NCBI GenBank assembly: GCA_034667685.1 | Contig: JAXDQU010000034.1 | Location: 31,022 to 95,021 of the forward strand | Direction: 5' to 3' | Length of the DNA: 64,000 bases | Source of the DNA: Thermoplasmata archaeon | GTDB lineage: Archaea > Thermoplasmatota > SW-10-69-26 > JACQPN01 > JAJPHT01 | In this document: positions 1-64,000 of the stretch, piece by piece | Numbering within the stretch: the stretch's first letter is position 1 | Layout: every line of letters begins with the position of its first letter | Translations under genes and position numbers: made by a program | The notes under the pieces: model-generated | Told to the model about the DNA's origin: nothing | Database searches by the model: none | The model's input: the letters and a program-made list of their open reading frames with translations, nothing else

Positions 1-271
1 CGGCAACGTCCGCCTCCACGTGAGCAGCCCCCGCAAGGCCGAGAAGGCGCTCAAGGAGGCAGGCTATCAATACCGCGCGGGCGAGGCCATCACCATCAGC
101 CTCTCCAACGAGCCGGGCCAGCTCGCCGAGGTCTCGCGCAAGCTCGCCAAGGCCAAGATCAACATCGACGCCCTCTTCGGCACCACCGCGCCGGGCACCG
201 ACCAGGCCGAGTTCGTCCTGATGGTCGACGACCCCGCCAAGGCGCGCAAGGCGTTGGGGTTGGAGAAGTAA
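1..271 (+). CDS. ACT-domain protein, C-terminal part (probably starts before the window)
   Basis: SNEPGQLAEVSRKLAKAKINIDAL is an ACT signature; the frame is open to the window edge. Confidence 0.75.
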   Translation, partial: GNVRLHVSSPRKAEKALKEAGYQYRAGEAITISLSNEPGQLAEVSRKLAKAKINIDALFGTTAPGTDQAEFVLMVDDPAKARKALGLEK

Positions 272-314
272 CAACCCTGCCTCTTCATGACGGGGCCTGC
301 TGCTCTTCGCCACC

Positions 315-2543
315 ATGCTGGACCCTGACGCCACGAGCCCTCCCGCGCGGATCGAGCGCAGGATCGGCTTCTCGGACGACGTGCTCCAGGAGATCCACCT
401 CCGCTACGGCCGCAATGCCCGCATCGAGGTCGAGCCGGCGGGCGACGTCGTGGCCCATTTCCCCGACGGGGGCCGCCGCGTCTGGGTGAAGCCGGAGGAA
501 TCGGAGCGCGGCGTGCTCACGGAGGCCGAGGCGCAGGGGCTCGTGGCGAAGCTCGAGGAGGCCGCCGAGCGTCCGGGGCAGCTCTTGAGCTGGGTCCTCT
601 GCACGCTGAAGCGCCAGCCTCCGGGCGTGATCAACCCGCCCTCCCGCGCCGCGGAACGGCGGGGCGTCGAGTTCGGCGCCTGGTACGAGGGGAAGCTCGC
701 CCCCTTGCGCAAGGCGGACCAAATCCCCGTGCGCAGGCCGCCGAAGCCGAAGCCCGCCGCCCCCGTCAAGGTCGCCAAGCCCAACATGCTCGCCGACCGT
801 CCCATCGCGTCCGACGCGGAGGACCGGCTCGACTACAAGCCCTACGCGGACGCGCTGGCGAGCCTCATCGACAACCCCCAAACGGCGACGCCGCTGACGC
901 TGGCGATCCACGCGCCTTGGGGCGCGGGGAAGACGAGCCTCGCGCGGCTCGTGGAGAAACGGCTCACGGGCGGGCCCGCGGCGGGCGGTGCGGAGCCGCA
1001 CGTCACGATGTGGTTCAACCCGTGGATGCACGAGGACGCGCCCAGCCTGCGCGGCGCGTTCGTCGCGGAGGTCGCGCAGCAGGCCGGACGTAAGCGCAGG
1101 TTGTGGCGGCGGCTCCTCTTCCCGCTGCCCGCGGGGCTGCGCTCGCCCAGCCAGCAGCTCCGCGTGCGCCTGATGCAGGGCGCCCTCCTCCTCTCCGTCG
1201 CGCTGCTCGTGGGCCTCGCCGCGGTCGGCTTGGGCCTCGCGACCGCGCCGGACTGGACGCCACCCGCGTGGATCCCGAAGGTCGGTCCCGACCTCGTGGT
1301 CGCGGCGCTCGTGGTGTCCGCGACGGGCTTCGGCCTGCGCCTCGTGGGCGCGGTGGGCGGCGCCATCGCGAGCTTCGTGCGCGACCCCAAGGCGGAGTCG
1401 GCGACGGGCTCCATCCCCGGCGTGCGCGCGCAGCTTGGCAAGCTCCTGCGCCAGGCGACGCCGCGGGGCAGCCGCTTCGTCGTCTTCATCGACGACATGG
1501 AGCGCTGCTCGCCCCCGCGCGCCGTGGAGCTCCTGGAGGCGATCAGCCAGCTCGTCGACCATCCCGACGTGGTCGTCGTGCTAGTGGCCGACATGGAGGG
1601 CGTCGCCGCGCACGCCGAGCTGAAGTACGCCGACCTCGCGCGCCAGCAGAAGCGGGACGACTTCGGCCGGCCCTACCTGGAGAAGATCGTGCAGGTGCAG
1701 TTCGACGTGCCCGCGCCGGCCGTGGGGCGCGTGCGCGCGGCGCTGGAAGGCGTCACCGCGCAGGAGCGCCAGCCTTCGGACGGGCCGTGGCGCCGCGTCC
1801 GACGCATCCTCGCCGAGACGATGGAGGGGCTCCGCGCGACGCCGCGCCTCTTCTCGCGCTTCAACCTCTGGCGCACCCTGCGGGACGCGTGGCCGAGCCT
1901 GCTCGCGGCCGCGCTCCTCGGCTACGTGCTCCTGCACCCCGGCCTCATGGGCATCCTTCCGATCCCCGGCGGCCAGGTCGTCGCCTGGATCGGCCTGGGC
2001 CTCGTCTGTCTCCTCCTTCTCGTCGTGGAATGGCAACGGACGTTGCGCGGCGTCCGCATCACCCAGCTGCGCGGCCAGATCGAGGACGCCAGCGCCGGGG
2101 GCGCCGATGCGCCCACCGTCGCGCGCGGGTACGAGGAGACGCTCCGTCACCTCGAGGGCCAGGCGGCGGACCTGCGCCTCGCCAACGCGTCGGACTTCGT
2201 CACGCAGGCGCGCGACGAGGCGCTCTCGCGGGTGCCCGCGCTGCCGCGCCACGCCAAGCGCGTTGAGAACCGCGTGCGCCTCCTGGCGGTCATCGCGAAG
2301 CGCCGCGGGATCCTCGACGGTGAGGGCGCGCTCCAGGCGCGGCAGCTTGGCAAGTGGGTCGCGCTGCAGGAGCGCTGGCCCGACCGGGCGCGGCGCATCG
2401 CGGAGGATCCCGGCTGGCTGGCGCGCGAGGAGACCGCGGCGCGCGAGCAGCCTGCGAAGGGAGACGACTGGTCGGCGTTCCTGCGCGACGAGCCTGCGCT
2501 GGGACCTGCGAGCGCCATGCTCACGCGCTTCGAGCGGGCGTAG
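315..2543 (+). CDS. KAP-family P-loop NTPase with transmembrane segments
   Basis: DRLDYKPYADALA, Walker A APWGAGKTS, WFNPW, Walker B VVFIDDMERC, YLEKIVQVQF; TM helices inserted in the NTPase domain. Confidence 0.9.
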   Translation: MLDPDATSPPARIERRIGFSDDVLQEIHLRYGRNARIEVEPAGDVVAHFPDGGRRVWVKPEESERGVLTEAEAQGLVAKLEEAAERPGQLLSWVLCTLKRQPPGVINPPSRAAERRGVEFGAWYEGKLAPLRKADQIPVRRPPKPKPAAPVKVAKPNMLADRPIASDAEDRLDYKPYADALASLIDNPQTATPLTLAIHAPWGAGKTSLARLVEKRLTGGPAAGGAEPHVTMWFNPWMHEDAPSLRGAFVAEVAQQAGRKRRLWRRLLFPLPAGLRSPSQQLRVRLMQGALLLSVALLVGLAAVGLGLATAPDWTPPAWIPKVGPDLVVAALVVSATGFGLRLVGAVGGAIASFVRDPKAESATGSIPGVRAQLGKLLRQATPRGSRFVVFIDDMERCSPPRAVELLEAISQLVDHPDVVVVLVADMEGVAAHAELKYADLARQQKRDDFGRPYLEKIVQVQFDVPAPAVGRVRAALEGVTAQERQPSDGPWRRVRRILAETMEGLRATPRLFSRFNLWRTLRDAWPSLLAAALLGYVLLHPGLMGILPIPGGQVVAWIGLGLVCLLLLVVEWQRTLRGVRITQLRGQIEDASAGGADAPTVARGYEETLRHLEGQAADLRLANASDFVTQARDEALSRVPALPRHAKRVENRVRLLAVIAKRRGILDGEGALQARQLGKWVALQERWPDRARRIAEDPGWLAREETAAREQPAKGDDWSAFLRDEPALGPASAMLTRFERA

Positions 2544-3561
2544 CGGAGCGCAGCAGCTTCCGGTGCGCCGTCCCCAGCGCGACGTCGTCAGGCCGCCGCC
2601 ATTCGCCAGCCTCGCCGTCCGTCTCGACGGCGTACGCTTCCATCTTCCAGCGGCGGTGCGTGAAGACGTGCTCGCCGCGCCGCTCGGGGCGCTCGGCCAC
2701 GCGCGCGCGGCCATCGGTGAGGCGCTCCACGTGCTCGCGCAGCAGCTCGCGAGCATCCGCGCCGCGCGGCACCTCGACCCAGGGCAGCCCCCACGTGCCG
2801 GCGAGGAGGCCGGCGTCGCGCTTCTCCAGGAGCATCGCGCCTCCGCGCTTGGAGAGGGCGAGCGCCACGCGCATCTCGCGGGGCGCGGCGGCGGGCGCCT
2901 TCACCGGGTATCGCGTGGCCTGCGCGCGGCCCAGGCACGCCTCGGCGAGCGGGCACGCTTCGCAGCGGGGCGCCTTGGGCGTACAGACGGTGGCACCCAA
3001 TTCCATGAGCGCCTCGTTGAACGCGCCGGGCGCGTCGCGCGGCTGCGCGGCCAGGACCCACGCCTCGGCCTTGCGGCGCGTGGCGGGCAGCGTGATATCA
3101 TCCTCGGAGGCGGTGAGGCGCGACCAGACGCGCAGGACGTTGCCGTCCACCGCCGGCGCGGGGAGGCCGAAGGCGAGGCTGGCGACGGCGCCCGCGGTGT
3201 AGGGGCCCATGCCGGGGATCTCGCGCAGCGCGGCGAGGTCGGCGGGAAGCTCTCCCTGGTGGCGCTCGACGACGCGCCGCGCGCCGCTTTGCAGCAGCCG
3301 CGCGCGCCGGTAGTAGCCGAGCCCTTCCCACGCCTTCATGAGGTCGTCCTCGCGCGCCGCGGCGAGGCTTTTGATATCGGGGAAGCGCGCGAGGAACGGC
3401 TCGTAGTAGCGCAGGACCGTCTCGACGCGCGTCTGCTGGAGCATGACCTCGCTCACCCAGACGCGGTAGGGATCGCGCGGCTCCTGGCGCCAGGGGAGGC
3501 CGCGCTTGCTCGCGGCGAACCATGACAGCAGGCTCAGTGGGCGCGCCTCCTGGCGAGCCAC
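2521..3561 (-). CDS. mutY: A/G-specific adenine DNA glycosylase
   Basis: RGLPWR, VWVSEVMLQQT, GLGYYRRAR, HhH IPGMGPYTA, VDGNV, FeS motif CTPKAPRCEACPLAEAC, C-terminal NUDIX-like domain; GTG start inferred. Confidence 0.93.
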   Translation of the reverse strand: MARQEARPLSLLSWFAASKRGLPWRQEPRDPYRVWVSEVMLQQTRVETVLRYYEPFLARFPDIKSLAAAREDDLMKAWEGLGYYRRARLLQSGARRVVERHQGELPADLAALREIPGMGPYTAGAVASLAFGLPAPAVDGNVLRVWSRLTASEDDITLPATRRKAEAWVLAAQPRDAPGAFNEALMELGATVCTPKAPRCEACPLAEACLGRAQATRYPVKAPAAAPREMRVALALSKRGGAMLLEKRDAGLLAGTWGLPWVEVPRGADARELLREHVERLTDGRARVAERPERRGEHVFTHRRWKMEAYAVETDGEAGEWRRPDDVALGTAHRKLLRSATPARSA

Positions 3562-4883
3562 GCGCCGGCGCCTCCGCACAGGAGCGCGACCAGCGCGAGG
3601 CCCGCGATCTCGGGCGCGATCTCGCCCAGCGCGTTGCCACGCAGCATCGCGCCGCGCAGCGCGTCGGTGGCGAGCGTCACGGGCAGCACGGAGGAGACGG
3701 CGCGGGCGGGCGCGGGCATGAACGCGACGGGGAAGAAGAGGCCGCCCAGGAGCAGCATGGGCAGGAGCGCGAGGACGGCGAGGAGCGCGGCGCCGGAGCT
3801 TGCGCGCGTGAGGCCCGCGGCGAGGAGCCCCAGGGCGCCCGCGGCGAGCGAGGCGAGGAGCAGCACGCCCAGCGTCATCGCGGGGTCCGCGACGGTGGCG
3901 CCCAGGAGCGCGAAGCCAAGCGCCAGCGCGACGGCGGCGGGCACGAGCGCGGCCAAGAGCGCGACGAGGAGCTTGGAGACGAGCGACCACGTCCGGGCGC
4001 CCGGCGCGGCGGCGAGCCTGCGCGCGGCGCCGGTCTCGCGCTCGCGGGCGGCCAGGAGCGCGGCGGAGAGCGCGCCGGTCCAGAAGACGCCGAGCACGAT
4101 CGCGCCAGGAAGCGCGACGGTCGAAAGGCGCGTGTCCTGCGAGGCGAGGCCGCTGTCCTGCACCTGCAAGGGGAGCGCGGTCGTGGTGAGATATCGTTCG
4201 CTGTTGCCCAGCACGCCGCCGGCGAAGTCGAGGAAGTCGATGACGTCCTGCACACGCTGCGCGTCGGGGTTGTTGGGCGCCATGCTGGACTTGACCTGGG
4301 AGAGCTCGACGCGCGCCTGGTGGATGCCCAGGACCGAGACGTCCTGCCCGAGCACGTTGGTCACGCCGCCGCTCTCCGTGAGGTTGAGCAGCACGAGCAC
4401 GCCGCGGATCTTCTCCTGCACGATGGCCTTGAGGAAGTCGTTGAGCACGCCCTTGACCGCGTTGCGCGCGACGCTGGCGTGGATGGGATCGGACTCGTCG
4501 ACGACGAGCCTGACCGTCGCGTTGCTGCCCAGCGTGCCGAGCTGGTTGAGGAAGTGCGCGGGCACGACGAGCACCGCGTCCACCTCGCCGCGCCTCAGCC
4601 GCGCGAGGCCGTCGGCGTCGCTGGTCGCCTTCACCACGTGCGCGAAGCCGTTGCTCGCGACGAGCATGTCCTCCGCCGTCACGTTGCGGCCGTTCACGTC
4701 GAGCTGGTCCGCGACGTCGTGGTTCACGAGCGCGAGGTCGAGCTTCTGCGGCGGCGTCTGGAAGGCCGCGCCGAGCACGACGACGAGCAGCACGGGGTAG
4801 AGCATGAGCGCCGCGAGCAGCGCGCGGTTGCGCAGCAGCAGGCGCGCGTCCTTCACGAAGTGGGCGAGGAGCACGGCTACCAT
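3534..4883 (-). CDS. ABC-2 type transporter permease with a large extracellular loop
   Basis: N-terminal TM, soluble loop, several C-terminal TMs, RERETG and GGLFFP motifs. Confidence 0.85.
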   Translation of the reverse strand: MVAVLLAHFVKDARLLLRNRALLAALMLYPVLLVVVLGAAFQTPPQKLDLALVNHDVADQLDVNGRNVTAEDMLVASNGFAHVVKATSDADGLARLRRGEVDAVLVVPAHFLNQLGTLGSNATVRLVVDESDPIHASVARNAVKGVLNDFLKAIVQEKIRGVLVLLNLTESGGVTNVLGQDVSVLGIHQARVELSQVKSSMAPNNPDAQRVQDVIDFLDFAGGVLGNSERYLTTTALPLQVQDSGLASQDTRLSTVALPGAIVLGVFWTGALSAALLAARERETGAARRLAAAPGARTWSLVSKLLVALLAALVPAAVALALGFALLGATVADPAMTLGVLLLASLAAGALGLLAAGLTRASSGAALLAVLALLPMLLLGGLFFPVAFMPAPARAVSSVLPVTLATDALRGAMLRGNALGEIAPEIAGLALVALLCGGAGAWLARRRAH

Positions 4884-4918
4884 CTCCCGTCGCGCTCGAC
4901 CTGCGCTCCGCGCTCGTC

Positions 4919-5006
4919 CCGCCAGCACGCCAGCACGCCAACGCGCATGGTCGTGTGGCGCTCGCGTTCCCGTCCATCGCGTGTTGGCGCGCTGGCGTGC
5001 TGGCGG
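4919..5006. repeat. Palindromic tandem-repeat element (8-mer CACGCCAG/CACGCCAA family)
   Basis: ccgccagcacgccagcacgccaac ... gttggcgcgctggcgtgctggcgg. Confidence 0.85.
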
Positions 5007-5052
5007 AAGCCGCGAAGCGGCGACGGCGCGCGCGCACGCTCGACGACGCGCA

Positions 5053-5751
5053 TCATGGCGCCTCCAGCCCGCGATATCGCGCGTCGAGCTTCGGCGCCTC
5101 GCTCGCGGGCAGGTCGGACACAATCCTCCCATTCAGGAGAAAGAGCACGCGGTCCGCGACGCGCGAGGCCTCCACGAGGTCGTGCGTCGAGAAGAGGATC
5201 GTGCGCGTCTCGCCGCGGTACGCCCGGAGCAGCCGGGCGAGGCGCTCGCGCGCGGCCGGATCGAGGCCGGTGCCGGGCTCGTCGAGGAGCAGCACGTCGG
5301 GCTCGTGGATCAGGCACGAGGCGACGGCCGCGCGCTGGCGCAGCCCGCCCGAGAGGTCCCCGGCGCGGACGTGGGCGCGGTCCGCGAGCGCGAACTCGCC
5401 GAGCAGCCGGTCGACGCGCTCGCGCAGCCGGCGCCCGCGCACGCCTTCGAGCCGGCCGAAGAACGCGAGGTTCTCGCGGGTGGTCAGCTCGGGGTAGAGG
5501 TTCTCGCCCTGGGGCACGAAGCCGATCTTGCGGCCCAGCCGCTTCGTGTCCTCGGGGAGCAGCACGCCCGCGACCTTCGCGTCGCCCGAGGTGGGCAGAA
5601 GGACGCCGGCCAGGATCTGGAGAAGGGTGCTCTTCCCGGCGCCGTTGGGCCCCAGGAGCGCGACGGTCTGTCCGGGCGGCGCCTCGAAGGAAGCGCCCAC
5701 GAGCGCGTGCGTTTGCCCGTAGTCTCGGGTGAGCCCCCGGGCCGTGATCAC
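5053..5751 (-). CDS. ABC transporter ATP-binding protein
   Basis: GPNGAGKST, LSGG, LLLDEP, STH. Confidence 0.95.
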   Translation of the reverse strand: MITARGLTRDYGQTHALVGASFEAPPGQTVALLGPNGAGKSTLLQILAGVLLPTSGDAKVAGVLLPEDTKRLGRKIGFVPQGENLYPELTTRENLAFFGRLEGVRGRRLRERVDRLLGEFALADRAHVRAGDLSGGLRQRAAVASCLIHEPDVLLLDEPGTGLDPAARERLARLLRAYRGETRTILFSTHDLVEASRVADRVLFLLNGRIVSDLPASEAPKLDARYRGLEAP

Positions 5752-5802
5752 GGCCGCGGGAGCAAGGCCCGGCCAGATAAGGCTAGACGATCGGTCGTGC
5801 GA

Positions 5803-6036
5803 CTACGCGAGGGGCACGCAGTACTGGCACGGGTACGGAATCTCGTACTGGCAGTCGTAGTAGTAGTCGCCGTAGGACCAGGAGGTGCCGATGCAGGCGA
5901 GGCCGGGGCAGTGGGGGCCGGGCTGGACGGTGCCCGAGAGGACCGTGCACGTGCCGAACGCGTCCGCGGAGGGCGCGGCGGTCACGAAGACGGTGGTCGC
6001 AAGGAGAAGCATGGCGGCAAGGATGACGATGCGCAT
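5803..6036 (-). CDS. Small secreted Cys-rich peptide (6 Cys)
   Basis: Signal peptide MRIVILAAMLLLATTVFVTAAPSADA; mature part has 6 Cys and ends CVPLA. Confidence 0.7.
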   Translation of the reverse strand: MRIVILAAMLLLATTVFVTAAPSADAFGTCTVLSGTVQPGPHCPGLACIGTSWSYGDYYYDCQYEIPYPCQYCVPLA

Positions 6037-6118
6037 GGGGTTGTGCCCGCCGCCCGCACGCCGTTGCCGTGACAAGAAGTGTCGGAGGGCGCAGCCGCGT
6101 GGATGCGTGACCCCGAGA

Positions 6119-6179
6119 GAAACCCGACGACCCGCGGATCCGAGAACCCGAGGGGCGAGACGTCGGGTCGTCGGGTTTC
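6119..6179. repeat. Palindromic tandem-repeat element (8-mer CCCGACGA-like)
   Basis: gaaacccgacgacccg ... cgggtcgtcgggtttc, a 16-bp inverted repeat. Confidence 0.8.
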
Positions 6180-6187
6180 GGCCCCGG

Positions 6188-7159
6188 TCACACCCGCGCC
6201 AGCAGCTCGGCCACGCCCTGCTTGACCGTCGCGCCTTCGTAGAGGATGCGGTGGACGACGCGCGTGAGGGGAAGGTCCAGGTCCTCGTCCACGGCGTAGT
6301 CGTTGAACGCCTTGGTGGCGAAGACGCCCTCGGCGACCTGGCCGTGCATCTTCTCCTTGATCTGCTCGGCGGGCGTGCCGCGGCCCAGCTCGCGCCCGTA
6401 GAAGCGGTTGCGCGAGTGCTCGCTGGTGACGGTGGCCACGAGGTCGCCCAGCCCCGCGAGGCCGTAGACGGTGCGCTCGTCGGCGCCGAAGAGCGTGGCC
6501 AATTCCACCATCTCGTCGATGCCCAGCGTGACGAGGCACGCGGAGCAGTTGTCGCCCCAGCCGAGGCCCTCGGCCATGCCGCCGGCGAGCGCGACGACGT
6601 TCTTGTACGACCCGCACACCTCGGCGCCCACGAGGTCGCGGCGCGGGTAGGCCTTGAAGAAGCGCGTCGCGAAGAGATCGGCCCACTCCTGCGCGATCGC
6701 CATGTCGGGGTAGGCGAGCACGGCCGCGGTGGGCTGGCCGACGCTGACCTCCTCCGCGTGGTTGGGTCCCGTGATGCACGCGACGGGCTTGCCCGTCTCC
6801 TCGTGGATGACCTCGCTCATGCGCTTGTGCGTGCGCTGCTCCAGCCCCTTCGTCGCGGAGACGACGAGCGCCTCCGGGGCGAGGTGCTTGGCGTACACGC
6901 GAGCGAATTCCCGGGTCGCCTTGCTGGGGACCGCGTGGACCACGTGCCGCTCGCCCGCGAGCGCCTCCGGGAGGTCGTGCGTGACCGCGAGGCTGGGCGG
7001 GAAGGGGACGTTGCTGACGTAGTGCGGGTTGCGGCGCTCCTTGCGCATCGCGGCCACGAGCTGCTCGTCGCGCGCCCAGAGCGTGACGCGCTCTCCCTTG
7101 CTGGCGAGCAGGATGGCGAGCGTGGTGCCCCATGAGCCGGCACCGAGCACGGCGGGCAC
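6188..7159 (-). CDS. gpsA: NAD(P)H-dependent glycerol-3-phosphate dehydrogenase
   Basis: GAGSWGT, ATKGLE, GPNHAEEV, KNVVALAGG, GLGDL, SRNR motifs. Confidence 0.93.
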   Translation of the reverse strand: MPAVLGAGSWGTTLAILLASKGERVTLWARDEQLVAAMRKERRNPHYVSNVPFPPSLAVTHDLPEALAGERHVVHAVPSKATREFARVYAKHLAPEALVVSATKGLEQRTHKRMSEVIHEETGKPVACITGPNHAEEVSVGQPTAAVLAYPDMAIAQEWADLFATRFFKAYPRRDLVGAEVCGSYKNVVALAGGMAEGLGWGDNCSACLVTLGIDEMVELATLFGADERTVYGLAGLGDLVATVTSEHSRNRFYGRELGRGTPAEQIKEKMHGQVAEGVFATKAFNDYAVDEDLDLPLTRVVHRILYEGATVKQGVAELLARV

Positions 7160-7163
7160 GCGC

Positions 7164-7832
7164 CTACGCTCCCGGCTGCTTGTACTCGGGGTTCTGCGTG
7201 TACTCGGGCACGTACTCCTGCCCCGAGAGGTCGCGGATCGCCACCATGATGCGGTCGGTGACCTCGCGCGTGACCTTGCGGTCCTCCTCCTGGCCGTAGA
7301 ACTCGTCGAAGCGCATGGGCGCGCCGATGTGGATCGTGACCTTGTGCAGCGAGGGGACGCTCTTGCCCTTGGGCAGCACCTTGTCGGTGCCGATCATGCC
7401 CACGGGGATGACGGGGACGCGGGCCTTCAGCGCGAGCCGCGCCACGCCGGTCCTGCCCTTGTGGAGCTTGCCGTCCACGCTGCGCGTGCCCTCCGGGTAG
7501 ATGCCGAAGAGCTTGCCTTCGTCGAGGAGCTGGAGCGAGCGCGCGAACGCTTCGTTGTCCCCCTCGCCGCGCTTGAGCGGGATGACGCCCCACTGCTCGA
7601 AGAGCCAGCGCTGGACGGGCACGTCGAAGTGCTGCGCCTTGCTGATGAAGAAGATCTGCCGCGGCACGCACGCCGGCAGGAAGTAGTGGTCCGTGTAGGA
7701 GAGGTGGTTCGACGCGAGGATGGCGGCGCCGGCCTTGGGCACGTGGTGGAGCCCGGTGGCGTGGACCCGCCAGAGCCCGCGCAGCATGGGCCCGACGGTG
7801 AACTGCGACGCCTTGTAGAATCGCTCGCCCAT
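7164..7832 (-). CDS. plsC: 1-acyl-sn-glycerol-3-phosphate acyltransferase (PlsC family)
   Basis: NHLSYTD (HX4D), YPEGTRS, VPVIPV. Confidence 0.9.
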   Translation of the reverse strand: MGERFYKASQFTVGPMLRGLWRVHATGLHHVPKAGAAILASNHLSYTDHYFLPACVPRQIFFISKAQHFDVPVQRWLFEQWGVIPLKRGEGDNEAFARSLQLLDEGKLFGIYPEGTRSVDGKLHKGRTGVARLALKARVPVIPVGMIGTDKVLPKGKSVPSLHKVTIHIGAPMRFDEFYGQEEDRKVTREVTDRIMVAIRDLSGQEYVPEYTQNPEYKQPGA

Positions 7833-7880
7833 GACGCGGGGGCCAAGCCGGGCGGGGCAGGTAAGATTTTCGGCCAGCGC

Positions 7881-7955
7881 GGGGGGTTCGGGGGGCGCAG
7901 CCCCCCGACGTTTCGCACGCGCAAATCCTCAAGCCCAACCCGGGGCTGCGCCCCG
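7881..7955. repeat. G-rich REP-like hairpin motif plus a second mini-hairpin
   Basis: GGGGGGTTCGGGGGGC-GCA-GCCCCCCGA and cggggc-tgc-gccccg; resembles 22161-22190. Confidence 0.6.
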
Positions 7956-7957
7956 TC

Positions 7958-8380
7958 GTGGACGCGCCGCGCACCTTCACGCCCGAGGAAGCCCAGGCGC
8001 TCCTTCCGCAGGTCCGCCCCCTGCTGGCGCAGCTCCGTGACGCGTTCCACGGCTTCCGCTTCGCGCGCGAGCAGTGGACCGAGCTGCGCGAGGTGTACGG
8101 CGAGGACCCGGCCAGCGTCGAGCAGCACCCGGCCCACGACGAGGCCGTCCGCTGGCGCCGCGAGGCCGAAGCCCAGGGGCAGCGCGTGCAGGCGCTCGTG
8201 GACGAGCTCGACGCGCTCGGCGTCGAGGTCAAGGACCCCATGCTGGGCCTCATCGACTTCTACGCGCAGCGCGAGGGCGAGCTCGTCTACCTCTGCTTCC
8301 GCGACGACGAGGACGCGCTGCGCTACTGGCACCCGCTCTCCACCGGATTCGCGGGACGGCGGCCGCTCTCCGAGTTCTGA
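7958..8380 (+). CDS. DUF2203-family protein
   Basis: FTPEEAQALLP, GVEVKD, GLIDF, YLCF, YWH, GFAGRRP. Confidence 0.85.
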   Translation: MDAPRTFTPEEAQALLPQVRPLLAQLRDAFHGFRFAREQWTELREVYGEDPASVEQHPAHDEAVRWRREAEAQGQRVQALVDELDALGVEVKDPMLGLIDFYAQREGELVYLCFRDDEDALRYWHPLSTGFAGRRPLSEF

Positions 8381-8385
8381 CATCA

Positions 8386-8495
8386 AAGGGAAGACGGGAA
8401 GCGAGGGAAGAAAGGAACAAGGGAACAAGGGAACAAGGGAACAAGGGCCCCCTTGTTCCCTTCTTCCCTCGCTTCCCGTCTTCCCGTCTTCCCTT
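8386..8495. repeat. Palindromic tandem-repeat element (GGGAAGAC/GGGAACAA family)
   Basis: Purine-rich arm of gggaagac/gggaacaa units followed by the complementary ttcccgtc arm. Confidence 0.9.
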
Positions 8496-8551
8496 CGGAT
8501 TTCGATATCACGGCCACATGCCCGATAGCGGATGCGACGCGACGGGCTGAC

Positions 8552-8833
8552 ATGCAACGCTTCCTGGCGATCCACGCCATTCCCCTGGGCACGAACGAGG
8601 CCGCGTTCCGCCAGACCCTGGTGCGCGTGGCCGACGCGGCGGACAAGCTCGGCATCGACGTCAAGGAGACGCTCTACAACCTCGACCAGGGGAAGGCGTG
8701 GAGCGTCTTCGAGGCGGAGAACGAGGCGGACGTCGTCGAGGTGACGAGCCTCGCGGGCCTGCCGCGCCCCGAGGTGCTTCCCACGGAGATCGTCTACACC
8801 GAGCTGCTCAGCGAGCCGCGTCGGGCGCGCTGA
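8552..8833 (+). CDS. DUF4242-like small protein
   Basis: MQRFLAIH...GKAWSVFEAENEADV pattern; GC-biased codons. Confidence 0.6.
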   Translation: MQRFLAIHAIPLGTNEAAFRQTLVRVADAADKLGIDVKETLYNLDQGKAWSVFEAENEADVVEVTSLAGLPRPEVLPTEIVYTELLSEPRRAR

Positions 8834-8853
8834 ACGGGTCGGAAACGCGCGTC

Positions 8854-9072
8854 CTACGGCAGGCCGCACTCGGTCGAGGCGAGCCGGCAGGTCGCGTTGA
8901 TGGCGACCATACATGCGCCCAGGAGCCAAAGCACACACCTGCCGCCGTCGCCAAGCTGGCAGTTCTCCTGTACAAGGGCATCGCCGCACCTGGTGGCCAT
9001 TGCGCCCGGCGTGACGACGAGAACGGTGGCGGTCACGAGGGAGAGCATCAAGGCGGTCGCAACGAGTTTCAT
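8854..9072 (-). CDS. Small secreted Cys-rich peptide (6 Cys)
   Basis: Signal peptide MKLVATALMLSLVTATVLVVTPGAMA; 6 Cys, ends CGLP. Confidence 0.7.
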   Translation of the reverse strand: MKLVATALMLSLVTATVLVVTPGAMATRCGDALVQENCQLGDGGRCVLWLLGACMVAINATCRLASTECGLP

Positions 9073-9177
9073 GGGGGATCCTTCCGGCCAATGTGGGCCT
9101 GTTGCACGCACGAGCCTCGGGAGCATTATGTTACCTGCAGTGACGAGGTTGCACTTATCGAGGTTTCTTCGCCGGGA

Positions 9178-10080
9178 TCAAGGATCGTGGCTGGATAGGA
9201 TATCCTGGATGCGGCGGAGAAACGCCTCCGGCGCGTCCTCCTGCCAGAAGTGGCCCGCGTCGGGCGCCACGTGCTCGACGCTCTCCACGGCGAGGCCGCT
9301 CTCGCGCCAGCGCTCGGCCAGGCGCGGCGGCATCACGGGATCGCGGTCGGCCCAGAGCACGTGCACCGGCGCGTGGGAGAGGAGCGGGAAGCGCGCCTCG
9401 GCCTCGCGCAGCGTCGCCGCCTCGGGGTGGTCGGGCCCGTCGGGCACCATCTGCACGAAGCGCGCCGCCGCGACGCGCCCGCCTTTTTCGCGCATGGGCC
9501 AGGCGTAGGCGCGGCGAGCCTCGCGCGAGAGCGGCCTGCGCACGCCGCCGCGCATCGCGGTCGCGCGCACGAGGTCGAGCCGCACGCCCAATTGATAGCC
9601 CAGGGGCGAGGCGAAGAGCGCGTGCCAGCGCGTGAACGCGCGCTTGCGTTTGGGCGCGAAGGCCACCGTGTTGCAGACGAGGATGCGCTTCACGCGCTGC
9701 GGCTCGCGCGTCGCCCACGTCATGCCGATGGGCCCGCCCCAGTCGTGGAGCACGAGCGTCGCGTCGCGCACGTCGAGCGCCGCGAGGACCGCGCGCAGGT
9801 TCTCCGCGTGGCGCTCCAGCGAGTAGTAGCGCGGGTCGGTGGGCTTCTCCGAGAGGCCGAAGCCGGCGTGGTCGAGCACGACGACGCGGTGCCCCGCCGC
9901 CACGAGCGGCCCCACGAGCTTGCGGTAGAGGTAGCTCCACGTCGGGTTGCCGTGCAACAGCACGAGGGGCGCCGCGTCGCGCGGGCCCGCGTCGACGACC
10001 GAGAGCCGCACGCCCTCGACGGTGATATCACGGCGCGGCCAGGGCATCGCGGCGGCGATCTCCGGCGGGAGCTTGCGCAT
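9178..10080 (-). CDS. Alpha/beta hydrolase, haloalkane dehalogenase/OleB-like
   Basis: LLHGNPTWSYLYR, GFGLSEKP, HDWGG nucleophile motif, AGHFWQED. Confidence 0.88.
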   Translation of the reverse strand: MRKLPPEIAAAMPWPRRDITVEGVRLSVVDAGPRDAAPLVLLHGNPTWSYLYRKLVGPLVAAGHRVVVLDHAGFGLSEKPTDPRYYSLERHAENLRAVLAALDVRDATLVLHDWGGPIGMTWATREPQRVKRILVCNTVAFAPKRKRAFTRWHALFASPLGYQLGVRLDLVRATAMRGGVRRPLSREARRAYAWPMREKGGRVAAARFVQMVPDGPDHPEAATLREAEARFPLLSHAPVHVLWADRDPVMPPRLAERWRESGLAVESVEHVAPDAGHFWQEDAPEAFLRRIQDILSSHDP

Positions 10081-10161
10081 GCGCGTCCAACCGGCGCCTC
10101 GCAGAACCATGTTTCGGATCGGCGCTCCGGCTGGGGCTCCGCCCCAGCGTGGAGCGAGCGC

Positions 10162-10614
10162 CTACTGCACGTGCTGGGCGACGTCGTCGACCTCGCGGTC
10201 GCAGTAGCCGCAGCGCAGCTTGACCGGGTCGCGCGCGACGATGAGGAACTGCGCGCGCACCGGCTCGTGGTTCGTCACGCAGTTGGGGTTCGGGCACTTG
10301 ACGAGCCCGCTGACCTTCTCGGGCAGCTCGACGCGGTCCTTGCGCGCCACCTCATACTCGCGGATGATGTTGATCGTCGCGTTGGGCGCGATGAGCGCGA
10401 TCTTGTTGACCTCGTTCGCGTCCAGCTCGCGGTCCTCGATCTTGAGGATGTCCTTGCGGCCGCGGCTGCTGGGGACGTTCATCGCCGCGGTAATCGTGCT
10501 CGTGCTGCCCGGGCGCGGCAGGCCCAGGATGCGCATCACGGTGACGGCGCGCCCCGCGCTGATGTGGTCGATGACGGTGCCGTTGCGGATCGGCTGCACC
10601 TTCAATTCCTGCAC
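10162..10614 (-). CDS. pyrI: Aspartate carbamoyltransferase regulatory subunit
   Basis: IRNGTVIDHI, KDILKIE, CPNPNCVT, CGYC. Confidence 0.96.
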   Translation of the reverse strand: MQELKVQPIRNGTVIDHISAGRAVTVMRILGLPRPGSTSTITAAMNVPSSRGRKDILKIEDRELDANEVNKIALIAPNATINIIREYEVARKDRVELPEKVSGLVKCPNPNCVTNHEPVRAQFLIVARDPVKLRCGYCDREVDDVAQHVQ

Positions 10615-11550
10615 TCACGCCACCCCCTTGAGGCCGAGGACTTCCGCCAGGAGCGCCATGCGCACCGGCACGCCGAACGCGGCCTGCTCGAAGTACTTCG
10701 CCGCGGGCGTGTCGTCCACGGCCGGGTCGATCTCGCCCACGCGCGGGAGCGGGTGCATCACGACGATGCCCTTCTTGCCCTCCGCGAGCAGGTTGGGCGT
10801 TACGCGCAGCACGCCGCTGACCTTGCGGTACTCGTCCACGTCGGGGAAGCGCTCCTTCTGGATGCGCGTCATGTAGAGCACGTCCGTCTCGCCGATGACC
10901 TCCTCCAGGCGCGAGGCGAGCTTGTAGCGCGCACCCGCCGCGTCGAGCATCTGGCGCATGTCGTGCGGGATCTGCAGGCTCTCGGGCGCGACGAAGTTCA
11001 TCTCGACGCCGTACATCGCCAGCGCCTGCGCGAGCGAGTGCACCGTCCGGCCATACTTCAGGTCGCCCGCGATCGTCACCGTGTTGGGCCGGATCTCGCC
11101 CTTCGCCTTGCGGATCGTGAAGAGGTCCGTGAGCGTCTGCGTCGGGTGCTGCCCCGCGCCGTCGCCCGCATTGATCACCGGCACGCGCGAGTAGCGCGCC
11201 GCGAGCCGGGCCGCCCCCTCGCGCGGGTGGCGCAGCACCACGAGGTCGCTGTACGAGGCCACCATGCGGATCGTGTCCGCCAGCGTCTCGCCCTTCGTCG
11301 CGCTCGTGCTGCCCGGCTCCGCCACGCTGATGACGCTGCCGCCCAGGCGGTGCATCGCGCTCTCGAAGGAGAGCCGGGTCCGCGTCGAGGGCTCGAAGAA
11401 GAGCGTCGCCAGGATGCGCCCGCGCGCCGCGTCGAGGACGCGCTCGCCGCGCGAGGCGGGAAGGAGCCGCTCGGCCGCGTCGAGCACCCGGTCCATGTCG
11501 GCGACGGTCATGTCTCCGATGTGGGAGAGGTGGCGACCCTGGAAGCTCAT
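10615..11550 (-). CDS. pyrB: Aspartate carbamoyltransferase catalytic subunit
   Basis: FFEPSTRTRLSF, HPTQ, GDLKYGRTVHSL, MHPLPR. Confidence 0.97.
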   Translation of the reverse strand: MSFQGRHLSHIGDMTVADMDRVLDAAERLLPASRGERVLDAARGRILATLFFEPSTRTRLSFESAMHRLGGSVISVAEPGSTSATKGETLADTIRMVASYSDLVVLRHPREGAARLAARYSRVPVINAGDGAGQHPTQTLTDLFTIRKAKGEIRPNTVTIAGDLKYGRTVHSLAQALAMYGVEMNFVAPESLQIPHDMRQMLDAAGARYKLASRLEEVIGETDVLYMTRIQKERFPDVDEYRKVSGVLRVTPNLLAEGKKGIVVMHPLPRVGEIDPAVDDTPAAKYFEQAAFGVPVRMALLAEVLGLKGVA

Positions 11551-11572
11551 GGGGCGGCGAACCGGTGGACGC

Positions 11573-11586
11573 GATAAAGGCTTTGC
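11573..11586 (-). promoter_or_regulatory. Probable archaeal BRE/TATA box for pyrBI
   Basis: Minus strand reads caaagcctttatc about 25 nt upstream of the pyrB ATG, consistent with a leaderless transcript. Confidence 0.5.
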
Positions 11587-11595
11587 CAGGCGGGA

Positions 11596-11856
11596 TCACG
11601 GCGCGCAGGGATAGGCGCTGTCCAGGACGCGCAGCGTGCACGTGGGACCCGCGACCCCGTCGCCGCCGCGGTAGTAGACGACCTCGCCCGTGGGGCCCGC
11701 GCACGCGACGGTGGTGAACCAGTCGTCCACGCCGGTCGTCTGGCTGGCCGTGCAGGGTCCGATCGAGACGCCGTGCCCGGGGTCGAAGGCGGAGGCGAAG
11801 GGCGCGACGAGGACGAGGACAAAGGCGAGGAAGAGGGCGAGGGAGCTGCCGCGCAT
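11596..11856 (-). CDS. Small secreted Cys-containing peptide (4 Cys)
   Basis: Signal peptide MRGSSLALFLAFVLVLVAPFASA; 4 Cys, ends YPCAP. Confidence 0.7.
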   Translation of the reverse strand: MRGSSLALFLAFVLVLVAPFASAFDPGHGVSIGPCTASQTTGVDDWFTTVACAGPTGEVVYYRGGDGVAGPTCTLRVLDSAYPCAP

Positions 11857-11910
11857 CGCCGCGCGAGCGCGGGCCGGGCGCATCCGGCTTGCTGCCGCGC
11901 AACGCGCGGG

Positions 11911-12288
11911 CTACGCCGTGGGACCCGGACGCTCGCGCAGCTCGATGCGGTTGCCCCACGGATCCTGCGCGTAGAACCCGCGCGTGCCGACCTCGTGGGG
12001 CGCGTCGTAGTGCCGGAAGCGCGCCTTGTCCAGCGCCATGCGGATCGTCTCCGCCTTGTCCACGCGGAAGCGCGCCGACGGAGGCGGGTTGAGCACGGCG
12101 CGGAACCCCTCCTGCGGCAGGACCTTGAACAGGCCCTCCGCGGTCTGGAACCAGATCCCCTTCTCGCCGGGCGGCTTCATCGTCTCCTTCAGGCCGAGCA
12201 TTTGCCCGTAGAAGCGCCGCGCCTCCGCCTCGCCCCCGGGCGGCATGAGCACGGACTCGCCCATCTCCTTCGCGAGCACGCGGGGCAT
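11911..12288 (-). CDS. VOC/glyoxalase family protein
   Basis: EAEARRFYGQMLGL, GIWF, FYAQDPWGNRIEL. Confidence 0.85.
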   Translation of the reverse strand: MPRVLAKEMGESVLMPPGGEAEARRFYGQMLGLKETMKPPGEKGIWFQTAEGLFKVLPQEGFRAVLNPPPSARFRVDKAETIRMALDKARFRHYDAPHEVGTRGFYAQDPWGNRIELRERPGPTA

Positions 12289-12319
12289 CGCGCCGCGCAA
12301 CGCCGCATGCGCGGATGAA

Positions 12320-12382
12320 GGGCTCGGGGCTCTGGACTCAAGGCTCAGGGCTCCGGAGCCCGGAGTCCAGAGCCCCGAGCCC
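12320..12382. repeat. Palindromic tandem-repeat element (7-mer GGGCTCN)
   Basis: gggctcggggctctggactc ... gagtccagagccccgagccc, a 20-bp perfect inverted repeat. Confidence 0.88.
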
Positions 12383-12440
12383 CGCCGTTCGGAGGTCCGT
12401 CGCAGAACGCTCATGCGCAGGAACGGGGTCACGAAGCCCG

Positions 12441-13103
12441 ATGGCCCTGCTCGCGGCGCTGGCCGACTGGAGCCTCCAGGTCATGGCGAGCCTCGGCTAC
12501 GTCGGGCTCTTCCTCCTCATGACCGCGGAGAGCATGGTGCTCCCCGTCCCCAGCGAGGCCGTGCTCCCGTTCGCAGGCGCGCTCGCGGCGCGCGGCGAGA
12601 TGAGCCTTCTGCTGGCCTTCCTCGTCGCGCTGGCCGGCACCCTCGCGGGCTCGCTCCTCTCGTACGGCATGGGCGCGTGGGGCGTGCGCCCGCTGCTGGA
12701 GCGCTACGGCAAGTACGTCCTCGTCACGCCGCACCACATCGAGACGACGCACCGCTTCTTCGAGCGGAAGGGGGGCGCGTGGACGCTCTTCCTCGCGCGC
12801 TTCGTCCCCGTCGTGCGCCACCTCATCAGCATCCCCGCCGGCAGCGCGCGCATGCCCCTGGGCCGCTTCGTCCTCGCCACCGCGCTGGGCGGCGGCCTCT
12901 GGGACGCCTTCCTGCTCTACGTGGGCTATCTCCTCGGCAAGAACTGGGAGACCGTGACCGCGCTCGTGGACCAATGGAAGTGGGCGATCCTCGGCGCCGC
13001 CGTGATCGCGGCCGCCATCGCGGCGTGGATCGCGTGGCAGCGGCGCAAGCGCAACGGGACCGCGACCTCCTCGGGCGAGACCGGCCTCGCCCCCGGCCGG
13101 TGA
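12441..13103 (+). CDS. DedA-family membrane protein
   Basis: AESMVLPVPSE, ARFVPVVRHLISIPAG. Confidence 0.93.
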   Translation: MALLAALADWSLQVMASLGYVGLFLLMTAESMVLPVPSEAVLPFAGALAARGEMSLLLAFLVALAGTLAGSLLSYGMGAWGVRPLLERYGKYVLVTPHHIETTHRFFERKGGAWTLFLARFVPVVRHLISIPAGSARMPLGRFVLATALGGGLWDAFLLYVGYLLGKNWETVTALVDQWKWAILGAAVIAAAIAAWIAWQRRKRNGTATSSGETGLAPGR

Positions 13104-13105
13104 GG

Positions 13106-14635
13106 CTACCGCCACGCGACGGCGTAGCGCGCGAGCCGCTCCAGGTTGCTCCGATGGGCGCGGAGGCGACGGCTCCACGCCGCGCCCGCGCCCGCGCCGG
13201 CGACCACCGACGCCGCGAGGGCGCCGGGCGCCGCGGCGGGGTCGAGCCAGAAGAGCGAGAGCGCGCCCACCGCGCCCGCAGCCAGGAGCGCGCCCGGCAC
13301 GAAGCGCTTCGCCAGGAGGAACGGAAGCCCGGGGACGAACGAGAGAAGCTGCACCTTCGCGGGCGCGTCGAGCGCGGCGGACGAGGGCGCGAGGTGGTCG
13401 GGCGCAGGGTCCCGCCGCGCGTAACAGGTCGAGCAGAGGGCGGGCCGCTCGGCCAGGGCCAGGCGCGAGGGCCACCGCCAGGCGTGGGGCGAGCACAGCG
13501 TCCTGCGGCACGTGGCGCACGCCACGCCCCTTGCCTCCCCGGACTCGGGCGCGATGAGCCCGCAGTCGTTGCAGAGATATCCGCGCCCCGATTCGAACGC
13601 CGAGACGCCCTGGGCGAATCCTTCCGACGCGCACACGCGCCACGGCCGCGCGGCGTCGTCCGCGAAGTCGACGCGGTACGCGCGCGGGCCGATCTGGAGC
13701 CGGAGCCTGCGGCGGTAGAGCAGCACCTGCTTGGCGGAGGTCTGGACGTCGGCCGGGCGGACCTCGCAGAGCTTGGTGTAGCTCACGTTGTTGCGGCCGC
13801 TGTAGCTGACCTCGCGGGTGAGGCGGGACGCGACGCCCGCCGCCACCTGAGCCTGATATCGTTCCAGGGGCACGCCGAAGTAGGCGGCCGGGGCGCGCCC
13901 CTCCACCAGCGCGTGCTCGACCCGATGCGTGGCGCTCGTCTGCCAGTGCTCGCGCTCGGCGTCGGCCAGGTGTCCCTGCACGGGGACCAGGACGCGCCCG
14001 CGCTCGCTCGCGGTGTAGAGGTGGCCCACCGTCGTCTCGAAGCTCCGCTCCACCTCGTAGTCCACGGCCACCACCGGGATGACCTCAAGGGCATTCTCGT
14101 GGAGCTCGGCCGCGGCGAGGGCGGTGCGCGGGTGGCCTTTCAAGGGCGCCAGGTGGCGGGTGCCCAGCGTGGCGCGCGCCGTCTCGTCGTCCCGGCAGGG
14201 CACGTGGAACGTGAGCCCGGTCCCCTGGCGGCCCAGCGTGAGGAACACGCCCGCCTCGCGGGCCATCTGCACCAGGCGCGCGAAGTCCACGAGCTGGAGG
14301 CGAGGTCCCGTCCGCGCGTTGACCTCGGCGGCGTAGGCTTCCGCGGCCTCCGAGAAGCGGCTCGTCGTGACCAGCAGCGCCTCCGTCGCGCCAGGATAGG
14401 TGAGCGCGGCGCTGTGGAGCTTCTGCACCGTGGGGCGGCCGACGCTCGCCTCCATGTGCTTGCACTCGACCACGACGATGCTTGGCCCGCGGCGCAGGAC
14501 GAGGTCGCGCCCCTCGTCGTGGGAGCCCTTCCCCTGCGTCACGTGATAGCCGAGGCGCTGGAAGATGCGGCCCATGACGTGCTCGAAGCGGCGGCCATCG
14601 AGCGCGTCGAGGTCGTAGACGATCTCCTCGCCCAC
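13106..14635 (-). CDS. Mrr-catalytic-domain restriction endonuclease-like protein with Zn finger and C-terminal TMs
   Basis: FEHVMGRIF, DEGRDL, VVECK, VTTSRFS; CNDC, CATC, C..H, CSTC; hydrophobic C-terminus. Confidence 0.85.
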   Translation of the reverse strand: MGEEIVYDLDALDGRRFEHVMGRIFQRLGYHVTQGKGSHDEGRDLVLRRGPSIVVVECKHMEASVGRPTVQKLHSAALTYPGATEALLVTTSRFSEAAEAYAAEVNARTGPRLQLVDFARLVQMAREAGVFLTLGRQGTGLTFHVPCRDDETARATLGTRHLAPLKGHPRTALAAAELHENALEVIPVVAVDYEVERSFETTVGHLYTASERGRVLVPVQGHLADAEREHWQTSATHRVEHALVEGRAPAAYFGVPLERYQAQVAAGVASRLTREVSYSGRNNVSYTKLCEVRPADVQTSAKQVLLYRRRLRLQIGPRAYRVDFADDAARPWRVCASEGFAQGVSAFESGRGYLCNDCGLIAPESGEARGVACATCRRTLCSPHAWRWPSRLALAERPALCSTCYARRDPAPDHLAPSSAALDAPAKVQLLSFVPGLPFLLAKRFVPGALLAAGAVGALSLFWLDPAAAPGALAASVVAGAGAGAAWSRRLRAHRSNLERLARYAVAWR

Positions 14636-14706
14636 GCTGCGCGAAGGATCGGTGGAGGGAGATAAGAGTTAGCGTAACGGCCCAGGCGCGGCCGGGCCTG
14701 ACCGGC

Positions 14707-15144
14707 TCAGCCGCGGTTCCTGATCGCGATGACCTCGACGATCTTCACCGCGAGCGCGTCGTCGACGCCGAGGCTCTTCTGGATGCGCTCCAGGAAGGTC
14801 TTCTCCTGCGCGGCGACCTCGCCGTCGGCCATGATGAGGTCGGCGGCCATCGCGAAGGCCGTCGGCTTCAGGTTCGGCGTGACGGCGGCGCTGCTCATGT
14901 CCATGACCTTGCCCAGGCCGTCGCTGCGCGCCGTGCGGACGAGCTTCTCGAACATCTTGTTGATGTCGCGGTTGCTCATGCCGCCGTAGAGCTTCATGCG
15001 GCCCAGCGTGGTGGCGAGGCCGGCGGCCTCCTCCTCGGTGATGACGCCGTCGGCCGCGATGGCGCAGAGCGCGATGCCGGCGAAGCCCTCGGCCTCGGTG
15101 AGCTTGTCGGTGGTGCTGCCCAGGACCTTGTCGAAGAGACCCAT
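14707..15144 (-). CDS. Tellurite-resistance TerB-family protein
   Basis: AIAADGVITEEE and ADLIMADGEVAAQE. Confidence 0.88.
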   Translation of the reverse strand: MGLFDKVLGSTTDKLTEAEGFAGIALCAIAADGVITEEEAAGLATTLGRMKLYGGMSNRDINKMFEKLVRTARSDGLGKVMDMSSAAVTPNLKPTAFAMAADLIMADGEVAAQEKTFLERIQKSLGVDDALAVKIVEVIAIRNRG

Positions 15145-15248
15145 GGGCGGGCCGAAGCCGGCGGTCCCGTTTGGGTTTTTCGCCCACCCCCTGCGCGGGC
15201 GGGAACCTATTTGGTCGCGTCCGCTTGGTGGCCTGCGGAGGCGGGGCG

Positions 15249-16649
15249 GTGCGCGCGGACGGATTCCTGGTCCTGGTCGTGCTGCTGGCGGGCTGCCTGG
15301 GGGCGCCGGGGGCGGAGGTGCGGCCGGCGGCGAACGAGCTGCCCTCGCTGGGTTGCGCGGCGTCGTGCCGGATCGCCATCGACACGACGGCGGGCAGCGG
15401 CTGGGAGCCGCACGTGGCGGTGGACCCGCGCGATCCCTTGCACGTGGTCGTGGCGACGCGCACGCAGGGGTCGGGCGACCTTCCGGGGACGTTCATGCTC
15501 TGGTTCGACCTGCACGTGACGCGGGACGGCGGCCGCACGTGGAACGTGACGTCGCTGCGTTACACGCGCCCGTTGGGCAGCAGCGCGGACCCGGACGCGC
15601 CCAACGTCGTGGGCGATCCGGTGCTGGCGTTCCTGCCGGACGGCACGCTCCTGGCGACGGGGGCGACGCTCCAGTACGTGGGCGTGACCCCGGGCGTCAT
15701 CCGCGACGTGCGGCTCTACGTGGCCCGCTCCACCGATGGGGGCGACCGCTTCGACGAGCCCGTCACGATCGCGCGAAGCGAGGGGTTCGCGGTCGCGGCC
15801 GCGGTCCCGGGCGCGCCGGTCCCGCCCGCCGAAGTCGACGCGCTGCTGAGGATGCCCGACAAGCCGTGGCTCACCGCGGGCCCGGATGGCACGGCGCTTC
15901 TCACGTGGACGAGCTTCGTGATCCATCCGGCGGACGATCCGACGGCCTCGCGCGGGGACATCCTCTACGCCGCGTCGCGCGACGGGGGCCGGACGTGGAG
16001 CGAGCCGGGCCTCGTCGCGCGGGGCGGCAGCCTCCAGGGCTCCTCGTCCGGCATCGGGCAGGACGGCGCGTGGTACGTCGCCTACGACGACACCGCGGCG
16101 CGGATGACGCACGTCGCGGCCTCGCGCGACCAGGGCGCCACGTGGCGCGACCGCGCGGTGGCGCCCGACGCGTGGATGCCCTCGCTCGCGGTCGCGCGCG
16201 GCGCGGCGCACGATCGCCTCTTCCTCGCGACGGGCGCGCCGGCGGGCGCGGGGCAGCAGGACGCGATCCCCCAGGTCCCGACGCTGCGCTGGTCGGATGA
16301 CGAAGGCGCGACGTGGAGCGACCCGGTGGCGCTCGACGCGCCCGAGGCGCCCGGACGCGTGCTCCCCTCCGTCGCGGCGGACGCGCGCGGCGTGGCCTAC
16401 GTGACCTTCGCGCACGCCCGGGGGCAGGGCGCCTCGGCCACGAGCGAATTCCGCGCCGTCGCCCTCGCGCCCGGCCGATGGCGCGCCGACGCGCTCCTCG
16501 ATCCCAGCATCGCGGCGCCCACGTCGGGCCTGGGCGATTATCTCGGGCTCGCCCCCGCCCCCACGGGCGCCTTCGCGGTGTGGACGGCCACGAACGGCAA
16601 GTCGTTCGACACGGTGGGCGCCATGCTCCAGGCGAACGCGCCGGGCTGA
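15249..16649 (+). CDS. Lipoprotein with BNR/Asp-box repeats (sialidase-like propeller)
   Basis: Lipobox LLAGC; TRDGGRTW, STDGGDRF, SRDGGRTW, SRDQGATW, SDDEGATW; GDY. Confidence 0.85.
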   Translation: MRADGFLVLVVLLAGCLGAPGAEVRPAANELPSLGCAASCRIAIDTTAGSGWEPHVAVDPRDPLHVVVATRTQGSGDLPGTFMLWFDLHVTRDGGRTWNVTSLRYTRPLGSSADPDAPNVVGDPVLAFLPDGTLLATGATLQYVGVTPGVIRDVRLYVARSTDGGDRFDEPVTIARSEGFAVAAAVPGAPVPPAEVDALLRMPDKPWLTAGPDGTALLTWTSFVIHPADDPTASRGDILYAASRDGGRTWSEPGLVARGGSLQGSSSGIGQDGAWYVAYDDTAARMTHVAASRDQGATWRDRAVAPDAWMPSLAVARGAAHDRLFLATGAPAGAGQQDAIPQVPTLRWSDDEGATWSDPVALDAPEAPGRVLPSVAADARGVAYVTFAHARGQGASATSEFRAVALAPGRWRADALLDPSIAAPTSGLGDYLGLAPAPTGAFAVWTATNGKSFDTVGAMLQANAPG

Positions 16650-16757
16650 AGGCATGTACCTGCCGAGGGGCGGGCTTATGTTGGAGTAACGCGATGGAGC
16701 GCGGGGCGTCTCATCGCGCGGGGAATCTCATCCCGCGTCCTGGGGCTCCCGACTAAC

Positions 16758-18413
16758 ATGATCAGGGAGGTTGGCGAGATGTCGTCGGATTTTGGATCAG
16801 ATCGGCACGTGGGCGTCGTGGTCGTCGGGCTTGCTCTCCTGCTGCCCTCGCTTTTCGTGGCCGGCCCGGCCGCGGCGGACTCGGTGAGGGACCGCGGGGT
16901 GGTCTTCCCCGCGGGGTGCGGGCCCGGCTACGGGAGCGTCGTCTGGGACGGCCATGAGGCGTACGTGTTCTGCGGGACGAGCACCCAGATCGTGCGGTAC
17001 GATCCCGCGACGAACGCGGCCACGGTGATGGGCGCCCACATGCCCGCGGCGCGCGCCTACACGGCGGCCGTGTGGATCGGGGACAGCGCCTACATTTTCG
17101 GGGGGTTCGCGTCGGGCGTCACCACGGGCCAGGTGTTGCGCTATACGCCGGCGACGGACGCCGCGCCCGCGGTCGTGGGCGACCTGGCGTCGATGGGCTG
17201 GGGGACGCTCTATCGAGCCAGCGCGGTCACCGACGGGACCAACGCGTACCTTCTGGGCGGCGTGTACGACCAGGGATCGTGCTCGACCCGCGAGCTCGTC
17301 TTCTACCCCGCGACGAACCAGGCCTGGCAGGCCGGGACGCTCCCGTCGAGCTACTGCGGGACCAGCGCCGTGGCGGACGGCCACGGCTACGCCTTCCTCT
17401 TCGGAGGTGGCGACGGCAACGGGTTCACGAGCCAGATCGTCGAGGTCTGCCTTTGCGGGACGACGGGCCAGCCCAACGGCAACGTCGTGGGCGCGCTTCC
17501 CAGCCCCCGCGATGCCACGAGCGCCGCCTGGGACGGGACGTACGCCTACGTGTTCGGCGGCGACGTGCAGGTGGGCTCGGGATCCTCGTTCAACCCGAGC
17601 CGCGACGTGGTGCGCGTCAAGACGAACACCTTCGCGTCCATCTTGTCCGGCGACGTCGTGCGCATGAGCGCCCCGCTTCCGGCCGCCACCGACTACACGG
17701 TTGCCGTGTGGGACGGGAGCGGGGCGGACGTCTTCACCACGAGCGGGAGCGTGCTGCGCTACACGCTGGAGCCCGGCGCGCCGCAGGGCCTGGTGGCCTC
17801 GGCGGGCACGGGCTCGGTCTCGCTCCAGTGGCAGCCGCCCTCCGCCAGCTCGTACTCGTCGGCGCCCACGGGCTACCGCGTCTATCGCGGGACGCCGGGG
17901 GCGGAGGCGCTCGTCGCGGAGCTGGGCGTCGCGTCGAGCTACGTCGACTCGGGGCTCACCGACGGCCAGCGTTACTTCTATCGCGTCGCCGCCGTGAATC
18001 CCTCGGGCGAGAGCCCGTGGTCGGAGGAGGTCTCCGCCATCCCCCTGGGCGTTCCGGGCGCGCCGCGCGACCTGGCCGCGACGCCCCGAGCGCTGGCTTC
18101 CGCGCCGGGGCAGGCGCCCGCGATCCATCTCTCATGGGATCCGCCCGCGTCGGAGGGCGGCACGCCGGTGCTCGAATATCGCATCTACCGGACCGGGGGC
18201 GGCGTGGAGCGTCTCCTGGGCAGCGCGGGCGGGACCGCGACGAGCTTCGACGACGCATGGCTCCCCGACGCATCGTGGGCGCCCAACGGGGGCTACGCCT
18301 ACCGCGTCTCGGCGCGGAACGCCGTGGGCGAGGGCGATCCCTCCGCGACCGTCTCCTGCCGGCCGCAGGACGCGCTCTTCGCGCCGGTGGGCACCTGCGA
18401 CAGGCTGGTCTAG
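16758..18413 (+). CDS. Secreted Kelch-repeat protein with two fibronectin type III domains
   Basis: Signal peptide; repeated AYIFGG/AYVFGG; FN3 motifs LQWQPP..GYRVYRG..YRVAAVN..GES. Confidence 0.88.
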   Translation: MIREVGEMSSDFGSDRHVGVVVVGLALLLPSLFVAGPAAADSVRDRGVVFPAGCGPGYGSVVWDGHEAYVFCGTSTQIVRYDPATNAATVMGAHMPAARAYTAAVWIGDSAYIFGGFASGVTTGQVLRYTPATDAAPAVVGDLASMGWGTLYRASAVTDGTNAYLLGGVYDQGSCSTRELVFYPATNQAWQAGTLPSSYCGTSAVADGHGYAFLFGGGDGNGFTSQIVEVCLCGTTGQPNGNVVGALPSPRDATSAAWDGTYAYVFGGDVQVGSGSSFNPSRDVVRVKTNTFASILSGDVVRMSAPLPAATDYTVAVWDGSGADVFTTSGSVLRYTLEPGAPQGLVASAGTGSVSLQWQPPSASSYSSAPTGYRVYRGTPGAEALVAELGVASSYVDSGLTDGQRYFYRVAAVNPSGESPWSEEVSAIPLGVPGAPRDLAATPRALASAPGQAPAIHLSWDPPASEGGTPVLEYRIYRTGGGVERLLGSAGGTATSFDDAWLPDASWAPNGGYAYRVSARNAVGEGDPSATVSCRPQDALFAPVGTCDRLV

Positions 18414-18483
18414 GGCCTGTTTCATCGCCCCTCTCAACCGCCTGCGAGGTTTTCTTTCGATGTTCCGTGCGGCGCTTCGCTGA

Positions 18484-18547
18484 CCGCCAACACGCCATCA
18501 CGCCAAGACGCCAACACGCCGCGTGTTGGCGTCTTGGCGTGATGGCG
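18484..18547. repeat. Palindromic tandem-repeat element (8-mer CACGCCAA family)
   Basis: 27-bp perfect inverted repeat at 18493-18519/18521-18547; same unit family as 4919-5006. Confidence 0.92.
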
Positions 18548-18683
18548 GAACGCGAAGCCGCGGCCCAAGCAGGGCACCCCTCGCCGCGCTCGGGTGGACG
18601 TCGGCGCAACCGCGACAGAGGTCGTGAGAAAGCCTCTCGCCGCTCGCGCAGCCTACATCCGTCAGCGCGCGCTTGGGGCCGGC

Positions 18684-19676
18684 GTGCCCGTCGAGGTGCT
18701 CCATCATCCGGACTGCTTGCAGCATGCGCCGCCGGAGCCCGGCCACGTGGAGCGGCCGGACCGGCTTCGCAGCGTGGTGGAGGCGCTCGGGCACCTGCCC
18801 GACGTGACGTGGGGGACGGCCGAGGCGCTGCCGCGCGAGGCGCTGCTCGCGGCGCACGAGGAATCGCACGTGCGCCGCGTGGAGGAGGCGTGCCGCAAGG
18901 GCGCGTGGCTCGACGCCGACACGTACACCTCGCCGCACTCGTGGGACGCGGCGCTGCGCGGCGCGGGGCTGGCGGTGCACGCGGCGCGCGCGGCGGAGCA
19001 GGGGCGGGCGGCGTTCGCGCTGCCGCGGCCGCCGGGGCACCACGCGACCCGTTCGACGCCGATGGGATTCTGCCTGTTCAACAACGTGGCGCTCGCGGCG
19101 CAGGACCTGGCGTCGCGCGGCAAGCGCGTGGCGATCGTGGACCTGGACGTGCACCACGGCAACGGCACGCAAGACATCTTCTGGGAGCGCGGCGACGTGC
19201 TCTTCGTCTCGATGCACGGCTCGCCGCTGTATCCGGGGACGGGCGCGGTGGAGGAGCGGGGCGCGCACCAGGGCATCGGCGCGACGCTGAACCTCCCGGT
19301 GCCGGCGAACACGGGGCACGAAGGATGGATGGACGTGTTCGCGCGCGCGGCGCTGCCCAAGGTCCGCCACTTCGCGCCCGACGTCATCCTGGTCTCGGCG
19401 GGGTTCGACGCGCACAAGAACGACCCGATCGGGAACTGCCTGCTCGTCGCGCAGAGCTATCACGCGTGCGTGGCGGCGCTCCGCGAGGCCCAGCCGCGCA
19501 TCGCGGCGGTGCTCGAAGGCGGCTACGACCTGGAGGCGCTGGGGATGGGCGCCGCCGCGACGGCCGCCGCGCTCGCGGGGCAGCCTTGTCCCGTGACGGA
19601 GGAGGCGCCGGCGGGCGAGCGGCCGTGGGCTTCGCTGGAGGCGCGCGTGCTCGCCGCGCACCCGGACCTCGCCTAA
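18684..19676 (+). CDS. Histone deacetylase-family protein
   Basis: [42 protein letters not shown]. Confidence 0.95.
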
Positions 19677-19708
19677 GGATTATCCCACGAGGCGAAGCTC
19701 CGCGCCGC

Positions 19709-20809
19709 GTGAGCTTCCGCCCGCTCGAAGGCATCCGCGTCCTCGACCTCACGCGCCTGCTGCCGGGGCCCTACCTCTCGCAGTGCCTGACGGACCTGGG
19801 CGCGGACGTCGTGAAGCTGGAGGAGCCGGGCGCGGGCGACCCGGCGCGCCTGATCGAGGGCTCCTTCGCGGCGGTGAACCGCGGCAAGCGCAGCATGGCG
19901 ATGGACCTGAAGGCGCGCGGCGCGTCCGAGGCGCTGCTGCGCATGCTCCCCTCCTTCGACGCGCTGCTCGAGTCGTTCCGGCCCGGCGTCATGGCGCGGC
20001 TGGGCCTCGCCGACGCGGAGCTGGCGCGCGCGAACCCGCGCCTGGTGCGCGTGAGCCTCGTGGGCTACGGGCCGGGGCCGCTGCGCGACGCCGTGGGACA
20101 TGATATCAACTACGAGGCGGTGGCCGGCGTGCTCGCCGCGCAGGGCGACCTGCGCGCGCCGGTCCTCTCGGCCGTGCAGGTGGCGGACGTGGGCGGCGCG
20201 CTCTACGCGCTGGCGGCCACGATGGGCGCGCTGCTGGAGCGCGAGCGCACCGGGCGCGGGCGCCACGTCGAGGTCGCGCTGGCAGACGCGGCGCTGGCGA
20301 TGAACGTCCTGAACGCGCAGCGCGGCGCGGGCGAGGCGCCGGCGCGCGGCGGCGGGGACCTGACCGGCGGCATCCCGAGCTATCGGCTCTACCGCTGCCG
20401 CGACGGGCGCTTCCTCGCGCTGGGATGCCTGGAGCCGAGGTTCTGGGCGCGCTTCTGCGAGGCGGTGGGCAAGGCCGAGCTCGCGCCGCTGCACGCCGAG
20501 CGCTCGCGCGGCGCGCACCTGGAGGTCGAGGCGCTCTTCGCGTCGCGCACCTCGCACGAATGGGAGGCGCTCCTGGGCAAGGCCGGCGTGCCCGCGACGC
20601 TCGTCGTCGAGCCGCGCGAGACCGCCCCGCTCTTCCCGCGCTTCGAGGGGGCGCCCGGGCCCGGCTCGCCGCTTACGCATCGCCCCAGCCACGGCAAGCC
20701 CCCCGCGCTGGGCGAGCACACCGACGAGGTGCTCCGCGAGGCCGGCTTCCGCGACGAGGAGATCGCGGCGCTGCGCGAGGCGGGCGCCCTGGGCCCCCAA
20801 GGAGCCTAG
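19709..20809 (+). CDS. Family III CoA-transferase (CaiB/BaiF)
   Basis: LEGIRVLDLTRLLPGP, DLGADVVKLE, NRGKRS, GHDINY, PALGEHT. Confidence 0.93.
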   Translation: MSFRPLEGIRVLDLTRLLPGPYLSQCLTDLGADVVKLEEPGAGDPARLIEGSFAAVNRGKRSMAMDLKARGASEALLRMLPSFDALLESFRPGVMARLGLADAELARANPRLVRVSLVGYGPGPLRDAVGHDINYEAVAGVLAAQGDLRAPVLSAVQVADVGGALYALAATMGALLERERTGRGRHVEVALADAALAMNVLNAQRGAGEAPARGGGDLTGGIPSYRLYRCRDGRFLALGCLEPRFWARFCEAVGKAELAPLHAERSRGAHLEVEALFASRTSHEWEALLGKAGVPATLVVEPRETAPLFPRFEGAPGPGSPLTHRPSHGKPPALGEHTDEVLREAGFRDEEIAALREAGALGPQGA

Positions 20810-20845
20810 AAAACCTTTTTGCGGCTCCCCCCGTCCCGGCGACCG

Positions 20846-22087
20846 ATGGCCCTTCCTGCCTGGCTGCGCGACCTGCTGGTCCTCGCCGCGGTGTTCGCGG
20901 TCCTGCTCGGAGGGCTCTACGCCTACACGGGCACGTGGCCCCCGGCGGTGATCGTCGAGAGCGGCTCGATGATGCACAAGGAGTGCGCCGCAGGCCTCGC
21001 GCCGCCCGCGTGCGACGACCACGTCACGTACGGGCGGTTCGGCACCATCGACCCGGGCGACCTCGTGCTCGTGAAGCACGTCGTCACGGCAGACGACATC
21101 ATGACGCTCTCGGAGAACGGACCGACGCACTACGGCAAGCCGGGCGACGTCGTCGTCTACTATCCGGCGAACAACCGCGAGCGCACGCCGATCATCCATC
21201 GCGCCGTCGCGTACGTCGAGGTCACCGGCTCGGGCAGCGGCACGCAGTACTGGGTCCGCTGGAGCGACGATGGCGCGTGCGAGGGCGGCGCGACGAAGGT
21301 CGTCCGCGGCAACGCCACCGCCGACATGCCCGCGTTCGGCTCGCGCGACAACCACTCGTGGTGCGTCTACGACCACAACGGCGTGCTCATCCCCAGCATC
21401 CCCATCGAGGCCTCCGGCAGCGGCGGCTCGCCCCGTCCCTACCAGCCGCTGCGCAGCGGCTTCTTCACGAAGGGCGACAACCCCGCGACCAACCAGCTTC
21501 CCGACCAGTTCTCCAGCATCTCGGTCGACGAGCACGGCATCCCCAACACCGTCGTGATGAGCTGGGTCGAGGGCAAGGCGCGCGGCGAGCTTCCGTGGCT
21601 GGGCCTCATCAAGCTCAGCCTCGCCGGCAAGCCCAACGAGGTCAACCCGCCGCGCGAGTGGGTCAAGATCGGCAGCGCCTACGCCCCCAAGGACCTCTGG
21701 GTCATGCTGGGCGTCTCGCTCTTCGTGCTCGTGGGCGTCCCGCTCATCTACGACGGCTACAAGGCCGTCCAGGCCCGCCGCGGCAAGGGCACCGGCGCGC
21801 CCGGCGCTCCGCTTGACGTCGGCGGCCATGGCGCCGGGCCCGATAGCGTCGAGCTCCACTGGCGCGCGCCCACCGAAGGCGCCCCGCCCGCGAGCTATCA
21901 CGTCTACCGCGGCCAGGCGCGCGTGGGCACGACGCAGGAGACGCGCTTCGCCGACACCGGCCTCGTCCCCGGCGTCAGCTACGTGTACGCCGTGAGCGCC
22001 GTCGACGCGAACGGGGCCGAGGGGCCGCGCTCGCCGATGGTGAGCGTGGCGACGGAGCCCTCGCCGCCCGCGTCGGGCGGGGCGTAG
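20846..22087 (+). CDS. S26/Sec11-type signal peptidase with insertions and a C-terminal FN3 domain
   Basis: VESGSMMH (Ser), PIIHRAV (His), TKGDN; second TM followed by VELHW..YHVYR..YAVSAVD. Confidence 0.85.
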   Translation: MALPAWLRDLLVLAAVFAVLLGGLYAYTGTWPPAVIVESGSMMHKECAAGLAPPACDDHVTYGRFGTIDPGDLVLVKHVVTADDIMTLSENGPTHYGKPGDVVVYYPANNRERTPIIHRAVAYVEVTGSGSGTQYWVRWSDDGACEGGATKVVRGNATADMPAFGSRDNHSWCVYDHNGVLIPSIPIEASGSGGSPRPYQPLRSGFFTKGDNPATNQLPDQFSSISVDEHGIPNTVVMSWVEGKARGELPWLGLIKLSLAGKPNEVNPPREWVKIGSAYAPKDLWVMLGVSLFVLVGVPLIYDGYKAVQARRGKGTGAPGAPLDVGGHGAGPDSVELHWRAPTEGAPPASYHVYRGQARVGTTQETRFADTGLVPGVSYVYAVSAVDANGAEGPRSPMVSVATEPSPPASGGA

Positions 22088-22104
22088 GCGCTCCGGCCCC
22101 CGAA

Positions 22105-22150
22105 GAATCCCGGATCACGGACGTCCGTGATTCGGAGATTCGGTGATTCG
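22105..22150. repeat. Short palindromic tandem-repeat element (GATTCGGN 8-mer)
   Basis: gaatcccggatcacggacgtccgtgattcggagattcggtgattcg. Confidence 0.65.
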
Positions 22151-22160
22151 CGTCTCCAGA

Positions 22161-22190
22161 GGGGGGTCCGGGGGGACGCTTCCCCCCCGA
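22161..22190. repeat. G-rich REP-like hairpin
   Basis: GGGGGGTCCGGGGGGA-CGCT-TCCCCCCCGA, similar to 7881-7908; lies between convergent genes. Confidence 0.6.
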
Positions 22191-22229
22191 CCCGAGAGAA
22201 GAACGATATCGGTACGACCGGAGCCTGGC

Positions 22230-23348
22230 TCATCCTGACTTGGGATCGAGCAGCACCACTTTGCCCTTCGTCGTTACGTTCACGGGCCCGCCGATCCCGA
22301 GCACGGCGCGCGCCTCGGGCGTGTGCAGCCCCTTGACGCGCGCGAGGTCGGCGCTCGACAATTCGGACACCGCACGCGCGATCCGCTTGCCTTCGCTTTC
22401 GACGTCCACGACGCTCTCGACGTCGAAGGTCCCCTCGACGTCCACGACGCCCGTGGGGAGGAGGTGCTTGCCGGCGGCCAGCGCGCGTGCCGCGCCCGCG
22501 TCCACGCGCACGACGCCCGCGGGGCGCGCGAGGAGGAGCCAGCGCCGGGCGCCGCTGGCGCGGGAGCGCGGCGCGAAGCGCGTGCCGATCTTCTCCCCCG
22601 CGACGAGGCGTGATAGCACGCGCGCCTCGCGCCCCGCGGCGATGACGACGGCGCACCCGTTCTCCATCGCGAGGGCGGCCGCGTCGAGCTTGCTGCCCAT
22701 CCCGCCGCGGCCGCCGCTGCTGGTCTTCGCGCCGGCCATGGCGCGCACCTTGGCGTCCACGTCCTCGACGAGGGGGACGAGCGTGGCGCCGGGCTCGGAG
22801 GGCGGCTTGGTGTAGAGCCCTGCGACGTCGCTGAGGATCACGAGCAGGTCGGCCTCCATCTTGGTCGCCACGAGCGCGCTGAGACGATCGTTGTCGCCGA
22901 ACCCGGCGTCGATCTCCTGGATGCTCACCGTGTCGTTCTCGTTGACGACGGGGACGACGCCCATCTCCAGGATCTTGCGCATCGCCTCGCGCATGTGGAG
23001 ATAGCTTTCCCGCGCGGCGAACGTGTGGTAGGTCAGGAGCACCTGCGCGACGTGCTGGCGGCGCCGCCCGAACGCCGCGGCCCAGTCCTGCATCAGGCGC
23101 GCCTGGCCCACCGCGGCGCAGACCTGCCGCACGCGCACGTCGCGCGGCTTCTCCTTGATGCCCAGGATGTGGCGTCCCGTGCCGATGGCGCCGCTGGTGA
23201 CGAGGATCACGTCGTGCCCCGCGTCGCGCAGGTCGCAGATCTCGTCCGCCAGCGCCGCCATGTACCACGGGTCCGGCCGGTCGAGCGGCCCGTTGAGCGT
23301 GTTCGTGCCGACCTTCACCACGATCCGCATCGTCTTGCCCTCCGTCAC
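22230..23348 (-). CDS. proB: Glutamate 5-kinase with PUA domain
   Basis: RIVVKVGT, VTSGAI, NENDTV, FGDND, GGMGSK; C-terminal PUA. Confidence 0.95.
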   Translation of the reverse strand: MTEGKTMRIVVKVGTNTLNGPLDRPDPWYMAALADEICDLRDAGHDVILVTSGAIGTGRHILGIKEKPRDVRVRQVCAAVGQARLMQDWAAAFGRRRQHVAQVLLTYHTFAARESYLHMREAMRKILEMGVVPVVNENDTVSIQEIDAGFGDNDRLSALVATKMEADLLVILSDVAGLYTKPPSEPGATLVPLVEDVDAKVRAMAGAKTSSGGRGGMGSKLDAAALAMENGCAVVIAAGREARVLSRLVAGEKIGTRFAPRSRASGARRWLLLARPAGVVRVDAGAARALAAGKHLLPTGVVDVEGTFDVESVVDVESEGKRIARAVSELSSADLARVKGLHTPEARAVLGIGGPVNVTTKGKVVLLDPKSG

Positions 23349-24076
23349 GAGAGATCCTGGAGGATCGCGCGCTCCTGCGCGGGCGTGAGCTGCCGATCCC
23401 AGGCCGCGATCCACGCCAGGCTCGCGCTGGAGGGAGGGCTCGACGCGTCGTCCATCCAGGTCCCGAACCAGACCTGCCGCACGTCCGCGGGGCGCACCTG
23501 CACGTCCGCGCGCGCGACCGACGCGACGAGGTGGCTGGCGTCGTCCCACACCTGCGCCTCTGCCGTTCCGTCGGCGCGCAGGTCGAGCCGCACCGTGTAA
23601 TCCATCTCGGGAAGCGGGCGCGGGCCGAAGAACGTGGGCTGCCACTGGACCGAGCTGGAGTTCGCGCAGAGGCAGAACCCTTCGGCGTCCAGCTCGACGC
23701 CCGCCCACGTGGTCGGCCCCGCGAGGTACACGCCGGTGCGGTAGAGCGTGTGGACGCGGACCTTCGCCTCCAGGACGAGGCCGTCGGCGCGCCCCTCGAT
23801 CGCGTGCGCCGCGCCGAACGCGCTGAGCGTCCCGGGCCGCACGGCGACCCGCATCTCTCCCTCCGAGATGGAAGCCTGCCCCTCGACCGCGTCGGCGCGC
23901 GGGTACCAGAAGCCCTTCGTCCAGGCGCCCGACGCGAGGCCGTCCGCCGTGAACGGGTCGGCGACGAGGGCCGCGCCGTGGGAGCCGGACGCGGGCGCGT
24001 CGATCCCGGGCGCGGTGGCGCACCCCGCGGCGAGGACGGCGAGGGCGACGAGGGCAAGAGACGGGCGGCTGCGCAC
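23345..24076 (-). CDS. Hypothetical lipoprotein (beta-rich)
   Basis: Lipobox LAAGC; stop overlaps the proB GTG start. Confidence 0.7.
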   Translation of the reverse strand: MRSRPSLALVALAVLAAGCATAPGIDAPASGSHGAALVADPFTADGLASGAWTKGFWYPRADAVEGQASISEGEMRVAVRPGTLSAFGAAHAIEGRADGLVLEAKVRVHTLYRTGVYLAGPTTWAGVELDAEGFCLCANSSSVQWQPTFFGPRPLPEMDYTVRLDLRADGTAEAQVWDDASHLVASVARADVQVRPADVRQVWFGTWMDDASSPPSSASLAWIAAWDRQLTPAQERAILQDLS

Positions 24077-24134
24077 GCGGCGCGAGCGCGCGGCCGCAGC
24101 ATGAAGCTGGCGAACGCGCCGGGCCCCGCCGACG

Positions 24135-25424
24135 TCAGAGCGGATCGCGCGGCTCCATCGGCTCGTGCAGGAACGGCCGCGGCTGGGCCCCCTGGTAGGG
24201 CGCGGCGGTGTGCCCCTGCCCCACGAGGACCCACTTGGTCGTGGTGAGCCCTTCGAGGCCGACCGGGCCGCGCGCGTGGACCTTGCTCGTGCTGATGCCG
24301 ACCTCCGCGCCCAGGCCGTAGCGATAGCCGTCGGCGAAGCGCGTGCTGGCGTTGACGAAGACGCCCGCGCTGTCGACGCCCGCGACGAAGCGACGCGCCG
24401 CGTCGGTGTCCTCGGTGACGATGGCGTCGGTGTGCTTCGAGCCGTGGCGGTTCACGAACGCGATCGCCGCGTCGAGGTCCTTGACGAGCGCGAGCGCCAC
24501 GGTCATGTCGCCGAACTCGCGCCCGAAGGCCTCCGCGTCCTCGCGCACCTCGACGCCCGCCTCGTGGAGCGCCTGGCGCAGCGCGGGGAGGATCGCGGGC
24601 GCCGCGTCCTCGTGGACCAGGATGCACTCGGCCGCGTTGCACGCGCTGGGGTTGTCCGTTTTGCTATCGAGGGCGATGGCGATCGCCTTGCGCGGGTCGG
24701 CGGCCGCGTCGACGTACACGTGGCAGACGCCCTCCGCGTGGCCGAGCACCGGGATGCGCGTGTGGGCCTTCACGTGGCGCACGAAGGCCGCCGAGCCGCG
24801 CGGGATCACGAGGTCGACAAGGTCGTCGTGCGCGAGGAGCGCGTTGGCCTCGGCGCGCCCTTCGAGCAATTGCACGGCGTCGCGCGGGATGCCGGCGGCG
24901 TCGATCGCGGCGCGGATCGCCTCGACGATCGCGCGGTTGGTGCGCTCCGCCTCCGCGCCGCCCTTGAGCAGCACCGCGTTGCCGCTGCGCAGCGCCAGCG
25001 CGGGGATCTGGATGGCCGCGTCGGGGCGCGACTCGAAGACGCACGCGACGACGCCCAATGGCACGGTCGTCTGCGTGAGCACGAGGCCGCGGTCGAGGCG
25101 CGTGGCGCGCAGCGGCCGGCCCAGCGGATCGGGGAGCGCCGCGACCTGCCGCACGCCCGCGAGCGTGAGCGCGAGCTTCTCGGGCGTCAGCTTCAGGCGC
25201 GCCAGCAGCGGCGCGGCGAGCCCCTCCGACTTCGCGGCGTCGAGGTCCTCCGCGTTCGCGGCCAGGAGCAGCTCGCGCTTGCGCTCCAGCGCGTTCGCCA
25301 GCGCGACGACCGCCGCGGCGCGCGTGGCGTCGGCGGCGCGGGCCAGCTTGAGCGCGGCCTCGCGGGCCGCCTGGGCCTTCGCACGGACTGCGTCCACGAG
25401 GCCCGATGTCGTCGCCGGCGGCAT
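24135..25424 (-). CDS. proA: Gamma-glutamyl phosphate reductase
   Basis: FESRP, LKGGAEA, IPRG, SACNAAE, NASTRFADG, HARGPVG. Confidence 0.96.
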   Translation of the reverse strand: MPPATTSGLVDAVRAKAQAAREAALKLARAADATRAAAVVALANALERKRELLLAANAEDLDAAKSEGLAAPLLARLKLTPEKLALTLAGVRQVAALPDPLGRPLRATRLDRGLVLTQTTVPLGVVACVFESRPDAAIQIPALALRSGNAVLLKGGAEAERTNRAIVEAIRAAIDAAGIPRDAVQLLEGRAEANALLAHDDLVDLVIPRGSAAFVRHVKAHTRIPVLGHAEGVCHVYVDAAADPRKAIAIALDSKTDNPSACNAAECILVHEDAAPAILPALRQALHEAGVEVREDAEAFGREFGDMTVALALVKDLDAAIAFVNRHGSKHTDAIVTEDTDAARRFVAGVDSAGVFVNASTRFADGYRYGLGAEVGISTSKVHARGPVGLEGLTTTKWVLVGQGHTAAPYQGAQPRPFLHEPMEPRDPL

Positions 25425-25430
25425 GAAGCT

Positions 25431-25562
25431 TCACCTCTCGCGGGTCTCGATCTCGAGACGAAGGCGGATGCGGAGGCGCCGCAGGAGCGCCGCGATGCCG
25501 ATGCCGAGGCCCAAGCCGCTCCCCCAACCGAGCATCGTCCAGTTCAGCGCGCCCATTCGCAT
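25431..25562 (-). CDS. Small single-TM protein upstream of proA (43 aa, below the ORF-track cutoff)
   Basis: Hand translation MRMGALNWTMLGWGSGLGLGIGIAALLRRLRIRLRLEIETRER; its GAGGTGA end doubles as an SD-like site for proA. Confidence 0.55.
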   Translation of the reverse strand: MRMGALNWTMLGWGSGLGLGIGIAALLRRLRIRLRLEIETRER

Positions 25563-25601
25563 TGTGAAGCGCGCGCCGTGGTATGAACGACTATCTGCAC
25601 A

Positions 25602-25618
25602 TTCTGCAGCATGCAGAA
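25602..25618. promoter_or_regulatory. Candidate operator palindrome
   Basis: TTCTGCA-GCA-TGCAGAA in an AT-richer stretch upstream of the small ORF-proA-proB unit. Confidence 0.45.
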
Positions 25619-25651
25619 CGGCACGTTAGCGCGCGTCGTCGAGACGAACCG

Positions 25652-26767
25652 TCATGACGATCGCCCGAACCACGCCGCGAACCGCTCGCTCTCGAAGCGG
25701 CGTTTCGCCTCCAGCGCGGCCTTGGTGGGCGGTTTGGCGGCGACGATGGGGTTCGGCGTGGCGTAGAAGTCGCCCGCGACCTCGGTGGCGAGGCCGTCGC
25801 CCAATTCCAGGAAGCAAACGCCCTTGCCGTCGAAGCGCGCGTCCTCGTCGCCCGCGATGCGCCGCGCGACGACGCTCGCTTCGCCTTCGGCCATGACGCC
25901 GGCCTTCACGAGCGGCTTGCCGTTGGCGAGCTTCACCACGTTGCAGTCGCCCACGGCCCAGACGTCGGGGAGGCTCGTGGCGGCGGTGTGCGCGTCGGCG
26001 GGCGCCCAGCCCGCGAAAAGCTGCGCGACGAGGGGCGGGGGCTTGTGCGGGGGGACGGCGGCGAGCGCGTCGAAGGGCTCCTCGCTGCCGTCGGCGAAGA
26101 TCGCCCGGGAGGGCTCGATGCGCGCGACCTGCTTGCCGTTGAGGACGCGCACGCCGCGCTCCTCGACCCAGCCGCGCACCTCGTCGCCGCACGCCTTGCC
26201 CGCGATGGGGAGCGGCTGCGGCTCAGGCGAGGCGATCGTCACCTGCGCGTCGACGCCGCGCGCGTCGAGATATCGTTTCGCGAGCATGGCCGCCTCGTAG
26301 GGTGCGGGCGGGCACTTGAACGGCGTCGCGGTGACGAGCACGAGGACGCGGCCGCCACGCAGGCGCGCGAGGTCTTCGTGGAACGCCGCGACGCCCTCCT
26401 TCGCGTAGAGGTTGCGCGCGTGCTGCGCGAGGCCGGGCACGTCCTCGGGGGCGAGGCGCGCGCCCAAAGCGAGCACGAGCCGGTCGTACGCGATCTCCTG
26501 GCCGCCCACGCGGGCGCGCTTCGCCTGCGCGTCCACGGACTCGGCGCGCGCCTGCACGACGCGCACGCCGTGGCGCGCCACGTCCGCGATCGCGCGCTCG
26601 CCCTCGCCCGCGCGCCGGCGGCCATCCAGGATCCAGAGCTTCGTCGTCCCCATGAGGAAGCTCGCGCGCTCGTCCACGAGCATGACCTCCTCGTCTGGCG
26701 CGAGGCGCTTGAGCTCGACCGCGGCGGTGAGCCCCCCGAAGCCCGCGCCCAGGATCAGCGTGCGCAT
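25652..26767 (-). CDS. Sulfide:quinone oxidoreductase-like FAD-dependent oxidoreductase
   Basis: GAGFGG, FKCPPAPYE, VGDC, KAGVMAE, CFLELG. Confidence 0.85.
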   Translation of the reverse strand: MRTLILGAGFGGLTAAVELKRLAPDEEVMLVDERASFLMGTTKLWILDGRRRAGEGERAIADVARHGVRVVQARAESVDAQAKRARVGGQEIAYDRLVLALGARLAPEDVPGLAQHARNLYAKEGVAAFHEDLARLRGGRVLVLVTATPFKCPPAPYEAAMLAKRYLDARGVDAQVTIASPEPQPLPIAGKACGDEVRGWVEERGVRVLNGKQVARIEPSRAIFADGSEEPFDALAAVPPHKPPPLVAQLFAGWAPADAHTAATSLPDVWAVGDCNVVKLANGKPLVKAGVMAEGEASVVARRIAGDEDARFDGKGVCFLELGDGLATEVAGDFYATPNPIVAAKPPTKAALEAKRRFESERFAAWFGRSS

Positions 26768-26830
26768 GCGCCGCCATCACGGCGGGTCGCTACAAAGCTT
26801 CATGCGACGGCAAGCCCAGCCGGCGCCGGC

Positions 26831-27148
26831 ATGGCCCCGGGCCCGGACGACGAGCAGCTGCTGCGCATGCTCCAGGAGGTCGAGGACGTCGAGGCGCTCG
26901 TCGAGCCCGAGCCCGAGGCGCCGCAGGCCGAGGCGTTCGACCCGTGCCCGTATTGCAGCGAGCCCGCGCAATACCTGGGCGAGTGCGGCGTCTGCGGCGA
27001 GCCGGGCTGCCTGCCCAAGGACCTCTGGACGCCCGGCGAGCCCGACCCGTGCCTCGTGCTCTGCGTGCGATGCGCGCGCAACATCCACCAGGGCTGCTCC
27101 GTCGAGGACGAGGCGGGCAACCCGCGCTGCGAACGGTGCGCGATATGA
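26831..27148 (+). CDS. Cys-rich zinc-finger protein with acidic N-terminus
   Basis: CPYC, CGVC, CVRC, HQGC, CERC; ATGA overlap with the next gene. Confidence 0.75.
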   Translation: MAPGPDDEQLLRMLQEVEDVEALVEPEPEAPQAEAFDPCPYCSEPAQYLGECGVCGEPGCLPKDLWTPGEPDPCLVLCVRCARNIHQGCSVEDEAGNPRCERCAI

Positions 27149-27747
27149 CGCGCGAGGAGGACGCGCTGCGCTTTTTGGAGACGGGCGAGGTGCCCGGCCT
27201 CGCCGCCCCCACCGAGGACGAGCGCGTGGCCTTCGCCAGGACCTGCCTCGCGCTGGAGCCGTTCAAGACGAAGGCGTGGCCGCACTTCGCGTGCTTCGTG
27301 GACGCGAGCAACGTCGCGCGCCGCAAGCCCGTCGCCGTGCACGAGGTCAACGCGCCCAAGGCGAGCCTCGCGGACCTGGACGCCGTCGTCGCCGCGCTCA
27401 AGCCGCTCCGCTACGTCGCGTTCGTCGTCTCCGACGCGAACCTCTTCCAGCTCATCGACCAGCCCTACGAGTGGCAGCGCAAGTATACGGCCTACCCGCA
27501 CAGCGTCGCCAAGGGGCGCCAGGCCGACAACATCATGCTCAACGCGCTGCGCCGGCTGCCCGAGGCCGCCTGCGTCAGCAACGACCGCTTCAGCAAGCCC
27601 GACGAGCGGCGCGACTACGGCGACATCCTCGACGCGCCGATGCGCTTCTACCGCCATGCGTGGGAGGGCGACAAGCCCTCGTTCGTGGACCCGGCGGGCG
27701 CGCCCATGCCCGGCGCGCTGCGCAGGCTGGCGCGACGATTTTCGTGA
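27145..27747 (+). CDS. NYN/PIN-fold ribonuclease (Zc3h12a/Regnase-like)
   Basis: FVDASNVA, VSDANL, ADNIML, VSNDRF acidic motifs. Confidence 0.78.
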   Translation: MTREEDALRFLETGEVPGLAAPTEDERVAFARTCLALEPFKTKAWPHFACFVDASNVARRKPVAVHEVNAPKASLADLDAVVAALKPLRYVAFVVSDANLFQLIDQPYEWQRKYTAYPHSVAKGRQADNIMLNALRRLPEAACVSNDRFSKPDERRDYGDILDAPMRFYRHAWEGDKPSFVDPAGAPMPGALRRLARRFS

Positions 27748-27792
27748 GTGGAGCGTCCACGATCTTGGAGCCAGCCGGAGTCCCACTCGTCG

Positions 27793-27880
27793 TCGGTCCC
27801 GCTTCCGATTCCGATTCCGCTTCCGACTTCCGCGTCGGGCTCGGAATCGGAATCGGAAGCGGGACCGAACGGAAGCGGGA
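27793..27880. repeat. Palindromic tandem-repeat element (6-mer TTCCGA family)
   Basis: 27-bp perfect inverted repeat at 27793-27819/27842-27868. Confidence 0.92.
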
Positions 27881-27941
27881 CGATTTCGAAAAGCGAATCC
27901 AGAAATAGGCCCCCCACCTGGTTGTGGTCCGGGATGCACCA

Positions 27942-28235
27942 ATGGAAGAGATCACCCGCTTCGTGAATCTCCCCGTCTACACGGCCACCGGCACGTTCGT
28001 GGGCCACGTCAAGAACGTCATTCTCGACATCACGGGGCGCAAGCTCGACAGCCTGCTCGTCAGCAAGACGAACCCCGCCCTCGTCGAAGGCGGCGTCGAC
28101 GTCGCCGTGCCCTACCGCTGGGTGCGCGCCTTCGACGACATCCTGATCCTGAGCTACTTCCCCACCCGCGTCGAGCTCCCCGCGCCCGCCGAGGCGGCCG
28201 AGGGCGAGGAGACCGACGCGATCCCGGCCCAGTAG
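27942..28235 (+). CDS. Archaeal PRC-barrel protein (CdpB-like)
   Basis: LPVYTATGTFVGHVKNVILD, VPYRWVRAFDDILIL. Confidence 0.85.
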   Translation: MEEITRFVNLPVYTATGTFVGHVKNVILDITGRKLDSLLVSKTNPALVEGGVDVAVPYRWVRAFDDILILSYFPTRVELPAPAEAAEGEETDAIPAQ

Positions 28236-28298
28236 GCCCGATCCATCGGCCCATCCGCCCGAAGGTTTACCTCCGGTCAGGGCCGATGAGGACGTGGC

Positions 28299-29258
28299 AT
28301 GGATGCGATCCCGTTCGATGCGGCACGCCCGCGGCGCGCCGTGCTCGACGCCTGGAACGACGTCAAGGCGGGACTCGACTTCGTCGCGCACAACCTGCCC
28401 CGCGCCCACCGGGTCCTCTCCCGCGTGAATCCCTACCCGCGCCCCTGGCGCGCGGTGCGTCTCCCGGGGGCCGAGGGCGCCTCGCTCGCGGCCGTCTACG
28501 GCCCGGGCCGCCCGGGCGCCGGCGCGCTCCTGATCCTGCCGGGCACCTTCCAGACGAAGGACGACACGTCGCGCAAGCGCCGCGCCATCGGCCTCTGGCG
28601 CCGCTTCGGGCTGCACGTGCTCGTCCTCGACCAGCGCGGCTTCGGCGGCTCCTTCGACGCGCCGCCCACCGGGGGCTGGCTGGAGGCGGCCGACGCGCAC
28701 CTCGCCGCCGACTGGCTGCGCCACGAGAGCGGCGCCCCGCGCGTGACCCTCTGGGGCGAGAGCCTGGGCGGCGCCGTCGCGCTCCTGGCCGCCGCCCGCC
28801 CCGGCGCCGAGGCGCGCTTCGAGCGCGTCGTCGCGTGGAGCCCGTTCGCCGACCTCGCCGACGCCACCGCTGCGGCCGACCCGCGAAGCCCCCGCGGCCG
28901 CACGCTCCTGGGCCGCACGTACCGCTGGCTCCTGCGCGAGCGCACGCACGGCGAGGCGCAGGACTTCGGCGCCTTCCTCGCGCTGCGCGCCCACGCGCTG
29001 GGCCTCCCGCTCGAGGAGCTCGTCCGGCTCGGCTCGCCGCTGGCGCACGTGCGCGACCTCCGCGTGCCCGCGCTCGTGCTCCACGCCGAGGACGACCCCG
29101 TGGTGCCCGTCGCGCACGCGCGCAAGCTCGCCGACGCCCGCGCCCCGCGCCTCGACGTGCAGATCGTCCCGCGCGGCCGCCACCTCGACTTCGACCGCGA
29201 GGCGCCGCAATGGTACGCGCGGCTGACCCAAGCCCTGCTTGCATCCCCGACGGCCTGA
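28299..29258 (+). CDS. Alpha/beta hydrolase (YheT-like)
   Basis: DQRGFGGS, GESLGG, HAEDDPVV, GRH. Confidence 0.85.
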   Translation: MDAIPFDAARPRRAVLDAWNDVKAGLDFVAHNLPRAHRVLSRVNPYPRPWRAVRLPGAEGASLAAVYGPGRPGAGALLILPGTFQTKDDTSRKRRAIGLWRRFGLHVLVLDQRGFGGSFDAPPTGGWLEAADAHLAADWLRHESGAPRVTLWGESLGGAVALLAAARPGAEARFERVVAWSPFADLADATAAADPRSPRGRTLLGRTYRWLLRERTHGEAQDFGAFLALRAHALGLPLEELVRLGSPLAHVRDLRVPALVLHAEDDPVVPVAHARKLADARAPRLDVQIVPRGRHLDFDREAPQWYARLTQALLASPTA

Positions 29259-29268
29259 TGCCTCTCGC

Positions 29269-29562
29269 ATGAGGCGCCCCGCCTCGCCCCGCGATAGGGC
29301 GAGCGCCAACAGCACCCTCTGCGGGGGCAACGTCACCAACTGCGTGACCGTCGTCGAGGCCTACGCGCTCCACTGCGGGCTCCTCCCGGCCTACGACGTG
29401 GCGACGTGCTGGGTCAAGGACTCGGGCGTCTGGTACGACTTCGCCGTGAACGGCGTCGTGGTCGGCCTCGTGGGCTGCGGCGTCATCGGCGGCCCCGCGT
29501 GCCTTCAGCCCGCCTGCCAGCCCATCGACGCGGACTGGCCCCACTACTGCCCGCTGGCGTAG
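29269..29562 (+). CDS. Cys-rich peptide (8 Cys) apparently lacking a signal-peptide h-region
   Basis: MRRPASPRDRASA-NSTLC...YCPLA; strongly GC3-biased codons in the mature part. Confidence 0.6.
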   Translation: MRRPASPRDRASANSTLCGGNVTNCVTVVEAYALHCGLLPAYDVATCWVKDSGVWYDFAVNGVVVGLVGCGVIGGPACLQPACQPIDADWPHYCPLA

Positions 29563-29607
29563 GGCGAAGCGACACGTCCTTGGCGGGGCGCGCGCCATGC
29601 CCGGCGC

Positions 29608-30372
29608 GTGACGAGCTTGCGCGTCGCCGCGCTCCAGATGCCGCACGGCCCGACGCTCGAAGGCAACCTGGCGAAGGCGCGCGCCATGGTCGCCCAGGCG
29701 CGCGAGGCGGGCGCCGCGCTGGCGCTGCTCCCCGAGTACTGGTTCGCCACGTTCGCCGGTCCCGTCGAGCCCGCGCCGCTGCGCGCCTTCTTCGCCGACG
29801 CCAGCCGTGATATCATCGTGGCGGGGAACCTGATCGAGGGCGGGCGCAACCTGGGCGTCGTCTACGAGCGCGGCGCGCCGCTCCTGGAGCAGCCCAAGAT
29901 CCACCCGATGCCGCGCGAGGCCGCCAACGGCATCGTGGGGGGCGAGACGTGGCGCGTCGCGCCGGTCGCGGGCGTGCCCACGGGCATGCTCGTGTGCGCC
30001 GACGTGCTCTATCCCGAGGCGGCGCGCATCGTGCAGCTCCTGGGCGCGCAGCTCCTGCTCAACCCGGTCATGAGCCCGTACCGCGAGGTGGACGACACGA
30101 AGGAGGCGCGCGACGCCATCTTCGTGGCCCGCGCGTACGACGCCGGCGCGTTTCTCGTGAAGGCGGGCGGGTTCCGTCGGGGGGAGCCGGCCGTCGCGGG
30201 CCGCTCGCTCGTCACCGCGCCGTGGGGCGTCCTCGCTCGCTATCAAAACGAGCTGGCGGAGGAGGTGCTCGTCGTGGACCTGGACCTCGCGCGGCTGGAT
30301 CGGTTCCGGCGGCACCAGGCGACGTTTCCGGCGCGCAGGCCCTCAACGTACCAGGAGCTCGTGCGAGGGTAG
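29608..30372 (+). CDS. Carbon-nitrogen hydrolase (nitrilase superfamily)
   Basis: LLPEYW, KIH, VCADVLYPE triad. Confidence 0.9.
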   Translation: MTSLRVAALQMPHGPTLEGNLAKARAMVAQAREAGAALALLPEYWFATFAGPVEPAPLRAFFADASRDIIVAGNLIEGGRNLGVVYERGAPLLEQPKIHPMPREAANGIVGGETWRVAPVAGVPTGMLVCADVLYPEAARIVQLLGAQLLLNPVMSPYREVDDTKEARDAIFVARAYDAGAFLVKAGGFRRGEPAVAGRSLVTAPWGVLARYQNELAEEVLVVDLDLARLDRFRRHQATFPARRPSTYQELVRG

Positions 30373-31029
30373 CGCCGTGCCGGGCGCGGCGACGTCCTCG
30401 GTGCACCAGCTCTGGACGAGCGCGACGAGCTCGCCGCGGCGGGGCTCGGGCAGGCGGAAGGCGGCCGCGTGGCGCTCGACGAGCTCGACGTCCTCGTGGC
30501 TGACGTGGCCGTCGCCCACCAGGCGGCGCACCTCGCCCAGGAGCGCGGGCGGGAGGCCGAGGAAGCGGCGGTCCAGGTCGAGGAAGCGCAGGCGCACGAT
30601 GTAGTCGGTCGCGCGCTTGTCCAATTCGAGGTAGTGGCCGTCGTCGAGGCGGCCGTTGGCGTGGCGCTGGCGGATCGCGGCGCGCAGCGCGGCCAGGCGC
30701 GGGATGCCCTGCTCGGGCGCGGCCTTCGTGTCGGCGTACGCGCGGTCGAGGTCGAGCATCGCCTGCGTGAGCGCCTTGCGCCGCGCGCGGACGCGCCAGA
30801 TCGCGTAGCCGCCCGCGAGGGCGGAGCCGCCGAGGCCCACGAACGCGACGATGGCCTGGACGTCGGCGCGCGCCCACCACGGGCCGGCGCTCGCGGGCGC
30901 GCTTCTGTCGTCGCACGAATACTGGATCGGGCCGTAGGGACCCTGCGCGGTGCAGATGGCGGCGCTCGCCACCGGCAGGACGGCCAGCAGGACCAAGGCT
31001 GCCGCCGGGTACGCAAGCCTCCACGCCAT
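30343..31029 (-). CDS. Hypothetical membrane protein (signal peptide, short Cys-pair ectodomain, TM, helical cytoplasmic part)
   Basis: LVLLAVLPVASA-AIC...SC; TM AIVAFVGLGGSALAGGYAIW followed by RVRARRK. Confidence 0.7.
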   Translation of the reverse strand: MAWRLAYPAAALVLLAVLPVASAAICTAQGPYGPIQYSCDDRSAPASAGPWWARADVQAIVAFVGLGGSALAGGYAIWRVRARRKALTQAMLDLDRAYADTKAAPEQGIPRLAALRAAIRQRHANGRLDDGHYLELDKRATDYIVRLRFLDLDRRFLGLPPALLGEVRRLVGDGHVSHEDVELVERHAAAFRLPEPRRGELVALVQSWCTEDVAAPGTALPSHELLVR

Positions 31030-31099
31030 GCCGGCGCAGTCCGCCTAACCCCTCAAAAACCCTTGCAACCACCGGGTTGCCGGTGTTGCTGCGCGGGGC

Positions 31100-31441
31100 T
31101 CAGAGCCGGTCGTACTTGTCCGCCCTTCCGCGCGCCTTCTCGACGGGGTACTTCGCGCGGTTCTGGACGAGCTTCGCGGCGAGGGCCTCGGGGAGGTCGA
31201 GCCCGGTCTTGTCGGCGAGGAGCATCGCGTACATCACGACGTCGGCGACTTCTTCGGCGACGCGCTGGCGCTCCTCCGGCGTGAGAGCGGCGGCCGGGCT
31301 GCGCCACTGGAAGATCTCGAGGAGCTCGCCCGCCTCGACGGCCAGCGACAGGGCGAGGTCCTTCGGATCGTGGAAGGCGTCCCAGGCGCGCTCGTCCACG
31401 AAGGCGCGCAGCTCGCGCCGGACGTCCTCGAAGGTGGGCAT
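31100..31441 (-). CDS. MazG-like nucleotide pyrophosphohydrolase
   Basis: FVDERAWDAFHDPKDL, EAGELLE, EEVADV, KYP. Confidence 0.92.
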   Translation of the reverse strand: MPTFEDVRRELRAFVDERAWDAFHDPKDLALSLAVEAGELLEIFQWRSPAAALTPEERQRVAEEVADVVMYAMLLADKTGLDLPEALAAKLVQNRAKYPVEKARGRADKYDRL

Positions 31442-31554
31442 GGGCGGCGCAACTCAGAGGCCCAGCTTGAGCATGACGAAGAGCGTCAGCTGCAGCAGCA
31501 GGAACCCGCCCAGCAGGCCGCCCACGATGGTGAGCGTCCACGCGAGCCAGGCCT

Positions 31555-33339
31555 TCAGGGGCCCACCCCGTACTCGGGCCAGCGCTTGTCCACGAGCGCC
31601 TTCGTGGCCTCGTCCATGCGGATGATGGGCGGCCAGGGGCGCGCGTCCTCGTCGACGCGCTTGACCGTGCCGTCGACGCCGACGCGGACGCCCTCGCGCA
31701 GCACGTCGCGCGCCGGGTCGAGGTTGGCGCTCGCGTGGAAGAGCGCCGCGCGCGCGTCGCGCACGTCCACGTCCGCATCCAGCGCCACGAGCGCAACGGC
31801 TTCGGGCACGCCGGCGCCCCAAAGGGCGCGCATCGCGTCGCGCGCCCGCCCGCGAGGACCCTTGCGGATCGACGCGAGCGCGAGGCGCGGCGAGACCTGG
31901 CGCGCGTCCACGAGGTCGGGCACCTTCGCCCGGAGCGCGTCGAGCGGCGGGAGCGGGCCGCCCGCGGGCGTGGCGCGGGCGGGTTCGGCGCCGATCGGCG
32001 TCGTGAGGTCGATGCCGAGGTGGCTGCCCAGGTCGGGGCGCGGCGCCGCGTGGTCGAGCGTGTCCGTGGGCACCTGGTCGACGATCAGCAGGTCGCGCGG
32101 CGGGTCGAAACGCGCGAAGGCCGCGAGCAGCGCCGCAGGGTCGTGGACGTCCACGTCCTCGTCGACGATCACGAGCGCCTTCTCCAGCGAGATCATGCCC
32201 GCGCCCCAGAGGCTCATCATCGCCTTGCGTGCGTGGCCGGGATATCGTTTCCGGATGCTGACGATCATCAGGTTGTGGAACGCGGCCTCGACGGGCATGC
32301 TCCAGTCCACGACCTCGGGCACCTGGAAGCGCGCCAGCTCCAGGAACATGCGCTCCGTGGCCTTGCCCATCGGGCCGTCCTCCTGGGGCGGAATGCCCAC
32401 GACCGTCGTCGGATAGATCGCGTCGCGCCGGCGCGTGACCGCCGTGACGTGGAAGACCGGGAACTCGTCCGCGAGCGAGTAATAGCCGGTGTGGTCGCCG
32501 AAGGGGCCTTCGGTGCGCAAGGGCTCCGCGGGATCGACGTACCCTTCGAGCACGATCTCCGCGTCGGCGGGGACTTCGAGGTCCACCGTCTTGCACTTGA
32601 CCATGCGCATGCGCTCGCGGCGGATGTAGCCGCAGAGCATCACCTCGTCGAAGCCCGGCGGAAGCGGCGCCGTCGCGCCATACGTCAGCGCCGGGTCGCC
32701 GCCCAGCGCCACCGCCACGGGAAGCCTGACACCCAACTTCTTCGCCTTGCGGAAGTGCTCCGCGCCGTGCTTGTGCGTCTGCCAATGCATGCCCGTCTCG
32801 CGCGGCCCGAAGACCTGCATCCGGTACATGCCCATGTTGCGCTCGCCCGTTTCCGGATCGCGCGTGTAGACCTGCGGCAGCGTGATGAACGGCCCCGCGT
32901 CGAGCGGCCAGCACGTGAGCACCGGCAGCCGCGTGAGATCAACGGCGTCGCCCGTCTCGACGATCTGCTGGCACGCCGCGCGGCGCACCCTGCGCGGCGG
33001 GAACTTCAGCACGTCGCGCGCGCGGCGGGCCAGCGATATCATCTCGCGGAAGCTGCGGGGTGGCCGCGTCTTCACGAGCGCCATGAGATCCTTGCCCACC
33101 TGCGCGGGCTCGCGCCCGAGCGCCAGCGCCATGCGCGCGTCGGTGCCGAACGCATTGATGAGCACGGGCATCCCGTGCGCGCCCTTCACGTCCTCGAAGA
33201 GGAGCGCCGGCCCGCCGCGCTTCACCACGCGGTCGTAGACCTCGCTGACCTCCAGCCTGGGATCGACCTGCGCCTTCACCCGGACAAGATCGCCGCGCTG
33301 CTCCAGGTCGGCGATGAAGGCGCGGAGGTCGTAGGGCAT
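31555..33339 (-). CDS. UbiD-family decarboxylase (menaquinone-pathway type)
   Basis: WPLDAGPFIT, RNMGMYR, EGPFGDHTGYY, GIPPQED, DTLDHA. Confidence 0.92.
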   Translation of the reverse strand: MPYDLRAFIADLEQRGDLVRVKAQVDPRLEVSEVYDRVVKRGGPALLFEDVKGAHGMPVLINAFGTDARMALALGREPAQVGKDLMALVKTRPPRSFREMISLARRARDVLKFPPRRVRRAACQQIVETGDAVDLTRLPVLTCWPLDAGPFITLPQVYTRDPETGERNMGMYRMQVFGPRETGMHWQTHKHGAEHFRKAKKLGVRLPVAVALGGDPALTYGATAPLPPGFDEVMLCGYIRRERMRMVKCKTVDLEVPADAEIVLEGYVDPAEPLRTEGPFGDHTGYYSLADEFPVFHVTAVTRRRDAIYPTTVVGIPPQEDGPMGKATERMFLELARFQVPEVVDWSMPVEAAFHNLMIVSIRKRYPGHARKAMMSLWGAGMISLEKALVIVDEDVDVHDPAALLAAFARFDPPRDLLIVDQVPTDTLDHAAPRPDLGSHLGIDLTTPIGAEPARATPAGGPLPPLDALRAKVPDLVDARQVSPRLALASIRKGPRGRARDAMRALWGAGVPEAVALVALDADVDVRDARAALFHASANLDPARDVLREGVRVGVDGTVKRVDEDARPWPPIIRMDEATKALVDKRWPEYGVGP

Positions 33340-33375
33340 GGCCGGGTCGCCAAGCGGAGGCACCGGATAAAAGCC

Positions 33376-33996
33376 TCACGCGCCCGGCTTGACCCCCGTC
33401 GCCAGGAAGATGGACACCCGCGCGCTCTCCGTGCCGCACGCGCTCGTCGCGCAGCAGTCCTGCCCGACGTCGTCGACCCGCGCTTCGTCCAGCCCGGCCG
33501 CCGCGAGCCAGCCGCGCACGTCCTCGCGCGCGAAGCCCATCCAGCGGTCGTGGTGCTCCGTGCGCAGGAAGGCGAAGTCGTGCGCGTCGAGGTCGGTCAG
33601 CGCGAGGCGGCCGCCGGGGCGCAGGACGCGCGCCATCTCCGCGATCGCCACCGCGGGGCGCTCGACGTGGTGCAGGCACATGTTCGCGAGCACCGCGTCG
33701 AACGAGTCCGCGGGGTAGGGAAGCGCCTCGGCGTCGGCGACGCGCGCCTCGACCCGGGGGAACCGGCGGCGCAGCTCGTCCACCATGAGGGGCGAGGCGT
33801 CCACGGCGCTGACGCGCGCGCCGCGAGCCAGGGCCTCCTCGGTGACGAAGCCGCTGCCGGCGCCGACGTCCAGCACGTGGAGGCCGGCCCGCACGCCCGC
33901 GGCGTCGAGCGCCGCGCAGCGCACCGCGGGCGAGAAGAAGTCCTGGCGCATCGATTCCCAGCGCGGCGCGACCGCGTCGAAGTAGGCTCGGGTCAT
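33376..33996 (-). CDS. Class I SAM-dependent methyltransferase
   Basis: LDVGAGSG, ADAEALP, RVLRPGG, EHHDRWMGF, C-terminal CCATSAC. Confidence 0.88.
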   Translation of the reverse strand: MTRAYFDAVAPRWESMRQDFFSPAVRCAALDAAGVRAGLHVLDVGAGSGFVTEEALARGARVSAVDASPLMVDELRRRFPRVEARVADAEALPYPADSFDAVLANMCLHHVERPAVAIAEMARVLRPGGRLALTDLDAHDFAFLRTEHHDRWMGFAREDVRGWLAAAGLDEARVDDVGQDCCATSACGTESARVSIFLATGVKPGA

Positions 33997-34092
33997 CGCG
34001 TTCGAAACGCACGACGAGAAGAAGCCGGTTCCGGCCAGAATGACGACGTTCCGTCGCAAGGCTTAGGCAAGGAGCCGACGTTCCGTCGGAGC

Positions 34093-34602
34093 ATGGATCG
34101 GGTCGACGTGGAGATCGTGCGCGCGCTCGTCGCGGACGGGCGGGCCAGCGTGCAGCAGGTGGCGGACAAGGTCGGGCTGCGGCGGCCCAGCGTGCACGCG
34201 CGCATCGCCAGGCTGGAGGACGAGGGCGTCATCACGGGCTACCGCGCGCAGGTGGATCCCGAGGCGATCGGCGCGGGGCTCGTGGCGCTGGTGCTCGTGA
34301 AGGTGGCGCACGGCAAGGGCACCGACTGCATGGCCGCGTGCGGCAAGGTCGCCGACGCGCTGCGGCGCATCCCCGAGGTCGTCGAGTTCCACACGCTCGC
34401 CGGCGAGGACGATGCGATGGTCAAGGTGCGCGCGAAGGACGTGCGCGACCTGGAGCGCGTCGTCATGCGGCAGGTCAGCGGCGTGCCGGGCGTGGAGCGC
34501 GTGCGCACGAGCGTCGTCCTCACGACGCACTTCGAGCGGCCGCCGGCCGTGCCTAGCGCGCCATCGCCGCGAGCCGCTCGCCGATCGCGGGCGCGAACTT
34601 GA
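34093..34602 (+). CDS. Lrp/AsnC transcriptional regulator
   Basis: MDRVDVEIVRAL..DGR, RLEDEGVITGY, LAGEDD. Confidence 0.92.
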   Translation: MDRVDVEIVRALVADGRASVQQVADKVGLRRPSVHARIARLEDEGVITGYRAQVDPEAIGAGLVALVLVKVAHGKGTDCMAACGKVADALRRIPEVVEFHTLAGEDDAMVKVRAKDVRDLERVVMRQVSGVPGVERVRTSVVLTTHFERPPAVPSAPSPRAARRSRART

Positions 34603-35578
34603 ACCCGTGCCCCGAGAAGCCAGCCGCGACGATCACGCGGGGCATGCCCGGGGCGGGGCCAAGGATGAAGCGGTCGTCGGGCGTGTTGTCGTAGAGGCAG
34701 ACGCGCGAGCGGACGAGCGGCGCGTCGGCCAGCGCGGGGATGCGCTCGCGCAGCCAGGCGCGGGCGGTGGCCTCTTCCTGCGCGGTCGCGGGCGGGCGCG
34801 GCGCGTCGGGTGATATCACGGCGGGTCCCTTGCGGTGGTCGGCGATCTTCACGAGGCCATCCTGCGCGGGGAAGCCGTAGAAGCCCTCCTCCAGCGCGGC
34901 GAAGACGGGGAGCGCGGGCAGGTCGGCGGGCGCGTGGAGGTAGAGCTCGACCTGGCGCGTGACGCGGATGCGGGGGCGCAGGAAGGGGAGCAGGCGCGGC
35001 GCGTGCGGGCCGGCGGCCACGACGATGGCGTCCGCGTCGAGCCGTCCCGCCGCGGTCTCGACGTGGCCGGTCGCCACGGCGGTCGCCGCGACGCCGCGCC
35101 GGATCTCGCCGCCGAGCTTCGTGATATCATCCTCCAGCGCGCGGAGGATCGCGGGCGGGTCGAGCCAACCCCCCTGCGGGTCGACGACGACGCGCGGGGC
35201 GCCGTGGAAGGGGAAGCGCGCCGCCGCCGGGCCTTCGTGCACCTCGGCGCGCTCGCCCATCTCCAGGAGGGTGCGCGCGCTCTGGTCCGCGAACCCGCCG
35301 GAGGGGCCGAACATGGCGAGGCCGGTCTGGTGGAGCAGCGTCGCGCCGCTCGCCTTCTCCAGCGCGCGCCACAGGGGCAGCGCCTCGCGGGCGAGGTCCA
35401 CCATCTCGCGGTCGCGCGCGTAGGCGAGCCGGAAGATCTTGCTTGTGTCGTTGCTGGCGTTGCGGTCGTTCTCGCGCGGCAGCGGGTCGAGGACCGTCAC
35501 GCGCGCGCCGTGCCGGGCGAGCGAGCGCGCCGCGCAAAGGCCCATGACGCCGGCGCCGACCACCACGGCGGTCGTCAT
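34553..35578 (-). CDS. FAD-dependent oxidoreductase (sarcosine oxidase/SolA-like)
   Basis: VVGAGVMG, CLYDNTPDDRFIL, GFSGHGFKFAP. Confidence 0.9.
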   Translation of the reverse strand: MTTAVVVGAGVMGLCAARSLARHGARVTVLDPLPRENDRNASNDTSKIFRLAYARDREMVDLAREALPLWRALEKASGATLLHQTGLAMFGPSGGFADQSARTLLEMGERAEVHEGPAAARFPFHGAPRVVVDPQGGWLDPPAILRALEDDITKLGGEIRRGVAATAVATGHVETAAGRLDADAIVVAAGPHAPRLLPFLRPRIRVTRQVELYLHAPADLPALPVFAALEEGFYGFPAQDGLVKIADHRKGPAVISPDAPRPPATAQEEATARAWLRERIPALADAPLVRSRVCLYDNTPDDRFILGPAPGMPRVIVAAGFSGHGFKFAPAIGERLAAMAR

Positions 35579-36717
35579 GACGCCGCCGCCCGCAGCACCG
35601 CATCGCGCATCTCCTTCGCGCTCGCGTCGGTGCGGATGGCGAGGCGGTTGAAGTGGACGCTCCACGCCTGGCGCCCCATGTCGCTGAGCGCGCCGACGAC
35701 CTTCGCGGTGGCGGGGGAGCCGACCTTCAGGCGCTCGCCGACCTTGTGGATGTCGTAGTAGAGCGGCGGGGCGCGCGCCTCGCCTGAGATCACGTTGAGC
35801 AGGTGCCTCGACTCGCGCCAGCGCGCGAGGGTGGCGTCCGCGACCTTGGCCTGCATCGCGTCGGTCGTGGCGACGTCGAGCATCGGTCCGGTCCAGAGCG
35901 GCCCCGCGACCTTGACCGCCGCGCCGCACTCGGGGCACGCGCGCTCCTCGCTGAAGCTGCGGTGGCCGCACGCTTCGCACCAGATCAGGTGGCCCACGCT
36001 CGCGAGGGCGGCGTCGGCCCGCTGCGCGCCGCGGCGCGCGGCCAGCGTGATGCGGTAGTAGTGGTCCGTCGCGTGGCTGAAGATCGGCGCGAAGGCGACC
36101 TCGTGCTTCGCGGCCTGGCGGACGACCGCGCCCGCAAGGATGCGCAGCGCGACCTCGTGCCCCAATTCGCCGTGCAGCGGCTCCGCGTCGTAGCGCCGGC
36201 GGCACACGCGCGGGAAGACGCCCGCGAGCCCCGTCGTGTCCGTCGCGGTCACGCCCAGCAGGCCGCCGTCCTTCACGGCGCGCGTGGCGGCGTCGAGGAA
36301 GGGGGCGGGGCTTCCGAACGGGTCGAGCTCCACGACGTCCCAGACGTTCTCGTGGAGCAGGGCGTTGAGGTTGCGCCGCGTGACCTTCGCCGCGACGCCG
36401 TTCGCCTGCGCGTTCTCCTCCAGCATGCGCGCCGCGACGGGGTTCCAGTCGTTCAGCTCCAGGTCGAGCGCGACGCCCGACTCCAGCGCGTAACGCAGCC
36501 CGCGCAGGCCCGACGCCGCGAGGCCGTCGAGCACGCGCCATCCGGGCTCGGCGCGCGCCGCCATCAGCAGCGTGGCGAGGTCGCGGTTCGTCGCCATCGC
36601 GGGATTGTAGAAGACGGCGGCGTCCTCCTTGTTGCCCGGGCCGCGCTCGCCGCGCTCGGCGGCGGGGACCTTGACGCGGGCCTTGCCTTCCTGCACCCAC
36701 TCCTCGGGGCCGCTCAC
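35575..36717 (-). CDS. trm1: tRNA (guanine26-N2)-dimethyltransferase
   Basis: VFYNPAM..NRD, ASGLRGLR, LDPFGSP, VTATD, Zn ribbon CEACG/CPECG, GPLWTG. Confidence 0.95.
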   Translation of the reverse strand: MSGPEEWVQEGKARVKVPAAERGERGPGNKEDAAVFYNPAMATNRDLATLLMAARAEPGWRVLDGLAASGLRGLRYALESGVALDLELNDWNPVAARMLEENAQANGVAAKVTRRNLNALLHENVWDVVELDPFGSPAPFLDAATRAVKDGGLLGVTATDTTGLAGVFPRVCRRRYDAEPLHGELGHEVALRILAGAVVRQAAKHEVAFAPIFSHATDHYYRITLAARRGAQRADAALASVGHLIWCEACGHRSFSEERACPECGAAVKVAGPLWTGPMLDVATTDAMQAKVADATLARWRESRHLLNVISGEARAPPLYYDIHKVGERLKVGSPATAKVVGALSDMGRQAWSVHFNRLAIRTDASAKEMRDAVLRAAAS

Positions 36718-36801
36718 GCGCGCGCCACGCGGCGCTCCCGGCTTCAACGTTCGGGCCGCGTACCAGAACCGCAACGGCTCCCCGCGCCAAGCCGCCGCAT
36801 C

Positions 36802-37014
36802 ATGCGCGCGGGCGCGATCGCGTGGCGGATCGTCGAGCTGGCCGTTCCGGCCGCGCTGGTCATGCTCTCGGTCGCGCTCCTGGCCGCCGCCGTGGGCGCC
36901 ATGCTGCTCAACGCGCCCCGCGCGACGCAGTGGGCGCTCTTCGCCGAAGGGATGCTCTGCTGGGTCGGCGGCCTCGCGTGGGGCTGGCTCGCCAACGGCC
37001 GCCGCGCCTCGTGA
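36802..37014 (+). CDS. Small two-TM hypothetical protein
   Basis: Two hydrophobic helices; fills the gap divergent from trm1. Confidence 0.55.
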   Translation: MRAGAIAWRIVELAVPAALVMLSVALLAAAVGAMLLNAPRATQWALFAEGMLCWVGGLAWGWLANGRRAS

Positions 37015-37046
37015 GGTTCAAGAAGCCCGGGGCCCCTCCGCGCGCC

Positions 37047-37448
37047 ATGCCTCTGACGGAGCGCGAGGGCGTCGCCGGCATCGCCCTGCTCGCCATGTAC
37101 GCCGACGGCGTCATCATGGCCGAGGAGGACGACCTCATCCGCGAGCGCCTCCTGCAGTTCCCCTTCTTCCTCGAATTGGACGAGGACGCCCTGGGCCGCG
37201 TCCTGGCCGCCGTCGAGGCGCACGGCGAGAAGGTCGGCCCCGAGAAGCTCCTCGCCGAGTCCGCCGCGGCGGTGGGACCGCGCCTGCGCCCCACCGCGTA
37301 CCTGCTCGCCACCGAGGTCGTCATGGCCGACGGCGACTACGCGCCCGAGGAGGACGAGTACCTCCAGAAGCTGCGCAAGGCGCTCGCGCTCTCCGACGAG
37401 CAGGCGCGCAGCATCCACGAGGCGGTCGAGATCCGGGCGAGGCGCTAG
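37047..37448 (+). CDS. Tellurite-resistance TerB-family protein (second copy)
   Basis: AMYADGVIMAEE and EVVMADGDYAPEE. Confidence 0.85.
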   Translation: MPLTEREGVAGIALLAMYADGVIMAEEDDLIRERLLQFPFFLELDEDALGRVLAAVEAHGEKVGPEKLLAESAAAVGPRLRPTAYLLATEVVMADGDYAPEEDEYLQKLRKALALSDEQARSIHEAVEIRARR

Positions 37449-37867
37449 TCGTCCAGGCCGAGCGCGCGACCCGCCAGCTCGCGCTGGGCTGCGCGGCGCA
37501 AGGCGGCGTCGTGCGTCGCGAGCGTTCCCTCGGGCTCGCGCGCCGCCAGCTCCAGGTAGCTCGCGTCGTAGAACGTGAGGCCGTGCCGCGCGGCGAGCCG
37601 GGCGGTCGCGGCGCGCGCGGCGGCGTCGGTCGGGACCAGCTCGATCCCCTCCAGCATCGCCTCGACGAGCGCCGCGCGCTTCTGCGGCGTGGCCGCGAAC
37701 AGCGCGGCTCTGCGCCCGTGGACGACGTGGCCGATCTCCCAGGCGAGAAGCGCGGGCGCGCGGCAGGCGAATCGCTCGTGGAGCGCGCTGAGCGCGTCGA
37801 ACCGGGGGCCGGGCGCGGCGCCGTCGAGCACGACGCTCGCGTCCAGGACGAGGACGTCAGGCGTCAT
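37445..37867 (-). CDS. vapC: VapC-type PIN-domain toxin
   Basis: VLDASV, WEI, YDASYLELA, LATHDAAL. Confidence 0.88.
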   Translation of the reverse strand: MTPDVLVLDASVVLDGAAPGPRFDALSALHERFACRAPALLAWEIGHVVHGRRAALFAATPQKRAALVEAMLEGIELVPTDAAARAATARLAARHGLTFYDASYLELAAREPEGTLATHDAALRRAAQRELAGRALGLDD

Positions 37868-38063
37868 CGCGGATCTCCCGGACCGCGGCGGCGCCGTCGA
37901 TCGCGGGGGCGTTGAGCTTCCGGAGCTTCGCGCGGGCCTGGCGCGCCTTCAGGCGGCGCACCTCGTCCTCGAAGGCCCGCTTCGCGACCTCGTTGGGGTT
38001 GAGCCCGGCCGACGCGACGTAGGCGACGACGTCGTCGTCCTCGCGGAACTGGACCCGTGTCAC
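37857..38063 (-). CDS. Probable VapB-like antitoxin
   Basis: 68 aa overlapping the PIN gene; GLNPNEVAKRAFEDEVRR and AVREIRD. Confidence 0.7.
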   Translation of the reverse strand: MTRVQFREDDDVVAYVASAGLNPNEVAKRAFEDEVRRLKARQARAKLRKLNAPAIDGAAAVREIRDDA

Positions 38064-38088
38064 AGGCGTGTATCCACGCGCGGCACCA

Positions 38089-39684
38089 TCAAGGCTGCGG
38101 CGGCTTCGTGTTCCCCGCGTACGTGCGGCTCTGCTCGCGCAGGAACTGCGTGAGGTACCAGGGTCCGCCCGCGCCGCGGTCGGTGGTGGCGCTGAACTTC
38201 CAGCCGCCGAACGACTGGCCGCCGACCATCGCGCCGGTGCTCGTGCCGCGGTCGCGGTTGGCGTAGACGACGCCCGCCTCGATGCGGTCGAAGAACCACT
38301 GCACCTCGTTGGCGTCGTTGGAGACCACGCCGAACGTCAGGCCATAGTCGGCCGCGTTGACCTCGCGCACGACCTGCTCGTTGTCGTGGAACTTGCCCAC
38401 GGCCACGAAGGGCACGAAGTACTCCTGGCGGAACGCCTCGTGGTCGAGCGGCAATCCCGTGACGATCGTGGGCTGCACGAAGTTGCCCTTGGCGAACGCG
38501 CCCTCCTTGATGACGTGGCCGCCCACGAGGAGCTTGCCGCCCGCTTTCGTCGCGGCGGCGACCGCGGCCTCGAACGTCTCGACGGCGCCCTTGTTGATGA
38601 CGGGGCCGAGGTCGGCCTCCTTCTTCCAGGGCATCTCGACGCGCAGGGCGCGCGCCTTCTCGCCGAGCTTCGCGAGGAACGCGTCGTGGATCGACTCGTG
38701 CACGTACACGCGGCTCGTGGCGCTGCACTTCTGGCCCCCGAATCCGAACGCGCTCTTGACGACGCCCGTCGCGGCCTTGTCGAGGTCCGCGTTCTTCGTG
38801 ACGACGGTGGCGTTCTTGCCGCCCATCTCGGCGATGTAGGGGCGCGGGCGCCGGCCGACGAACGACGGGTAGTTGCGCATGCCCACGTCGCGGCTCCCGG
38901 TGAAGACGAGACCGCCCACGTCCGGATGGTCGATGAGCGGCTGGCCCACCTCGCGCCCGCCGCCCGTGACCAGCGAGAGCGCGTCCTTGGGCACGCCCGC
39001 CTCGTGGAGGATGCGGACCAGCTCGTAGCTCGTCCAGGGCGTGTCGGACGCGGGCTTGAGCACGACGGCGTTGCCGGTGATCAGCGCGCCGGTCGTCATG
39101 CCGGTGGGGATGGCGACGGGGAAGTTGAACGGGCCGACGACGGCGAAGACGCCCCAGGGGCGCATGACGGACACGCACGTCTCGTCGGGGAACGGCTTCC
39201 CCATCGGGACCACGTACCCCTTGTGCTCGCGCATCTGCCACGCGTAGTAATGGAGGAAGTCGATGGCCTCGTCCACGTCGTAGTACGCCTCGACGCGGTT
39301 CTTGCCGTTCTCCACGCACATGAGCGCCGCGAGCATCGGGCGCTCGCGGACCATGATCTGCGCCGCGCGGTCGAAGATCGCCGCGCGCTTCTCCCAGCCC
39401 AGCGCCTCCCAGGCGGGCTGCGCGGCCTTCGCGGCCTTCACGGCGGCATCGACGTCGGCGGCCGTGCCCTTCGGGAAGCGCGCGAGGGCCTCGCCCGTCG
39501 AAGGGTCCAGGTCGTCGAACGTCGCCGCGTGCCGCACCTCCTTGCCCGCGACGAGCATCGGAAGCGCCTCGCCCGCGCGCTTCCGGAGCTGCGCGACGGC
39601 CTCCTCGAACTCGCGGTCCAGCTCCGCGCCCTTGCCCGCCTGCGCCACGCGGAAAACGGTGTTCTGGTTCTCGAACCCGGCCAT
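38089..39684 (-). CDS. Aldehyde dehydrogenase (P5C dehydrogenase-like)
   Basis: PFNFP, FTGS, EMGGKN, GQKCSA, YGLT, SFGGWK. Confidence 0.92.
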   Translation of the reverse strand: MAGFENQNTVFRVAQAGKGAELDREFEEAVAQLRKRAGEALPMLVAGKEVRHAATFDDLDPSTGEALARFPKGTAADVDAAVKAAKAAQPAWEALGWEKRAAIFDRAAQIMVRERPMLAALMCVENGKNRVEAYYDVDEAIDFLHYYAWQMREHKGYVVPMGKPFPDETCVSVMRPWGVFAVVGPFNFPVAIPTGMTTGALITGNAVVLKPASDTPWTSYELVRILHEAGVPKDALSLVTGGGREVGQPLIDHPDVGGLVFTGSRDVGMRNYPSFVGRRPRPYIAEMGGKNATVVTKNADLDKAATGVVKSAFGFGGQKCSATSRVYVHESIHDAFLAKLGEKARALRVEMPWKKEADLGPVINKGAVETFEAAVAAATKAGGKLLVGGHVIKEGAFAKGNFVQPTIVTGLPLDHEAFRQEYFVPFVAVGKFHDNEQVVREVNAADYGLTFGVVSNDANEVQWFFDRIEAGVVYANRDRGTSTGAMVGGQSFGGWKFSATTDRGAGGPWYLTQFLREQSRTYAGNTKPPQP

Positions 39685-39737
39685 GCGCGTCCATTCGGCG
39701 CCTCTCCATAAAGGGTTCCTCCTGCCTGGCGCCACCG

Positions 39738-39817
39738 CCCGAGCCCGATTCCGATTCCTCTTCCGAGCCCGGCGGGCGCAAGCAGGGCTCGGAAGAGGAA
39801 TCGGAATCGGGCTCGGG
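39738..39817. repeat. Palindromic tandem-repeat element (6-mer TTCCGA family)
   Basis: 33-bp perfect inverted repeat at 39738-39770/39785-39817. Confidence 0.93.
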
Positions 39818-39850
39818 TTTGGCCGCGAGGCCTGCGCGCGATTCGGCGAG

Positions 39851-39857
39851 TATATAG
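39851..39857 (+). promoter_or_regulatory. TATA box of the NTPase gene
   Basis: TATATAG about 30-36 nt upstream of the ATG at 39887. Confidence 0.55.
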
Positions 39858-39886
39858 CGGCAGGCCTCCGTCTCCGGGCCTGATAT

Positions 39887-40435
39887 ATGGTGAAGGAGCT
39901 GAAGATCGGCATCACCGGTCTGCCCAGCGTCGGCAAGACGAGGACCCTTCTCAAGATCGTCGAGAAGCTCGAAGAGAAGGAGGTCATCGTCGGCGGCATG
40001 GTCACCGAGTCCATCGACGAAGGGACCAACCGCCTCGGATTCAAGATCATCAACTGGCTGACCAAGGAAGAGGGCATCCTTGCGCACGTCGACTTCACCG
40101 ACAGCAAGGTCAAGGTCAGCGGCTTCGGCGTCGACATGAACATCCTCGACGGCCTCGGCGTCACCGCCATCGAGCAGGCCATCCGCGAGGCCGAGGTCAT
40201 CGTGATCGACGAGGTGGGCAAGATGGAGATGGAGAGCCCCGCGTTCTGCGACGCGGTCAAGAAGGCGCTCGACTCCAGCAAGCCCATGATCATGACGCTC
40301 CACAAGAAGTCGCGGAATCCGTTGCTCCAGGACATCCGGCGCCGCGACGACATCCGCATCCTGGAAGTCACCAAGATCAACCGGAACCTGCTTCCGTACA
40401 AGATCGAGAAGCTGCTCGAAGGCGAAAACATCTGA
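39887..40435 (+). CDS. THEP1-family nucleoside-triphosphatase
   Basis: ITGLPSVGKT, VIDEVGKME, TKINRN. Confidence 0.93.
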   Translation: MVKELKIGITGLPSVGKTRTLLKIVEKLEEKEVIVGGMVTESIDEGTNRLGFKIINWLTKEEGILAHVDFTDSKVKVSGFGVDMNILDGLGVTAIEQAIREAEVIVIDEVGKMEMESPAFCDAVKKALDSSKPMIMTLHKKSRNPLLQDIRRRDDIRILEVTKINRNLLPYKIEKLLEGENI

Positions 40436-40552
40436 CAAACTCGCGCTTCGCGCTCGTTTGTCAGCCGCAACCGACGTGGCCCCTCCGGGGCCACCGCAGA
40501 CCTCGGCTCGCTGCGCTCGCCGAGGTCGAGCGACACCCCGCCTTCGGCGGGG
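40432..40552. repeat. Cluster of four stem-loops (REP-like)
   Basis: ctgacaaac/gtttgtcag, gtggcccc/ggggccac, gacctcggc/gccgaggtc, ccccgcc/ggcgggg. Confidence 0.8.
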
Positions 40553-40579
40553 ATCCCTCCATCCTGATGGCCGCTCCCT

Positions 40580-40786
40580 TTACTCGGTGCAGTAGATTGG
40601 GACCTTCGGGTCGACCTTCTGCACGATGCTGCCGACGATGAAGCAGGCGTTGGTGCAGCCGCCGTCGGGGTAGTCGATCTCGCAGTTGGCGCTGGCGGTG
40701 CCCACGGGTCCGAGGGCCGCGGGGGCGAGCGTGATGGCGAGGCTGGCGAGGACGATCAGCGTGACGAGGTGCATGCGCGTGGGCAT
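40580..40786 (-). CDS. Small secreted Cys-containing peptide (4 Cys)
   Basis: Signal peptide ending GTASA; NCEIDYPDGGCTNAC...YCTE. Confidence 0.72.
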   Translation of the reverse strand: MPTRMHLVTLIVLASLAITLAPAALGPVGTASANCEIDYPDGGCTNACFIVGSIVQKVDPKVPIYCTE

Positions 40787-40837
40787 CCGCGCGTGGTCGC
40801 TTGAGCGGCGCGCGGGCGCAGCAGGTGGGGTGCGTGG

Positions 40838-41167
40838 CTATCGCGCGAGGGCCGCGTCGTGCGCGCGCTTCACCCACGCGGCGAGCGTGCGCGCGGACAT
40901 GTCCTCGGGCACGATGACCCAGCTTGGCATCGCGCGCGTGCCGGTCTTCGTCTTCTGGCGCCACGTCTTGCCGCCCGCGGCGAGGAGCGCCTCTCGCTCG
41001 GCCTCGTCCGTGAGCTTGAGCAGGAGCTTCCCGCCGTCCCAGACGCCGGCGAACATCGCGCCGTTCTCCGCGAGGAGGCCGGTGCCGCCGAACATGCGCT
41101 TCGACGTCGGCTTCAGACGGACCGAGGCTTTCTCGAGGCGCGCGAGCGACGGGTCAGGTTTCGTCAC
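40838..41167 (-). CDS. TfoX/Sxy N-terminal-domain protein
   Basis: KRMFGGTGL, MFA, MPSWVIVP, LAAWV. Confidence 0.85.
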   Translation of the reverse strand: MTKPDPSLARLEKASVRLKPTSKRMFGGTGLLAENGAMFAGVWDGGKLLLKLTDEAEREALLAAGGKTWRQKTKTGTRAMPSWVIVPEDMSARTLAAWVKRAHDAALAR

Positions 41168-41180
41168 ACGCTGCCATCGA

Positions 41181-41306
41181 ATCCCGGAGGGATCAGGGTT
41201 CGCGCAGCGAACCCTGGTCGCTCCGCCTCCGAGCGAAGCGAGGAGGCGTGCGGTGGGGCGAAGCCCCACGTCGCGAAGGCAAGACTCGCTGCGCTCGTCT
41301 TGCCTT
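41181..41306. repeat. Cluster of five stem-loops (REP-like)
   Basis: atccc/gggat, cagggttcgc/gcgaaccctg, cgcctcc/ggaggcg, gtggggc/gccccac, aaggcaagac/gtcttgcctt. Confidence 0.8.
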
Positions 41307-42969
41307 AGTAGAGCGCTGGCTCGCGGTACTCGCCGTACACCTTGACCATCGCCTCGCGGATCTCGCCAAGCGTCGCGTAGGTGTGCGCGGCGTCGATGAG
41401 GCGCGGCATGAGGTTGCCCTCGGGCTTCTCGCACGCGACCTGGAGCGCGTGGAGCGCGTCGTCGACCTTCCTCTGGTCGCGGCGGCGCTTGACGTCCGCG
41501 AGGCGCTGGAGCTGGCGCCTTTCGGACTCCTCGCTGATCTTCAGGAGCGGCGGGACGTCCCCGCCTTCGGTGACGTAGTCGTTGACGCCCACGATGATGC
41601 GCTCCTTCTTCTCGATCTCCTTGACGTAGCGATAGCTGGAGTCCGCGATCTGCATCTGGAACCAGCCCTCCTCGATGCCGGCGACGACGCCGCCGATCCT
41701 CTCGATCTGGTCGAAATACTTGTTCGCGGCCTCTTCCATCTCGTTGGTGAGCTGCTCGACGTAGTAGCTGCCGCCCAGCGGGTCGATGGTGTTGGCGACG
41801 CCGCTCTCGTGGGCGAGGATCTGCTGGGTGCGCAGCGCGATGCGGACGGCCTTCTCGGTGGGGAGCGCGAGCGCCTCGTCGAAGCTGTTGGTGTGCAGCG
41901 ATTGCGTGCCGCCCAGGACGGCGGCGAGCGCCTGGATGGTGGTGCGCACGATGTTGTTCTCGGGCTGCTGCGCGGTGCAGCTCACGCCCGCGGTCTGCGT
42001 GTGGAAGCGCAGGAGCCACGAGCGCGGGTTCTTGCACCCGATTTCATCGCGCATGAACTTGGCCCAGATCCGCCGCGCGGCGCGGAACTTGGCGATCTCC
42101 TCGAAGAAGTCGTTGTGGCTGTTGAAGAAGAAGCTGAGGCGCGGCGCGAAGTCGTCCGGGTCGAGGCCGCGCGCCTTCGCCATGCGCACGTACGTCATGC
42201 CGTTGGCGAGCGTGAACGCCAACTCCTGCTGCGCGGTGCTGCCCGCCTCGCGGATGTGGTAGCCGCTGATGCTGATCGTGTTCCAGTTGGGGACCTTCTC
42301 CGAGCCGAACTCGAACGTGTCCAGCACGAGCCGAAGGCTGGGCGCCGGCGGGAAGATGAACATCTTCTGCGCCTGGTACTCCTTCAGGATATCATTCTGC
42401 GTGGTGCCCGCGAGCTTGTCCAGCGGGAAGCCGCGGTTCTCGGCCGCCGCGAGGTACATCGCCCAGATGATCGGCGCGGGGCCGTTGATCGTCATGCTGA
42501 CGCTGACCTGGTCGAGCGGGATGCCCGCGAAGAGCGTCTCCATGTCGGCCGTCGTGTCGATGGCGACGCCGACCTTGCCGACCTCGCCCTTGCTCCACGC
42601 GTGGTCCGAGTCGAAGCCCTGCAGCGTGCAGAAGTCGAACGCCGTCGAGAGGCCCGTCTGCCCCTGCGAGAGCAGGAACTTGAAGCGCTCGTTCGTCTCC
42701 TCCGCCGTGCCGAAGCCCGCGAACTGGCGCATCGTCCAGAGCCGGCCGCGGTACATGGTGGGCTGCACGCCGCGCGTGAAGGGGAACTCGCCCGGGTAGC
42801 CCAGGTCGCGGTCGTGATCGAACCCCTCCAGGTTCCACGGGCCGTAGAGGCGCTCGACCGGCTTGGAGGAGGTCGTGACGAACTCCTTCCTCCGCTCGGG
42901 CGCCTTCTCCAGCGTCTTGCGCAGGGTGGTCTCTTCCCAGCGCTTCTTCGCGGCCTTGGGGTCCGTCAT
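41305..42969 (-). CDS. B12-dependent acyl-CoA mutase large subunit (isobutyryl-CoA mutase-like)
   Basis: [35 protein letters not shown]; no cobalamin-binding domain. Confidence 0.93.
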
Positions 42970-43015
42970 CGGAAAGCCAGACTGGGGGCGCGCCAAAAAG
43001 GCTTCGGCCTGCGGA

Positions 43016-43447
43016 TCACGCGAAGCCCGCAGCGGCGTGTTGCTGCGCGCTGGCGCGGTTGATGAGCTGGACGCCCGTGACGATGCCCCAGACCCACATG
43101 CCCACGACCAGCGGGAGGCCCACGACGATGCCGACGATCGTGACGATCAGGACGACGCCCAGGAGCGTGAGAAAGCCCTGCGCCCAGCCGATCATCTCGC
43201 CCGCGACGAGGGAGCCGAGCCCCGGCCAGACGAGGACGTTGAGCACGAGCCCGGCGACGGCCATGCCCACGGAGACGGGCCGTTCGGCCGGCGCGACGTG
43301 GACGTGCACCTGCGTGGGCGGCGCGACCCAGGCGGGCGGCGAGAGCGTGGCGCCCTGCGGGCCCGAGGCGACCACCGGGCGGCCACACGTCGCGCAGAAG
43401 CTGGAGCCGGCGGCGAGGTTGGCGCCGCACGACGAGCAGAAGGGCAT
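43016..43447 (-). CDS. Zinc-ribbon membrane protein
   Basis: [20 protein letters not shown]-terminal TMs. Confidence 0.8.
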
Positions 43448-43543
43448 GCGCCCCGCCACGGAGGCCGCGTAACATGAACCTGCTTGCGGGGTCTGTTCCA
43501 TGACCGGCAACCTTTCAAGCCGCGCGGCCCGATCCGGAGCGCG

Positions 43544-43621
43544 ATGGCCCTGCTGTTGGTCGGCTCGCGCCGAACCTCTCTGTCGTTCGATGTTCGGCGC
43601 GCCGACGAGGAGGTCGCCTGA
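43544..43621 (+). pseudogene. 25-codon ORF, probable internally deleted remnant of a tandem USP paralogue
   Basis: MALLLVGSRRTSLSFDVRRADEEVA; first 7 aa match the downstream USP; TGATG coupling. Confidence 0.5.
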
Positions 43622-44058
43622 TGGCCCTCCTCCTCGTCGGCTATGACGGCTCGCCTCCGTCGCGCCGCGCGTTCGAGCGCGCCCTGGCGCGCGGGAAGGG
43701 GATGCACGACGCGATCCTCGTCGTGAGCGTCCTCCCGCCCGGCGTCCGCGAGTCGTCGCTCTCGCGCATGATGCCCGCGGGCATCGCGCTTCCCGAGACG
43801 CTCAACGGCACGTTCGAGCAGCACACGCGCGAGCGCTTGGAGGAGGTCCTTGCCACGGCGAAGGCGGCGGGCGTCCAGGCGCGCGGCGAGGTGCGCACCG
43901 GCTCGCCCGTGGAGTGCCTGCTCGCGGCGGCGCGCGAGGCGAAGGCCGACGAGATCATCCTGGGCGCCAAGTCCTACGAGGGCCCCGACAAGGAGGTCGG
44001 GCCCAACGCGGAGCAGATCGCGAGCCGCGCACAGATCCCCGTGACGCTCGTCCCTTGA
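43621..44058 (+). CDS. Universal stress protein (UspA family)
   Basis: LLVGYDGSPPS, ADEIILG, IPVTLVP. Confidence 0.9.
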   Translation: MALLLVGYDGSPPSRRAFERALARGKGMHDAILVVSVLPPGVRESSLSRMMPAGIALPETLNGTFEQHTRERLEEVLATAKAAGVQARGEVRTGSPVECLLAAAREAKADEIILGAKSYEGPDKEVGPNAEQIASRAQIPVTLVP

Positions 44059-44071
44059 TGCCGTGGGTTCA

Positions 44072-44158
44072 CCTCCAGCCACAGAGGGACACAGAGGCCA
44101 CAGAGGTCGCCCTTCTTTGCGTTCCTCTGTGGCCTCTGTGTCCCTCTGTGGCCGGAGG
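44072..44158. repeat. Palindromic tandem-repeat element (CACAGAGG family)
   Basis: gccacagagggacacagaggccacagagg ... cctctgtggcctctgtgtccctctgtggc. Confidence 0.93.
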
Positions 44159-44205
44159 GGTGGGCGTGGCATACCCTTTTTCCGCCTTGCGCCGCTGCGC
44201 GGCGC

Positions 44206-46200
44206 ATGGATGAGGTGCGGACGATCGCGGTCCTCGGCGCGGGCGACATGGGGCATGGCATCGCGGAGCTGGCGGCGATGCGCGGCTTCGAGGTGCGCCT
44301 GCGCGACATTAGCGAGGACGTGCTGGCGCGCGCCCGCGACGCCATCGCGGCGAGCCTCGACAAGCTCGTGGCGAAGGGCCGCCTGACGCGCGAGGCCGCC
44401 GACGCCGCGCGGGGCCGCATCCGGACGACGACGGACCTGACGGAGGCGGTGGGGAGCGCGGACCTCGTGATCGAGGCGGTTCCCGAGAAGCTCGACCTCA
44501 AGCAGCGCGTCTTCGTCGAGGCGGAGGCCGCCGCCGCGCCGCGCGCCCTGCTCGCGACGAACACGAGCGCCATGCGCATCCGCGAGATCGGCAGCGGCCT
44601 GCCCGACCCCGCGCGCCTGGTGGGCATGCACTTCTTCAACCCGGTCCTGCTGATGGACCTCGTCGAGATCATCCCCTCGCCCGCGGCGCGCCCGGAGGCC
44701 CTCGCGACGGCGGAGGCGGTGGCCGCGAAGCTGGGCAAGACGGCCGTGACGCTGCGCGCCGACACGCCCGGCTTCGTCACGAGCCGGCTGATCTCGGTCT
44801 GGGTGGGCGCGGCCGTGCTCGCGCAGGAGGCGAAGATCGCGGACAAGGAGAGCATCGACGCCGCGATGCGCTTCCGCGCGGGCTTCCCGATGGGGCCCTT
44901 CGAGCTCGCCGACTACACGGGCCTCGACGTGGGGCTCCACGCGAGCGACTACATGGCGGATCGGCTCGGCGAGGCGTACCGGCCCGGCGCGTCGATGCGC
45001 GCGCTCGTGGAGAAGGGCGACCTGGGCAAGAAGACCGGCCGGGGCTTCTACGCGTGGAAGGATGGAAAGGCGCAGGTCCGGCTGGACGCGGAGCAGGCGA
45101 AGGCGTTCGACCCGACGCTCGTGCTCGCGCTCGTGGCGAACGAGGCGGCCAAGCTCGTCGAGCAGGGCGTCGCCACGGCCGCGGACGTCGACCTCGCGTG
45201 CCGCCAGGGGCTCGCGTTCCCCAAGGGGCCGCTCGAATGGGCCGACGAGGTCGGCGTCGACGCGGTGGTGAAGGCGCTCTACACCCTGCAGGAGCGCACG
45301 GGCCATCCGCTCGCGGAGCCCTACGAGCTTCTCCTGGAGATGGTCGAGGAGGGGCGCACCGGCAAGCAGGCCGGGCGCGGCTTCCACGACTACGCTCCCG
45401 CCCAGGGCAAGCGCGAGCGCGAGACGCTCGTGGTCACGGTCGACGCCGCGAGCCGGGTCGGCACGATCACGCTCGACCGTCCGCACCGCCTGCACGCGAT
45501 CAACGCCGACCTCATCCGCGAGATGGAGGACGCGATCCGCGAGCTGGATCGCGACGAGCGCGTGCGCGTCATCCTCGTGACGGGCAGCGGCGAGAAGGCG
45601 TTCTGCGCGGGCGCGGACCTCTCCGAGGCCACGGGCGTCACGCCCAGCGCCGCGACGGAGACGATCCGGCGCGCGCACCGCATGTGCATCGAGATCGAGA
45701 AGTGCGCCAAGCCCGTCGTCGCGGCGGTCAACGGCCTGGCGCTGGGCGGCGGCTTCGAGCTGGCGCTCGCCTGCGACCTGCGCGTGGCGGCGCGGGGCGC
45801 GACGTTCGGCCTGCCCGAGGTCACGCTGGGCCTCCTCCCCGCGATGGGCGGCACGCAGCGCCTCCCCAAGCTCGTCGGCCTCGCGCGCGCCAAGGAGATC
45901 GCGCTCCTGGGCAAGCGCTTCGACGCGCAGCAGGCGCTCGCGTGGGGCCTCGTGACCGCCGTGTACGACAACGACCGGTTCAAGCTGGAGGCGCACGCCT
46001 TCGCCGCCGAGCTCGCCACGCGCGCCCCCCTCGCGCTCAAGGCGACGAAGCAGCTGCTCAACGCCTCCGCGACGACCGACATCCACGCCGGCATGGAGCT
46101 GGAGGCCATGGCCTTCGGCGTGCTCGTGTCCACGGACGACGTGCTCGAAGGCGTGTCCGCGATGTTCGCCAAGCGGAAGCCGGAGTTCCAGGGCAAGTAG
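44206..46200 (+). CDS. 3-hydroxyacyl-CoA dehydrogenase/enoyl-CoA hydratase fusion (archaeal domain order)
   Basis: GAGDMGHGIA, EAVPE, GMHFFNP; C-terminal AFCAGADL, GGGFELALACD, GLPE. Confidence 0.94.
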   Translation: MDEVRTIAVLGAGDMGHGIAELAAMRGFEVRLRDISEDVLARARDAIAASLDKLVAKGRLTREAADAARGRIRTTTDLTEAVGSADLVIEAVPEKLDLKQRVFVEAEAAAAPRALLATNTSAMRIREIGSGLPDPARLVGMHFFNPVLLMDLVEIIPSPAARPEALATAEAVAAKLGKTAVTLRADTPGFVTSRLISVWVGAAVLAQEAKIADKESIDAAMRFRAGFPMGPFELADYTGLDVGLHASDYMADRLGEAYRPGASMRALVEKGDLGKKTGRGFYAWKDGKAQVRLDAEQAKAFDPTLVLALVANEAAKLVEQGVATAADVDLACRQGLAFPKGPLEWADEVGVDAVVKALYTLQERTGHPLAEPYELLLEMVEEGRTGKQAGRGFHDYAPAQGKRERETLVVTVDAASRVGTITLDRPHRLHAINADLIREMEDAIRELDRDERVRVILVTGSGEKAFCAGADLSEATGVTPSAATETIRRAHRMCIEIEKCAKPVVAAVNGLALGGGFELALACDLRVAARGATFGLPEVTLGLLPAMGGTQRLPKLVGLARAKEIALLGKRFDAQQALAWGLVTAVYDNDRFKLEAHAFAAELATRAPLALKATKQLLNASATTDIHAGMELEAMAFGVLVSTDDVLEGVSAMFAKRKPEFQGK

Positions 46201-46213
46201 CTCTTCGTGGCGA

Positions 46214-46278
46214 TCCCTTCCCAACACCGCGCATCCAAGGCATCCGCGGATTCCGGGATTCTCGGTGTTGGGAAGGGA
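46214..46278. mobile_element. MITE/REP-like element, copy 1
   Basis: TIR TCCCTTCCCAACACCG...CGGTGTTGGGAAGGGA; near-identical reversed copies at 48064 and 57026. Confidence 0.8.
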
Positions 46279-46346
46279 GCGCCGGCAAACAGCAGCGGGC
46301 CGGGCCCGAGCAACCCTTAAGGATCGATGCCCCGTCGCGCGCCACG

Positions 46347-48014
46347 ATGGCGTTCCCCGCCGCCGACGCGACGGCCTCCGCCCCCGCGCCGAGCCTGGGC
46401 TGGTGGGCGCGCTTCTGCCGCGCGCTGGAGGCGTACCCGGTCGAGCGCATCGGCATGGCGGCCGTCGCGGCGGGCATCGTGCTGCGCCTCGCGGCGCCCT
46501 TCTTCATGGACTTCCGGAGCGACGGCGACACGTACGTCGCGATGGGGCACGCCTGGGCCTTGCACCATGCGTTCCTGATGCCCTACGGCGACGTGACGAC
46601 GTGGGGTCCCACGGGCCCGATGTACAGCAACCACTACCCGCCGCTCTACCCGTTCTACCTGGGGCTCGTCTTCACCGTCTTCGGCTTCGGGCTCTGGCAG
46701 GCCAAGATCGCGGCCCTCGCCATGTCGCTCGCGGCCCTCGCGGCGGCCTACTTCACGTCGCGCGACCTCTACGGCCGGAACGTCGCGGCGCTCGTCGCCG
46801 GCCTCCTGGCCCTGGAGCCGCACCTCGTCTGGGCTGGCGGCACGGGCTTCAGCGAGAACATGGTGCTGCTGTTCTTCGCGCTCACGATGTGGGCGATCAT
46901 CCGCTCGCTCACCGACGACCGCTTCATCGTCCTGGCGGGCTTCTTCGCGGGCCTCGCCTACCTCAGCAAGAGCAGCGTCGGCTACTTCTTCGTCATCGCC
47001 GGCGCGGGCGGCTTCCTGTGGCGCTTCTACTACAAGCGTTGGAAGCTGTTCACGAACTTCTGGTACATGGCGGCCATCGTCCTCTTCCTGGGCCTCGCGT
47101 CCTGGTGGGCGATCCGCAACGTCGACCTCTTCGGCTGGCAGCAGCAGACCTTCCAGACGTTCTGGATCAGCGTCTCGGGCTGGCACGTGGACTTCTCCAC
47201 CCGAACGATCATCGCGCAGATCCCCAACTGGGAGACCAGCAGCTACGTGCGCTACGTGCAGACCTACGCGTGGCAGCACCCCGACCTCTGGCAGGAGGCG
47301 CTGCTCGCCAAGATCCCGTTCTTCGCCGTCTTCCTGCTCTGGTACGCGCTCCCCTTCCTGCCCGAGTCGTGGGCCGCGACCAAGAAGATCCGCGAGGAGC
47401 ACACGAGCGCGCTCTGGCTCAGCGTCTTCCTCGTGTGGGTCACCGGCTGGGTCATCGCATCCATGTTCTGGACGTTCGAGAAGAGCAGCCTCTACTGGTT
47501 CGATAACCACCGCTACACGGTCATCGGCCTGCTCCCCCTGGGCTGGCTGCTCCTGCGCGAGGCGGACCTGAGCCGCGCCGGCACGCGCATCCGCTACGTG
47601 CTCCTCGCGCTCTCGCTCTTCGCGGCCTGCGGCGCCGTCCTCCTGAGCCCGGTGAAATTCAGCGACCTGCACGCCGCCGAGGCCATCGACCCCTACCTGC
47701 GCCCCGGCGACGAGATCGGCATGGGCGGCGGGACGATCAAGTACGCCGTCTACGCCTACATGACGCACCCCGAGCAGATCACCGTCTACGGCTGCCAGCA
47801 ACCCGCGCCCACCCCCGCGCAATGCCAGCCCGACCACCACCCCGCGTTCATCCTCACGCTCAACGGCGACACCTACGGCAGCGATTACGTTCGGGTGGGC
47901 GTCTTCACCCAAAGCTACTGGAACGGCGGCATCATGACCACCACCGTCTGGGCACGCAGCGACGTCGTCGAGGCGCGGCACGTGCCCGCCAACATGGCGA
48001 GCAGCGGCGTCTGA
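46347..48014 (+). CDS. GT-C (ArnT/PMT-like) membrane glycosyltransferase
   Basis: DFRSDGDTY, HYPPLYP, FSE, AGLAYLSK, HRY; many TMs. Confidence 0.85.
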   Translation: MAFPAADATASAPAPSLGWWARFCRALEAYPVERIGMAAVAAGIVLRLAAPFFMDFRSDGDTYVAMGHAWALHHAFLMPYGDVTTWGPTGPMYSNHYPPLYPFYLGLVFTVFGFGLWQAKIAALAMSLAALAAAYFTSRDLYGRNVAALVAGLLALEPHLVWAGGTGFSENMVLLFFALTMWAIIRSLTDDRFIVLAGFFAGLAYLSKSSVGYFFVIAGAGGFLWRFYYKRWKLFTNFWYMAAIVLFLGLASWWAIRNVDLFGWQQQTFQTFWISVSGWHVDFSTRTIIAQIPNWETSSYVRYVQTYAWQHPDLWQEALLAKIPFFAVFLLWYALPFLPESWAATKKIREEHTSALWLSVFLVWVTGWVIASMFWTFEKSSLYWFDNHRYTVIGLLPLGWLLLREADLSRAGTRIRYVLLALSLFAACGAVLLSPVKFSDLHAAEAIDPYLRPGDEIGMGGGTIKYAVYAYMTHPEQITVYGCQQPAPTPAQCQPDHHPAFILTLNGDTYGSDYVRVGVFTQSYWNGGIMTTTVWARSDVVEARHVPANMASSGV

Positions 48015-48042
48015 GAGGGCAAGGGTAGGGGCAAGTTCTCCT

Positions 48043-48149
48043 CCCATGCTCGTTTGCCGGCGCTCCTTTCCCGACACCGAGAATCCCAGAATCCGCGGAT
48101 GCCTCGGATGCGCGGTGTTGGGAAGGGAGCGCCACCAAACGAGCATGGG
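48043..48149. mobile_element. MITE/REP-like element, copy 2 (extended arms)
   Basis: Core 48064-48128 plus outer inverted repeat cccatgctcgtttg/caaacgagcatggg. Confidence 0.8.
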
Positions 48150-48219
48150 TCGTTCCACGTAGGCGACACCGCTATCGTCCCGGCCGCGGCTCGGAGCCTC
48201 CCCTCGGAGGGGATTGCAC

Positions 48220-48756
48220 ATGACGATGATCGACAAGGTCCAAGGGACGATCGAGAAGCTGACCGGCGACGACACGCGGCTCAACAGCGCGGAGATCACC
48301 ACGATCCAGCAGGCGTACAATGCGCTCCAGCTCGGCCTCGTGAAGACCGCGCTCTACCAGGGCCAGGCGCAGAACGCGGACGTGAAGGCGTGCCTGGGCG
48401 AGCTGCGCGACGACTTCCTCGTGCCCCACCTCGACAAGCCCCGCCGCATCCTGGAGAAGTCCGGCATCCCCTTCCTCGACCTGCACGCCACCGACCGCGT
48501 GCAGAACCTGCCGAAGGCGACCGGCGGCGTCCTCCTGCGCGACGAGGAGATCATGCTCGACACCGTCCTCGCGCTCCAGGCGACCATCACCGGCCTGCAG
48601 GCCGGCGCCATCGCGGCGGTCCGCGGCGACGTGCGCGACTACTTCCTCAACGCCCGCGACGCCGCGACGGACCAGTGGCGCAAGGTCGGCCTCGTGGCCT
48701 ACCGCCTCATGCCCCAGGCGATCCCGCCCACGATGAGCGGGGTTAGCCCGCGCTGA
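48220..48756 (+). CDS. Helical-bundle protein, DUF3231/ferritin-like
   Basis: LNSAEI, LRDEEI, VRGDVRDYF pattern; GGAGG upstream. Confidence 0.6.
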   Translation: MTMIDKVQGTIEKLTGDDTRLNSAEITTIQQAYNALQLGLVKTALYQGQAQNADVKACLGELRDDFLVPHLDKPRRILEKSGIPFLDLHATDRVQNLPKATGGVLLRDEEIMLDTVLALQATITGLQAGAIAAVRGDVRDYFLNARDAATDQWRKVGLVAYRLMPQAIPPTMSGVSPR

Positions 48757-48866
48757 AGGGGAAGCGAGGGAAGACGGGAAGAAGGGAAGATGGGAAGACG
48801 GGGCCCGCGTTCCCTTCTTCCCGTCTTCCCTCGCTTCCCGGCTTCCCGTCTTCCCGTCTTCCCTTC
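48755..48866. repeat. Palindromic tandem-repeat element (GGGAAGAC family)
   Basis: Same units as 8386-8495, sharing the tail cttcccgtcttcccgtcttcccttcgg. Confidence 0.92.
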
Positions 48867-48935
48867 GGTTGGCGTCCGTTTCCACTTCGGCACCTTCAAG
48901 CCTCCAACCGGGTGGTAGGACGCTAGGGATGCACG

Positions 48936-49619
48936 ATGCCGTTTCTGGTTGACAACGGGCCGCCGGTGGACGCGGCCACGCTCGCGGCGGCGAAGGCCGA
49001 GCTGCCGCGCGAGTATGGGCTGCGGGTGGTGGCGCAGGGCGGGCGCAAGACGATCCTCGCCCGCGTGCCGCGCGCGAAGCCGGATTACAACTACGAGCTG
49101 GCCATGGTCGCCTTCTACGCCTCGCTCGACGACGTGAAGGACTGCTCCGACGTCCTGCTCATCGGCGACGAGCAGACCGTCCGCATGGCGCCGATCCGCC
49201 TGCGCGACCACATCCGCGACCAGGTGCGCGAGGACAAGGACGCGGCCTCCGCGTTGCGCACCCGCATGGCGCGCGAGTACGGCTGGACCACGTGGCAGTC
49301 CCCCATCAACGTCAACCACAAGGCGCTCGCGCTCCGGCTCCCGATCGGGAGCATGGCGGAGGCCGACGAGCAGGTGCTCCTCAAGAGCCGCTCCGGCGTG
49401 GGCAGCGAGCTGGTCAACGTCCTCTGCGACGTCCAGTACGTCTACCTCATCACGGACGGCGACTACGCGCGCGTGGGCCGCCGCGTCTTCCTGGACGCCG
49501 TGGCGAGCGACCTGCGGGAGACCGTCGGGTTCAAGGAGAGCAAGACGGCCAATCCGATCCACCTGGCGTACCAGACGCCCGGCTCGTTCATCAAGCAGGC
49601 CGATCTCCCCCGCGGATAG
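48936..49619 (+). CDS. Hypothetical soluble protein
   Basis: 227 aa, GC3-biased codons, TATA-like ccttcaag upstream; no recognised motif. Confidence 0.75.
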   Translation: MPFLVDNGPPVDAATLAAAKAELPREYGLRVVAQGGRKTILARVPRAKPDYNYELAMVAFYASLDDVKDCSDVLLIGDEQTVRMAPIRLRDHIRDQVREDKDAASALRTRMAREYGWTTWQSPINVNHKALALRLPIGSMAEADEQVLLKSRSGVGSELVNVLCDVQYVYLITDGDYARVGRRVFLDAVASDLRETVGFKESKTANPIHLAYQTPGSFIKQADLPRG

Positions 49620-49629
49620 AGAACGCACG

Positions 49630-49755
49630 TCGTTCACGTTCTCGTTCACGGCGTACGTTCCACGTTCACGTCGCACGTTTTTCGTTTGACGTGGAACGTG
49701 CAACGACGACGTGAACGTGGAACGATAGCCGAGAACGTGAACGAGAACGTGAGCG
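49630..49755. repeat. Nested palindromic tandem-repeat element (CGTTCA/CGTTCCA units)
   Basis: cgttcacgttctcg ... cgagaacgtgaacg enclosing cgttccacgttcacgtcg ... cgacgtgaacgtggaacg. Confidence 0.88.
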
Positions 49756-49857
49756 CAAGCGGGCGAGCAACCAGCCCGTCGATCGGCGAGCCCGCGGGGA
49801 CTGCTTCGCCCCCCGTACTGGAAACCATTTTGAACCTCGCGTCAACGGGCGCCTCGC

Positions 49858-51897
49858 TTGCTGCGGTCCCTCGTTGCGTTCGGCACGCTCTGCGCCGTCG
49901 TCGCGCTCCTCGCGCCCACCGTCGCCAGCGTCTCGGGCGAGATCGAGTCGCTCCACGTGAAGCGGGAGCTCGCCTGGCACCTGTTCAAGTGGCAGGATGA
50001 CCCGCGTCCGCCCAGCTTCACGCCGCCGGATTGCGACAAGACGACCTATCTGCTCGACCCGCAGGTCACGCTCTACTCGACGCGCCTGGCGAAGGACCAG
50101 CCCTACACGATGGGCGGCGTCGTCACGAGCGCCGTGCCCAGCGGCCGCCAGGGCATCCCCGGCGACCACGTGCAGGTGTTCCTCAACGAGACGAAGGAGC
50201 AGCCCGGCCAGCTCGTGGGCGAGGCCGTCACGGACGCGCAGGGGCGCTGGAACCTCAATGGCAGCCTCCCCTTCGACCTCCAGGCGAACCACTATCACGT
50301 CGTGGCGCACGCCCTCGACACGCAGGTGGACTGCAAACGCTATCACCAGGGGTGGAGCGATCCCGAGGTCAACGTCACGTCGCACACGCGCATCCTGCTC
50401 GACGGCCCCTTCAAGGTCGTCGCGGGGCGCACGCTCAACGTGACCGGCTCGCTGGTCGACGACGTGGGCGGCCCGGTGATCCGGCAGACCGTGCGCTTCC
50501 AGCTGGGCGGCCAGACCTTCATGGGCGTGACCGACCCGCAGGGGCGGTTCAATGCGAGCGTGCGGCCCACGCAGGGCGGCTCGCTCCAGCTCCAGGCGCA
50601 CTACGACGGCAACAACTACTACGCCGCCTCCGTGGCGACCTCCACGGTCACGGTGATGGACGAGAGCGTCGTGCTCAACGGCCACTTCCCCGGCGAGCAG
50701 GTCCAGCTCGTCCGCTCGACGCCCCTGGAGGTGGACGGCCAGGTGATCCTGCCGCCCAACGCCACGTACGCGCCGATCAAGCTCGGCGTGCCCGGCCTGC
50801 TCAACGCGACCGCGGAGGTCGCCTCCGACGGCACGTTCCACCTCACGCTGCAGGTCACGAAGGACCAGCCCGCCGGCATCTTCACGCTGACCGCCTCCGG
50901 CGGTGGCCTGCGCCGGCCCGAGACGTTCCCGCTCCAGGTCATGATCCCCACGCGCCTCGCCATCGTGGCGCAGGACGGCGGTGTCGGCTCGCACGGCTGG
51001 AACGCCTCGCTCACGCTGGCCGACGACACCGGCCCCATCGCGAACGCGCCTGTCGTCATCGCGGGCCCCGGCGCGGTGAGCAACGGCGTCACCACCAGCC
51101 AGGGCTCCTTCGCCGCGATCGGCGAGGCCTCCGCCTGCGGCTCGGCGCCGGTGCGCGCGACCTACAACGGCACCGCGACGCGCATGCCCGCGCAGGCCGC
51201 CTCCGACGTGCAGATCTGCGGCGCGATCCTGGCGAAGGCCGAGTCCGCGCGCCACGTCCCCTGGTGGGCCTGGTCGCTGCTCGCGCTCCCGCTGGCGGCC
51301 TGGATCGCGTGGCGCCGCTGGCGCAGCCGCCGCGCCGCGTACATCGCCGCGGGCCCGCCGCTCACGCTCGCCTTCGTCGAGCCGCGCGACGCGGCCCAGG
51401 GCGTCGTCGGGCTGGGCGAGGCCGCCGGCATCGTCGCGTTCCTGGAAGCGCCGCTCCCCGAGGGGCACCGCGTCCGCATGGGCACGCCCGAGCGCATGGA
51501 GGACGTCGAGCCCGACGGCCTCGAAGCCCGCTACGCGCTCGTGGGCGACGCCTACGGCGAGATCCCCGTCCGCGCCGAGATCCTCGACGCGCGCGGCCGC
51601 GTCGTCACGCGCCGCACCCGCACGCTGCGCGTCGTGCGCTACGCGGAGGAGATCGAGTCGCGCTACAAGGCGCTCCGCGCCGGCCACGGCCACGGCGAGG
51701 CGGTCAGCCCGCGCGAGTTCGAGGCGTGGCTGCGCGCCCGCTCGCCCGACCTCGATCCCGCCGTCGCGCGCCGGCTCGTGGGCGTCTTCGAGGAGGCCGA
51801 CTACGGTCCGCGCGTCGCGTCGCGGCGCGAGCTGATCGCGTACCTCGATGCCGAGGCCGCCATCCCGCAGGAGGTGCCCCCGCTTGCAGGCGCGTAG
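49858..51897 (+). CDS. Membrane-anchored Ig-like repeat protein with DUF4129-like C-terminus
   Basis: Signal peptide, TDAQGRW/TDPQGRF repeats, TM, SPREFE..FEEADYG. Confidence 0.8.
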   Translation: MLRSLVAFGTLCAVVALLAPTVASVSGEIESLHVKRELAWHLFKWQDDPRPPSFTPPDCDKTTYLLDPQVTLYSTRLAKDQPYTMGGVVTSAVPSGRQGIPGDHVQVFLNETKEQPGQLVGEAVTDAQGRWNLNGSLPFDLQANHYHVVAHALDTQVDCKRYHQGWSDPEVNVTSHTRILLDGPFKVVAGRTLNVTGSLVDDVGGPVIRQTVRFQLGGQTFMGVTDPQGRFNASVRPTQGGSLQLQAHYDGNNYYAASVATSTVTVMDESVVLNGHFPGEQVQLVRSTPLEVDGQVILPPNATYAPIKLGVPGLLNATAEVASDGTFHLTLQVTKDQPAGIFTLTASGGGLRRPETFPLQVMIPTRLAIVAQDGGVGSHGWNASLTLADDTGPIANAPVVIAGPGAVSNGVTTSQGSFAAIGEASACGSAPVRATYNGTATRMPAQAASDVQICGAILAKAESARHVPWWAWSLLALPLAAWIAWRRWRSRRAAYIAAGPPLTLAFVEPRDAAQGVVGLGEAAGIVAFLEAPLPEGHRVRMGTPERMEDVEPDGLEARYALVGDAYGEIPVRAEILDARGRVVTRRTRTLRVVRYAEEIESRYKALRAGHGHGEAVSPREFEAWLRARSPDLDPAVARRLVGVFEEADYGPRVASRRELIAYLDAEAAIPQEVPPLAGA

Positions 51898-52305
51898 GGT
51901 CGCTCCGCTCGCGGCGCTCCTCGCGGTCGCGCTCGTCTACGTCCTCCTCCGCCCGATCCTCGCGGACCTCGTGCCGCACCTCGGCGTCGTCGAGTACCCG
52001 ATCGGCGCGGCGCTCGTGGCCGGCTGCGTGCTCCTGGCGCTCCGTCCGCGCCGCGCCCGGGCGCCTCCCGCCGCGCCGTGGCGCAAGCACGCGCAGGTCG
52101 TGCGCCCGCTCCCCGACCCCGAGGCGCAGGCGCGCGCCGCCGCGCTCGACGACTGGGCCAGGACCGGCGCGCAGCCCGACCGCGCGCAGCGCATCCTGGC
52201 CCAGGCGACCGGCGAGGACGTCGCGCCCGCCATGGGCGCGGCGACCACCGAGCGCAAGCGCCGCGCGCTGCTATCCTCCCTATCGAAGAAGATCTCCGGA
52301 ACGTG

Positions 52306-52306
<1 letters not shown>
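51884..52306 (+). CDS. Small membrane protein of the MoxR operon
   Basis: Two TMs; overlaps both neighbours. Confidence 0.65.
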
Positions 52307-53295
<989 letters not shown>

Positions 53296-53296
53296 G

Positions 53297-54595
53297 ATGG
53301 TCCTGACCCGGACGGGCCGCACGCTGATGGCCGCGGCGCTCGTGACGTGCGCCTCCGGCGTGCTCTTCGGCAACTGGCCGGTGCTGGGCGCGGGCGCGCT
53401 CCTCCTGCTCGTCGTCTCGATGGGCGGGCTCGCCCGGATGCCCCGCGCCGAGCGCCGCGTCGACGCGACCCACGTCGCCCGCGGCGCGCGTGTCGTCCTT
53501 GATATCACCGTCGAGGCCCCTCGGGGCCTCGGCGTCGTTGAAGTCCGTCAGCGCCTCCCCGACGAGTTCGAGCTCGTCGAGGGCAACAACCTGCACCTCG
53601 TCACGCTGAGCCCGTTCCGCGCGCGCCGCCACGAGTTCCGCCTGGTCGTGCGCATCCCCAAGCGCGGCGAGTGGACGCTCGCGCCGCTCGACCTGAAGCT
53701 CCAGCACCCGCTGGGCCTCGTCGAGTCCCCGGTGGGGCAGGCGGGCGAGGCCGCGACGATCCTCGCCGAGCCGCGCGCCCTCCCCGCGCGCATCCCGCGC
53801 GACCTGCGTACGCGCGCCAAGCGCCCCTTCCCCGACGGCGACCTCGCGCGCATGGGTGTCGCGACCAACGAGTTCCGCGAGCTGCGCGAGTACGTGCCCG
53901 GCGACCCGCCGCGGCGCATCAACTGGAAGGCCACCGCCCGCGCGCTCTCCTCGGGCGCCAGCGACGTGCCGCTCGTCAATGAGACCGAGTGGGAGGGCAA
54001 GAAGAGCGTCTACATCCTGGTCGACGGGCACGCGCGGCTCAGCGTGGGCACGAACCTGGAGGACGCGCGCGAGCACGCCGCCGACGCCGCGATCTCGCTC
54101 ATCGAGCTCTACCTGCGCCGCGGCTACCAGGTCAGCGTCGCGCTCGCGCACAGCGGCCAGGTCGAGACGCTCCGCCCCGGCGCCGGCGAGGCGCAGGTCC
54201 GGCGCGCCCGCGGGATGCTCGCGCGCCTGCGCCCCGAGCCGGGCCCCACGCTCGCCGAGGTGCTCCAGCGCGACGCCGCGATCCTGCACCGCCAGCGCCC
54301 GCTCATCGTGCTCGTCACGCGTCTGGCGGGCGACGACCCCGACCTCGAAGCCGCGCTGCGCCGCATCGGCGCCCACGGCCGCCAGCAGGGGCGCAACCTC
54401 GTGCCCGGCCTCGTGCTCGACCTCCAGCCCGAGAGCCGCGTCGAGGGCGACGGGGGCGCGCTCGCGGAAGCCTCGATCCGCGGCGACGACATCAAGATGC
54501 AGCGCGCGGCGCGCGTCGCCGGCCTCCGCGTCGTCCCCTGGCGCGCGGGCCGCGAGCCCCTGACCGCCGTCCTCGTGAGGGGGCGCGTCCAGTGA
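53297..54595 (+). CDS. DUF58-domain protein
   Basis: EFRELREYVPGDPPRRINWKATAR. Confidence 0.92.
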   Translation: MVLTRTGRTLMAAALVTCASGVLFGNWPVLGAGALLLLVVSMGGLARMPRAERRVDATHVARGARVVLDITVEAPRGLGVVEVRQRLPDEFELVEGNNLHLVTLSPFRARRHEFRLVVRIPKRGEWTLAPLDLKLQHPLGLVESPVGQAGEAATILAEPRALPARIPRDLRTRAKRPFPDGDLARMGVATNEFRELREYVPGDPPRRINWKATARALSSGASDVPLVNETEWEGKKSVYILVDGHARLSVGTNLEDAREHAADAAISLIELYLRRGYQVSVALAHSGQVETLRPGAGEAQVRRARGMLARLRPEPGPTLAEVLQRDAAILHRQRPLIVLVTRLAGDDPDLEAALRRIGAHGRQQGRNLVPGLVLDLQPESRVEGDGGALAEASIRGDDIKMQRAARVAGLRVVPWRAGREPLTAVLVRGRVQ

Positions 54596-55332
54596 GGCGC
54601 CCGCTCCCGTGGGGCGACTACGCCAGCCGCGCGCTCTCGTGCGCGCTGCTCTTCGTGACGGGCTTCGCGCTCCTCTCGGAGAGCACGTTCGCGCTGCGCA
54701 TGCGCAACGACATCCCGTTCAGCCTGGGCGGGCTCGACGGCCCGCAGAGCATCGCGCTGATCGTGGCGGGCGTCATCTCCGTGATCCCGCTCCTGGCCGG
54801 CCCCGCGTTCCTGGGCGTCTTCCTCGCCTGCGGCTGGCTGATCTCCGGCCTCGGCGCGTACTGGTGGACCACGATCCCCTGGGACGAGCTGCTCAACGAC
54901 GGCCAGTTCCCCGGCGGCATCCCCGCCGGCCTGCTCGACTACGCGCTCGTCGCGGGCCCCGCGATGATCGCCACGCTCCACGTCGTGCTATCACGCGTCA
55001 GCCGCCTGCGCAGCGACGCGAGGGCGCGCGGCATCGACCCGGACGAGTCGCGCCGGGCCGCGGCGGCCGCCTTCCTCGCGGGCGCGGGGACGCTCGTGGC
55101 CGCCTTCGCGCTCTCCGCCGTCTTCTGGTGGCTCATGGCCTCGGGCGCGCTCACGTCGCTGGGCGGGCTCCCGCGTGGCGTGCCGGCGCTCGTGCTGGGC
55201 GCCGCGGTCGTGTGCGCGGGCTGGGCTCTCGCGACGAAGCGCGTCCGGCTTGGCAGGGTGCGCGTGCCGAAGGTCGCTGCCGCCCCGGAGGACAAGCCCG
55301 CTCCGGCGAGCACCAAGAAGACGCTCGTCTGA
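54592..55332 (+). CDS. Multi-TM hypothetical protein
   Basis: GTGA overlap with the DUF58 gene; about 6 TMs. Confidence 0.7.
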   Translation: MRRPLPWGDYASRALSCALLFVTGFALLSESTFALRMRNDIPFSLGGLDGPQSIALIVAGVISVIPLLAGPAFLGVFLACGWLISGLGAYWWTTIPWDELLNDGQFPGGIPAGLLDYALVAGPAMIATLHVVLSRVSRLRSDARARGIDPDESRRAAAAAFLAGAGTLVAAFALSAVFWWLMASGALTSLGGLPRGVPALVLGAAVVCAGWALATKRVRLGRVRVPKVAAAPEDKPAPASTKKTLV

Positions 55333-55348
55333 TCACGCCCGGCCGACC

Positions 55349-55417
55349 CAACACGAAGACACGAAGGCACGAAGTTCCAGGATCTTCGTGCCTTCGTGGC
55401 TTCGTGCCTTCGTGTTG
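55349..55417. repeat. Palindromic tandem-repeat element (8-mer CACGAAGG family)
   Basis: caacacgaagacacgaaggcacgaag ... cttcgtgccttcgtggcttcgtgccttcgtgttg. Confidence 0.92.
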
Positions 55418-55432
55418 AGAGGGTGGAGAAGA

Positions 55433-56968
55433 TCAGACGCCCATCGCCAAACGCAAGAGGTCGCGCAGCCCGGGCCCCAGGCCCAGGGCGAAGATGGCGA
55501 GCTTCACGAGGCCCACGAGGTTGCGCTCGTCGTCCTTCGCGTCGTCCGAGGCGCCCGGAAGCTCGCGGTCGAGGAGCCACACGACGGCGACGATCATCAG
55601 CAGCTTCGCGAGCGGGTAGAGGAAGCCGCCCAGGTAACGCAGCAGGAAGTCGCTGAAGGGATGCTTCTCGCTGTAGGGCGGGATGCCGAAGCCGAGCGGA
55701 TCGCGCAGCGCGACCCACGTGCTGAAGCCGTCGATCATGTGCGCGAACACGAGCGAGGCGTTCAGGCCCGCGGCGAAGGTGAGCAGCGCGCGCGGGCGGA
55801 TGTCCACCTCGCGGCCCACGTGCAGCGCGGCGAAGACGAGGAGGAGCAGCGCGCCCAGCGCCGCGAGGAGCGGGATGAGGACGTCCTGGCGCGGGACGCC
55901 CTCGAAGAAGGGCGCCAGGTTCGGGAGGATGCCGGCCATGAGCGCGGCGAGGGCGAGCGCGATGCCGCCGGCCCAGCCCACGGCTTCCTCGGCCTTCTTC
56001 GGGACGCGCGTCGCGATGCCGGCCCAGCGCGCGAGCGCCGGCGTGTTGCCCAGCAGGCGGCCCAGCGCCATGACGAGGAGCGCCACCGTGCCCGCCGCGA
56101 GCAGCACGAACACCGCGGCGAGGAAGTAGAGCTGGCGGTTCCACACCTGCGGCGCCCACACGTCGCCCAGGAGCCAGCGCACGATCAGCCAGAGCGTGCC
56201 CGCGACGAAGGGGAGGCCCAGCGCGAAGACGACGAGGTTCATGGAGGCTGCGCCCTCGCGCGCGCGCCACGCCACGAGCGCCACCGCGCCCACGCACGCG
56301 ACCGCGATCCACCAGAAGGGGGGAAGCGCGCTGAACGTGCCGGGCACGCCGAACGAGGCGTACGCGAACGTGGCGAGCCCGACCGTCACGGGGACCGCGA
56401 CGGCGAGCGTCTTCTGCGCGGGGCTCCACGAGGTCCGCTCGACGAGGAGGCCGACCAGCATCGCGCCCAGGACGTAGAGCGCGATCATCACGTAGATGAC
56501 CGGGCTGATGAAGAGGAACGCGAACGGGCTCGGGTCGCATTGCGTGCCGACGTGGCAGAAGACGTCCGCGTCCTCCAGCACGCGCCCCGTGGGGCCCAGG
56601 AGGATCCACGGCAGGAGCGCCGCGACGAACGCGCCGTCCGCGCGGATGCGGAAGCGGCGGAAGAGCCCCATGTAGATGCCATAGAGGAGCGTCGCGAGGA
56701 CGACGCCGTAGGTCAGCTCGGCCGTGATCGTGTAGCCGTCCTTGGCCGGCACGCCCGCGGGGCCCAGGTCGGTGCAGCCCGCGTCCGCGCTCGTGCGGCA
56801 CTGGTGCGCGTCCACCACGAGCGGGCCGTAGAGGTCCTCCCACACGAAATGATCGTACACCTGCCGCGGCGCGACGGCGACGCCGACCGCGACGAGGCCC
56901 GCCGCGACCGCGAGGGCGCCCACCGCGAGCCAGAGTGCGTTGCGCTCGATCCACGCGCGGGCCGCCAT
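55433..56968 (-). CDS. DUF63-family archaeal membrane protein
   Basis: GYT...ELTYG, RVLEDA, FISPVIY, AHMIDGFST, EKH, LGLGPGLRDLLR. Confidence 0.88.
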   Translation of the reverse strand: MAARAWIERNALWLAVGALAVAAGLVAVGVAVAPRQVYDHFVWEDLYGPLVVDAHQCRTSADAGCTDLGPAGVPAKDGYTITAELTYGVVLATLLYGIYMGLFRRFRIRADGAFVAALLPWILLGPTGRVLEDADVFCHVGTQCDPSPFAFLFISPVIYVMIALYVLGAMLVGLLVERTSWSPAQKTLAVAVPVTVGLATFAYASFGVPGTFSALPPFWWIAVACVGAVALVAWRAREGAASMNLVVFALGLPFVAGTLWLIVRWLLGDVWAPQVWNRQLYFLAAVFVLLAAGTVALLVMALGRLLGNTPALARWAGIATRVPKKAEEAVGWAGGIALALAALMAGILPNLAPFFEGVPRQDVLIPLLAALGALLLLVFAALHVGREVDIRPRALLTFAAGLNASLVFAHMIDGFSTWVALRDPLGFGIPPYSEKHPFSDFLLRYLGGFLYPLAKLLMIVAVVWLLDRELPGASDDAKDDERNLVGLVKLAIFALGLGPGLRDLLRLAMGV

Positions 56969-57025
56969 CGGGAACGCGCGCGCATGCTGGCGGGTCCGCT
57001 TAAGGGTTGGTCGCCTTCGCGACGC

Positions 57026-57090
57026 TCCCTTCCCAACACCGAGAATCCCGGAATCCGCGGATGCCTCGGATGCGCGGTGTCGGGAAGGGA
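57026..57090. mobile_element. MITE/REP-like element, copy 3
   Basis: tcccttcccaacaccgagaatcccggaatccgcggatgcctcggatgcgcggtgtcgggaaggga. Confidence 0.8.
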
Positions 57091-57144
57091 CCGCCACCGC
57101 GAGCCCAACCCTGAAGTAGGTGCGCGCTGGATCAACGGCCGGCG

Positions 57145-58206
57145 ATGGAAGACTTCACCAAGTCGAAGACGATGGTCTTCCCGCGCGTCGTGCGCGTGGG
57201 GCACGGCGTCCTCGAGGAGGTCGGGGACGTGCTGCGCGAGCTCTCCGTGCGCGACGACGTGCTGGTCGTCTCGGGCGCGCGGACGCGCCGGCTCGCGGGC
57301 GAGCGCGCGCTGGGCGTCGTCCAGAAGGCGGGCTATCAGGCCGACCTCGTGGAGATCCACGGCGCGACGCTCGCCGACGTCGCGGTGGCCGAGGCCGCGG
57401 GCCGCAAGGCGAAGCCGCAGGTCGTCCTGGGCGTGGGCGGCGGGGGCGTCATCGACGTCGCCAAGCTCGCGGCGTTCCGGCTCGGCGTCCCCTACGTCAG
57501 CGTGCCCACGAGCGCCAGCCACGACGGCATCACGAGCCCGCGCGCGTCCATCAAGGAGGAGCGCGGCAACGCGAGCAAGCAGGCCTCGACGCCGATGGCG
57601 ATCGTCGCCGACACGGAGATCATCGCGCGCGCCCCGTACCGCATGCTCGCGGCCGGGTGCGCCGACGCCATCAGCAACAGCACCGCCGTGCTCGACTGGA
57701 AGCTCGCGCACCGCCTGCGCGGCGAGGAATACAGCAGCTTTGCCGCGGTGCTCGCGCAGACCGCGGCCGACATGGTCATCACGAACGCCGAGGTCATCCG
57801 CCCCGGCCTGGAGGAAAGCGCTTGGCTCGTCGTGAAGAGCCTCATCGTTTCGGGCGTCTCGATGAGCGTGGCGGGGAGCAGCCGCCCCGCCTCGGGCAGC
57901 GAGCACATGTTCAGCCACACGCTCGATCAACTCGCGCCCGGCCGCGCGTACCACGGCGAGCAGGTCGGCCTCGGCACGATCATGATGATGTACCTCCACG
58001 GGGGCGACTGGCGCAGCGTGAGGGATGCGCTGCACGCCGTCGGAGCCCCGACCACCGCCGAGAAGCTGGGCGTCTCGCGCGAGGTCGTCGTCGAGGCGCT
58101 GTGCAAGGCGCACCTGATCCGGCCCGACCGCTACACCATCCTGGGCGACAAGGGGCTCTCGCGCGAGGCCGCCGAAGAATTGGTCCGCGTTACGGGTGTG
58201 GCCTGA
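57145..58206 (+). CDS. egsA: sn-glycerol-1-phosphate dehydrogenase
   Basis: GVGGGGVIDVAK, PTSASHDGITS, SSRPASGSEHMFSH, HGEQVG, RPDRYTIL. Confidence 0.95.
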   Translation: MEDFTKSKTMVFPRVVRVGHGVLEEVGDVLRELSVRDDVLVVSGARTRRLAGERALGVVQKAGYQADLVEIHGATLADVAVAEAAGRKAKPQVVLGVGGGGVIDVAKLAAFRLGVPYVSVPTSASHDGITSPRASIKEERGNASKQASTPMAIVADTEIIARAPYRMLAAGCADAISNSTAVLDWKLAHRLRGEEYSSFAAVLAQTAADMVITNAEVIRPGLEESAWLVVKSLIVSGVSMSVAGSSRPASGSEHMFSHTLDQLAPGRAYHGEQVGLGTIMMMYLHGGDWRSVRDALHAVGAPTTAEKLGVSREVVVEALCKAHLIRPDRYTILGDKGLSREAAEELVRVTGVA

Positions 58207-58643
58207 TGCCGTTGACCATCGTGGGCGAGAAGCTCGCCACGCCCGGCCTCGTGTTCCGCTATCAGGGCGAGACGGACGAAGGGTGCGCGGCGTGCAAGCT
58301 GCGCAGCGTGTGCCACGGTGGCCTGAAGCCCAACCGGGAGTACCGCGTCAAGGCCGTCCGCCCCGTGCAGCACGACGTGTGCCACGTCTTCGAGGGCAAG
58401 GTGCAGGTCGTCGAGGTCGAGGAGAAGCCGCTTCCCCTGCGCGTCGCCATTCCGGTCGCGGCCACGCGCGGCACGGGCGTCACGAACCGCTTCGAGGAGT
58501 GCGGCGCCTCGTGCCTCTACAAGGGCCTCTGCAACCCGGTCGCGCTGCCGTCCGGCGTGACGGCGCAGATCGAGAAGGTCGAGGGCGACGTGCCCTGCCT
58601 CGTGGGGCGGAAGCTCCGCTTCGCGCTCGTGCGGCCGCCGTGA
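58206..58643 (+). CDS. UPF0179 family protein
   Basis: LTIVGEKLA, CAACKLRSVC, HDVCHVFEG; typical neighbour of egsA. Confidence 0.88.
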   Translation: MPLTIVGEKLATPGLVFRYQGETDEGCAACKLRSVCHGGLKPNREYRVKAVRPVQHDVCHVFEGKVQVVEVEEKPLPLRVAIPVAATRGTGVTNRFEECGASCLYKGLCNPVALPSGVTAQIEKVEGDVPCLVGRKLRFALVRPP

Positions 58644-58646
58644 TCG

Positions 58647-59456
58647 CTACTTCGTCGCGGAGATGATATCGAGGCGCAGCAGCGAGCGCACGGCCAGGAC
58701 GTTGAGCGCCACCACCCACACCAGGAGGTTGGGCGCGATCCAGCCCCAGTCGGAGGCGCCCACGTGGCCGCCCGGCCCGAGGGCCGAGAGCGCGGCGTTC
58801 GGCAGCGCGCGCGAGGCCCACACGCCGGCCTGGCCGAGCCCCGCCAGGAGGCTGCGCAGGACGTCGCCCGCGACGAGCGCGCCAAGCGTCGAGCCCAGGC
58901 CGACGCCGAGGCTGCGCGACCCGAGCGTCGTGCCCAGCGCGATGAGCGCCCAGCCCAGGAGCAGCGCCCACGCGCGGACGAGAAGGATCGCGACGTCGCG
59001 CGGCGTGGTCTTCAGGAGCGTCTCGCCGCTCACCATGCCGAAGACCGCCGCGCCGCCCACGCCCGCGGCCACGGCGAGGAGCGCGAGAAGGAGCGCGGCA
59101 ACGGCCAGGAGCGCCACCTTCGCCAGCGCGACGTCGATGCGCCGGGCGCGCGCGAGCAGCAGCGTGCGCAACGTGCCGCGCGTGAACTCCTGCGCGACGG
59201 ACTGCGCCGCGAAGACGACCAGGGTCAGCGTGCCGATGCTCACGGCGAGCGAGGCGACGAAGCCCACCGCGTCGGCGCGCAGCGGGGCGAGGAGCGCGGC
59301 GGGGTCGAGGCCGGCGCCCTGGGGCGCGGCGAGGATGCTCGCGAACGCGATCACGATGAGCACGACGTAGGCCGCGAGGATGCCCAGGAGGACGTACGTC
59401 GCGGGCTGGCGGAGCGCCTTCGTCGCCTCGACGGAGGCCATCGCGCGCAGGCTCAC
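58647..59456 (-). CDS. ABC-2 transporter permease
   Basis: EFTRGTLRTLL, LAKV, about 6 TMs, RLDI. Confidence 0.87.
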   Translation of the reverse strand: MSLRAMASVEATKALRQPATYVLLGILAAYVVLIVIAFASILAAPQGAGLDPAALLAPLRADAVGFVASLAVSIGTLTLVVFAAQSVAQEFTRGTLRTLLLARARRIDVALAKVALLAVAALLLALLAVAAGVGGAAVFGMVSGETLLKTTPRDVAILLVRAWALLLGWALIALGTTLGSRSLGVGLGSTLGALVAGDVLRSLLAGLGQAGVWASRALPNAALSALGPGGHVGASDWGWIAPNLLVWVVALNVLAVRSLLRLDIISATK

Positions 59457-60319
59457 GCGCTCCCCTCCGTGATGGCGAGGAAGCGCGCTTCGAGCCCGGC
59501 GGTCTCGCGCCCGAGCGCGGAGACGGCGAGCCCAGCCTCGACGAGCGCGCGGTTGAGGGGCGCGGCGACCTCCGCATCCGCCTCGACGACCAGTCGGCCG
59601 TTTTCCTCGCGCGCCGCGCGGACGCCCAGCACGGCCTGGGCGAGGGCGAGCGCGCGGGGGATGTCATCGACCTCGACGACGAGCCGCTGCGCGCCCGCGA
59701 GGAGGCTCGCCATCGGGCCCTCGGCGACGAGCTTCCCCTTGCGCAGGATCGCGGCGTGCGTGCAGGTCTCCTGGACCTCGTGCAGGAGGTGGCTCGACAC
59801 GAGCACGGTGCGCCCGGCCGCGGCGAACGATCGCAGGAGGCGCCGCACCTCCAGCTGGCCGGCGGGATCGAGGCCGTTCGTCGGCTCGTCCAGGATCAGC
59901 ACGTCCGGGTCGGGGAGGAGCGCCGCGGCGAGGCCAAGCCGGCGCTTCATGCCCAGCGAGTAGCCACGGTAGCGCTGGCCGCCCGCGTGCGCGAGCCCCA
60001 CCCGGTGGAGCGCCTCGTCCGCGGCGGTGCGCGGGGCGCCGCAGAGGCGCGCGACGATCTCCAGGTTGCGCCGGCCCGAGAGCGAAGGGTAGAACGCGGG
60101 CTCCTCGACGAGCGCGCCCCACGCGCCCGCGATGCGCGAGCTTCCGGCGTCGGGCGGGATCAGGCCCGTGAGCATGCCCAGCGTCGTCGTCTTGCCCGAG
60201 CCGTTGGGCCCGAGGAAGCCGTACACCGCGCCGCGCGGGACCGCGAAGCGCACGCCGTCCACCGCGACGAGCCCGCCGTAGCGCTTCGTGAGGCCCTCGA
60301 TCTCGATCGCGGCGTCCAC
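59453..60319 (-). CDS. ABC transporter ATP-binding protein (BcrA-like)
   Basis: GPNGSGKTT, YSLGMKRRL, LDEPTNGLDP, SSH. Confidence 0.94.
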   Translation of the reverse strand: MDAAIEIEGLTKRYGGLVAVDGVRFAVPRGAVYGFLGPNGSGKTTTLGMLTGLIPPDAGSSRIAGAWGALVEEPAFYPSLSGRRNLEIVARLCGAPRTAADEALHRVGLAHAGGQRYRGYSLGMKRRLGLAAALLPDPDVLILDEPTNGLDPAGQLEVRRLLRSFAAAGRTVLVSSHLLHEVQETCTHAAILRKGKLVAEGPMASLLAGAQRLVVEVDDIPRALALAQAVLGVRAAREENGRLVVEADAEVAAPLNRALVEAGLAVSALGRETAGLEARFLAITEGSA

Positions 60320-60379
60320 GCGGGCGCATCGTGGCCGCGATGGAAAAAGGCGAAGCCTTCGGCGCATCCTGCGCGGCCG

Positions 60380-61051
60380 TTGATCACCGTCCTCCTGGCC
60401 GACGCCGCGCTGGAGCTGATGCCCCCCGAGCTGCGGCGCCACCCCAAGGTCCTCGCCCGCGCCAAGCGCCGCCGGCGCGACCCGGAGCGCCTCCTGCTCG
60501 ACCAGGCACTGGACCACGAGGCCATGCGCGGCCTGCGGGACGCGGAGCGGCGCGGCCGCCCTGATATCACGCACGTGTGCCTCCTGCTCCTGCTCGACTC
60601 GCCGTTGAACGCCGCGGGCCGGCTGCGGGTGCTCGTCCACACCCAGGACGACGCGCTGATCCGGGTCGACCCCGCGACGCGCATCATGCGCAACGGCGCC
60701 AAGTTCGCGCAGCTCGTCGAGGACCTGCTGCGCCAGGGCGAGGTCCCCGCGGGCCGGCCGCTCCTGACCCTGGAGCGCGGCGTGCGGCTTCCCGACGCGC
60801 TGCCGCCCGGCCCGGTCGTCCTGCTCGACGAGGCCGGGACCCTGGCCCGCACGCCCGAGTTCGCGCGCCTCGCCCGCGCCCACCCGGACTTGACGCTCGT
60901 GCTGGGCGCGTTCCCGCGCGGCGCGATCCGCGAGCCCCCGCGGGCCGACCACGTGCTGCGCGTGGCCGACGCCCCGCTCTCCGCGTGGAGCGCGCTCGTG
61001 CCGGCGCTGGCGGGGTTCGAGGATGCGCTCCTTCTCTCCGGGGGAGGCTGA
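60380..61051 (+). CDS. Nep1/Emg1-like SPOUT methyltransferase, divergent copy
   Basis: LADAALELMP, LLLD...H, RRGRPDITH, LDSPLN, VHT, LGAFPRG. Confidence 0.85.
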   Translation: MITVLLADAALELMPPELRRHPKVLARAKRRRRDPERLLLDQALDHEAMRGLRDAERRGRPDITHVCLLLLLDSPLNAAGRLRVLVHTQDDALIRVDPATRIMRNGAKFAQLVEDLLRQGEVPAGRPLLTLERGVRLPDALPPGPVVLLDEAGTLARTPEFARLARAHPDLTLVLGAFPRGAIREPPRADHVLRVADAPLSAWSALVPALAGFEDALLLSGGG

Positions 61052-61187
61052 GGGAGGCGAGGGGAGCCGGGGGGAGACGGCGGGGAGGCGAAGGGAGGCG
61101 AGGGGAACGAGCCCTCAGCCTCCCCTCGCCTCCCTTCGGCTCCCCCAGCCTCCCTCCGCCTCCCTCCGCCTCCCCGCCGTCTCCCCG
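61041..61187. repeat. Palindromic tandem-repeat element (10-mer GGGAGGCGAG family)
   Basis: About 6 purine-rich 10-mers followed by about 7 complementary cctcccctcg-type 10-mers. Confidence 0.9.
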
Positions 61188-61229
61188 CGGCGGCGCAGAG
61201 TTTACCTGGCGCGCCGTCTCTCGCCGCGC

Positions 61230-61436
61230 ATGCCCAAGCCGGAGCCCGAGCCGCAGCCGCGTCCCTCACGCACGCGCCGCGCGCTGATCTGGCTCCTCAA
61301 GGCGCCCTTCCGCCTGCTCTGGCTCCTGGTCAAGTGGCTCGGCAAGCTCCTGTGGTGGGCGTTCAGCGCGGGCTTCAAGGCGGGACGCTCCGCCCCGCGC
61401 GAGGCGCCCGAAGAGGACGCCCCGCGCAAGGGCTGA
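61230..61436 (+). CDS. Small amphipathic/membrane protein
   Basis: ALIWLLKAPFRLLWLLVKWLGKLLWWAF. Confidence 0.6.
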   Translation: MPKPEPEPQPRPSRTRRALIWLLKAPFRLLWLLVKWLGKLLWWAFSAGFKAGRSAPREAPEEDAPRKG

Positions 61437-61439
61437 CGC

Positions 61440-61650
61440 GAGCCCATCCGACGACTCGCGCGGGGCTGCGGCCAACGATGCAGGGCCGGCTGCTTCGTTG
61501 CGCTCGACGAGGCCGCGGCCTCGCCGGCGCCTCGCTACGCTCAGCGCGACCGCTCGAAAGCCCGCTACGGGGATTCCTTCGGGATCGCGCGCCTCGCATC
61601 CGGCCCTGCCTCGTCGGCCTCGCCTGCCGCGCGAGTCGTCGGATGGGCTC
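61440..61650. mobile_element. 211-bp non-coding element with 24-bp perfect terminal inverted repeats (MITE-like)
   Basis: gagcccatccgacgactcgcgcgg ... ccgcgcgagtcgtcggatgggctc; inner stem gcagggccgg/ccggccctgc. Confidence 0.8.
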
Positions 61651-62238
61651 TCAGATCGAGGTCACGACGAGGTCGTCGAAGAGGCACGTCGAGGCGGCGG
61701 AGGAGCCCTCGTCGTACATTTCGAGCCACACGGTCGCGGTCACGGCGCCCGCGGGCGCGGTCGCGGTGAAGGGGTAGGCCGCGAGCCAGTGGCCCTGCCA
61801 GAGGGCGGAACCCTGCATCGTCCAGCCCAGCCAGTTGCCCGACGCGTCCTGGAAGTCGATCACGACCTCGGGCTCGCAATCGATGGGGCCCGCGTCCCGC
61901 GTCATGACCGTGACGCGGTACGCCGTGCCCGCCGAGACGGAGAAGGCGTCGCTCTGCGCGCCGCACGAGCCGCGCTGGCCCGAGGCGTGCGTGACCGCGA
62001 GCGAGTGCGATCCCGAGTAGGCGGTGCTCGACTGGGCGACGGAGCAGTACGAGGAGCCGTCGAAGGAGCCCGTGAAGCCCGTGTCGGCGGCGGAGTTGCT
62101 CCAGTGGTCGGGGATGCCACCGGTCCCGTTCTCGAAGCCGCCGTTGGGCGCGACGTTGCCCAGGGCCTGGGCGAAGCCGGGCGCCACGGCAAGAGCGAGG
62201 AAACCGACGATCAGCGTGTTGCGGATCTTGCGCGTCAT
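61651..62238 (-). CDS. Secreted carbohydrate-binding-module-like protein (CBM4/9 fold)
   Basis: Signal peptide; NVAPNGGFENG..PDHW, AYSGSHSL, APAGA, FDDL. Confidence 0.8.
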   Translation of the reverse strand: MTRKIRNTLIVGFLALAVAPGFAQALGNVAPNGGFENGTGGIPDHWSNSAADTGFTGSFDGSSYCSVAQSSTAYSGSHSLAVTHASGQRGSCGAQSDAFSVSAGTAYRVTVMTRDAGPIDCEPEVVIDFQDASGNWLGWTMQGSALWQGHWLAAYPFTATAPAGAVTATVWLEMYDEGSSAASTCLFDDLVVTSI

Positions 62239-62331
62239 GCAGGGGGGCCCACACGCCCCGCGAGCATGGGATGATGGGTCATGGCGTTTCCACGCGGAAC
62301 GCTTTTCATGCGGCGCCGCGTGGCGGCGCTT

Positions 62332-63057
62332 GTGCTCACCCTCGTCCTCGCGGAAGCGGAGCTCGAGCTCGTGCCCGAGAACATCGTCCTCCACCCGCAG
62401 GTCCAGCGCGCGGCGCGGCACAAGGACCGGCGCCCCTCGCGCACGCTCCTGGACAGCAGCCTCCACCACGAGGCGCTCCGCCAGGTGCCCGAGGGCGAGC
62501 GGCGCGGCCGGCCCGACCTCGTCCACTTCGCGATGCTGCTGGGCCTCGACAGCGCGCTCAACCAGGCCGACGAATTGCGCATCGTCGTCCACACGCGCAA
62601 CGACGAGCGCCTCGCCATCCACCCCGACACGCGCCTGATGCGCAACTATCCGCGCTTCGTGGGCCTCATGGAGAAGCTCTTCCAGGAGGGCGCCTCGCCC
62701 AAGGAGAACCCGCTCCTCGTGCTGGAGCCGGGCTGGCCGCTGGCGCGCATCCTGGAGCACCACAAGAGCGGCCCCATCGTCGCCTTCCACGAGAAGGGCG
62801 CCCCCGTCGAGCCGGGCGCCTACCTCGCCGCCAAGCGCGAGGCCTCGCCCGATTTGACCGTGGTGCTGGGCGCCTTCCCGCACGGCGACTTCCACGCCCC
62901 CGCCGAGACGTGGGCCAACGAGGTCGTGGGCCTGGGCGGCAACGCGCTCTCCGTCTGGACCGTCGAGATGGAGATCCTGGCGCACTGGGAGCGCGCCTGC
63001 AAGGTGTTCCCGCGCGCGGTCGCGCCGAGTCCTCAGGCCGCACCCACGCCCGAATGA
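62332..63057 (+). CDS. nep1: 16S rRNA pseudouridine N1-methyltransferase Nep1
   Basis: LAEAELELVP, LLDSSLHH, RRGRPDLVH, VHTRND, RLMRNYPRFVGLMEKL, GAFPHGDF. Confidence 0.92.
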   Translation: MLTLVLAEAELELVPENIVLHPQVQRAARHKDRRPSRTLLDSSLHHEALRQVPEGERRGRPDLVHFAMLLGLDSALNQADELRIVVHTRNDERLAIHPDTRLMRNYPRFVGLMEKLFQEGASPKENPLLVLEPGWPLARILEHHKSGPIVAFHEKGAPVEPGAYLAAKREASPDLTVVLGAFPHGDFHAPAETWANEVVGLGGNALSVWTVEMEILAHWERACKVFPRAVAPSPQAAPTPE

Positions 63058-63072
63058 TGGCAGAAGGCGCGA

Positions 63073-63144
63073 CGTCTTCCCGTCTTCTTGTCTTCCTCGC
63101 CCTGCCGGAGGCGCTTCGCGCCGAACGAGGAAGACGGGAAGACG
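63073..63144. repeat. Palindromic tandem-repeat element (GGGAAGAC family, arms in reverse order)
   Basis: cgtcttcccgtcttc ... gaagacgggaagacg. Confidence 0.8.
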
Positions 63145-63158
63145 AACGACGGTGCTCG

Positions 63159-63785
63159 TCAACGAAGCTGCCGCCACCCGCTCCAGAATCGCTGGAGCGC
63201 GGTCAGGTTGCCCACGATGGCGAAGTAGGCGAGCATCAGCACCAGCGGCTCGGCGCCGAACGGGATCGCGATGCCCGCGAGGTACGCGAGCCATGCCAGC
63301 GCGGGGACGGCGATGAGGATGACGAGCCGGTCCGCGCGTCCCAGCCAGCCGGCGTACATGCGCCCGAGGCCCAGCGCCTGCGCCTGCGTGCCCATGTAGC
63401 TCGTGAGGAACGTGCCGACGATGGCGAAGACGCCCCACGCGAGGCTGCCCAGGGGCGAGAGCGTGAGGCCCAGGAGGATCGCCGCGTCGCTGTAGCGGTC
63501 CACCACGTGGTCGAGGAAGTCGCCGCGCTTCGTCTCCTGGTTGGTGAGCCGCGCGAGCTTGCCGTCGAGCCCGTCGAGGATCGCGTTGACGGCCACGGCC
63601 GCCGCGCCCGCGACGAGCAGCCACGCGCGCTCCCGCGTGGCGAAGGCGAACGCGACCGCGGCCGCGAGCGCGAAGAGGAGCGAGACCGCGGTCAGCGCGT
63701 TGGGCGAGACGTTCCAGCGGTGGAGCTGCCGCGCGGCGGGGGCCAGGAAATTGCCCCACCCGGTGCGGTATCGCTCTAGAACCAC
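63159..63785 (-). CDS. CDP-alcohol phosphatidyltransferase (archaetidylinositol-phosphate synthase-like)
   Basis: SPNALT, DGLDGKLAR, GDFLDHVVDRYSD, SYMG, GRADR. Confidence 0.92.
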   Translation of the reverse strand: MVLERYRTGWGNFLAPAARQLHRWNVSPNALTAVSLLFALAAAVAFAFATRERAWLLVAGAAAVAVNAILDGLDGKLARLTNQETKRGDFLDHVVDRYSDAAILLGLTLSPLGSLAWGVFAIVGTFLTSYMGTQAQALGLGRMYAGWLGRADRLVILIAVPALAWLAYLAGIAIPFGAEPLVLMLAYFAIVGNLTALQRFWSGWRQLR

Positions 63786-64000
63786 GGCAATCGCTCCAAC
63801 GCCCAGCGCGCCGAACCCACCCGCGTCCCATTCAAGGCTTGCGGAGCGGTGTCGGCGATCGCCCGCACCTGCGCGGCCACGGCTTCGACGCTCTCCCGGG
63901 TCGCGTCGATCTCGACGGCGGGCAGGCCGGTGTCCAGGACCTCCTGCGCCAGCACGTCCAGCGCCTCGGCCTCGACGTTCTCGCGGACCTTGGGCTCGGG
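63776..64000 (-). CDS. Archaeal adenylate kinase (AK6/Fap7-like), C-terminal part
   Basis: Hand translation PEPKVRENVEAEALDVL...EIDAT; runs off the window end. Confidence 0.75.
   Translation of the reverse strand, partial: PEPKVRENVEAEALDVLAQEVLDTGLPAVEIDATRESVEAVAAQVRAIADTAPQALNGTRVGSARWALERLPWF

Follow-up and report, generated by a model that had tools for sequence, protein, structure and literature searches.

Palindromes of the REP/REPIN (BIME) type, mobilised in bacteria by RAYT transposases whose genes usually have REP sequences on their flanks, are short, GC-rich and intergenic, occur in hundreds of copies and several families, undergo lineage-specific expansions and show no target duplication. 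STRR arrays, in turn, consist of tandem heptamers. Intergenic multicopy elements in which about five tandem heptanucleotides loop back on the other strand are described in PMC2700814. A gene-bearing counterpart is the intervening sequence (IVS) in 23S rRNA helix 45 of Coxiella burnetii, for which PMC4990558 gives a 28-bp stem with variable-number tandem heptamers (GACAGAT) adjoining an ORF, a sporadic distribution and a reading as a selfish, horizontally moved element. The precedents found in the literature are partial with regard to the hairpin class presented here.

Tandem-unit palindromes in the window

The window is a stretch of 64,000 nucleotides from a Thermoplasmata archaeon (GCA_034667685.1), in which a sequence-only reading had claimed at least 14 intergenic palindromes built from tandem units. 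All 14 listed there were recovered as inverted repeats of tandem units by a repeat search, Tandem Repeats Finder and direct reading (Table 1). Every one of them follows the same layout, in which a degenerate array of tandem units is followed by a short loop and the reverse complement of the array, and the units have a constant core with one to three variable positions. The claimed stems of 27–33 bp correspond to perfect stems of 27 nt (18493-18547), 30 nt (48759-48839) and 33 nt (39738-39817). Folded as RNA, 13 of the 14 elements reached z scores from -4.0 to -13.7 and were equalled by 0 of 200 shuffles; the predicted stems range from -26 to -125 kcal/mol. The weakest element, at 22105 (z -2.8), was equalled by 1 of 200 shuffles. 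According to our own gene calls, made with a simple caller of our own, all 14 are intergenic or extend no more than 11 nt into the end of a gene; eight lie in co-directional, three in convergent and two in divergent gaps, and the element at 61041 is co-directional and lies over a gene end. The proposed recurring families stood as far as grouping by unit is concerned. The element at 63073, which had been joined with those at 8386 and 48755, has the opposite arm order (pyrimidine arm first) and is therefore a mirror arrangement and a different element. Additional hairpins at 7878, 46209, 48043 and 57023 were picked up in our scan of the window.

Table 1. Hairpin elements of the window, with positions counted from its first letter (z, RNA folding score).
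Feature	Position	Strand	Remarks
Hairpin, CGCCA(A/G)CA octamer family	4919..5006	no strand	arms 28 nt, loop 32 nt; z -8.6
Hairpin, (A/G)ACCCGA octamer family	6107..6191	no strand	outer GTGACC clamp; z -4.0
Hairpin, GGGAAGNN octamer family	8386..8496	no strand	purine arm first; z -7.7
Hairpin, GG(G/A)CTCN heptamer family	12320..12384	no strand	divergent gap; z -7.2
CGCCAA-family element, asymmetric left tail	18411..18484	+	T-rich stretch; begins at TAG stop of upstream gene
CGCCAA-family element, palindromic core	18485..18547	no strand	27 perfect bp, 1-nt centre; z -11.3
Weak degenerate member of GAATC(T/A)C octamer family	22105..22150	no strand	13-bp stem; extra units one-sided; z -2.8
Hairpin, TTCCGA hexamer family	27780..27881	no strand	z -10.1
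Hairpin, TTCCGA / CCCGAG family	39724..39831	no strand	33 perfect bp; divergent gap; z -11.3
Hairpin, CAC(A/G)GAGG nonamer family	44072..44158	no strand	CCTCCAGC clamp; z -13.7
Hairpin, GGGAAGNN family	48759..48866	no strand	begins 2 nt past TGA stop codon; z -5.7
Hairpin, CGTTC(A/T/C) hexamer family	49631..49749	no strand	z -8.0
Hairpin, CACGAAGN octamer family	55349..55417	no strand	convergent gap; z -7.8
Hairpin, GGGGAGGCGA decamer family	61041..61186	no strand	z -6.9
Hairpin, GGAAGACG units	63073..63144	no strand	mirror arrangement, pyrimidine arm first; z -4.4

Gene-bearing cassettes and nesting

The host, previously taken for a bacterium, is a soil archaeon with a 3.5 Mb genome that is 99% complete. 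Its genome encodes four four-helix-bundle proteins (PF05635/TIGR02436, the “23S rRNA intervening-sequence protein” family) and three GxxExxY proteins (TIGR04256/PF13366, PD-(D/E)XK fold), none of them in the window. A link between such genes and similar repeats had been pointed to in some bacteria, and it holds here: six of the seven genes are enclosed by inverted arrays belonging to the families of the window's hairpins, which suggests that these hairpins represent the cassettes in a form without the gene. For instance, the four-helix-bundle genes G000:C124:76061-76420 and G000:C49:4194-4556 have arms of the GGGAAGNN family (as at 8386) and the GG(G/A)CTCN family (as at 12320), respectively, and the GxxExxY gene G000:C55:18853-19305 has arms of the CACGAAGN family (as at 55349). 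The four-helix-bundle gene in C40 is without flanking arms and simply has a complete hairpin next to it. At C124, C49 and C115, the four-helix-bundle ORF is surrounded by a long stem of complementary termini; in the window copies the stem is present and the ORF absent. The arms of the seven cassettes match 2–51 other, gene-less places each, and all copies of the CACRGAGG family in this genome are gene-less. Across this genome and its relatives, 22 of 29 such genes have flanking inverted repeats that score at least 16; this also applies to 27 of the 46 loci tested in bacterial phyla, compared with 3 of 100 random places. Hexamer arms of the CCCGTG type surround related genes in Myxococcota, Planctomycetota, Chlamydiae and Alphaproteobacteria MAGs.

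Some elements are placed within others. Arrays of GCCTCA units enclose a CACRGAGG hairpin (8–13 places), a CACGAAG hairpin (two places) or a four-helix-bundle gene (one place), and the ACCCGA type of hairpin found at 6107 occurs elsewhere nested within GAATCTC arrays, at three places. The inner hairpin or cargo always lies at the centre of symmetry, and the spacers on its two sides are nearly equal in four of seven cases (10/11, 13/17, 21/16 and 9/2).

Genome-wide copies and their turnover between relatives

Genome-wide, we found 552 inverted repeats, 167 of which have periodic arms, and 156 of these are intergenic. Five second-order Markov simulations of 447 kb intergenic-like DNA yielded 2–10 inverted repeats per run and not a single periodic one. 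Counted by core motif, about 308 tandem-type hairpins belonging to at least 12 unit families (periods 6–10 nt) add up to 24.5 kb, or 0.7% of the genome and 5.5% of its intergenic DNA. They occur just past stop codons, at gene junctions and sometimes at the centre of another hairpin. Their placement is independent of gap type and of the function of neighbouring genes: 68, 48 and 20 copies fall into co-directional, divergent and convergent gaps, close to the proportions of total gap length (225, 118 and 65 kb), in line with the earlier view that the elements are not simply terminators. Runs of four or more T beside hairpins are not enriched (44 of 591 flanks vs 115 of 2000 random intergenic 40-mers). 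Together, the divergent-gap copies and the unenriched T-runs contradict a function as transcription terminators (archaeal oligo-T, or bacterial hairpin plus U-tract), with the T-rich tail of the CGCCAA family as an exception.

Within a family, copies share loops, outer clamps and tails, which marks them as dispersed copies and not local inventions. The GGRCTC family comprises about 26 copies with zero loop and about 20 with a conserved loop of about 20 nt, and its arms have unequal unit numbers in about half of the copies. A conserved loop of about 13 nt, present in both orientations, and the CCTCCAGC clamp characterize the CACRGAGG family. In the CGCCAA family, an asymmetric tail is conserved, and similarity begins at TAG(A/G) in 8 of 10 aligned copies. 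Compensated changes between the arms exceeded shuffled controls in the CGCCAA family (31 compensated cells vs 12.4 ± 2.8; 0 of 500 shuffles reached 31) and the CACGAAG family (43 vs 24.7 ± 3.7; 0 of 500), counts that overstate independent events as the copies are related. The CACRGAGG family gave no significant signal (62 vs 58, reached by 149 of 500 shuffles), and RNAalifold reported double changes at 9 of 34 pairs in 18 CGCCAA copies. A strand-specific RNA signature was absent from the mismatches (G-U on the sense RNA 52, on the antisense RNA 70; p = 0.12), which suggests that the pairing between arms is maintained in the DNA itself, as hairpin or cruciform.

Pattern searches for three families returned 326, 79 and 76 hits here, 0 in each of four same-genus genomes and at most 2 in any of 26 other relatives, all of these being MAGs of 72–100% completeness in which repeats may be under-assembled. 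This comparison of genomes indicates that the hairpin families have expanded recently in the archaeal lineage studied here, and orthologous gaps show their turnover among congeners. A check of orthologous gaps for empty sites had been proposed, and all seven clearly alignable gaps are indeed empty in two relatives: those of 4919 (14 nt) and 12320 in the congener G003, and those of 48043, 48759 (14 nt), 49631 (also empty in L033), 55349 and 57023 in the metagenome contig L032; at only about 80% identity, gain here and loss there look alike in these relatives and exact boundaries cannot be fixed. In G003, the 6107 gap is occupied by a hairpin with CGAACCA units, which belongs to a different family, and the gap near 11590 has a hairpin in G003 and none here. 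Taken together, the shared loops, clamps and tails, the lineage-specific bursts and the empty orthologous sites bear out the suggestion that the elements spread by copying.

Of the mechanisms suggested earlier, fold-back synthesis and a dedicated nuclease or transposase may each apply. As to an enzyme that could mobilise the elements, the RAYT/Y1 transposase profile (IS200/IS605-like, PF01797) had 0 matches in the 99%-complete genome, in a search whose control was positive in 6 of 14 known genomes, and neither a reverse transcriptase nor IS110 or TnpB was found in the genome. A single DDE_Tnp_1 transposase was considered and rejected, its ends being unrelated to the hairpin families. Target-site duplications were not seen by eye beside identical copies, the boundaries of which are approximate. 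Contigs of four public runs break inside the elements, and among those listed no clean empty-site joint was found; an act of insertion or excision was likewise not seen.

Origin of the hairpins and comparison with known systems

The class is characterized by arms that are inverted arrays of degenerate 6–10-nt tandem units, with many sequence families following one design. We consider it probable that the elements of the window belong, as gene-less copies, to a class of small palindromic insertion elements, the full form of which carries a four-helix-bundle or GxxExxY gene in its loop. New copies would come from the duplicative insertion of hairpin-forming DNA, and arms would gain and lose units via replication slippage, as the unequal unit numbers in the GGRCTC family suggest. 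Because unrelated families expanded together, movement presumably needs a trans-acting factor recognizing shape more than sequence; candidates for it are the GxxExxY nuclease and the host's enzymes of replication and repair. Against this reading weigh the small number of gene-bearing copies (seven vs about 300), the CACRGAGG family with none at all, the C40 gene without flanking arms, and the searches that found no transposase tied to the elements, no target duplication and no insertion event.

The order of events might also be the reverse, with hairpins being primary and spreading independently, and small genes or smaller hairpins invading the single-stranded apex later, such that gene-less copies would be empty targets and not decayed cassettes. 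This corresponds with the strictly central position of nested content and its near-equal spacers, with the four different contents housed by the GCCTCA family, with the four four-helix-bundle paralogues, which are 52–53% identical and each have different arms, and with the ratio of gene-less to gene-bearing copies (about 300 to 7, i.e., about 40 to 1). However, deletion of the cargo from a cassette would yield the identical final sequence, the same CCCGTG-type arms with related genes across distant phyla fit a gene and its arms travelling together, and neither a homing cut site nor a nuclease activity is known, making this order of events rather unlikely in our judgement. Selection at the RNA level, by which hairpins would be kept in each gap as processing sites, mRNA stabilizers or operon insulators, could draw on the high stability of the predicted stems, on the proximity to gene 3′ ends (median 19.5 nt vs 59 nt from 5′ ends), on the stop codon and T-rich stretch that, in 13 of 14 copies, the CGCCAA element places behind the 3′ end of a gene of like orientation, and on the cleavage by RNase III of 23S intervening sequences of the classical kind, which contain the same gene family (PMC4990558). 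Nevertheless, we regard such selection as quite improbable, given mismatches without strand bias, 48 of 136 copies in divergent gaps, sites that are not conserved between congeners, no match to an Rfam family in the window, and an only RNase III-like protein that is 157 aa long, is without a double-stranded-RNA-binding domain and scores 60.8 against the NCBIfam cut-off of 166 bits. A passive RNA effect is possible and compatible with mobility.

The periodic design, with its constant core and few variable positions, would also suit iterated sites of a chromatin or regulatory protein, as proposed for the heptanucleotide-repeat hairpins of Geobacter metallireducens. Yet at least 12 unrelated units with periods from 6 to 10 nt share a single architecture in one genome, placement is independent of neighbouring gene function or gap type, and sites turn over fast; protein binding is thus already unlikely as the main explanation, and we give it very little weight. 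That fold-back chimeras arose during sequencing or assembly could be suspected from 16 of 248 contig ends that are periodic, including four poly-G runs resembling sequencing artefacts, and from Logan contigs breaking within hairpins (those of two runs end inside the 44072 element). Dispersed repeats produce such breaks anyway, though, and the roughly 300 copies group into coherent families whose loops are conserved. Moreover, of the four public runs, one that stems from a different sample and study (X2) holds an identical strain with the same elements at the same sites and 0 differing flank letters, and another (X3) holds a strain about 97% identical in which one of the elements is present. 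An artefact has, therefore, practically no probability.

The insertion-element reading can be extended to a structure-guided, transposase-free mobile system common to archaea and bacteria, a proposal that we put forward as speculation and hold unlikely in its entirety. Palindromes with tandem arms would extrude as hairpins or cruciforms, and their apex, serving as the entry point, would admit the copying-in of other hairpins or of a small gene, giving nested palindromes. The GxxExxY PD-(D/E)XK protein would be a putative structure-specific nuclease starting the event, and the four-helix-bundle protein a putative nucleic-acid-binding helper. Tandem arms could provide homology for repair and at the same time be left behind by slippage where a hairpin has stalled, and families such as CGCCAA, which bring a stop codon and a T-rich stretch, might render insertion at gene ends harmless. 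If the insertion-element reading holds, the class would cross the archaea–bacteria boundary and unite rRNA intervening sequences, unexplained bacterial tandem-repeat hairpins and two widespread small-protein families of unknown function. One 3.5-Mb archaeal genome with about 300 gene-less and seven gene-bearing hairpins, nesting and very recent bursts would then be a good natural system for studying the movement of such palindromes and the reason for their tandem-array arms. As the hairpins break short-read assemblies and occupy 5.5% of the intergenic DNA, MAG contiguity and operon annotation are affected.

Like REP/REPIN, the hairpins are short, GC-rich, intergenic palindromes, present in many copies and several families, and subject to lineage-specific bursts. 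In contrast to REP/REPIN, they are single hairpins of 60–150 nt with family-specific loops and tails and internally tandem-repetitive arms, their host is archaeal and without RAYT, and the associated genes encode four-helix-bundle or PD-(D/E)XK proteins instead of HUH enzymes. With MITEs, including archaeal ones, they share the small size, the non-coding nature, the bounding inverted repeats, a larger gene-bearing relative with the same ends and presence or absence differing between relatives. Here, however, the inverted repeats, built of tandem units, make up nearly the whole element, and the gene-bearing form encodes PF05635 or PF13366 proteins and no known transposase. The elements of PMC2700814 are likewise intergenic, multicopy and made of tandem heptanucleotides, and STRR arrays, too, are tandem heptamers; both were presented as sites for regulators or as simple tandem repeats, with no reported connection to cargo genes, nesting or mobility. 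The gene-bearing cassettes have the layout of ORF-bearing 23S intervening sequences of Coxiella, Leptospira and others, where complementary termini pair into a long stem whose loop contains a small four-helix-bundle (S23p, PF05635) gene. RNase III excision characterizes the IVS; the present host has only a truncated RNase III-like gene, and the stretch was found in no RNA run. Unlike the IVS, which is inserted in helix 25 or 45 of the 23S rRNA gene, the elements adjoin protein genes and none lies in rRNA (the archaeal model of 2987 positions aligns over the full length of the LSU rRNA gene of 2930 nt, which has no insert), and they are mostly gene-less, number about 300 copies in at least 12 families, are nested and have GxxExxY as a second type of cargo.

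Hairpins of the window and of the host genome

All 14 palindromes listed by the sequence-only reading were recovered, each as a degenerate tandem array facing its reverse complement across a short loop (inverted-repeat search, Tandem Repeats Finder and direct reading), and the stems of 27–33 bp claimed for them were found as perfect stems of 27, 30 and 33 bp. Upon folding, 13 elements had z-scores between -4.0 and -13.7, with none of 200 shuffles equally good, and the element at 22105 was a weak folder (z -2.8). According to our own gene calls (in-house codon-statistics caller; 3569 genes, 87% of the genome), each of the 14 is intergenic, as had been stated, or overlaps the end of a gene by no more than 11 nt, and co-directional, divergent and convergent gaps are indeed all occupied. 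The proposed grouping of 8386, 48755 and 63073 stood with regard to the common unit GGAAGACG, but the element at 63073 has its pyrimidine arm first, unlike the other two, and this order is not derivable from theirs by reverse complementing. The same mirror ("inside-out") order was observed on contig C24; such arrangements might have originated at the junction between two adjacent elements. Within the window, no Rfam family reached its gathering score and no tRNA was found.

The window (71–74% G+C) corresponds to C34:31022-95021 of an assembly of 3.48 Mb in 124 contigs with 99% completeness and 1.3% contamination. The host is archaeal: it encodes TATA-binding protein (four repeats, two genes), a genome search returned no sigma-70 region 2, and the rRNA operon has the order archaeal SSU, tRNA, archaeal LSU (2703 bits), 5S; archaellins and archaeal pilins are among its paralogues, and the proteome is non-acidic. 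Long poly-G or poly-C runs terminate contigs C12, C76, C99 and C121 and have the appearance of sequencing artefacts, not biology. At two stretches of the window, the summed contig depth jumped to several hundred or several thousand in all four public soil/rhizosphere runs; the probable reason is that parts of genes which are highly conserved recruit contigs of many other organisms there.

Scanning the host genome for inverted repeats (arms of at least 18 nt, complementarity of at least 78%, loop of at most 60 nt) yielded 552, of which 167 had arms periodic at 5–12 nt. Of these 167, 156 are intergenic, whereas intergenic DNA makes up just 13% of the genome. Five simulations of intergenic-like DNA produced 2–10 inverted repeats each and no periodic one. 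Sorting by core motif gave 308 tandem-unit hairpins, assigned to the families GGRCTC (82 copies), CACRGAGG (43), GGGAAG (32), CACGAAG (30), CGCCAA (27), TTCCGA (23), GAATCTC (18), ACCCGA (14), CGTTCA (10), GCCTCA (4), GGGAGGCG (3) and CCAGGTG (3), plus 19 other periodic hairpins. They sum to 24.5 kb, i.e., 0.70% of the genome and 5.5% of its intergenic bases. The real number lies above 308, because 16 of 248 contig ends are periodic, compared with 7 of 2000 random 40-mers. Hairpins were located in 68 co-directional, 48 divergent and 20 convergent gaps and 20 times at contig edges, at median distances of 19.5 nt to gene 3′ ends and 59 nt to 5′ ends. As these gap types follow gap length and T-runs are not enriched beside hairpins overall, the elements are not terminators, in agreement with the sequence-only reading.

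Copies, nesting and the maintenance of stems

The elements are copies and not local inventions. GGRCTC copies at different loci show recurring orders of unit variants; their centres either lack a loop (~26 copies) or have a conserved one of ~20 nt (~20 copies). CACRGAGG copies have a common CCTCCAGC clamp and a ~13-nt loop present in both orientations; clamps are also common to copies within the CACGAAG, CGCCAA and GAATCTC families. The CGCCAA element extends beyond its palindrome: in 10 aligned copies, the likeness starts at TAG(A/G)ACCTGTTTCA, followed by a T-rich stretch and then the palindrome, and in eight of the 10 this start coincides with the stop codon of the gene upstream, which is an unrelated one each time. 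A fuzzy search placed the tail at 14 sites. At 13 of these it follows the 3′ end of a gene in the same orientation, and at nine of the 13 the distance to the gene end is 39–44 nt, so that the TAG coincides with that end. On the right side there is a semi-conserved tail, GCGGCCCAAGCAGGGCAC ... GCGACAGAGGTC, after which three copies have an ATG or GTG. Possibly, then, the element fills the entire gap between the stop codon of one gene and the start codon of the next. In the window copy, a similar stretch, GCGACAGGCTGGTC, immediately precedes the TAG.

Further hairpin families were observed, too. One, with non-tandem CGCTCCCTTCCCAACACCG(C/A)G(C/A)ATCC arms and a 19-nt loop, has three members in the window and at least 12 copies elsewhere in the genome, one of them nested within GGGCAAG heptamer arrays; a window member is accompanied by such an array on just one side. 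A G-run hairpin of the GGGGGGTTCGGGGGGCGCAGCCCCCCGACG type has near-identical copies of 33–38 nt at more than 30 places in a same-genus relative (G003) and related copies in the host, and is another dispersed family, common to the genus.

Positions of features (plain numbers, window; Cn, contig n of the host genome)
Feature	Position	Remark
CGCCAA copy, left tail	18411-18484	
CGCCAA copy, palindromic core	18485-18547	
CGCCAA copy, right side	18548-18630	
Mirror arm order	63073-63144; C24:12530	pyrimidine before purine
CGCTCCCTTCCCAACACCG(C/A)G(C/A)ATCC hairpins	46209-46283; 48043-48149; 57023-57093	
CGCTCCCTTCCCAACACCG(C/A)G(C/A)ATCC copy, nested	C115:4411-4640	
GGGCAAG heptamer array	48012-48042	beside hairpin 48043-48149
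GGGGGGTTCGGGGGGCGCAGCCCCCCGACG-type hairpin	7878-7915	
Orthologous gap, two unit families	6107-6191; L030 (contig 8 of G003) 13127-13195	same gene end
Eight-member protein family	C84:8984-12030; C25:13483-16013; C34:110935-112218; C40:408-1349; C9:28404-29357	310-380 aa, at least 70% identical, partly tandem
RNase III-like protein	C78:55520-55993 (L037 1438-1911)	157 aa
Motif CGATTCCCGGAGRAG	C21:31045; C55:19348; C124:76019; C11:73361	
Depth jumps	41668-43001; 52340-53006	

Families are also nested in one another. Pairs of GCCTCA arrays 80–190 nt apart surround a complete CACRGAGG hairpin at eight places by regular expression and ~13 by reading; other such pairs contain a CACGAAG hairpin (two places), the four-helix-bundle gene of contig C115, or little to nothing. 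ACCCGA hairpins with a GTGACC clamp lie inside GAATCTC arrays at three places, and other palindromes are enclosed by GGGAGGCG and GGGCAAG arrays. The CCTCCAGCC clamp and the CCTCAGCC unit are identical but for one base, which suggests that arrays can grow at the hairpin base, by slippage.

About half of the GGRCTC copies have unequal unit numbers in their two arms. Compensated double changes exceeded those in shuffles for CGCCAA and CACGAAG (none of 500 shuffles matched the observed value in either), although such counts are inflated by the relatedness of the copies; in the CACRGAGG family they were no higher than in shuffles. RNAalifold found double changes in 9 of 34 pairs of the CGCCAA alignment, which comprised 18 of 20 copies (two long-loop ones left out, three further copies outside the set). 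A strand test of G-U vs A-C mismatches counted 52 that would be G-U on the sense RNA vs 70 on the antisense and gave no RNA signature. Since such mismatches are not in excess on the sense strand, we regard the stems as constrained at the DNA level, or else the copies as simply young. A loop-anchored comparison of identity within and between elements was confounded by register and discarded.

Turnover among relatives and candidate mobilising enzymes

The expansion is recent and lineage-specific. Three-unit patterns of GGRCTC, CACRGAGG and CACGAAG occur 326, 79 and 76 times in the host and never in four same-genus genomes (86–94% complete); 26 other relatives contain one, none and two, respectively, the latter both in one genome. 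A 400-kb sample of G003 contained 42 inverted repeats, five of them periodic, vs ~63 and ~19 expected by scaling from the host, and its hairpin families partly differ. The comparison of orthologous gaps proposed by the sequence-only reading did reveal empty sites: within a syntenic stretch of ~80% identity, G003 has no element in the gaps at 4919 and 12320. The 8386 gap holds 1.8 kb of other DNA and no hairpin there, and a gap near 11590 measures 8 nt in the host and carries a tandem-unit hairpin in G003. The 6107 gap is occupied by a hairpin of another family, which points to repeated use of a single junction or very fast turnover of the arm sequence. A metagenome contig (L032, ~80% identical) is empty at 48043, 48759, 49631, 55349 and 57023, including two of the three window sites of the CGCTCCCTTCCCAACACCG(C/A)G(C/A)ATCC family. 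With relatives only ~80% identical, gain in the host and loss in the relative are inseparable; a scan of metagenome contigs revealed no same-species relative, all matches having at most 85% protein identity.

As for the mover, the host genome had no matches to PF01797 (Y1/RAYT), PF00078 (reverse transcriptase), PF01548 (IS110) or PF07282 (TnpB), and its single PF01609 DDE transposase gene was rejected because its inverted ends are unrelated to the elements. IS copies are often missing from metagenome-assembled genomes (MAGs), and therefore missing transposases are no proof. No multi-copy enzyme candidate emerged from an all-against-all protein search, in which the largest paralogue family comprised eight copies without a Pfam match and the remaining families were archaellins and pilins. 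Also encoded by this archaeon is an RNase III-like protein that has no domain besides the catalytic one (PF14622, 45.5 bits; TIGR02191, 60.8 bits, under the cut-off of 166). The elements are likewise in place in contigs of another study, which come from the identical strain, and contigs of public runs break off inside hairpins, as expected of dispersed repeats. Among the joints listed between contigs of four public runs and window positions 39000-58999, there was no clean one removing an element, and no RNA run was listed among the public runs containing window positions 43900-50100.

Cargo genes and related systems

The sequence-only reading mentioned that similar repeats flank GxxExxY and four-helix-bundle genes in some bacteria and saw no such gene in the window. 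The host has four four-helix-bundle genes (PF05635/TIGR02436) and three GxxExxY genes (TIGR04256/PF13366); all seven lie outside the window, and six are indeed flanked by an array on one side and its reverse complement on the other. The arm units are GGGAAG, GGRCTC and GCCTCA for the four-helix-bundle genes on C124, C49 and C115, and CACGAAG, a GCGACG type with GCTCCGCATGCG clamp, and a short GGAAGGGGAAAGAG repeat for the GxxExxY genes on C55, C21 and C11; the four-helix-bundle gene on C40 only adjoins a complete hairpin. For the arms of the seven loci, matches were found at 24, 51, 25, 6, 18, 2 and 20 other places. Identity among the four four-helix-bundle proteins is no higher than 52–53%.

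Flanking inverted repeats scoring at least 16 were found for 22 of 29 cargo genes in the host and its archaeal relatives (of the seven that fell short, two are truncated by contig ends), vs 3 of 100 random places in the host genome. Among 54 four-helix-bundle relatives in bacterial MAGs and genomes, 46 had sufficient flank; 27 passed the same test, 13 with clearly periodic arms, and CCCGTG-type hexamer arms were seen repeatedly across several bacterial phyla. For the cargo proteins, the best matches in bacteria (46–52%) are roughly as distant as those in archaeal relatives (43–52%). A 15-nt motif, CGATTCCCGGAG(G/A)AG (motif CGATTCCCGGAGRAG), occurs four times in the host. Three occurrences precede cargo genes, with both types represented, by 50–90 nt; the fourth precedes a small, unrelated module of two genes (79 aa, no family; 114 aa, weak DUF7479 match and AbrB-like end). 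The motif was not found in relatives' cassettes and is probably a local expression signal, as opposed to a part of the element.

Our literature search found no description of this class outside rRNA; the supplementary alignments of PMC2700814, possibly with comparable hairpins, were outside its scope. REP/REPIN elements and MITEs are similar in working to the window elements, but the links defining them, to RAYT and to a transposase, respectively, were not found in the host genome. Identity with 23S intervening sequences was rejected, as the host 23S rRNA contains none. Within the portions of the literature covered, the nearest published relatives are the ORF-bearing 23S intervening sequences, of which the Coxiella one, excised by RNase III, has an S23p ORF, heptameric repeats of variable number and a stem of 28 bp (PMC4990558), together with the heptanucleotide-repeat hairpins listed for G. 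metallireducens (PMC2700814).

Follow-up and report, generated by a model that had tools for sequence, protein, structure and literature searches.

The five small cysteine-rich ORFs in the window (the whole 64,000-nucleotide stretch of DNA analysed here) are genuine genes. They represent a sample from a set of about 100 small proteins specific to the lineage of their source, a soil Thermoplasmata archaeon that is uncultured and rich in GC. The reading that best accounts for the data, to which we assign a probability of roughly 0.7, is that these are Sec-exported, disulfide-stapled miniproteins whose genes turn over fast. New here are the genome-wide count of such genes, the test of their Cys parity, their expansion at the level of the genus and the missing oxidase.

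The original prediction ascribed a common architecture to the five ORFs, and the sequences bear this out. All five lie at the predicted positions with the predicted lengths, Cys counts and A-x-A sites at -3/-1 (Table 1), every Cys is downstream of the A-x-A site, and the last Cys lies 4, 3, 2, 3 and 2 residues from the C-terminus in #1 to #5, respectively. A hydrophobic core precedes the site in #1, #2, #3 and #5 and is absent from #4, again as predicted. By our own heuristic and by eye, four of the five thus qualify as class 1 substrates of Sec and signal peptidase I (a positively charged n-region, then some 8-18 hydrophobic residues as a core, with positions -3 and -1 occupied by small residues), while #4 does not. 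As for the operational class of small, Cys-rich proteins that are secreted, #1, #3 and #5 fall within the genome-wide set described below, #2 has the features of the class but scores under the codon cut-off, and #4 is left out for lack of a signal peptide.

Table 1. Positions and features of the five ORFs in the window.
ORF	Feature	Position	Strand	Basis
#1	precursor, 77 aa, six Cys	5803..6036	-	ORF, counts, codon score
#1	signal peptide, 26 aa, cleavage ADA/F	5959-6036	-	own heuristic
#1	mature six-Cys miniprotein, 51 aa, net charge -3	5806-5958	-	
#2	precursor, 72 aa, six Cys	8854..9072	-	ORF, weaker coding signal
#2	signal peptide, 26 aa, cleavage AMA/T	8995-9072	-	own heuristic
#2	mature part, 46 aa, six Cys, net charge -1	8857-8994	-	
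#3	precursor, 86 aa, four Cys	11596..11856	-	ORF, codon score
#3	signal peptide, 23 aa, cleavage ASA/F	11788-11856	-	own heuristic
#3	mature part, 63 aa, four Cys, net charge -4	11599-11787	-	
#4	ORF, 97 aa, eight Cys; net charge of mature part -5	29269..29562	+	
#4	N-terminus, ASA site kept, no hydrophobic core	29269-29307	+	
#5	precursor, 68 aa, four Cys	40580..40786	-	ORF, codon score
#5	signal peptide, 33 aa, cleavage ASA/N	40688-40786	-	own heuristic
#5	mature part, 35 aa, four Cys, net charge -3	40583-40687	-	

The claim that these ORFs belong to a large genome-wide repertoire held up. In the 3.48-Mb genome (G000), 102 genes encode proteins of at most 120 aa that have a signal peptide, lack a transmembrane segment and carry at least 4 Cys once matured, as counted with a home-made codon log-odds gene call (cut-off 8) and a home-made signal-peptide heuristic. 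The heuristic is over-inclusive: it picks out 813 of 3648 genes, among them some for cytoplasmic enzymes (GpsA, for example). By these criteria there is one such gene per 34 kb, and the extrapolated density of about one per 13 kb is a property of the window rather than of the genome. Once the signal peptide is removed, the proteins have a median length of 55 aa and 4-12 Cys. Pro, Gly, Thr and Tyr are abundant in these mature parts, which contain only 0.8% Lys and 2.0% Arg (less than 3% together), with a net charge that is negative in 95, neutral in 4 and positive in 3; the 270 large exported proteins of the same genome contain 1.8% Lys and 3.7% Arg. In agreement with the proposed mutual dissimilarity of these proteins, clustering by sequence splits the 102 genes into 70 groups, of which 58 have a single member. 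The accompanying statement that the genes sit singly is true of the five ORFs but does not extend to the genome, where 30 of the 102 adjoin another gene of this kind.

The predicted bias of this set towards even numbers of Cys is pronounced: 99 of the 102 proteins have an even and 3 an odd number of Cys. Across all 189 small signal-peptide proteins, the mature Cys counts (given as Cys:proteins) were 0:48, 1:13, 2:21, 3:5, 4:55, 5:3, 6:30, 8:10, 10:3 and 12:1; in small proteins lacking a signal peptide they were 0:355, 1:114, 2:45, 3:23, 4:55, 5:4, 6:6, 7:5, 8:5, 9:1 and 11:1. Among large signal-peptide proteins, 396 have an even number (2 or more) and 81 an odd number (3 or more). The CxxC motif is absent from 89 of the 102 miniproteins. 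Of the 77 small Cys-rich proteins that lack a signal peptide, by contrast, 64 carry it at least once and 13 do not; within the five ORFs it occurs only in #1, as a single motif. In addition, 78 of the 102 have their last Cys no more than 6 residues from the C-terminus, a number that averaged 53 +/- 5 in 2000 shuffles and never exceeded 67. Parity, scarcity of CxxC and the near-terminal last Cys together favour disulfides over metal sites, from which we infer that the miniproteins are disulfide-stapled rather than metal-binding. Small Cys proteins of the zinc-ribbon type were considered as a candidate identity and rejected, given that 89 of the 102 lack even a single CxxC.

How these disulfides would be formed is puzzling, since neither VKOR nor DsbB was found in the genus. 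The original prediction proposed looking for a DsbA/VKOR-type oxidase; the genome has three DSBA-family proteins, all of which lack signal peptides. Related lineages retain VKOR. In bacteria that form extracytoplasmic disulfides, the even-Cys signature accompanies DsbB or VKOR, and an earlier bacterial survey reportedly made use of this signature in exported proteins. The archaeal genome resembles organisms with extracytoplasmic disulfides in that the even-Cys bias is seen in exported and not in cytoplasmic proteins, and differs from such bacteria in showing it without DsbB or VKOR. That the signature had already been used in bacteria is evident from portions of a published study (PMC2823432).

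The repertoire is a lineage-specific expansion in this genus. Density within the genus is 25-29 genes per Mb (29 per Mb in G000; 5 genes in 200 kb of contig C15 of the congener G003), compared with a single gene in 806 kb from five other Thermoplasmatota genomes (G007, 0 in 210 kb; G009, 0 in 136 kb; G015, 1 in 180 kb; G017, 0 in 100 kb; G024, 0 in 180 kb), all counted with one script; the related genomes were covered by samples of 100-270 kb and are kin and not independent. The same-family and same-class genomes sampled thus have almost no such genes. Turnover is also visible within the genus, as G000 contains no match for 3 of 12 such genes from G003. The proposal that these genes diversify rapidly is supported in part. 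Values of dN/dS against the congener (0.65, 0.43 and 1.0) exceed the median of 37 neighbouring genes (0.30) and there is gain and loss at syntenic sites, but this does not amount to positive selection, as all these ratios are inflated by an extreme GC3 (about 0.95) that limits dS to about 0.3-0.6.

Examination of the individual loci illustrates this pattern. Relatives in other genomes or metagenomes were found for all five ORFs, and for four of the five there are known relatives in which every shared Cys is kept. The positional orthologues of #1, #3 (66-68% identity) and #5 (47-60% identity) in G003 have kept both the signal peptide and its A-x-A site and have lost no Cys, with all four present for #3 as for #5. 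ORF #1 is the sole member among the five of a six-Cys family, whose members combine a signal peptide with a downstream domain of about 45-55 aa in which six Cys align; in the alignments of this family (A1 and A2; 46 rows) five Cys are invariant and the sixth occurs in no fewer than 90% of rows. A profile search found 6 copies in G000 and hits in 6 of the 21 genomes examined from the class; among 1.84 billion proteins it picked up 31 cluster representatives, with one judged false. The syntenic site in G003 has three tandem copies. ORF #3, located 45 nt upstream of pyrB, has two tandem paralogues on contig C40 of G003. ORF #5 is also matched in part in G002 and has a relative at 91% (P0040), and next to its G003 orthologue two extra small Cys-rich genes are inserted, neither of which is matched in G000.

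ORF #2 is absent from G003, where its two flanking genes abut. Its mature part aligns with two secreted proteins from a genome of the same order (G010), with four Cys in register (z of about 9; none of 1000 shuffles reached the score), and the gene is spanned, with no difference, by contigs from an independent soil metagenome. ORF #4 has only MRRPASPRDR ahead of its ASA site, and the hydrolase gene upstream stops 10 nt short of its ATG, which leaves no space for a signal peptide. No relatives of #4 were found in 40 related genomes, and the database relatives are P0037 (83%), P0038 (60%) and P0039 (58%); the latter two have canonical signal peptides and, on comparison of the sequences by eye rather than by alignment, all eight Cys. 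ORF #4 probably descends from a secreted family as a copy whose 5' end was lost. The lack of a signal core places export of #4 itself in doubt, and it may be a non-exported protein.

Database searches are consistent with the earlier statement that no such archaeal family had been described, in that we found no Pfam or NCBIfam family and no description in the literature. None of 25 miniproteins tested reached the Pfam cut-off; at E<=1 Pfam gave no family for #1, #2 and #5 and sub-threshold, unrelated matches only for #3 and #4. A scan of all five ORFs against NCBIfam likewise produced none above the cut-off, and the halocin C8 model (TIGR04449, which the library is assumed to hold) was not among the matches at E<=1 for any of them. 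For the best-populated family, that of #1, AlphaFold models are of low confidence (pLDDT 49.5 and 54.6), and a Foldseek search with a low-confidence model gave 0 matches.

Several other explanations for these observations have to be weighed. Since long spurious ORFs abound in high-GC genomes, the five could be chance gene-like ORFs in DNA of 71% GC, the more so as #2 scores 6.5 against the codon cut-off of 8 and the region appears in no RNA run. This explanation is scarcely credible: GC3 in the stated frames is 0.95, 0.84, 0.94, 0.98 and 0.96 for #1 to #5 (GC2, 0.48-0.60), the codon log-odds gene call recovers four of the five with the predicted start codons (scores of 47, 46 and 49 for #1, #3 and #5), orthologues retain Cys and signal peptide while other residues vary, and random ORFs would not be expected to yield a parity bias of 99:3. 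These features, together with the relatives found for all five, largely refute it. An alternative that accepts the proteins as exported is that they are parts of the cell envelope or matrix, namely small structural or protective proteins or binding modules retained at the surface. The whole exported proteome is likewise acidic, poor in Lys and Arg and even in Cys, so the miniproteins may be the smallest members of a broader surface proteome, and three database relatives of #1 have two or three domain copies per chain. Yet the five ORFs show no C-terminal anchor, transmembrane segment or sorting signal, and structural parts are usually conserved, whereas these genes are patchy within one genus and nearly absent from the sampled genomes of the same family and class; we consider a role of this kind unlikely.

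Functions in killing or in communication were suggested by the original prediction, and they share the attraction of explaining small, exported, lineage-specific sequences. Secreted, disulfide-rich, fast-changing proteins could be defensin-like or archaeocin-type antimicrobial peptides directed at competitors. Positive charge is not obligatory for killing peptides, and #1 lies 51 nt directly 5' of genes for an ABC-2 ATPase and permease, an arrangement that is kept in G003 and recalls peptide-plus-immunity loci. This linkage is not general, however: 2 of the 102 genes have an ABC ATPase, as defined by motif, no more than 2.5 kb away, compared with 134 of 3623 other genes, an ABC-like ORF occurs at only 1 of 8 other #1-family loci examined (L006), and no recurring transporter or immunity-like gene was found near the miniprotein genes. 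Moreover, neither halocin C8 nor any other model was matched, and the proteins are net negative in 5 of 5 and 95 of 102 cases with very little Lys and Arg, making an antimicrobial function rather improbable; the defensin-like label, in particular, finds no support in the charge of all five or in Pfam, where no defensin family matched. A set of pheromone or quorum-type signals detected by membrane receptors would fit the many stand-alone genes whose start codons are preceded, at about 26-30 nt upstream, by the AT-rich peak that other genes have as well. We regard signalling as very unlikely, in that about 100 distinct signals in a 3.5-Mb genome are implausible, the mature parts are big for pheromones, no upstream motif hinting at a regulon is shared across the 102 genes (the best 6-mer occurs in 9), and nothing encountered indicated a receptor or a dedicated exporter for the pheromone-like system once envisaged.

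Among known systems, defensins and knottins, which are cystine-stabilised miniproteins found in eukaryotes, are similar in mature size (35-63 aa here), in having 4-8 Cys and in having their termini pinned by Cys. Defensins are cationic, whereas the miniproteins are net negative and match no Pfam defensin or knottin family. Class II bacteriocins and peptide pheromones differ in that the miniproteins have Sec-type A-x-A leaders and not double-glycine ones, and are not regularly accompanied by an ABC exporter or immunity gene. Halocin C8 and its immunity protein are both released from one larger precursor, whereas the miniprotein precursors consist of a plain signal peptide and mature part. Like the haloarchaeal halocin C8 and archaeocins, the miniproteins are archaeal, exported, Cys-rich, stable small proteins, and the ABC-2 neighbour of #1 is a further likeness, as passages of a preprint place ABC transporter genes in halocin C8 loci and name the domain model TIGR04449 (bioRxiv 10.64898/2026.07.27.741052).

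A close parallel is with the small secreted cysteine-rich proteins of fungi, an operational class for which sections of three papers require small size, a signal peptide and more than one pair of Cys (PMC7170778, PMC8596622, PMC5557327). As far as those sections describe it, the fungal class shares with the archaeal set a size of about 100 or more genes per genome, many unrelated families, lineage-specific expansion and mostly unassigned functions. The archaeal set belongs to another domain of life, has no detectable sequence relationship to the fungal proteins, is uniformly acidic and is known without a host or partner organism. What the two sets have in common is their architecture and the way they evolve, and not a shared ancestry.

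Taken together, we favour Sec-exported, disulfide-stapled miniproteins with fast gene turnover. The precursor would be directed to export by a Sec-type signal peptide, predicted from sequence to be cut at the A-x-A site, and the released part would fold outside the cell into a putative compact domain with two to six disulfides that usually fix both chain ends, as suggested by the parity, conservation and placement of Cys. The genes, apparently unlinked to processing, export or immunity genes, would come and go fast through tandem duplication, divergence, insertion and loss. Our most likely guess for function, argued by analogy, is that the miniproteins serve as stable extracellular molecules of the binding or inhibitor type directed toward other soil organisms or substrates; membrane-attacking cationic peptides are unlikely. 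A more speculative extension, which we put forward only tentatively, is an effector-like arsenal evolved in this one genus, in which about 3% of genes would encode acid-stable, disulfide-knotted miniproteins, quickly gained and lost, that enter the soil and bind or disable foreign molecules, with an oxidation route in place of the VKOR retained by relatives. Suggested targets are the enzymes, surfaces and viruses of other soil organisms.

Because these genes are short, lineage-restricted and unannotated, a sizeable share of the secretome is currently invisible to standard annotation. The organism also presents a biochemical puzzle, with roughly 500 even-Cys exported proteins in the absence of both known membrane oxidases. 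If the arsenal were real, it would be the first archaeal counterpart of the cysteine-rich peptide libraries of fungi, plants or venoms, and would point to a novel disulfide-forming system. The dealings of archaea with their soil neighbours are almost unstudied, and about 100 exported miniproteins, encoded by genes short enough for synthesis, expression and screening for binding, inhibition or killing, would offer a concrete and testable entry point.

All five of the small even-Cys ORFs in the window (#1 to #5) are genuine genes. Each was found in the sequence where the original prediction had placed it and with the start codon claimed for it, and GC3 in these frames is 0.95, 0.84, 0.94, 0.98 and 0.96 for #1 to #5, respectively (GC2 0.48–0.60). 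This is a useful coding test because spurious ORFs are plentiful in the source Thermoplasmata genome, G000. A codon log-odds model trained on 734 long high-GC3 ORFs, used in a greedy gene call that yields 3648 genes and covers 87% of the genome, picks four of the five with the same starts as originally proposed; #2 scores 6.5, below the cut-off of 8, and sits in an otherwise empty gap of 345 nt. The hydrophobic signal peptide attributed to four of the ORFs was also recovered, with a core preceding the cleavage site in #1, #2, #3 and #5, and only MRRPASPRDR in #4.

Locations of the five ORFs and of associated genes (window coordinates unless a genome and contig are named; charge is the net charge of the mature part)
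Feature	Location	Strand	Description
#1	5803-6036	-	77 aa; ADA; 6 mature Cys; last Cys 4 from C-terminus; charge -3
#2	8854-9072	-	72 aa; AMA; 6 mature Cys; last Cys 3 from C-terminus; charge -1
#3	11596-11856	-	86 aa; ASA; 4 mature Cys; last Cys 2 from C-terminus; charge -4
#4	29269-29562	+	97 aa; ASA; 8 mature Cys; last Cys 3 from C-terminus; charge -5
#5	40580-40786	-	68 aa; ASA; 4 mature Cys; last Cys 2 from C-terminus; charge -3
#1 paralogue (alignment A1)	G000:C101:515-760
#1 paralogues (alignment A1)	G000:C63:14177-15186		four tandem genes
ABC-2 ATPase and permease	3534-5751	-	next to #1
Adjacent gene pair	6188-7832	-	by eye, bacterial-type glycerol-3-phosphate dehydrogenase and acyltransferase
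Region around the #4 start	29200-29320		signal core missing; alpha/beta-hydrolase-like gene ends 10 nt before the #4 ATG
Extra secreted Cys-rich genes, locus L010	G003:C8:27488-30685, at about 1903-2502		two genes, 99 and 82 aa
Thioredoxin-like and DUF4395 genes	G000:C110:8680-9542		outside the window

The G000 assembly comprises 3.48 Mb in 124 contigs (71% GC, completeness reported as 99%), and the window corresponds to G000:C34:31022-95021. The closest named records to the PyrB protein of the window are nearly all archaeal MAGs, at no more than 57–58% identity, and the best of them include Thermoplasmata, other Thermoplasmatota and "Methanobacteriota". DNA of the window is present in 7 soil or rhizosphere metagenome runs, which together with the PyrB matches is consistent with an origin in soil Thermoplasmata. 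There are no RNA runs among the 7 that contain window positions 5000-12500. Pieces from an independent soil metagenome are identical to the window over #2, #3 and, by a pair of pieces that overlap, #1 as far as 6032, showing that this DNA occurs elsewhere; we draw nothing further from them.

The genome-wide repertoire was delimited with a home-made heuristic that calls a signal peptide when the start is charged, 8–18 hydrophobic residues follow without a charge, positions -3 and -1 hold small residues and the rest of the protein has no membrane segment. In all, 813 of the 3648 proteins are flagged, but the absolute numbers are rough because the heuristic over-flags, some cytoplasmic enzymes being among the proteins selected. 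The 189 flagged proteins of at most 120 aa include 48, 13, 21, 5, 55, 3, 30, 10, 3 and 1 with 0, 1, 2, 3, 4, 5, 6, 8, 10 and 12 mature Cys, respectively. For the 102 with at least four, the count is even in 99 and odd in 3, so that the even-Cys bias proposed on the basis of five ORFs holds across the genome. Exported proteins in general are biased in this way, the large ones included (396 even versus 81 odd). Among small proteins without a signal peptide, Cys counts fall steadily except for a peak at four. It is a zinc-ribbon-type peak, with CxxC in 64 of the 77 small Cys-rich proteins of this group and at least two such motifs in 44. A zinc-ribbon-like pattern was also considered for the 102 and rejected, as 89 of them lack any CxxC.

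The families represented in this set are diverse and unannotated, and their products are acidic. Mature parts have a median of 55 residues, contain 9.3% Cys, 0.8% Lys and 2.0% Arg, and are net negative in 95 of the 102; the 270 large exported proteins are also acidic and poor in Lys and Arg, though less extremely so. Cysteines lie close to both ends of the chain, the first at most 7 residues past the cleavage site in 80 proteins and the last at most 6 residues from the C-terminus in 78, compared with a mean of 53 ± 5 and a maximum of 67 in 2000 shuffles. Clustering by blastp gives 70 clusters; 58 contain a single protein and the largest contains 15. The Pfam cut-off was reached by none of 25 proteins (the five ORFs and 20 chosen for clusters and singletons) and the NCBIfam cut-off by none of the five. 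The genes had been described as lying singly; most of the 102 are indeed dispersed, but 30 adjoin another gene of the set. There is no enrichment within 3 kb of contig ends (29/102 versus 884/3546, p = 0.24). C-terminal P-L-A, L-P or P-L tails occur in 23 of the 102 and in 184 of 3546 other proteins, and are seen in #1 (CVPLA, 5803-5817) and #4 (CPLA, 29548-29562); they could be a signal or mere composition.

Each of the five ORFs was searched in G000 and 40 related genomes. Matches were found in 6 of these 41 genomes for #1, in 5 for #5 (two of them marginal) and in 2 each for #2 and #3, and #4 matched only itself and one marginal sequence with a stop codon. An ESM Atlas search gave no usable match for #3 and scores of 0.75–0.77 for #1, within the range given for shuffled proteins, and a related-locus search with #1 alone as query found no locus. 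In the congener G003, contig C8 shares synteny with a large part of the window and carries positional orthologues of #1 (as three tandem copies), #3 and #5, all of which retain the signal peptide, the A-x-A site and every Cys although 30–50% of the other residues have changed. The gene pair at 6188-7832 is 88% and 92% identical to its G003 orthologues. As both genes that flank #2 abut in G003, #2 is absent from the syntenic place there. Its mature part can nevertheless be aligned, four Cys in register, to two secreted proteins from G010, a genome of the same order but another family (z of about 9; the observed score was reached by 0 of 1000 shuffles). Both the number and the position of the cysteines are conserved.

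The one ORF without a signal core, #4, has four database relatives. Two of them (P0038 and P0039) have a canonical N-terminal signal peptide with ASA as its last residues, and both, as judged by eye, share all eight Cys of #4; in addition, the hydrolase-like gene upstream stops 10 nt before the #4 ATG. Taken together, these features make #4 look like a copy deprived of its signal-peptide core, the production and export of which are putative. The loss could reflect a rearrangement that truncated the gene, or else a fault in the assembly.

The six-Cys family of #1 is rare and patchy, occurring in 6 of 21 genomes and 4 of 14 genera of the class. In a 22-row alignment (A1), #1, its G000 paralogues and relatives from G003, G005, G012, G018 and G020 form one family. 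A second alignment of 46 rows (A2), to which database members were added, has five invariant Cys and a sixth in at least 90% of rows; it omits six duplicates of existing rows, the multi-domain proteins P0005, P0017 and P0024, and P0028, which is a repeat protein, lacks a signal peptide and was judged a false hit. When compared with 1.84 billion cluster representatives, the A1 profile retrieved 31 proteins at E ≤0.001, nearly all 69–97 aa long, the domain beginning at about residue 27, and a word-based search returned 4 out of 5.8 billion clusters, one being the window's own protein. In P0005, P0017 and P0024 the six-Cys domain is present two or three times per chain, with Pro-rich linkers between the copies, which indicates that the domain is usable as a repeat module. 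AlphaFold2 models of mature #1 had pLDDT values of 49.5 (22 aligned sequences) and 54.6 (46) and contained only a weak three-stranded sheet; Foldseek found no PDB match to the low-confidence model at E ≤10.

The repertoire is expanded in the genus of G000. An identical script found 5 genes of this kind in 200 kb of G003 (contig C15) and 12 in 269 kb when C8 was included, a figure that is biased because C8 was picked for holding hits. Outside the genus there was none in G007 (same family, 210 kb), G009 (same order, 136 kb), G017 (same class, 100 kb) or G024 (same phylum, 180 kb) and one in G015 (same class, 180 kb), which makes a single gene over 806 kb, versus 29 per Mb in G000, though the samples are small and the genomes mutually related. 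Large exported proteins have even-to-odd ratios of 27:2 in G007, 14:1 in G009, 12:4 in G015 and 7:0 in G017, and the bias is absent from G024 (2:5, few proteins). Extracellular disulfides therefore seem to be class-wide, whereas the expansion of small proteins is not.

Comparison of the 12 G003 genes with G000 gave 7 clear matches, 2 marginal ones and 3 without a match. Two of the last three directly adjoin the orthologue of #5: at locus L010 of G003, these extra genes lie between that orthologue and a TfoX-like gene, a spacing of 51 nt in G000, and neither matches anything in G000. Nei-Gojobori dN/dS relative to G003 is 0.65 for #1, 0.43 for #3 and 1.0 for #5 (42 codons only), compared with a median of 0.30 (range 0.11–0.96) for 37 neighbouring genes, but a GC3 of about 0.95 caps dS at roughly 0.3–0.6, so these ratios merely rank genes. 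The calculation took in 40 of the 72 window proteins, the remainder having no hit, less than 60% coverage or less than 45% identity. Among paralogues dN/dS is 0.85–3.9, with values above 1 among those of C63; these ratios were not accepted as a sign of positive selection, since dS saturates near 0.3–0.6 under codon bias.

Downstream of #1, after 51 nt, come the genes of an ABC-2 transporter (ATPase and permease) and then a MutY-like gene, and the arrangement of peptide gene and transporter is kept in G003, where the peptide gene is present in three copies. A general link to ABC transporters was rejected. It exists for #1 and its orthologues in G003, but across the genome just 2 of the 102 genes, versus 134 of 3623 others, have a motif-defined ABC ATPase no more than 2.5 kb away. 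An AT-rich peak 26–30 nt upstream of the start is common to the 102 and other genes (0.39 against 0.44); a search for a motif common to the regions upstream of the 102 gave none that was convincing.

Neither VKOR nor DsbB was found in G000. VKOR occurs in 11 of 21 class genomes but in none of the 5 of the genus (G000 to G004), and the VKOR of G005, a member of the same family, gave a best E of 0.175 when used as query in G000, G003, G006 and G007; DsbB occurs in 2 of 21 class genomes and is absent from 4 of the 5 in the genus. G000 encodes three DSBA-family proteins, all without a signal peptide. A search for DsbD gave only a sub-threshold hit, and one for Erv/ALR gave no signal in any control genome and so carries no weight. 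Candidate extracytoplasmic thioredoxin-fold proteins are a TlpA-like lipoprotein (G000:C102:26085-26585), a membrane-anchored glutaredoxin-like protein and a membrane-anchored thioredoxin-like protein whose gene overlaps by 4 nt that of a DUF4395 membrane protein (120 bits), which has a CxxC in its final hydrophobic segment. This last pair was rejected as a substitute for VKOR because the two distributions are not complementary (both in 5 class genomes, DUF4395 only in 5, VKOR only in 6, neither in 5); the charge pattern past the anchor suggests that the thioredoxin domain faces the cytoplasm. Strong even-Cys export in a genus without VKOR suggests a novel disulfide route or spontaneous oxidation.

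A full-text literature search found no paper on such a repertoire in archaea. The main text of PMC9287336, on a high-GC soil order of Thermoplasmatota, mentions neither cysteine, disulfides, secreted nor small proteins, and a 2026 archaeocin preprint (bioRxiv 10.64898/2026.07.27.741052) covers halocins alone. Of the functional analogies raised initially, that with defensins fails on charge, #1 to #5 all being net negative, as well as in every family test, and that with pheromones has size alone in its favour. We infer that the proteins are exported through Sec and cleaved at A-x-A, that disulfides staple both ends of the chain and that the products are released from the cell. As to function, our guess is that outside the cell these proteins serve as stable binding or inhibitory molecules in interactions with other organisms; a role in the producer's own envelope is a serious rival.
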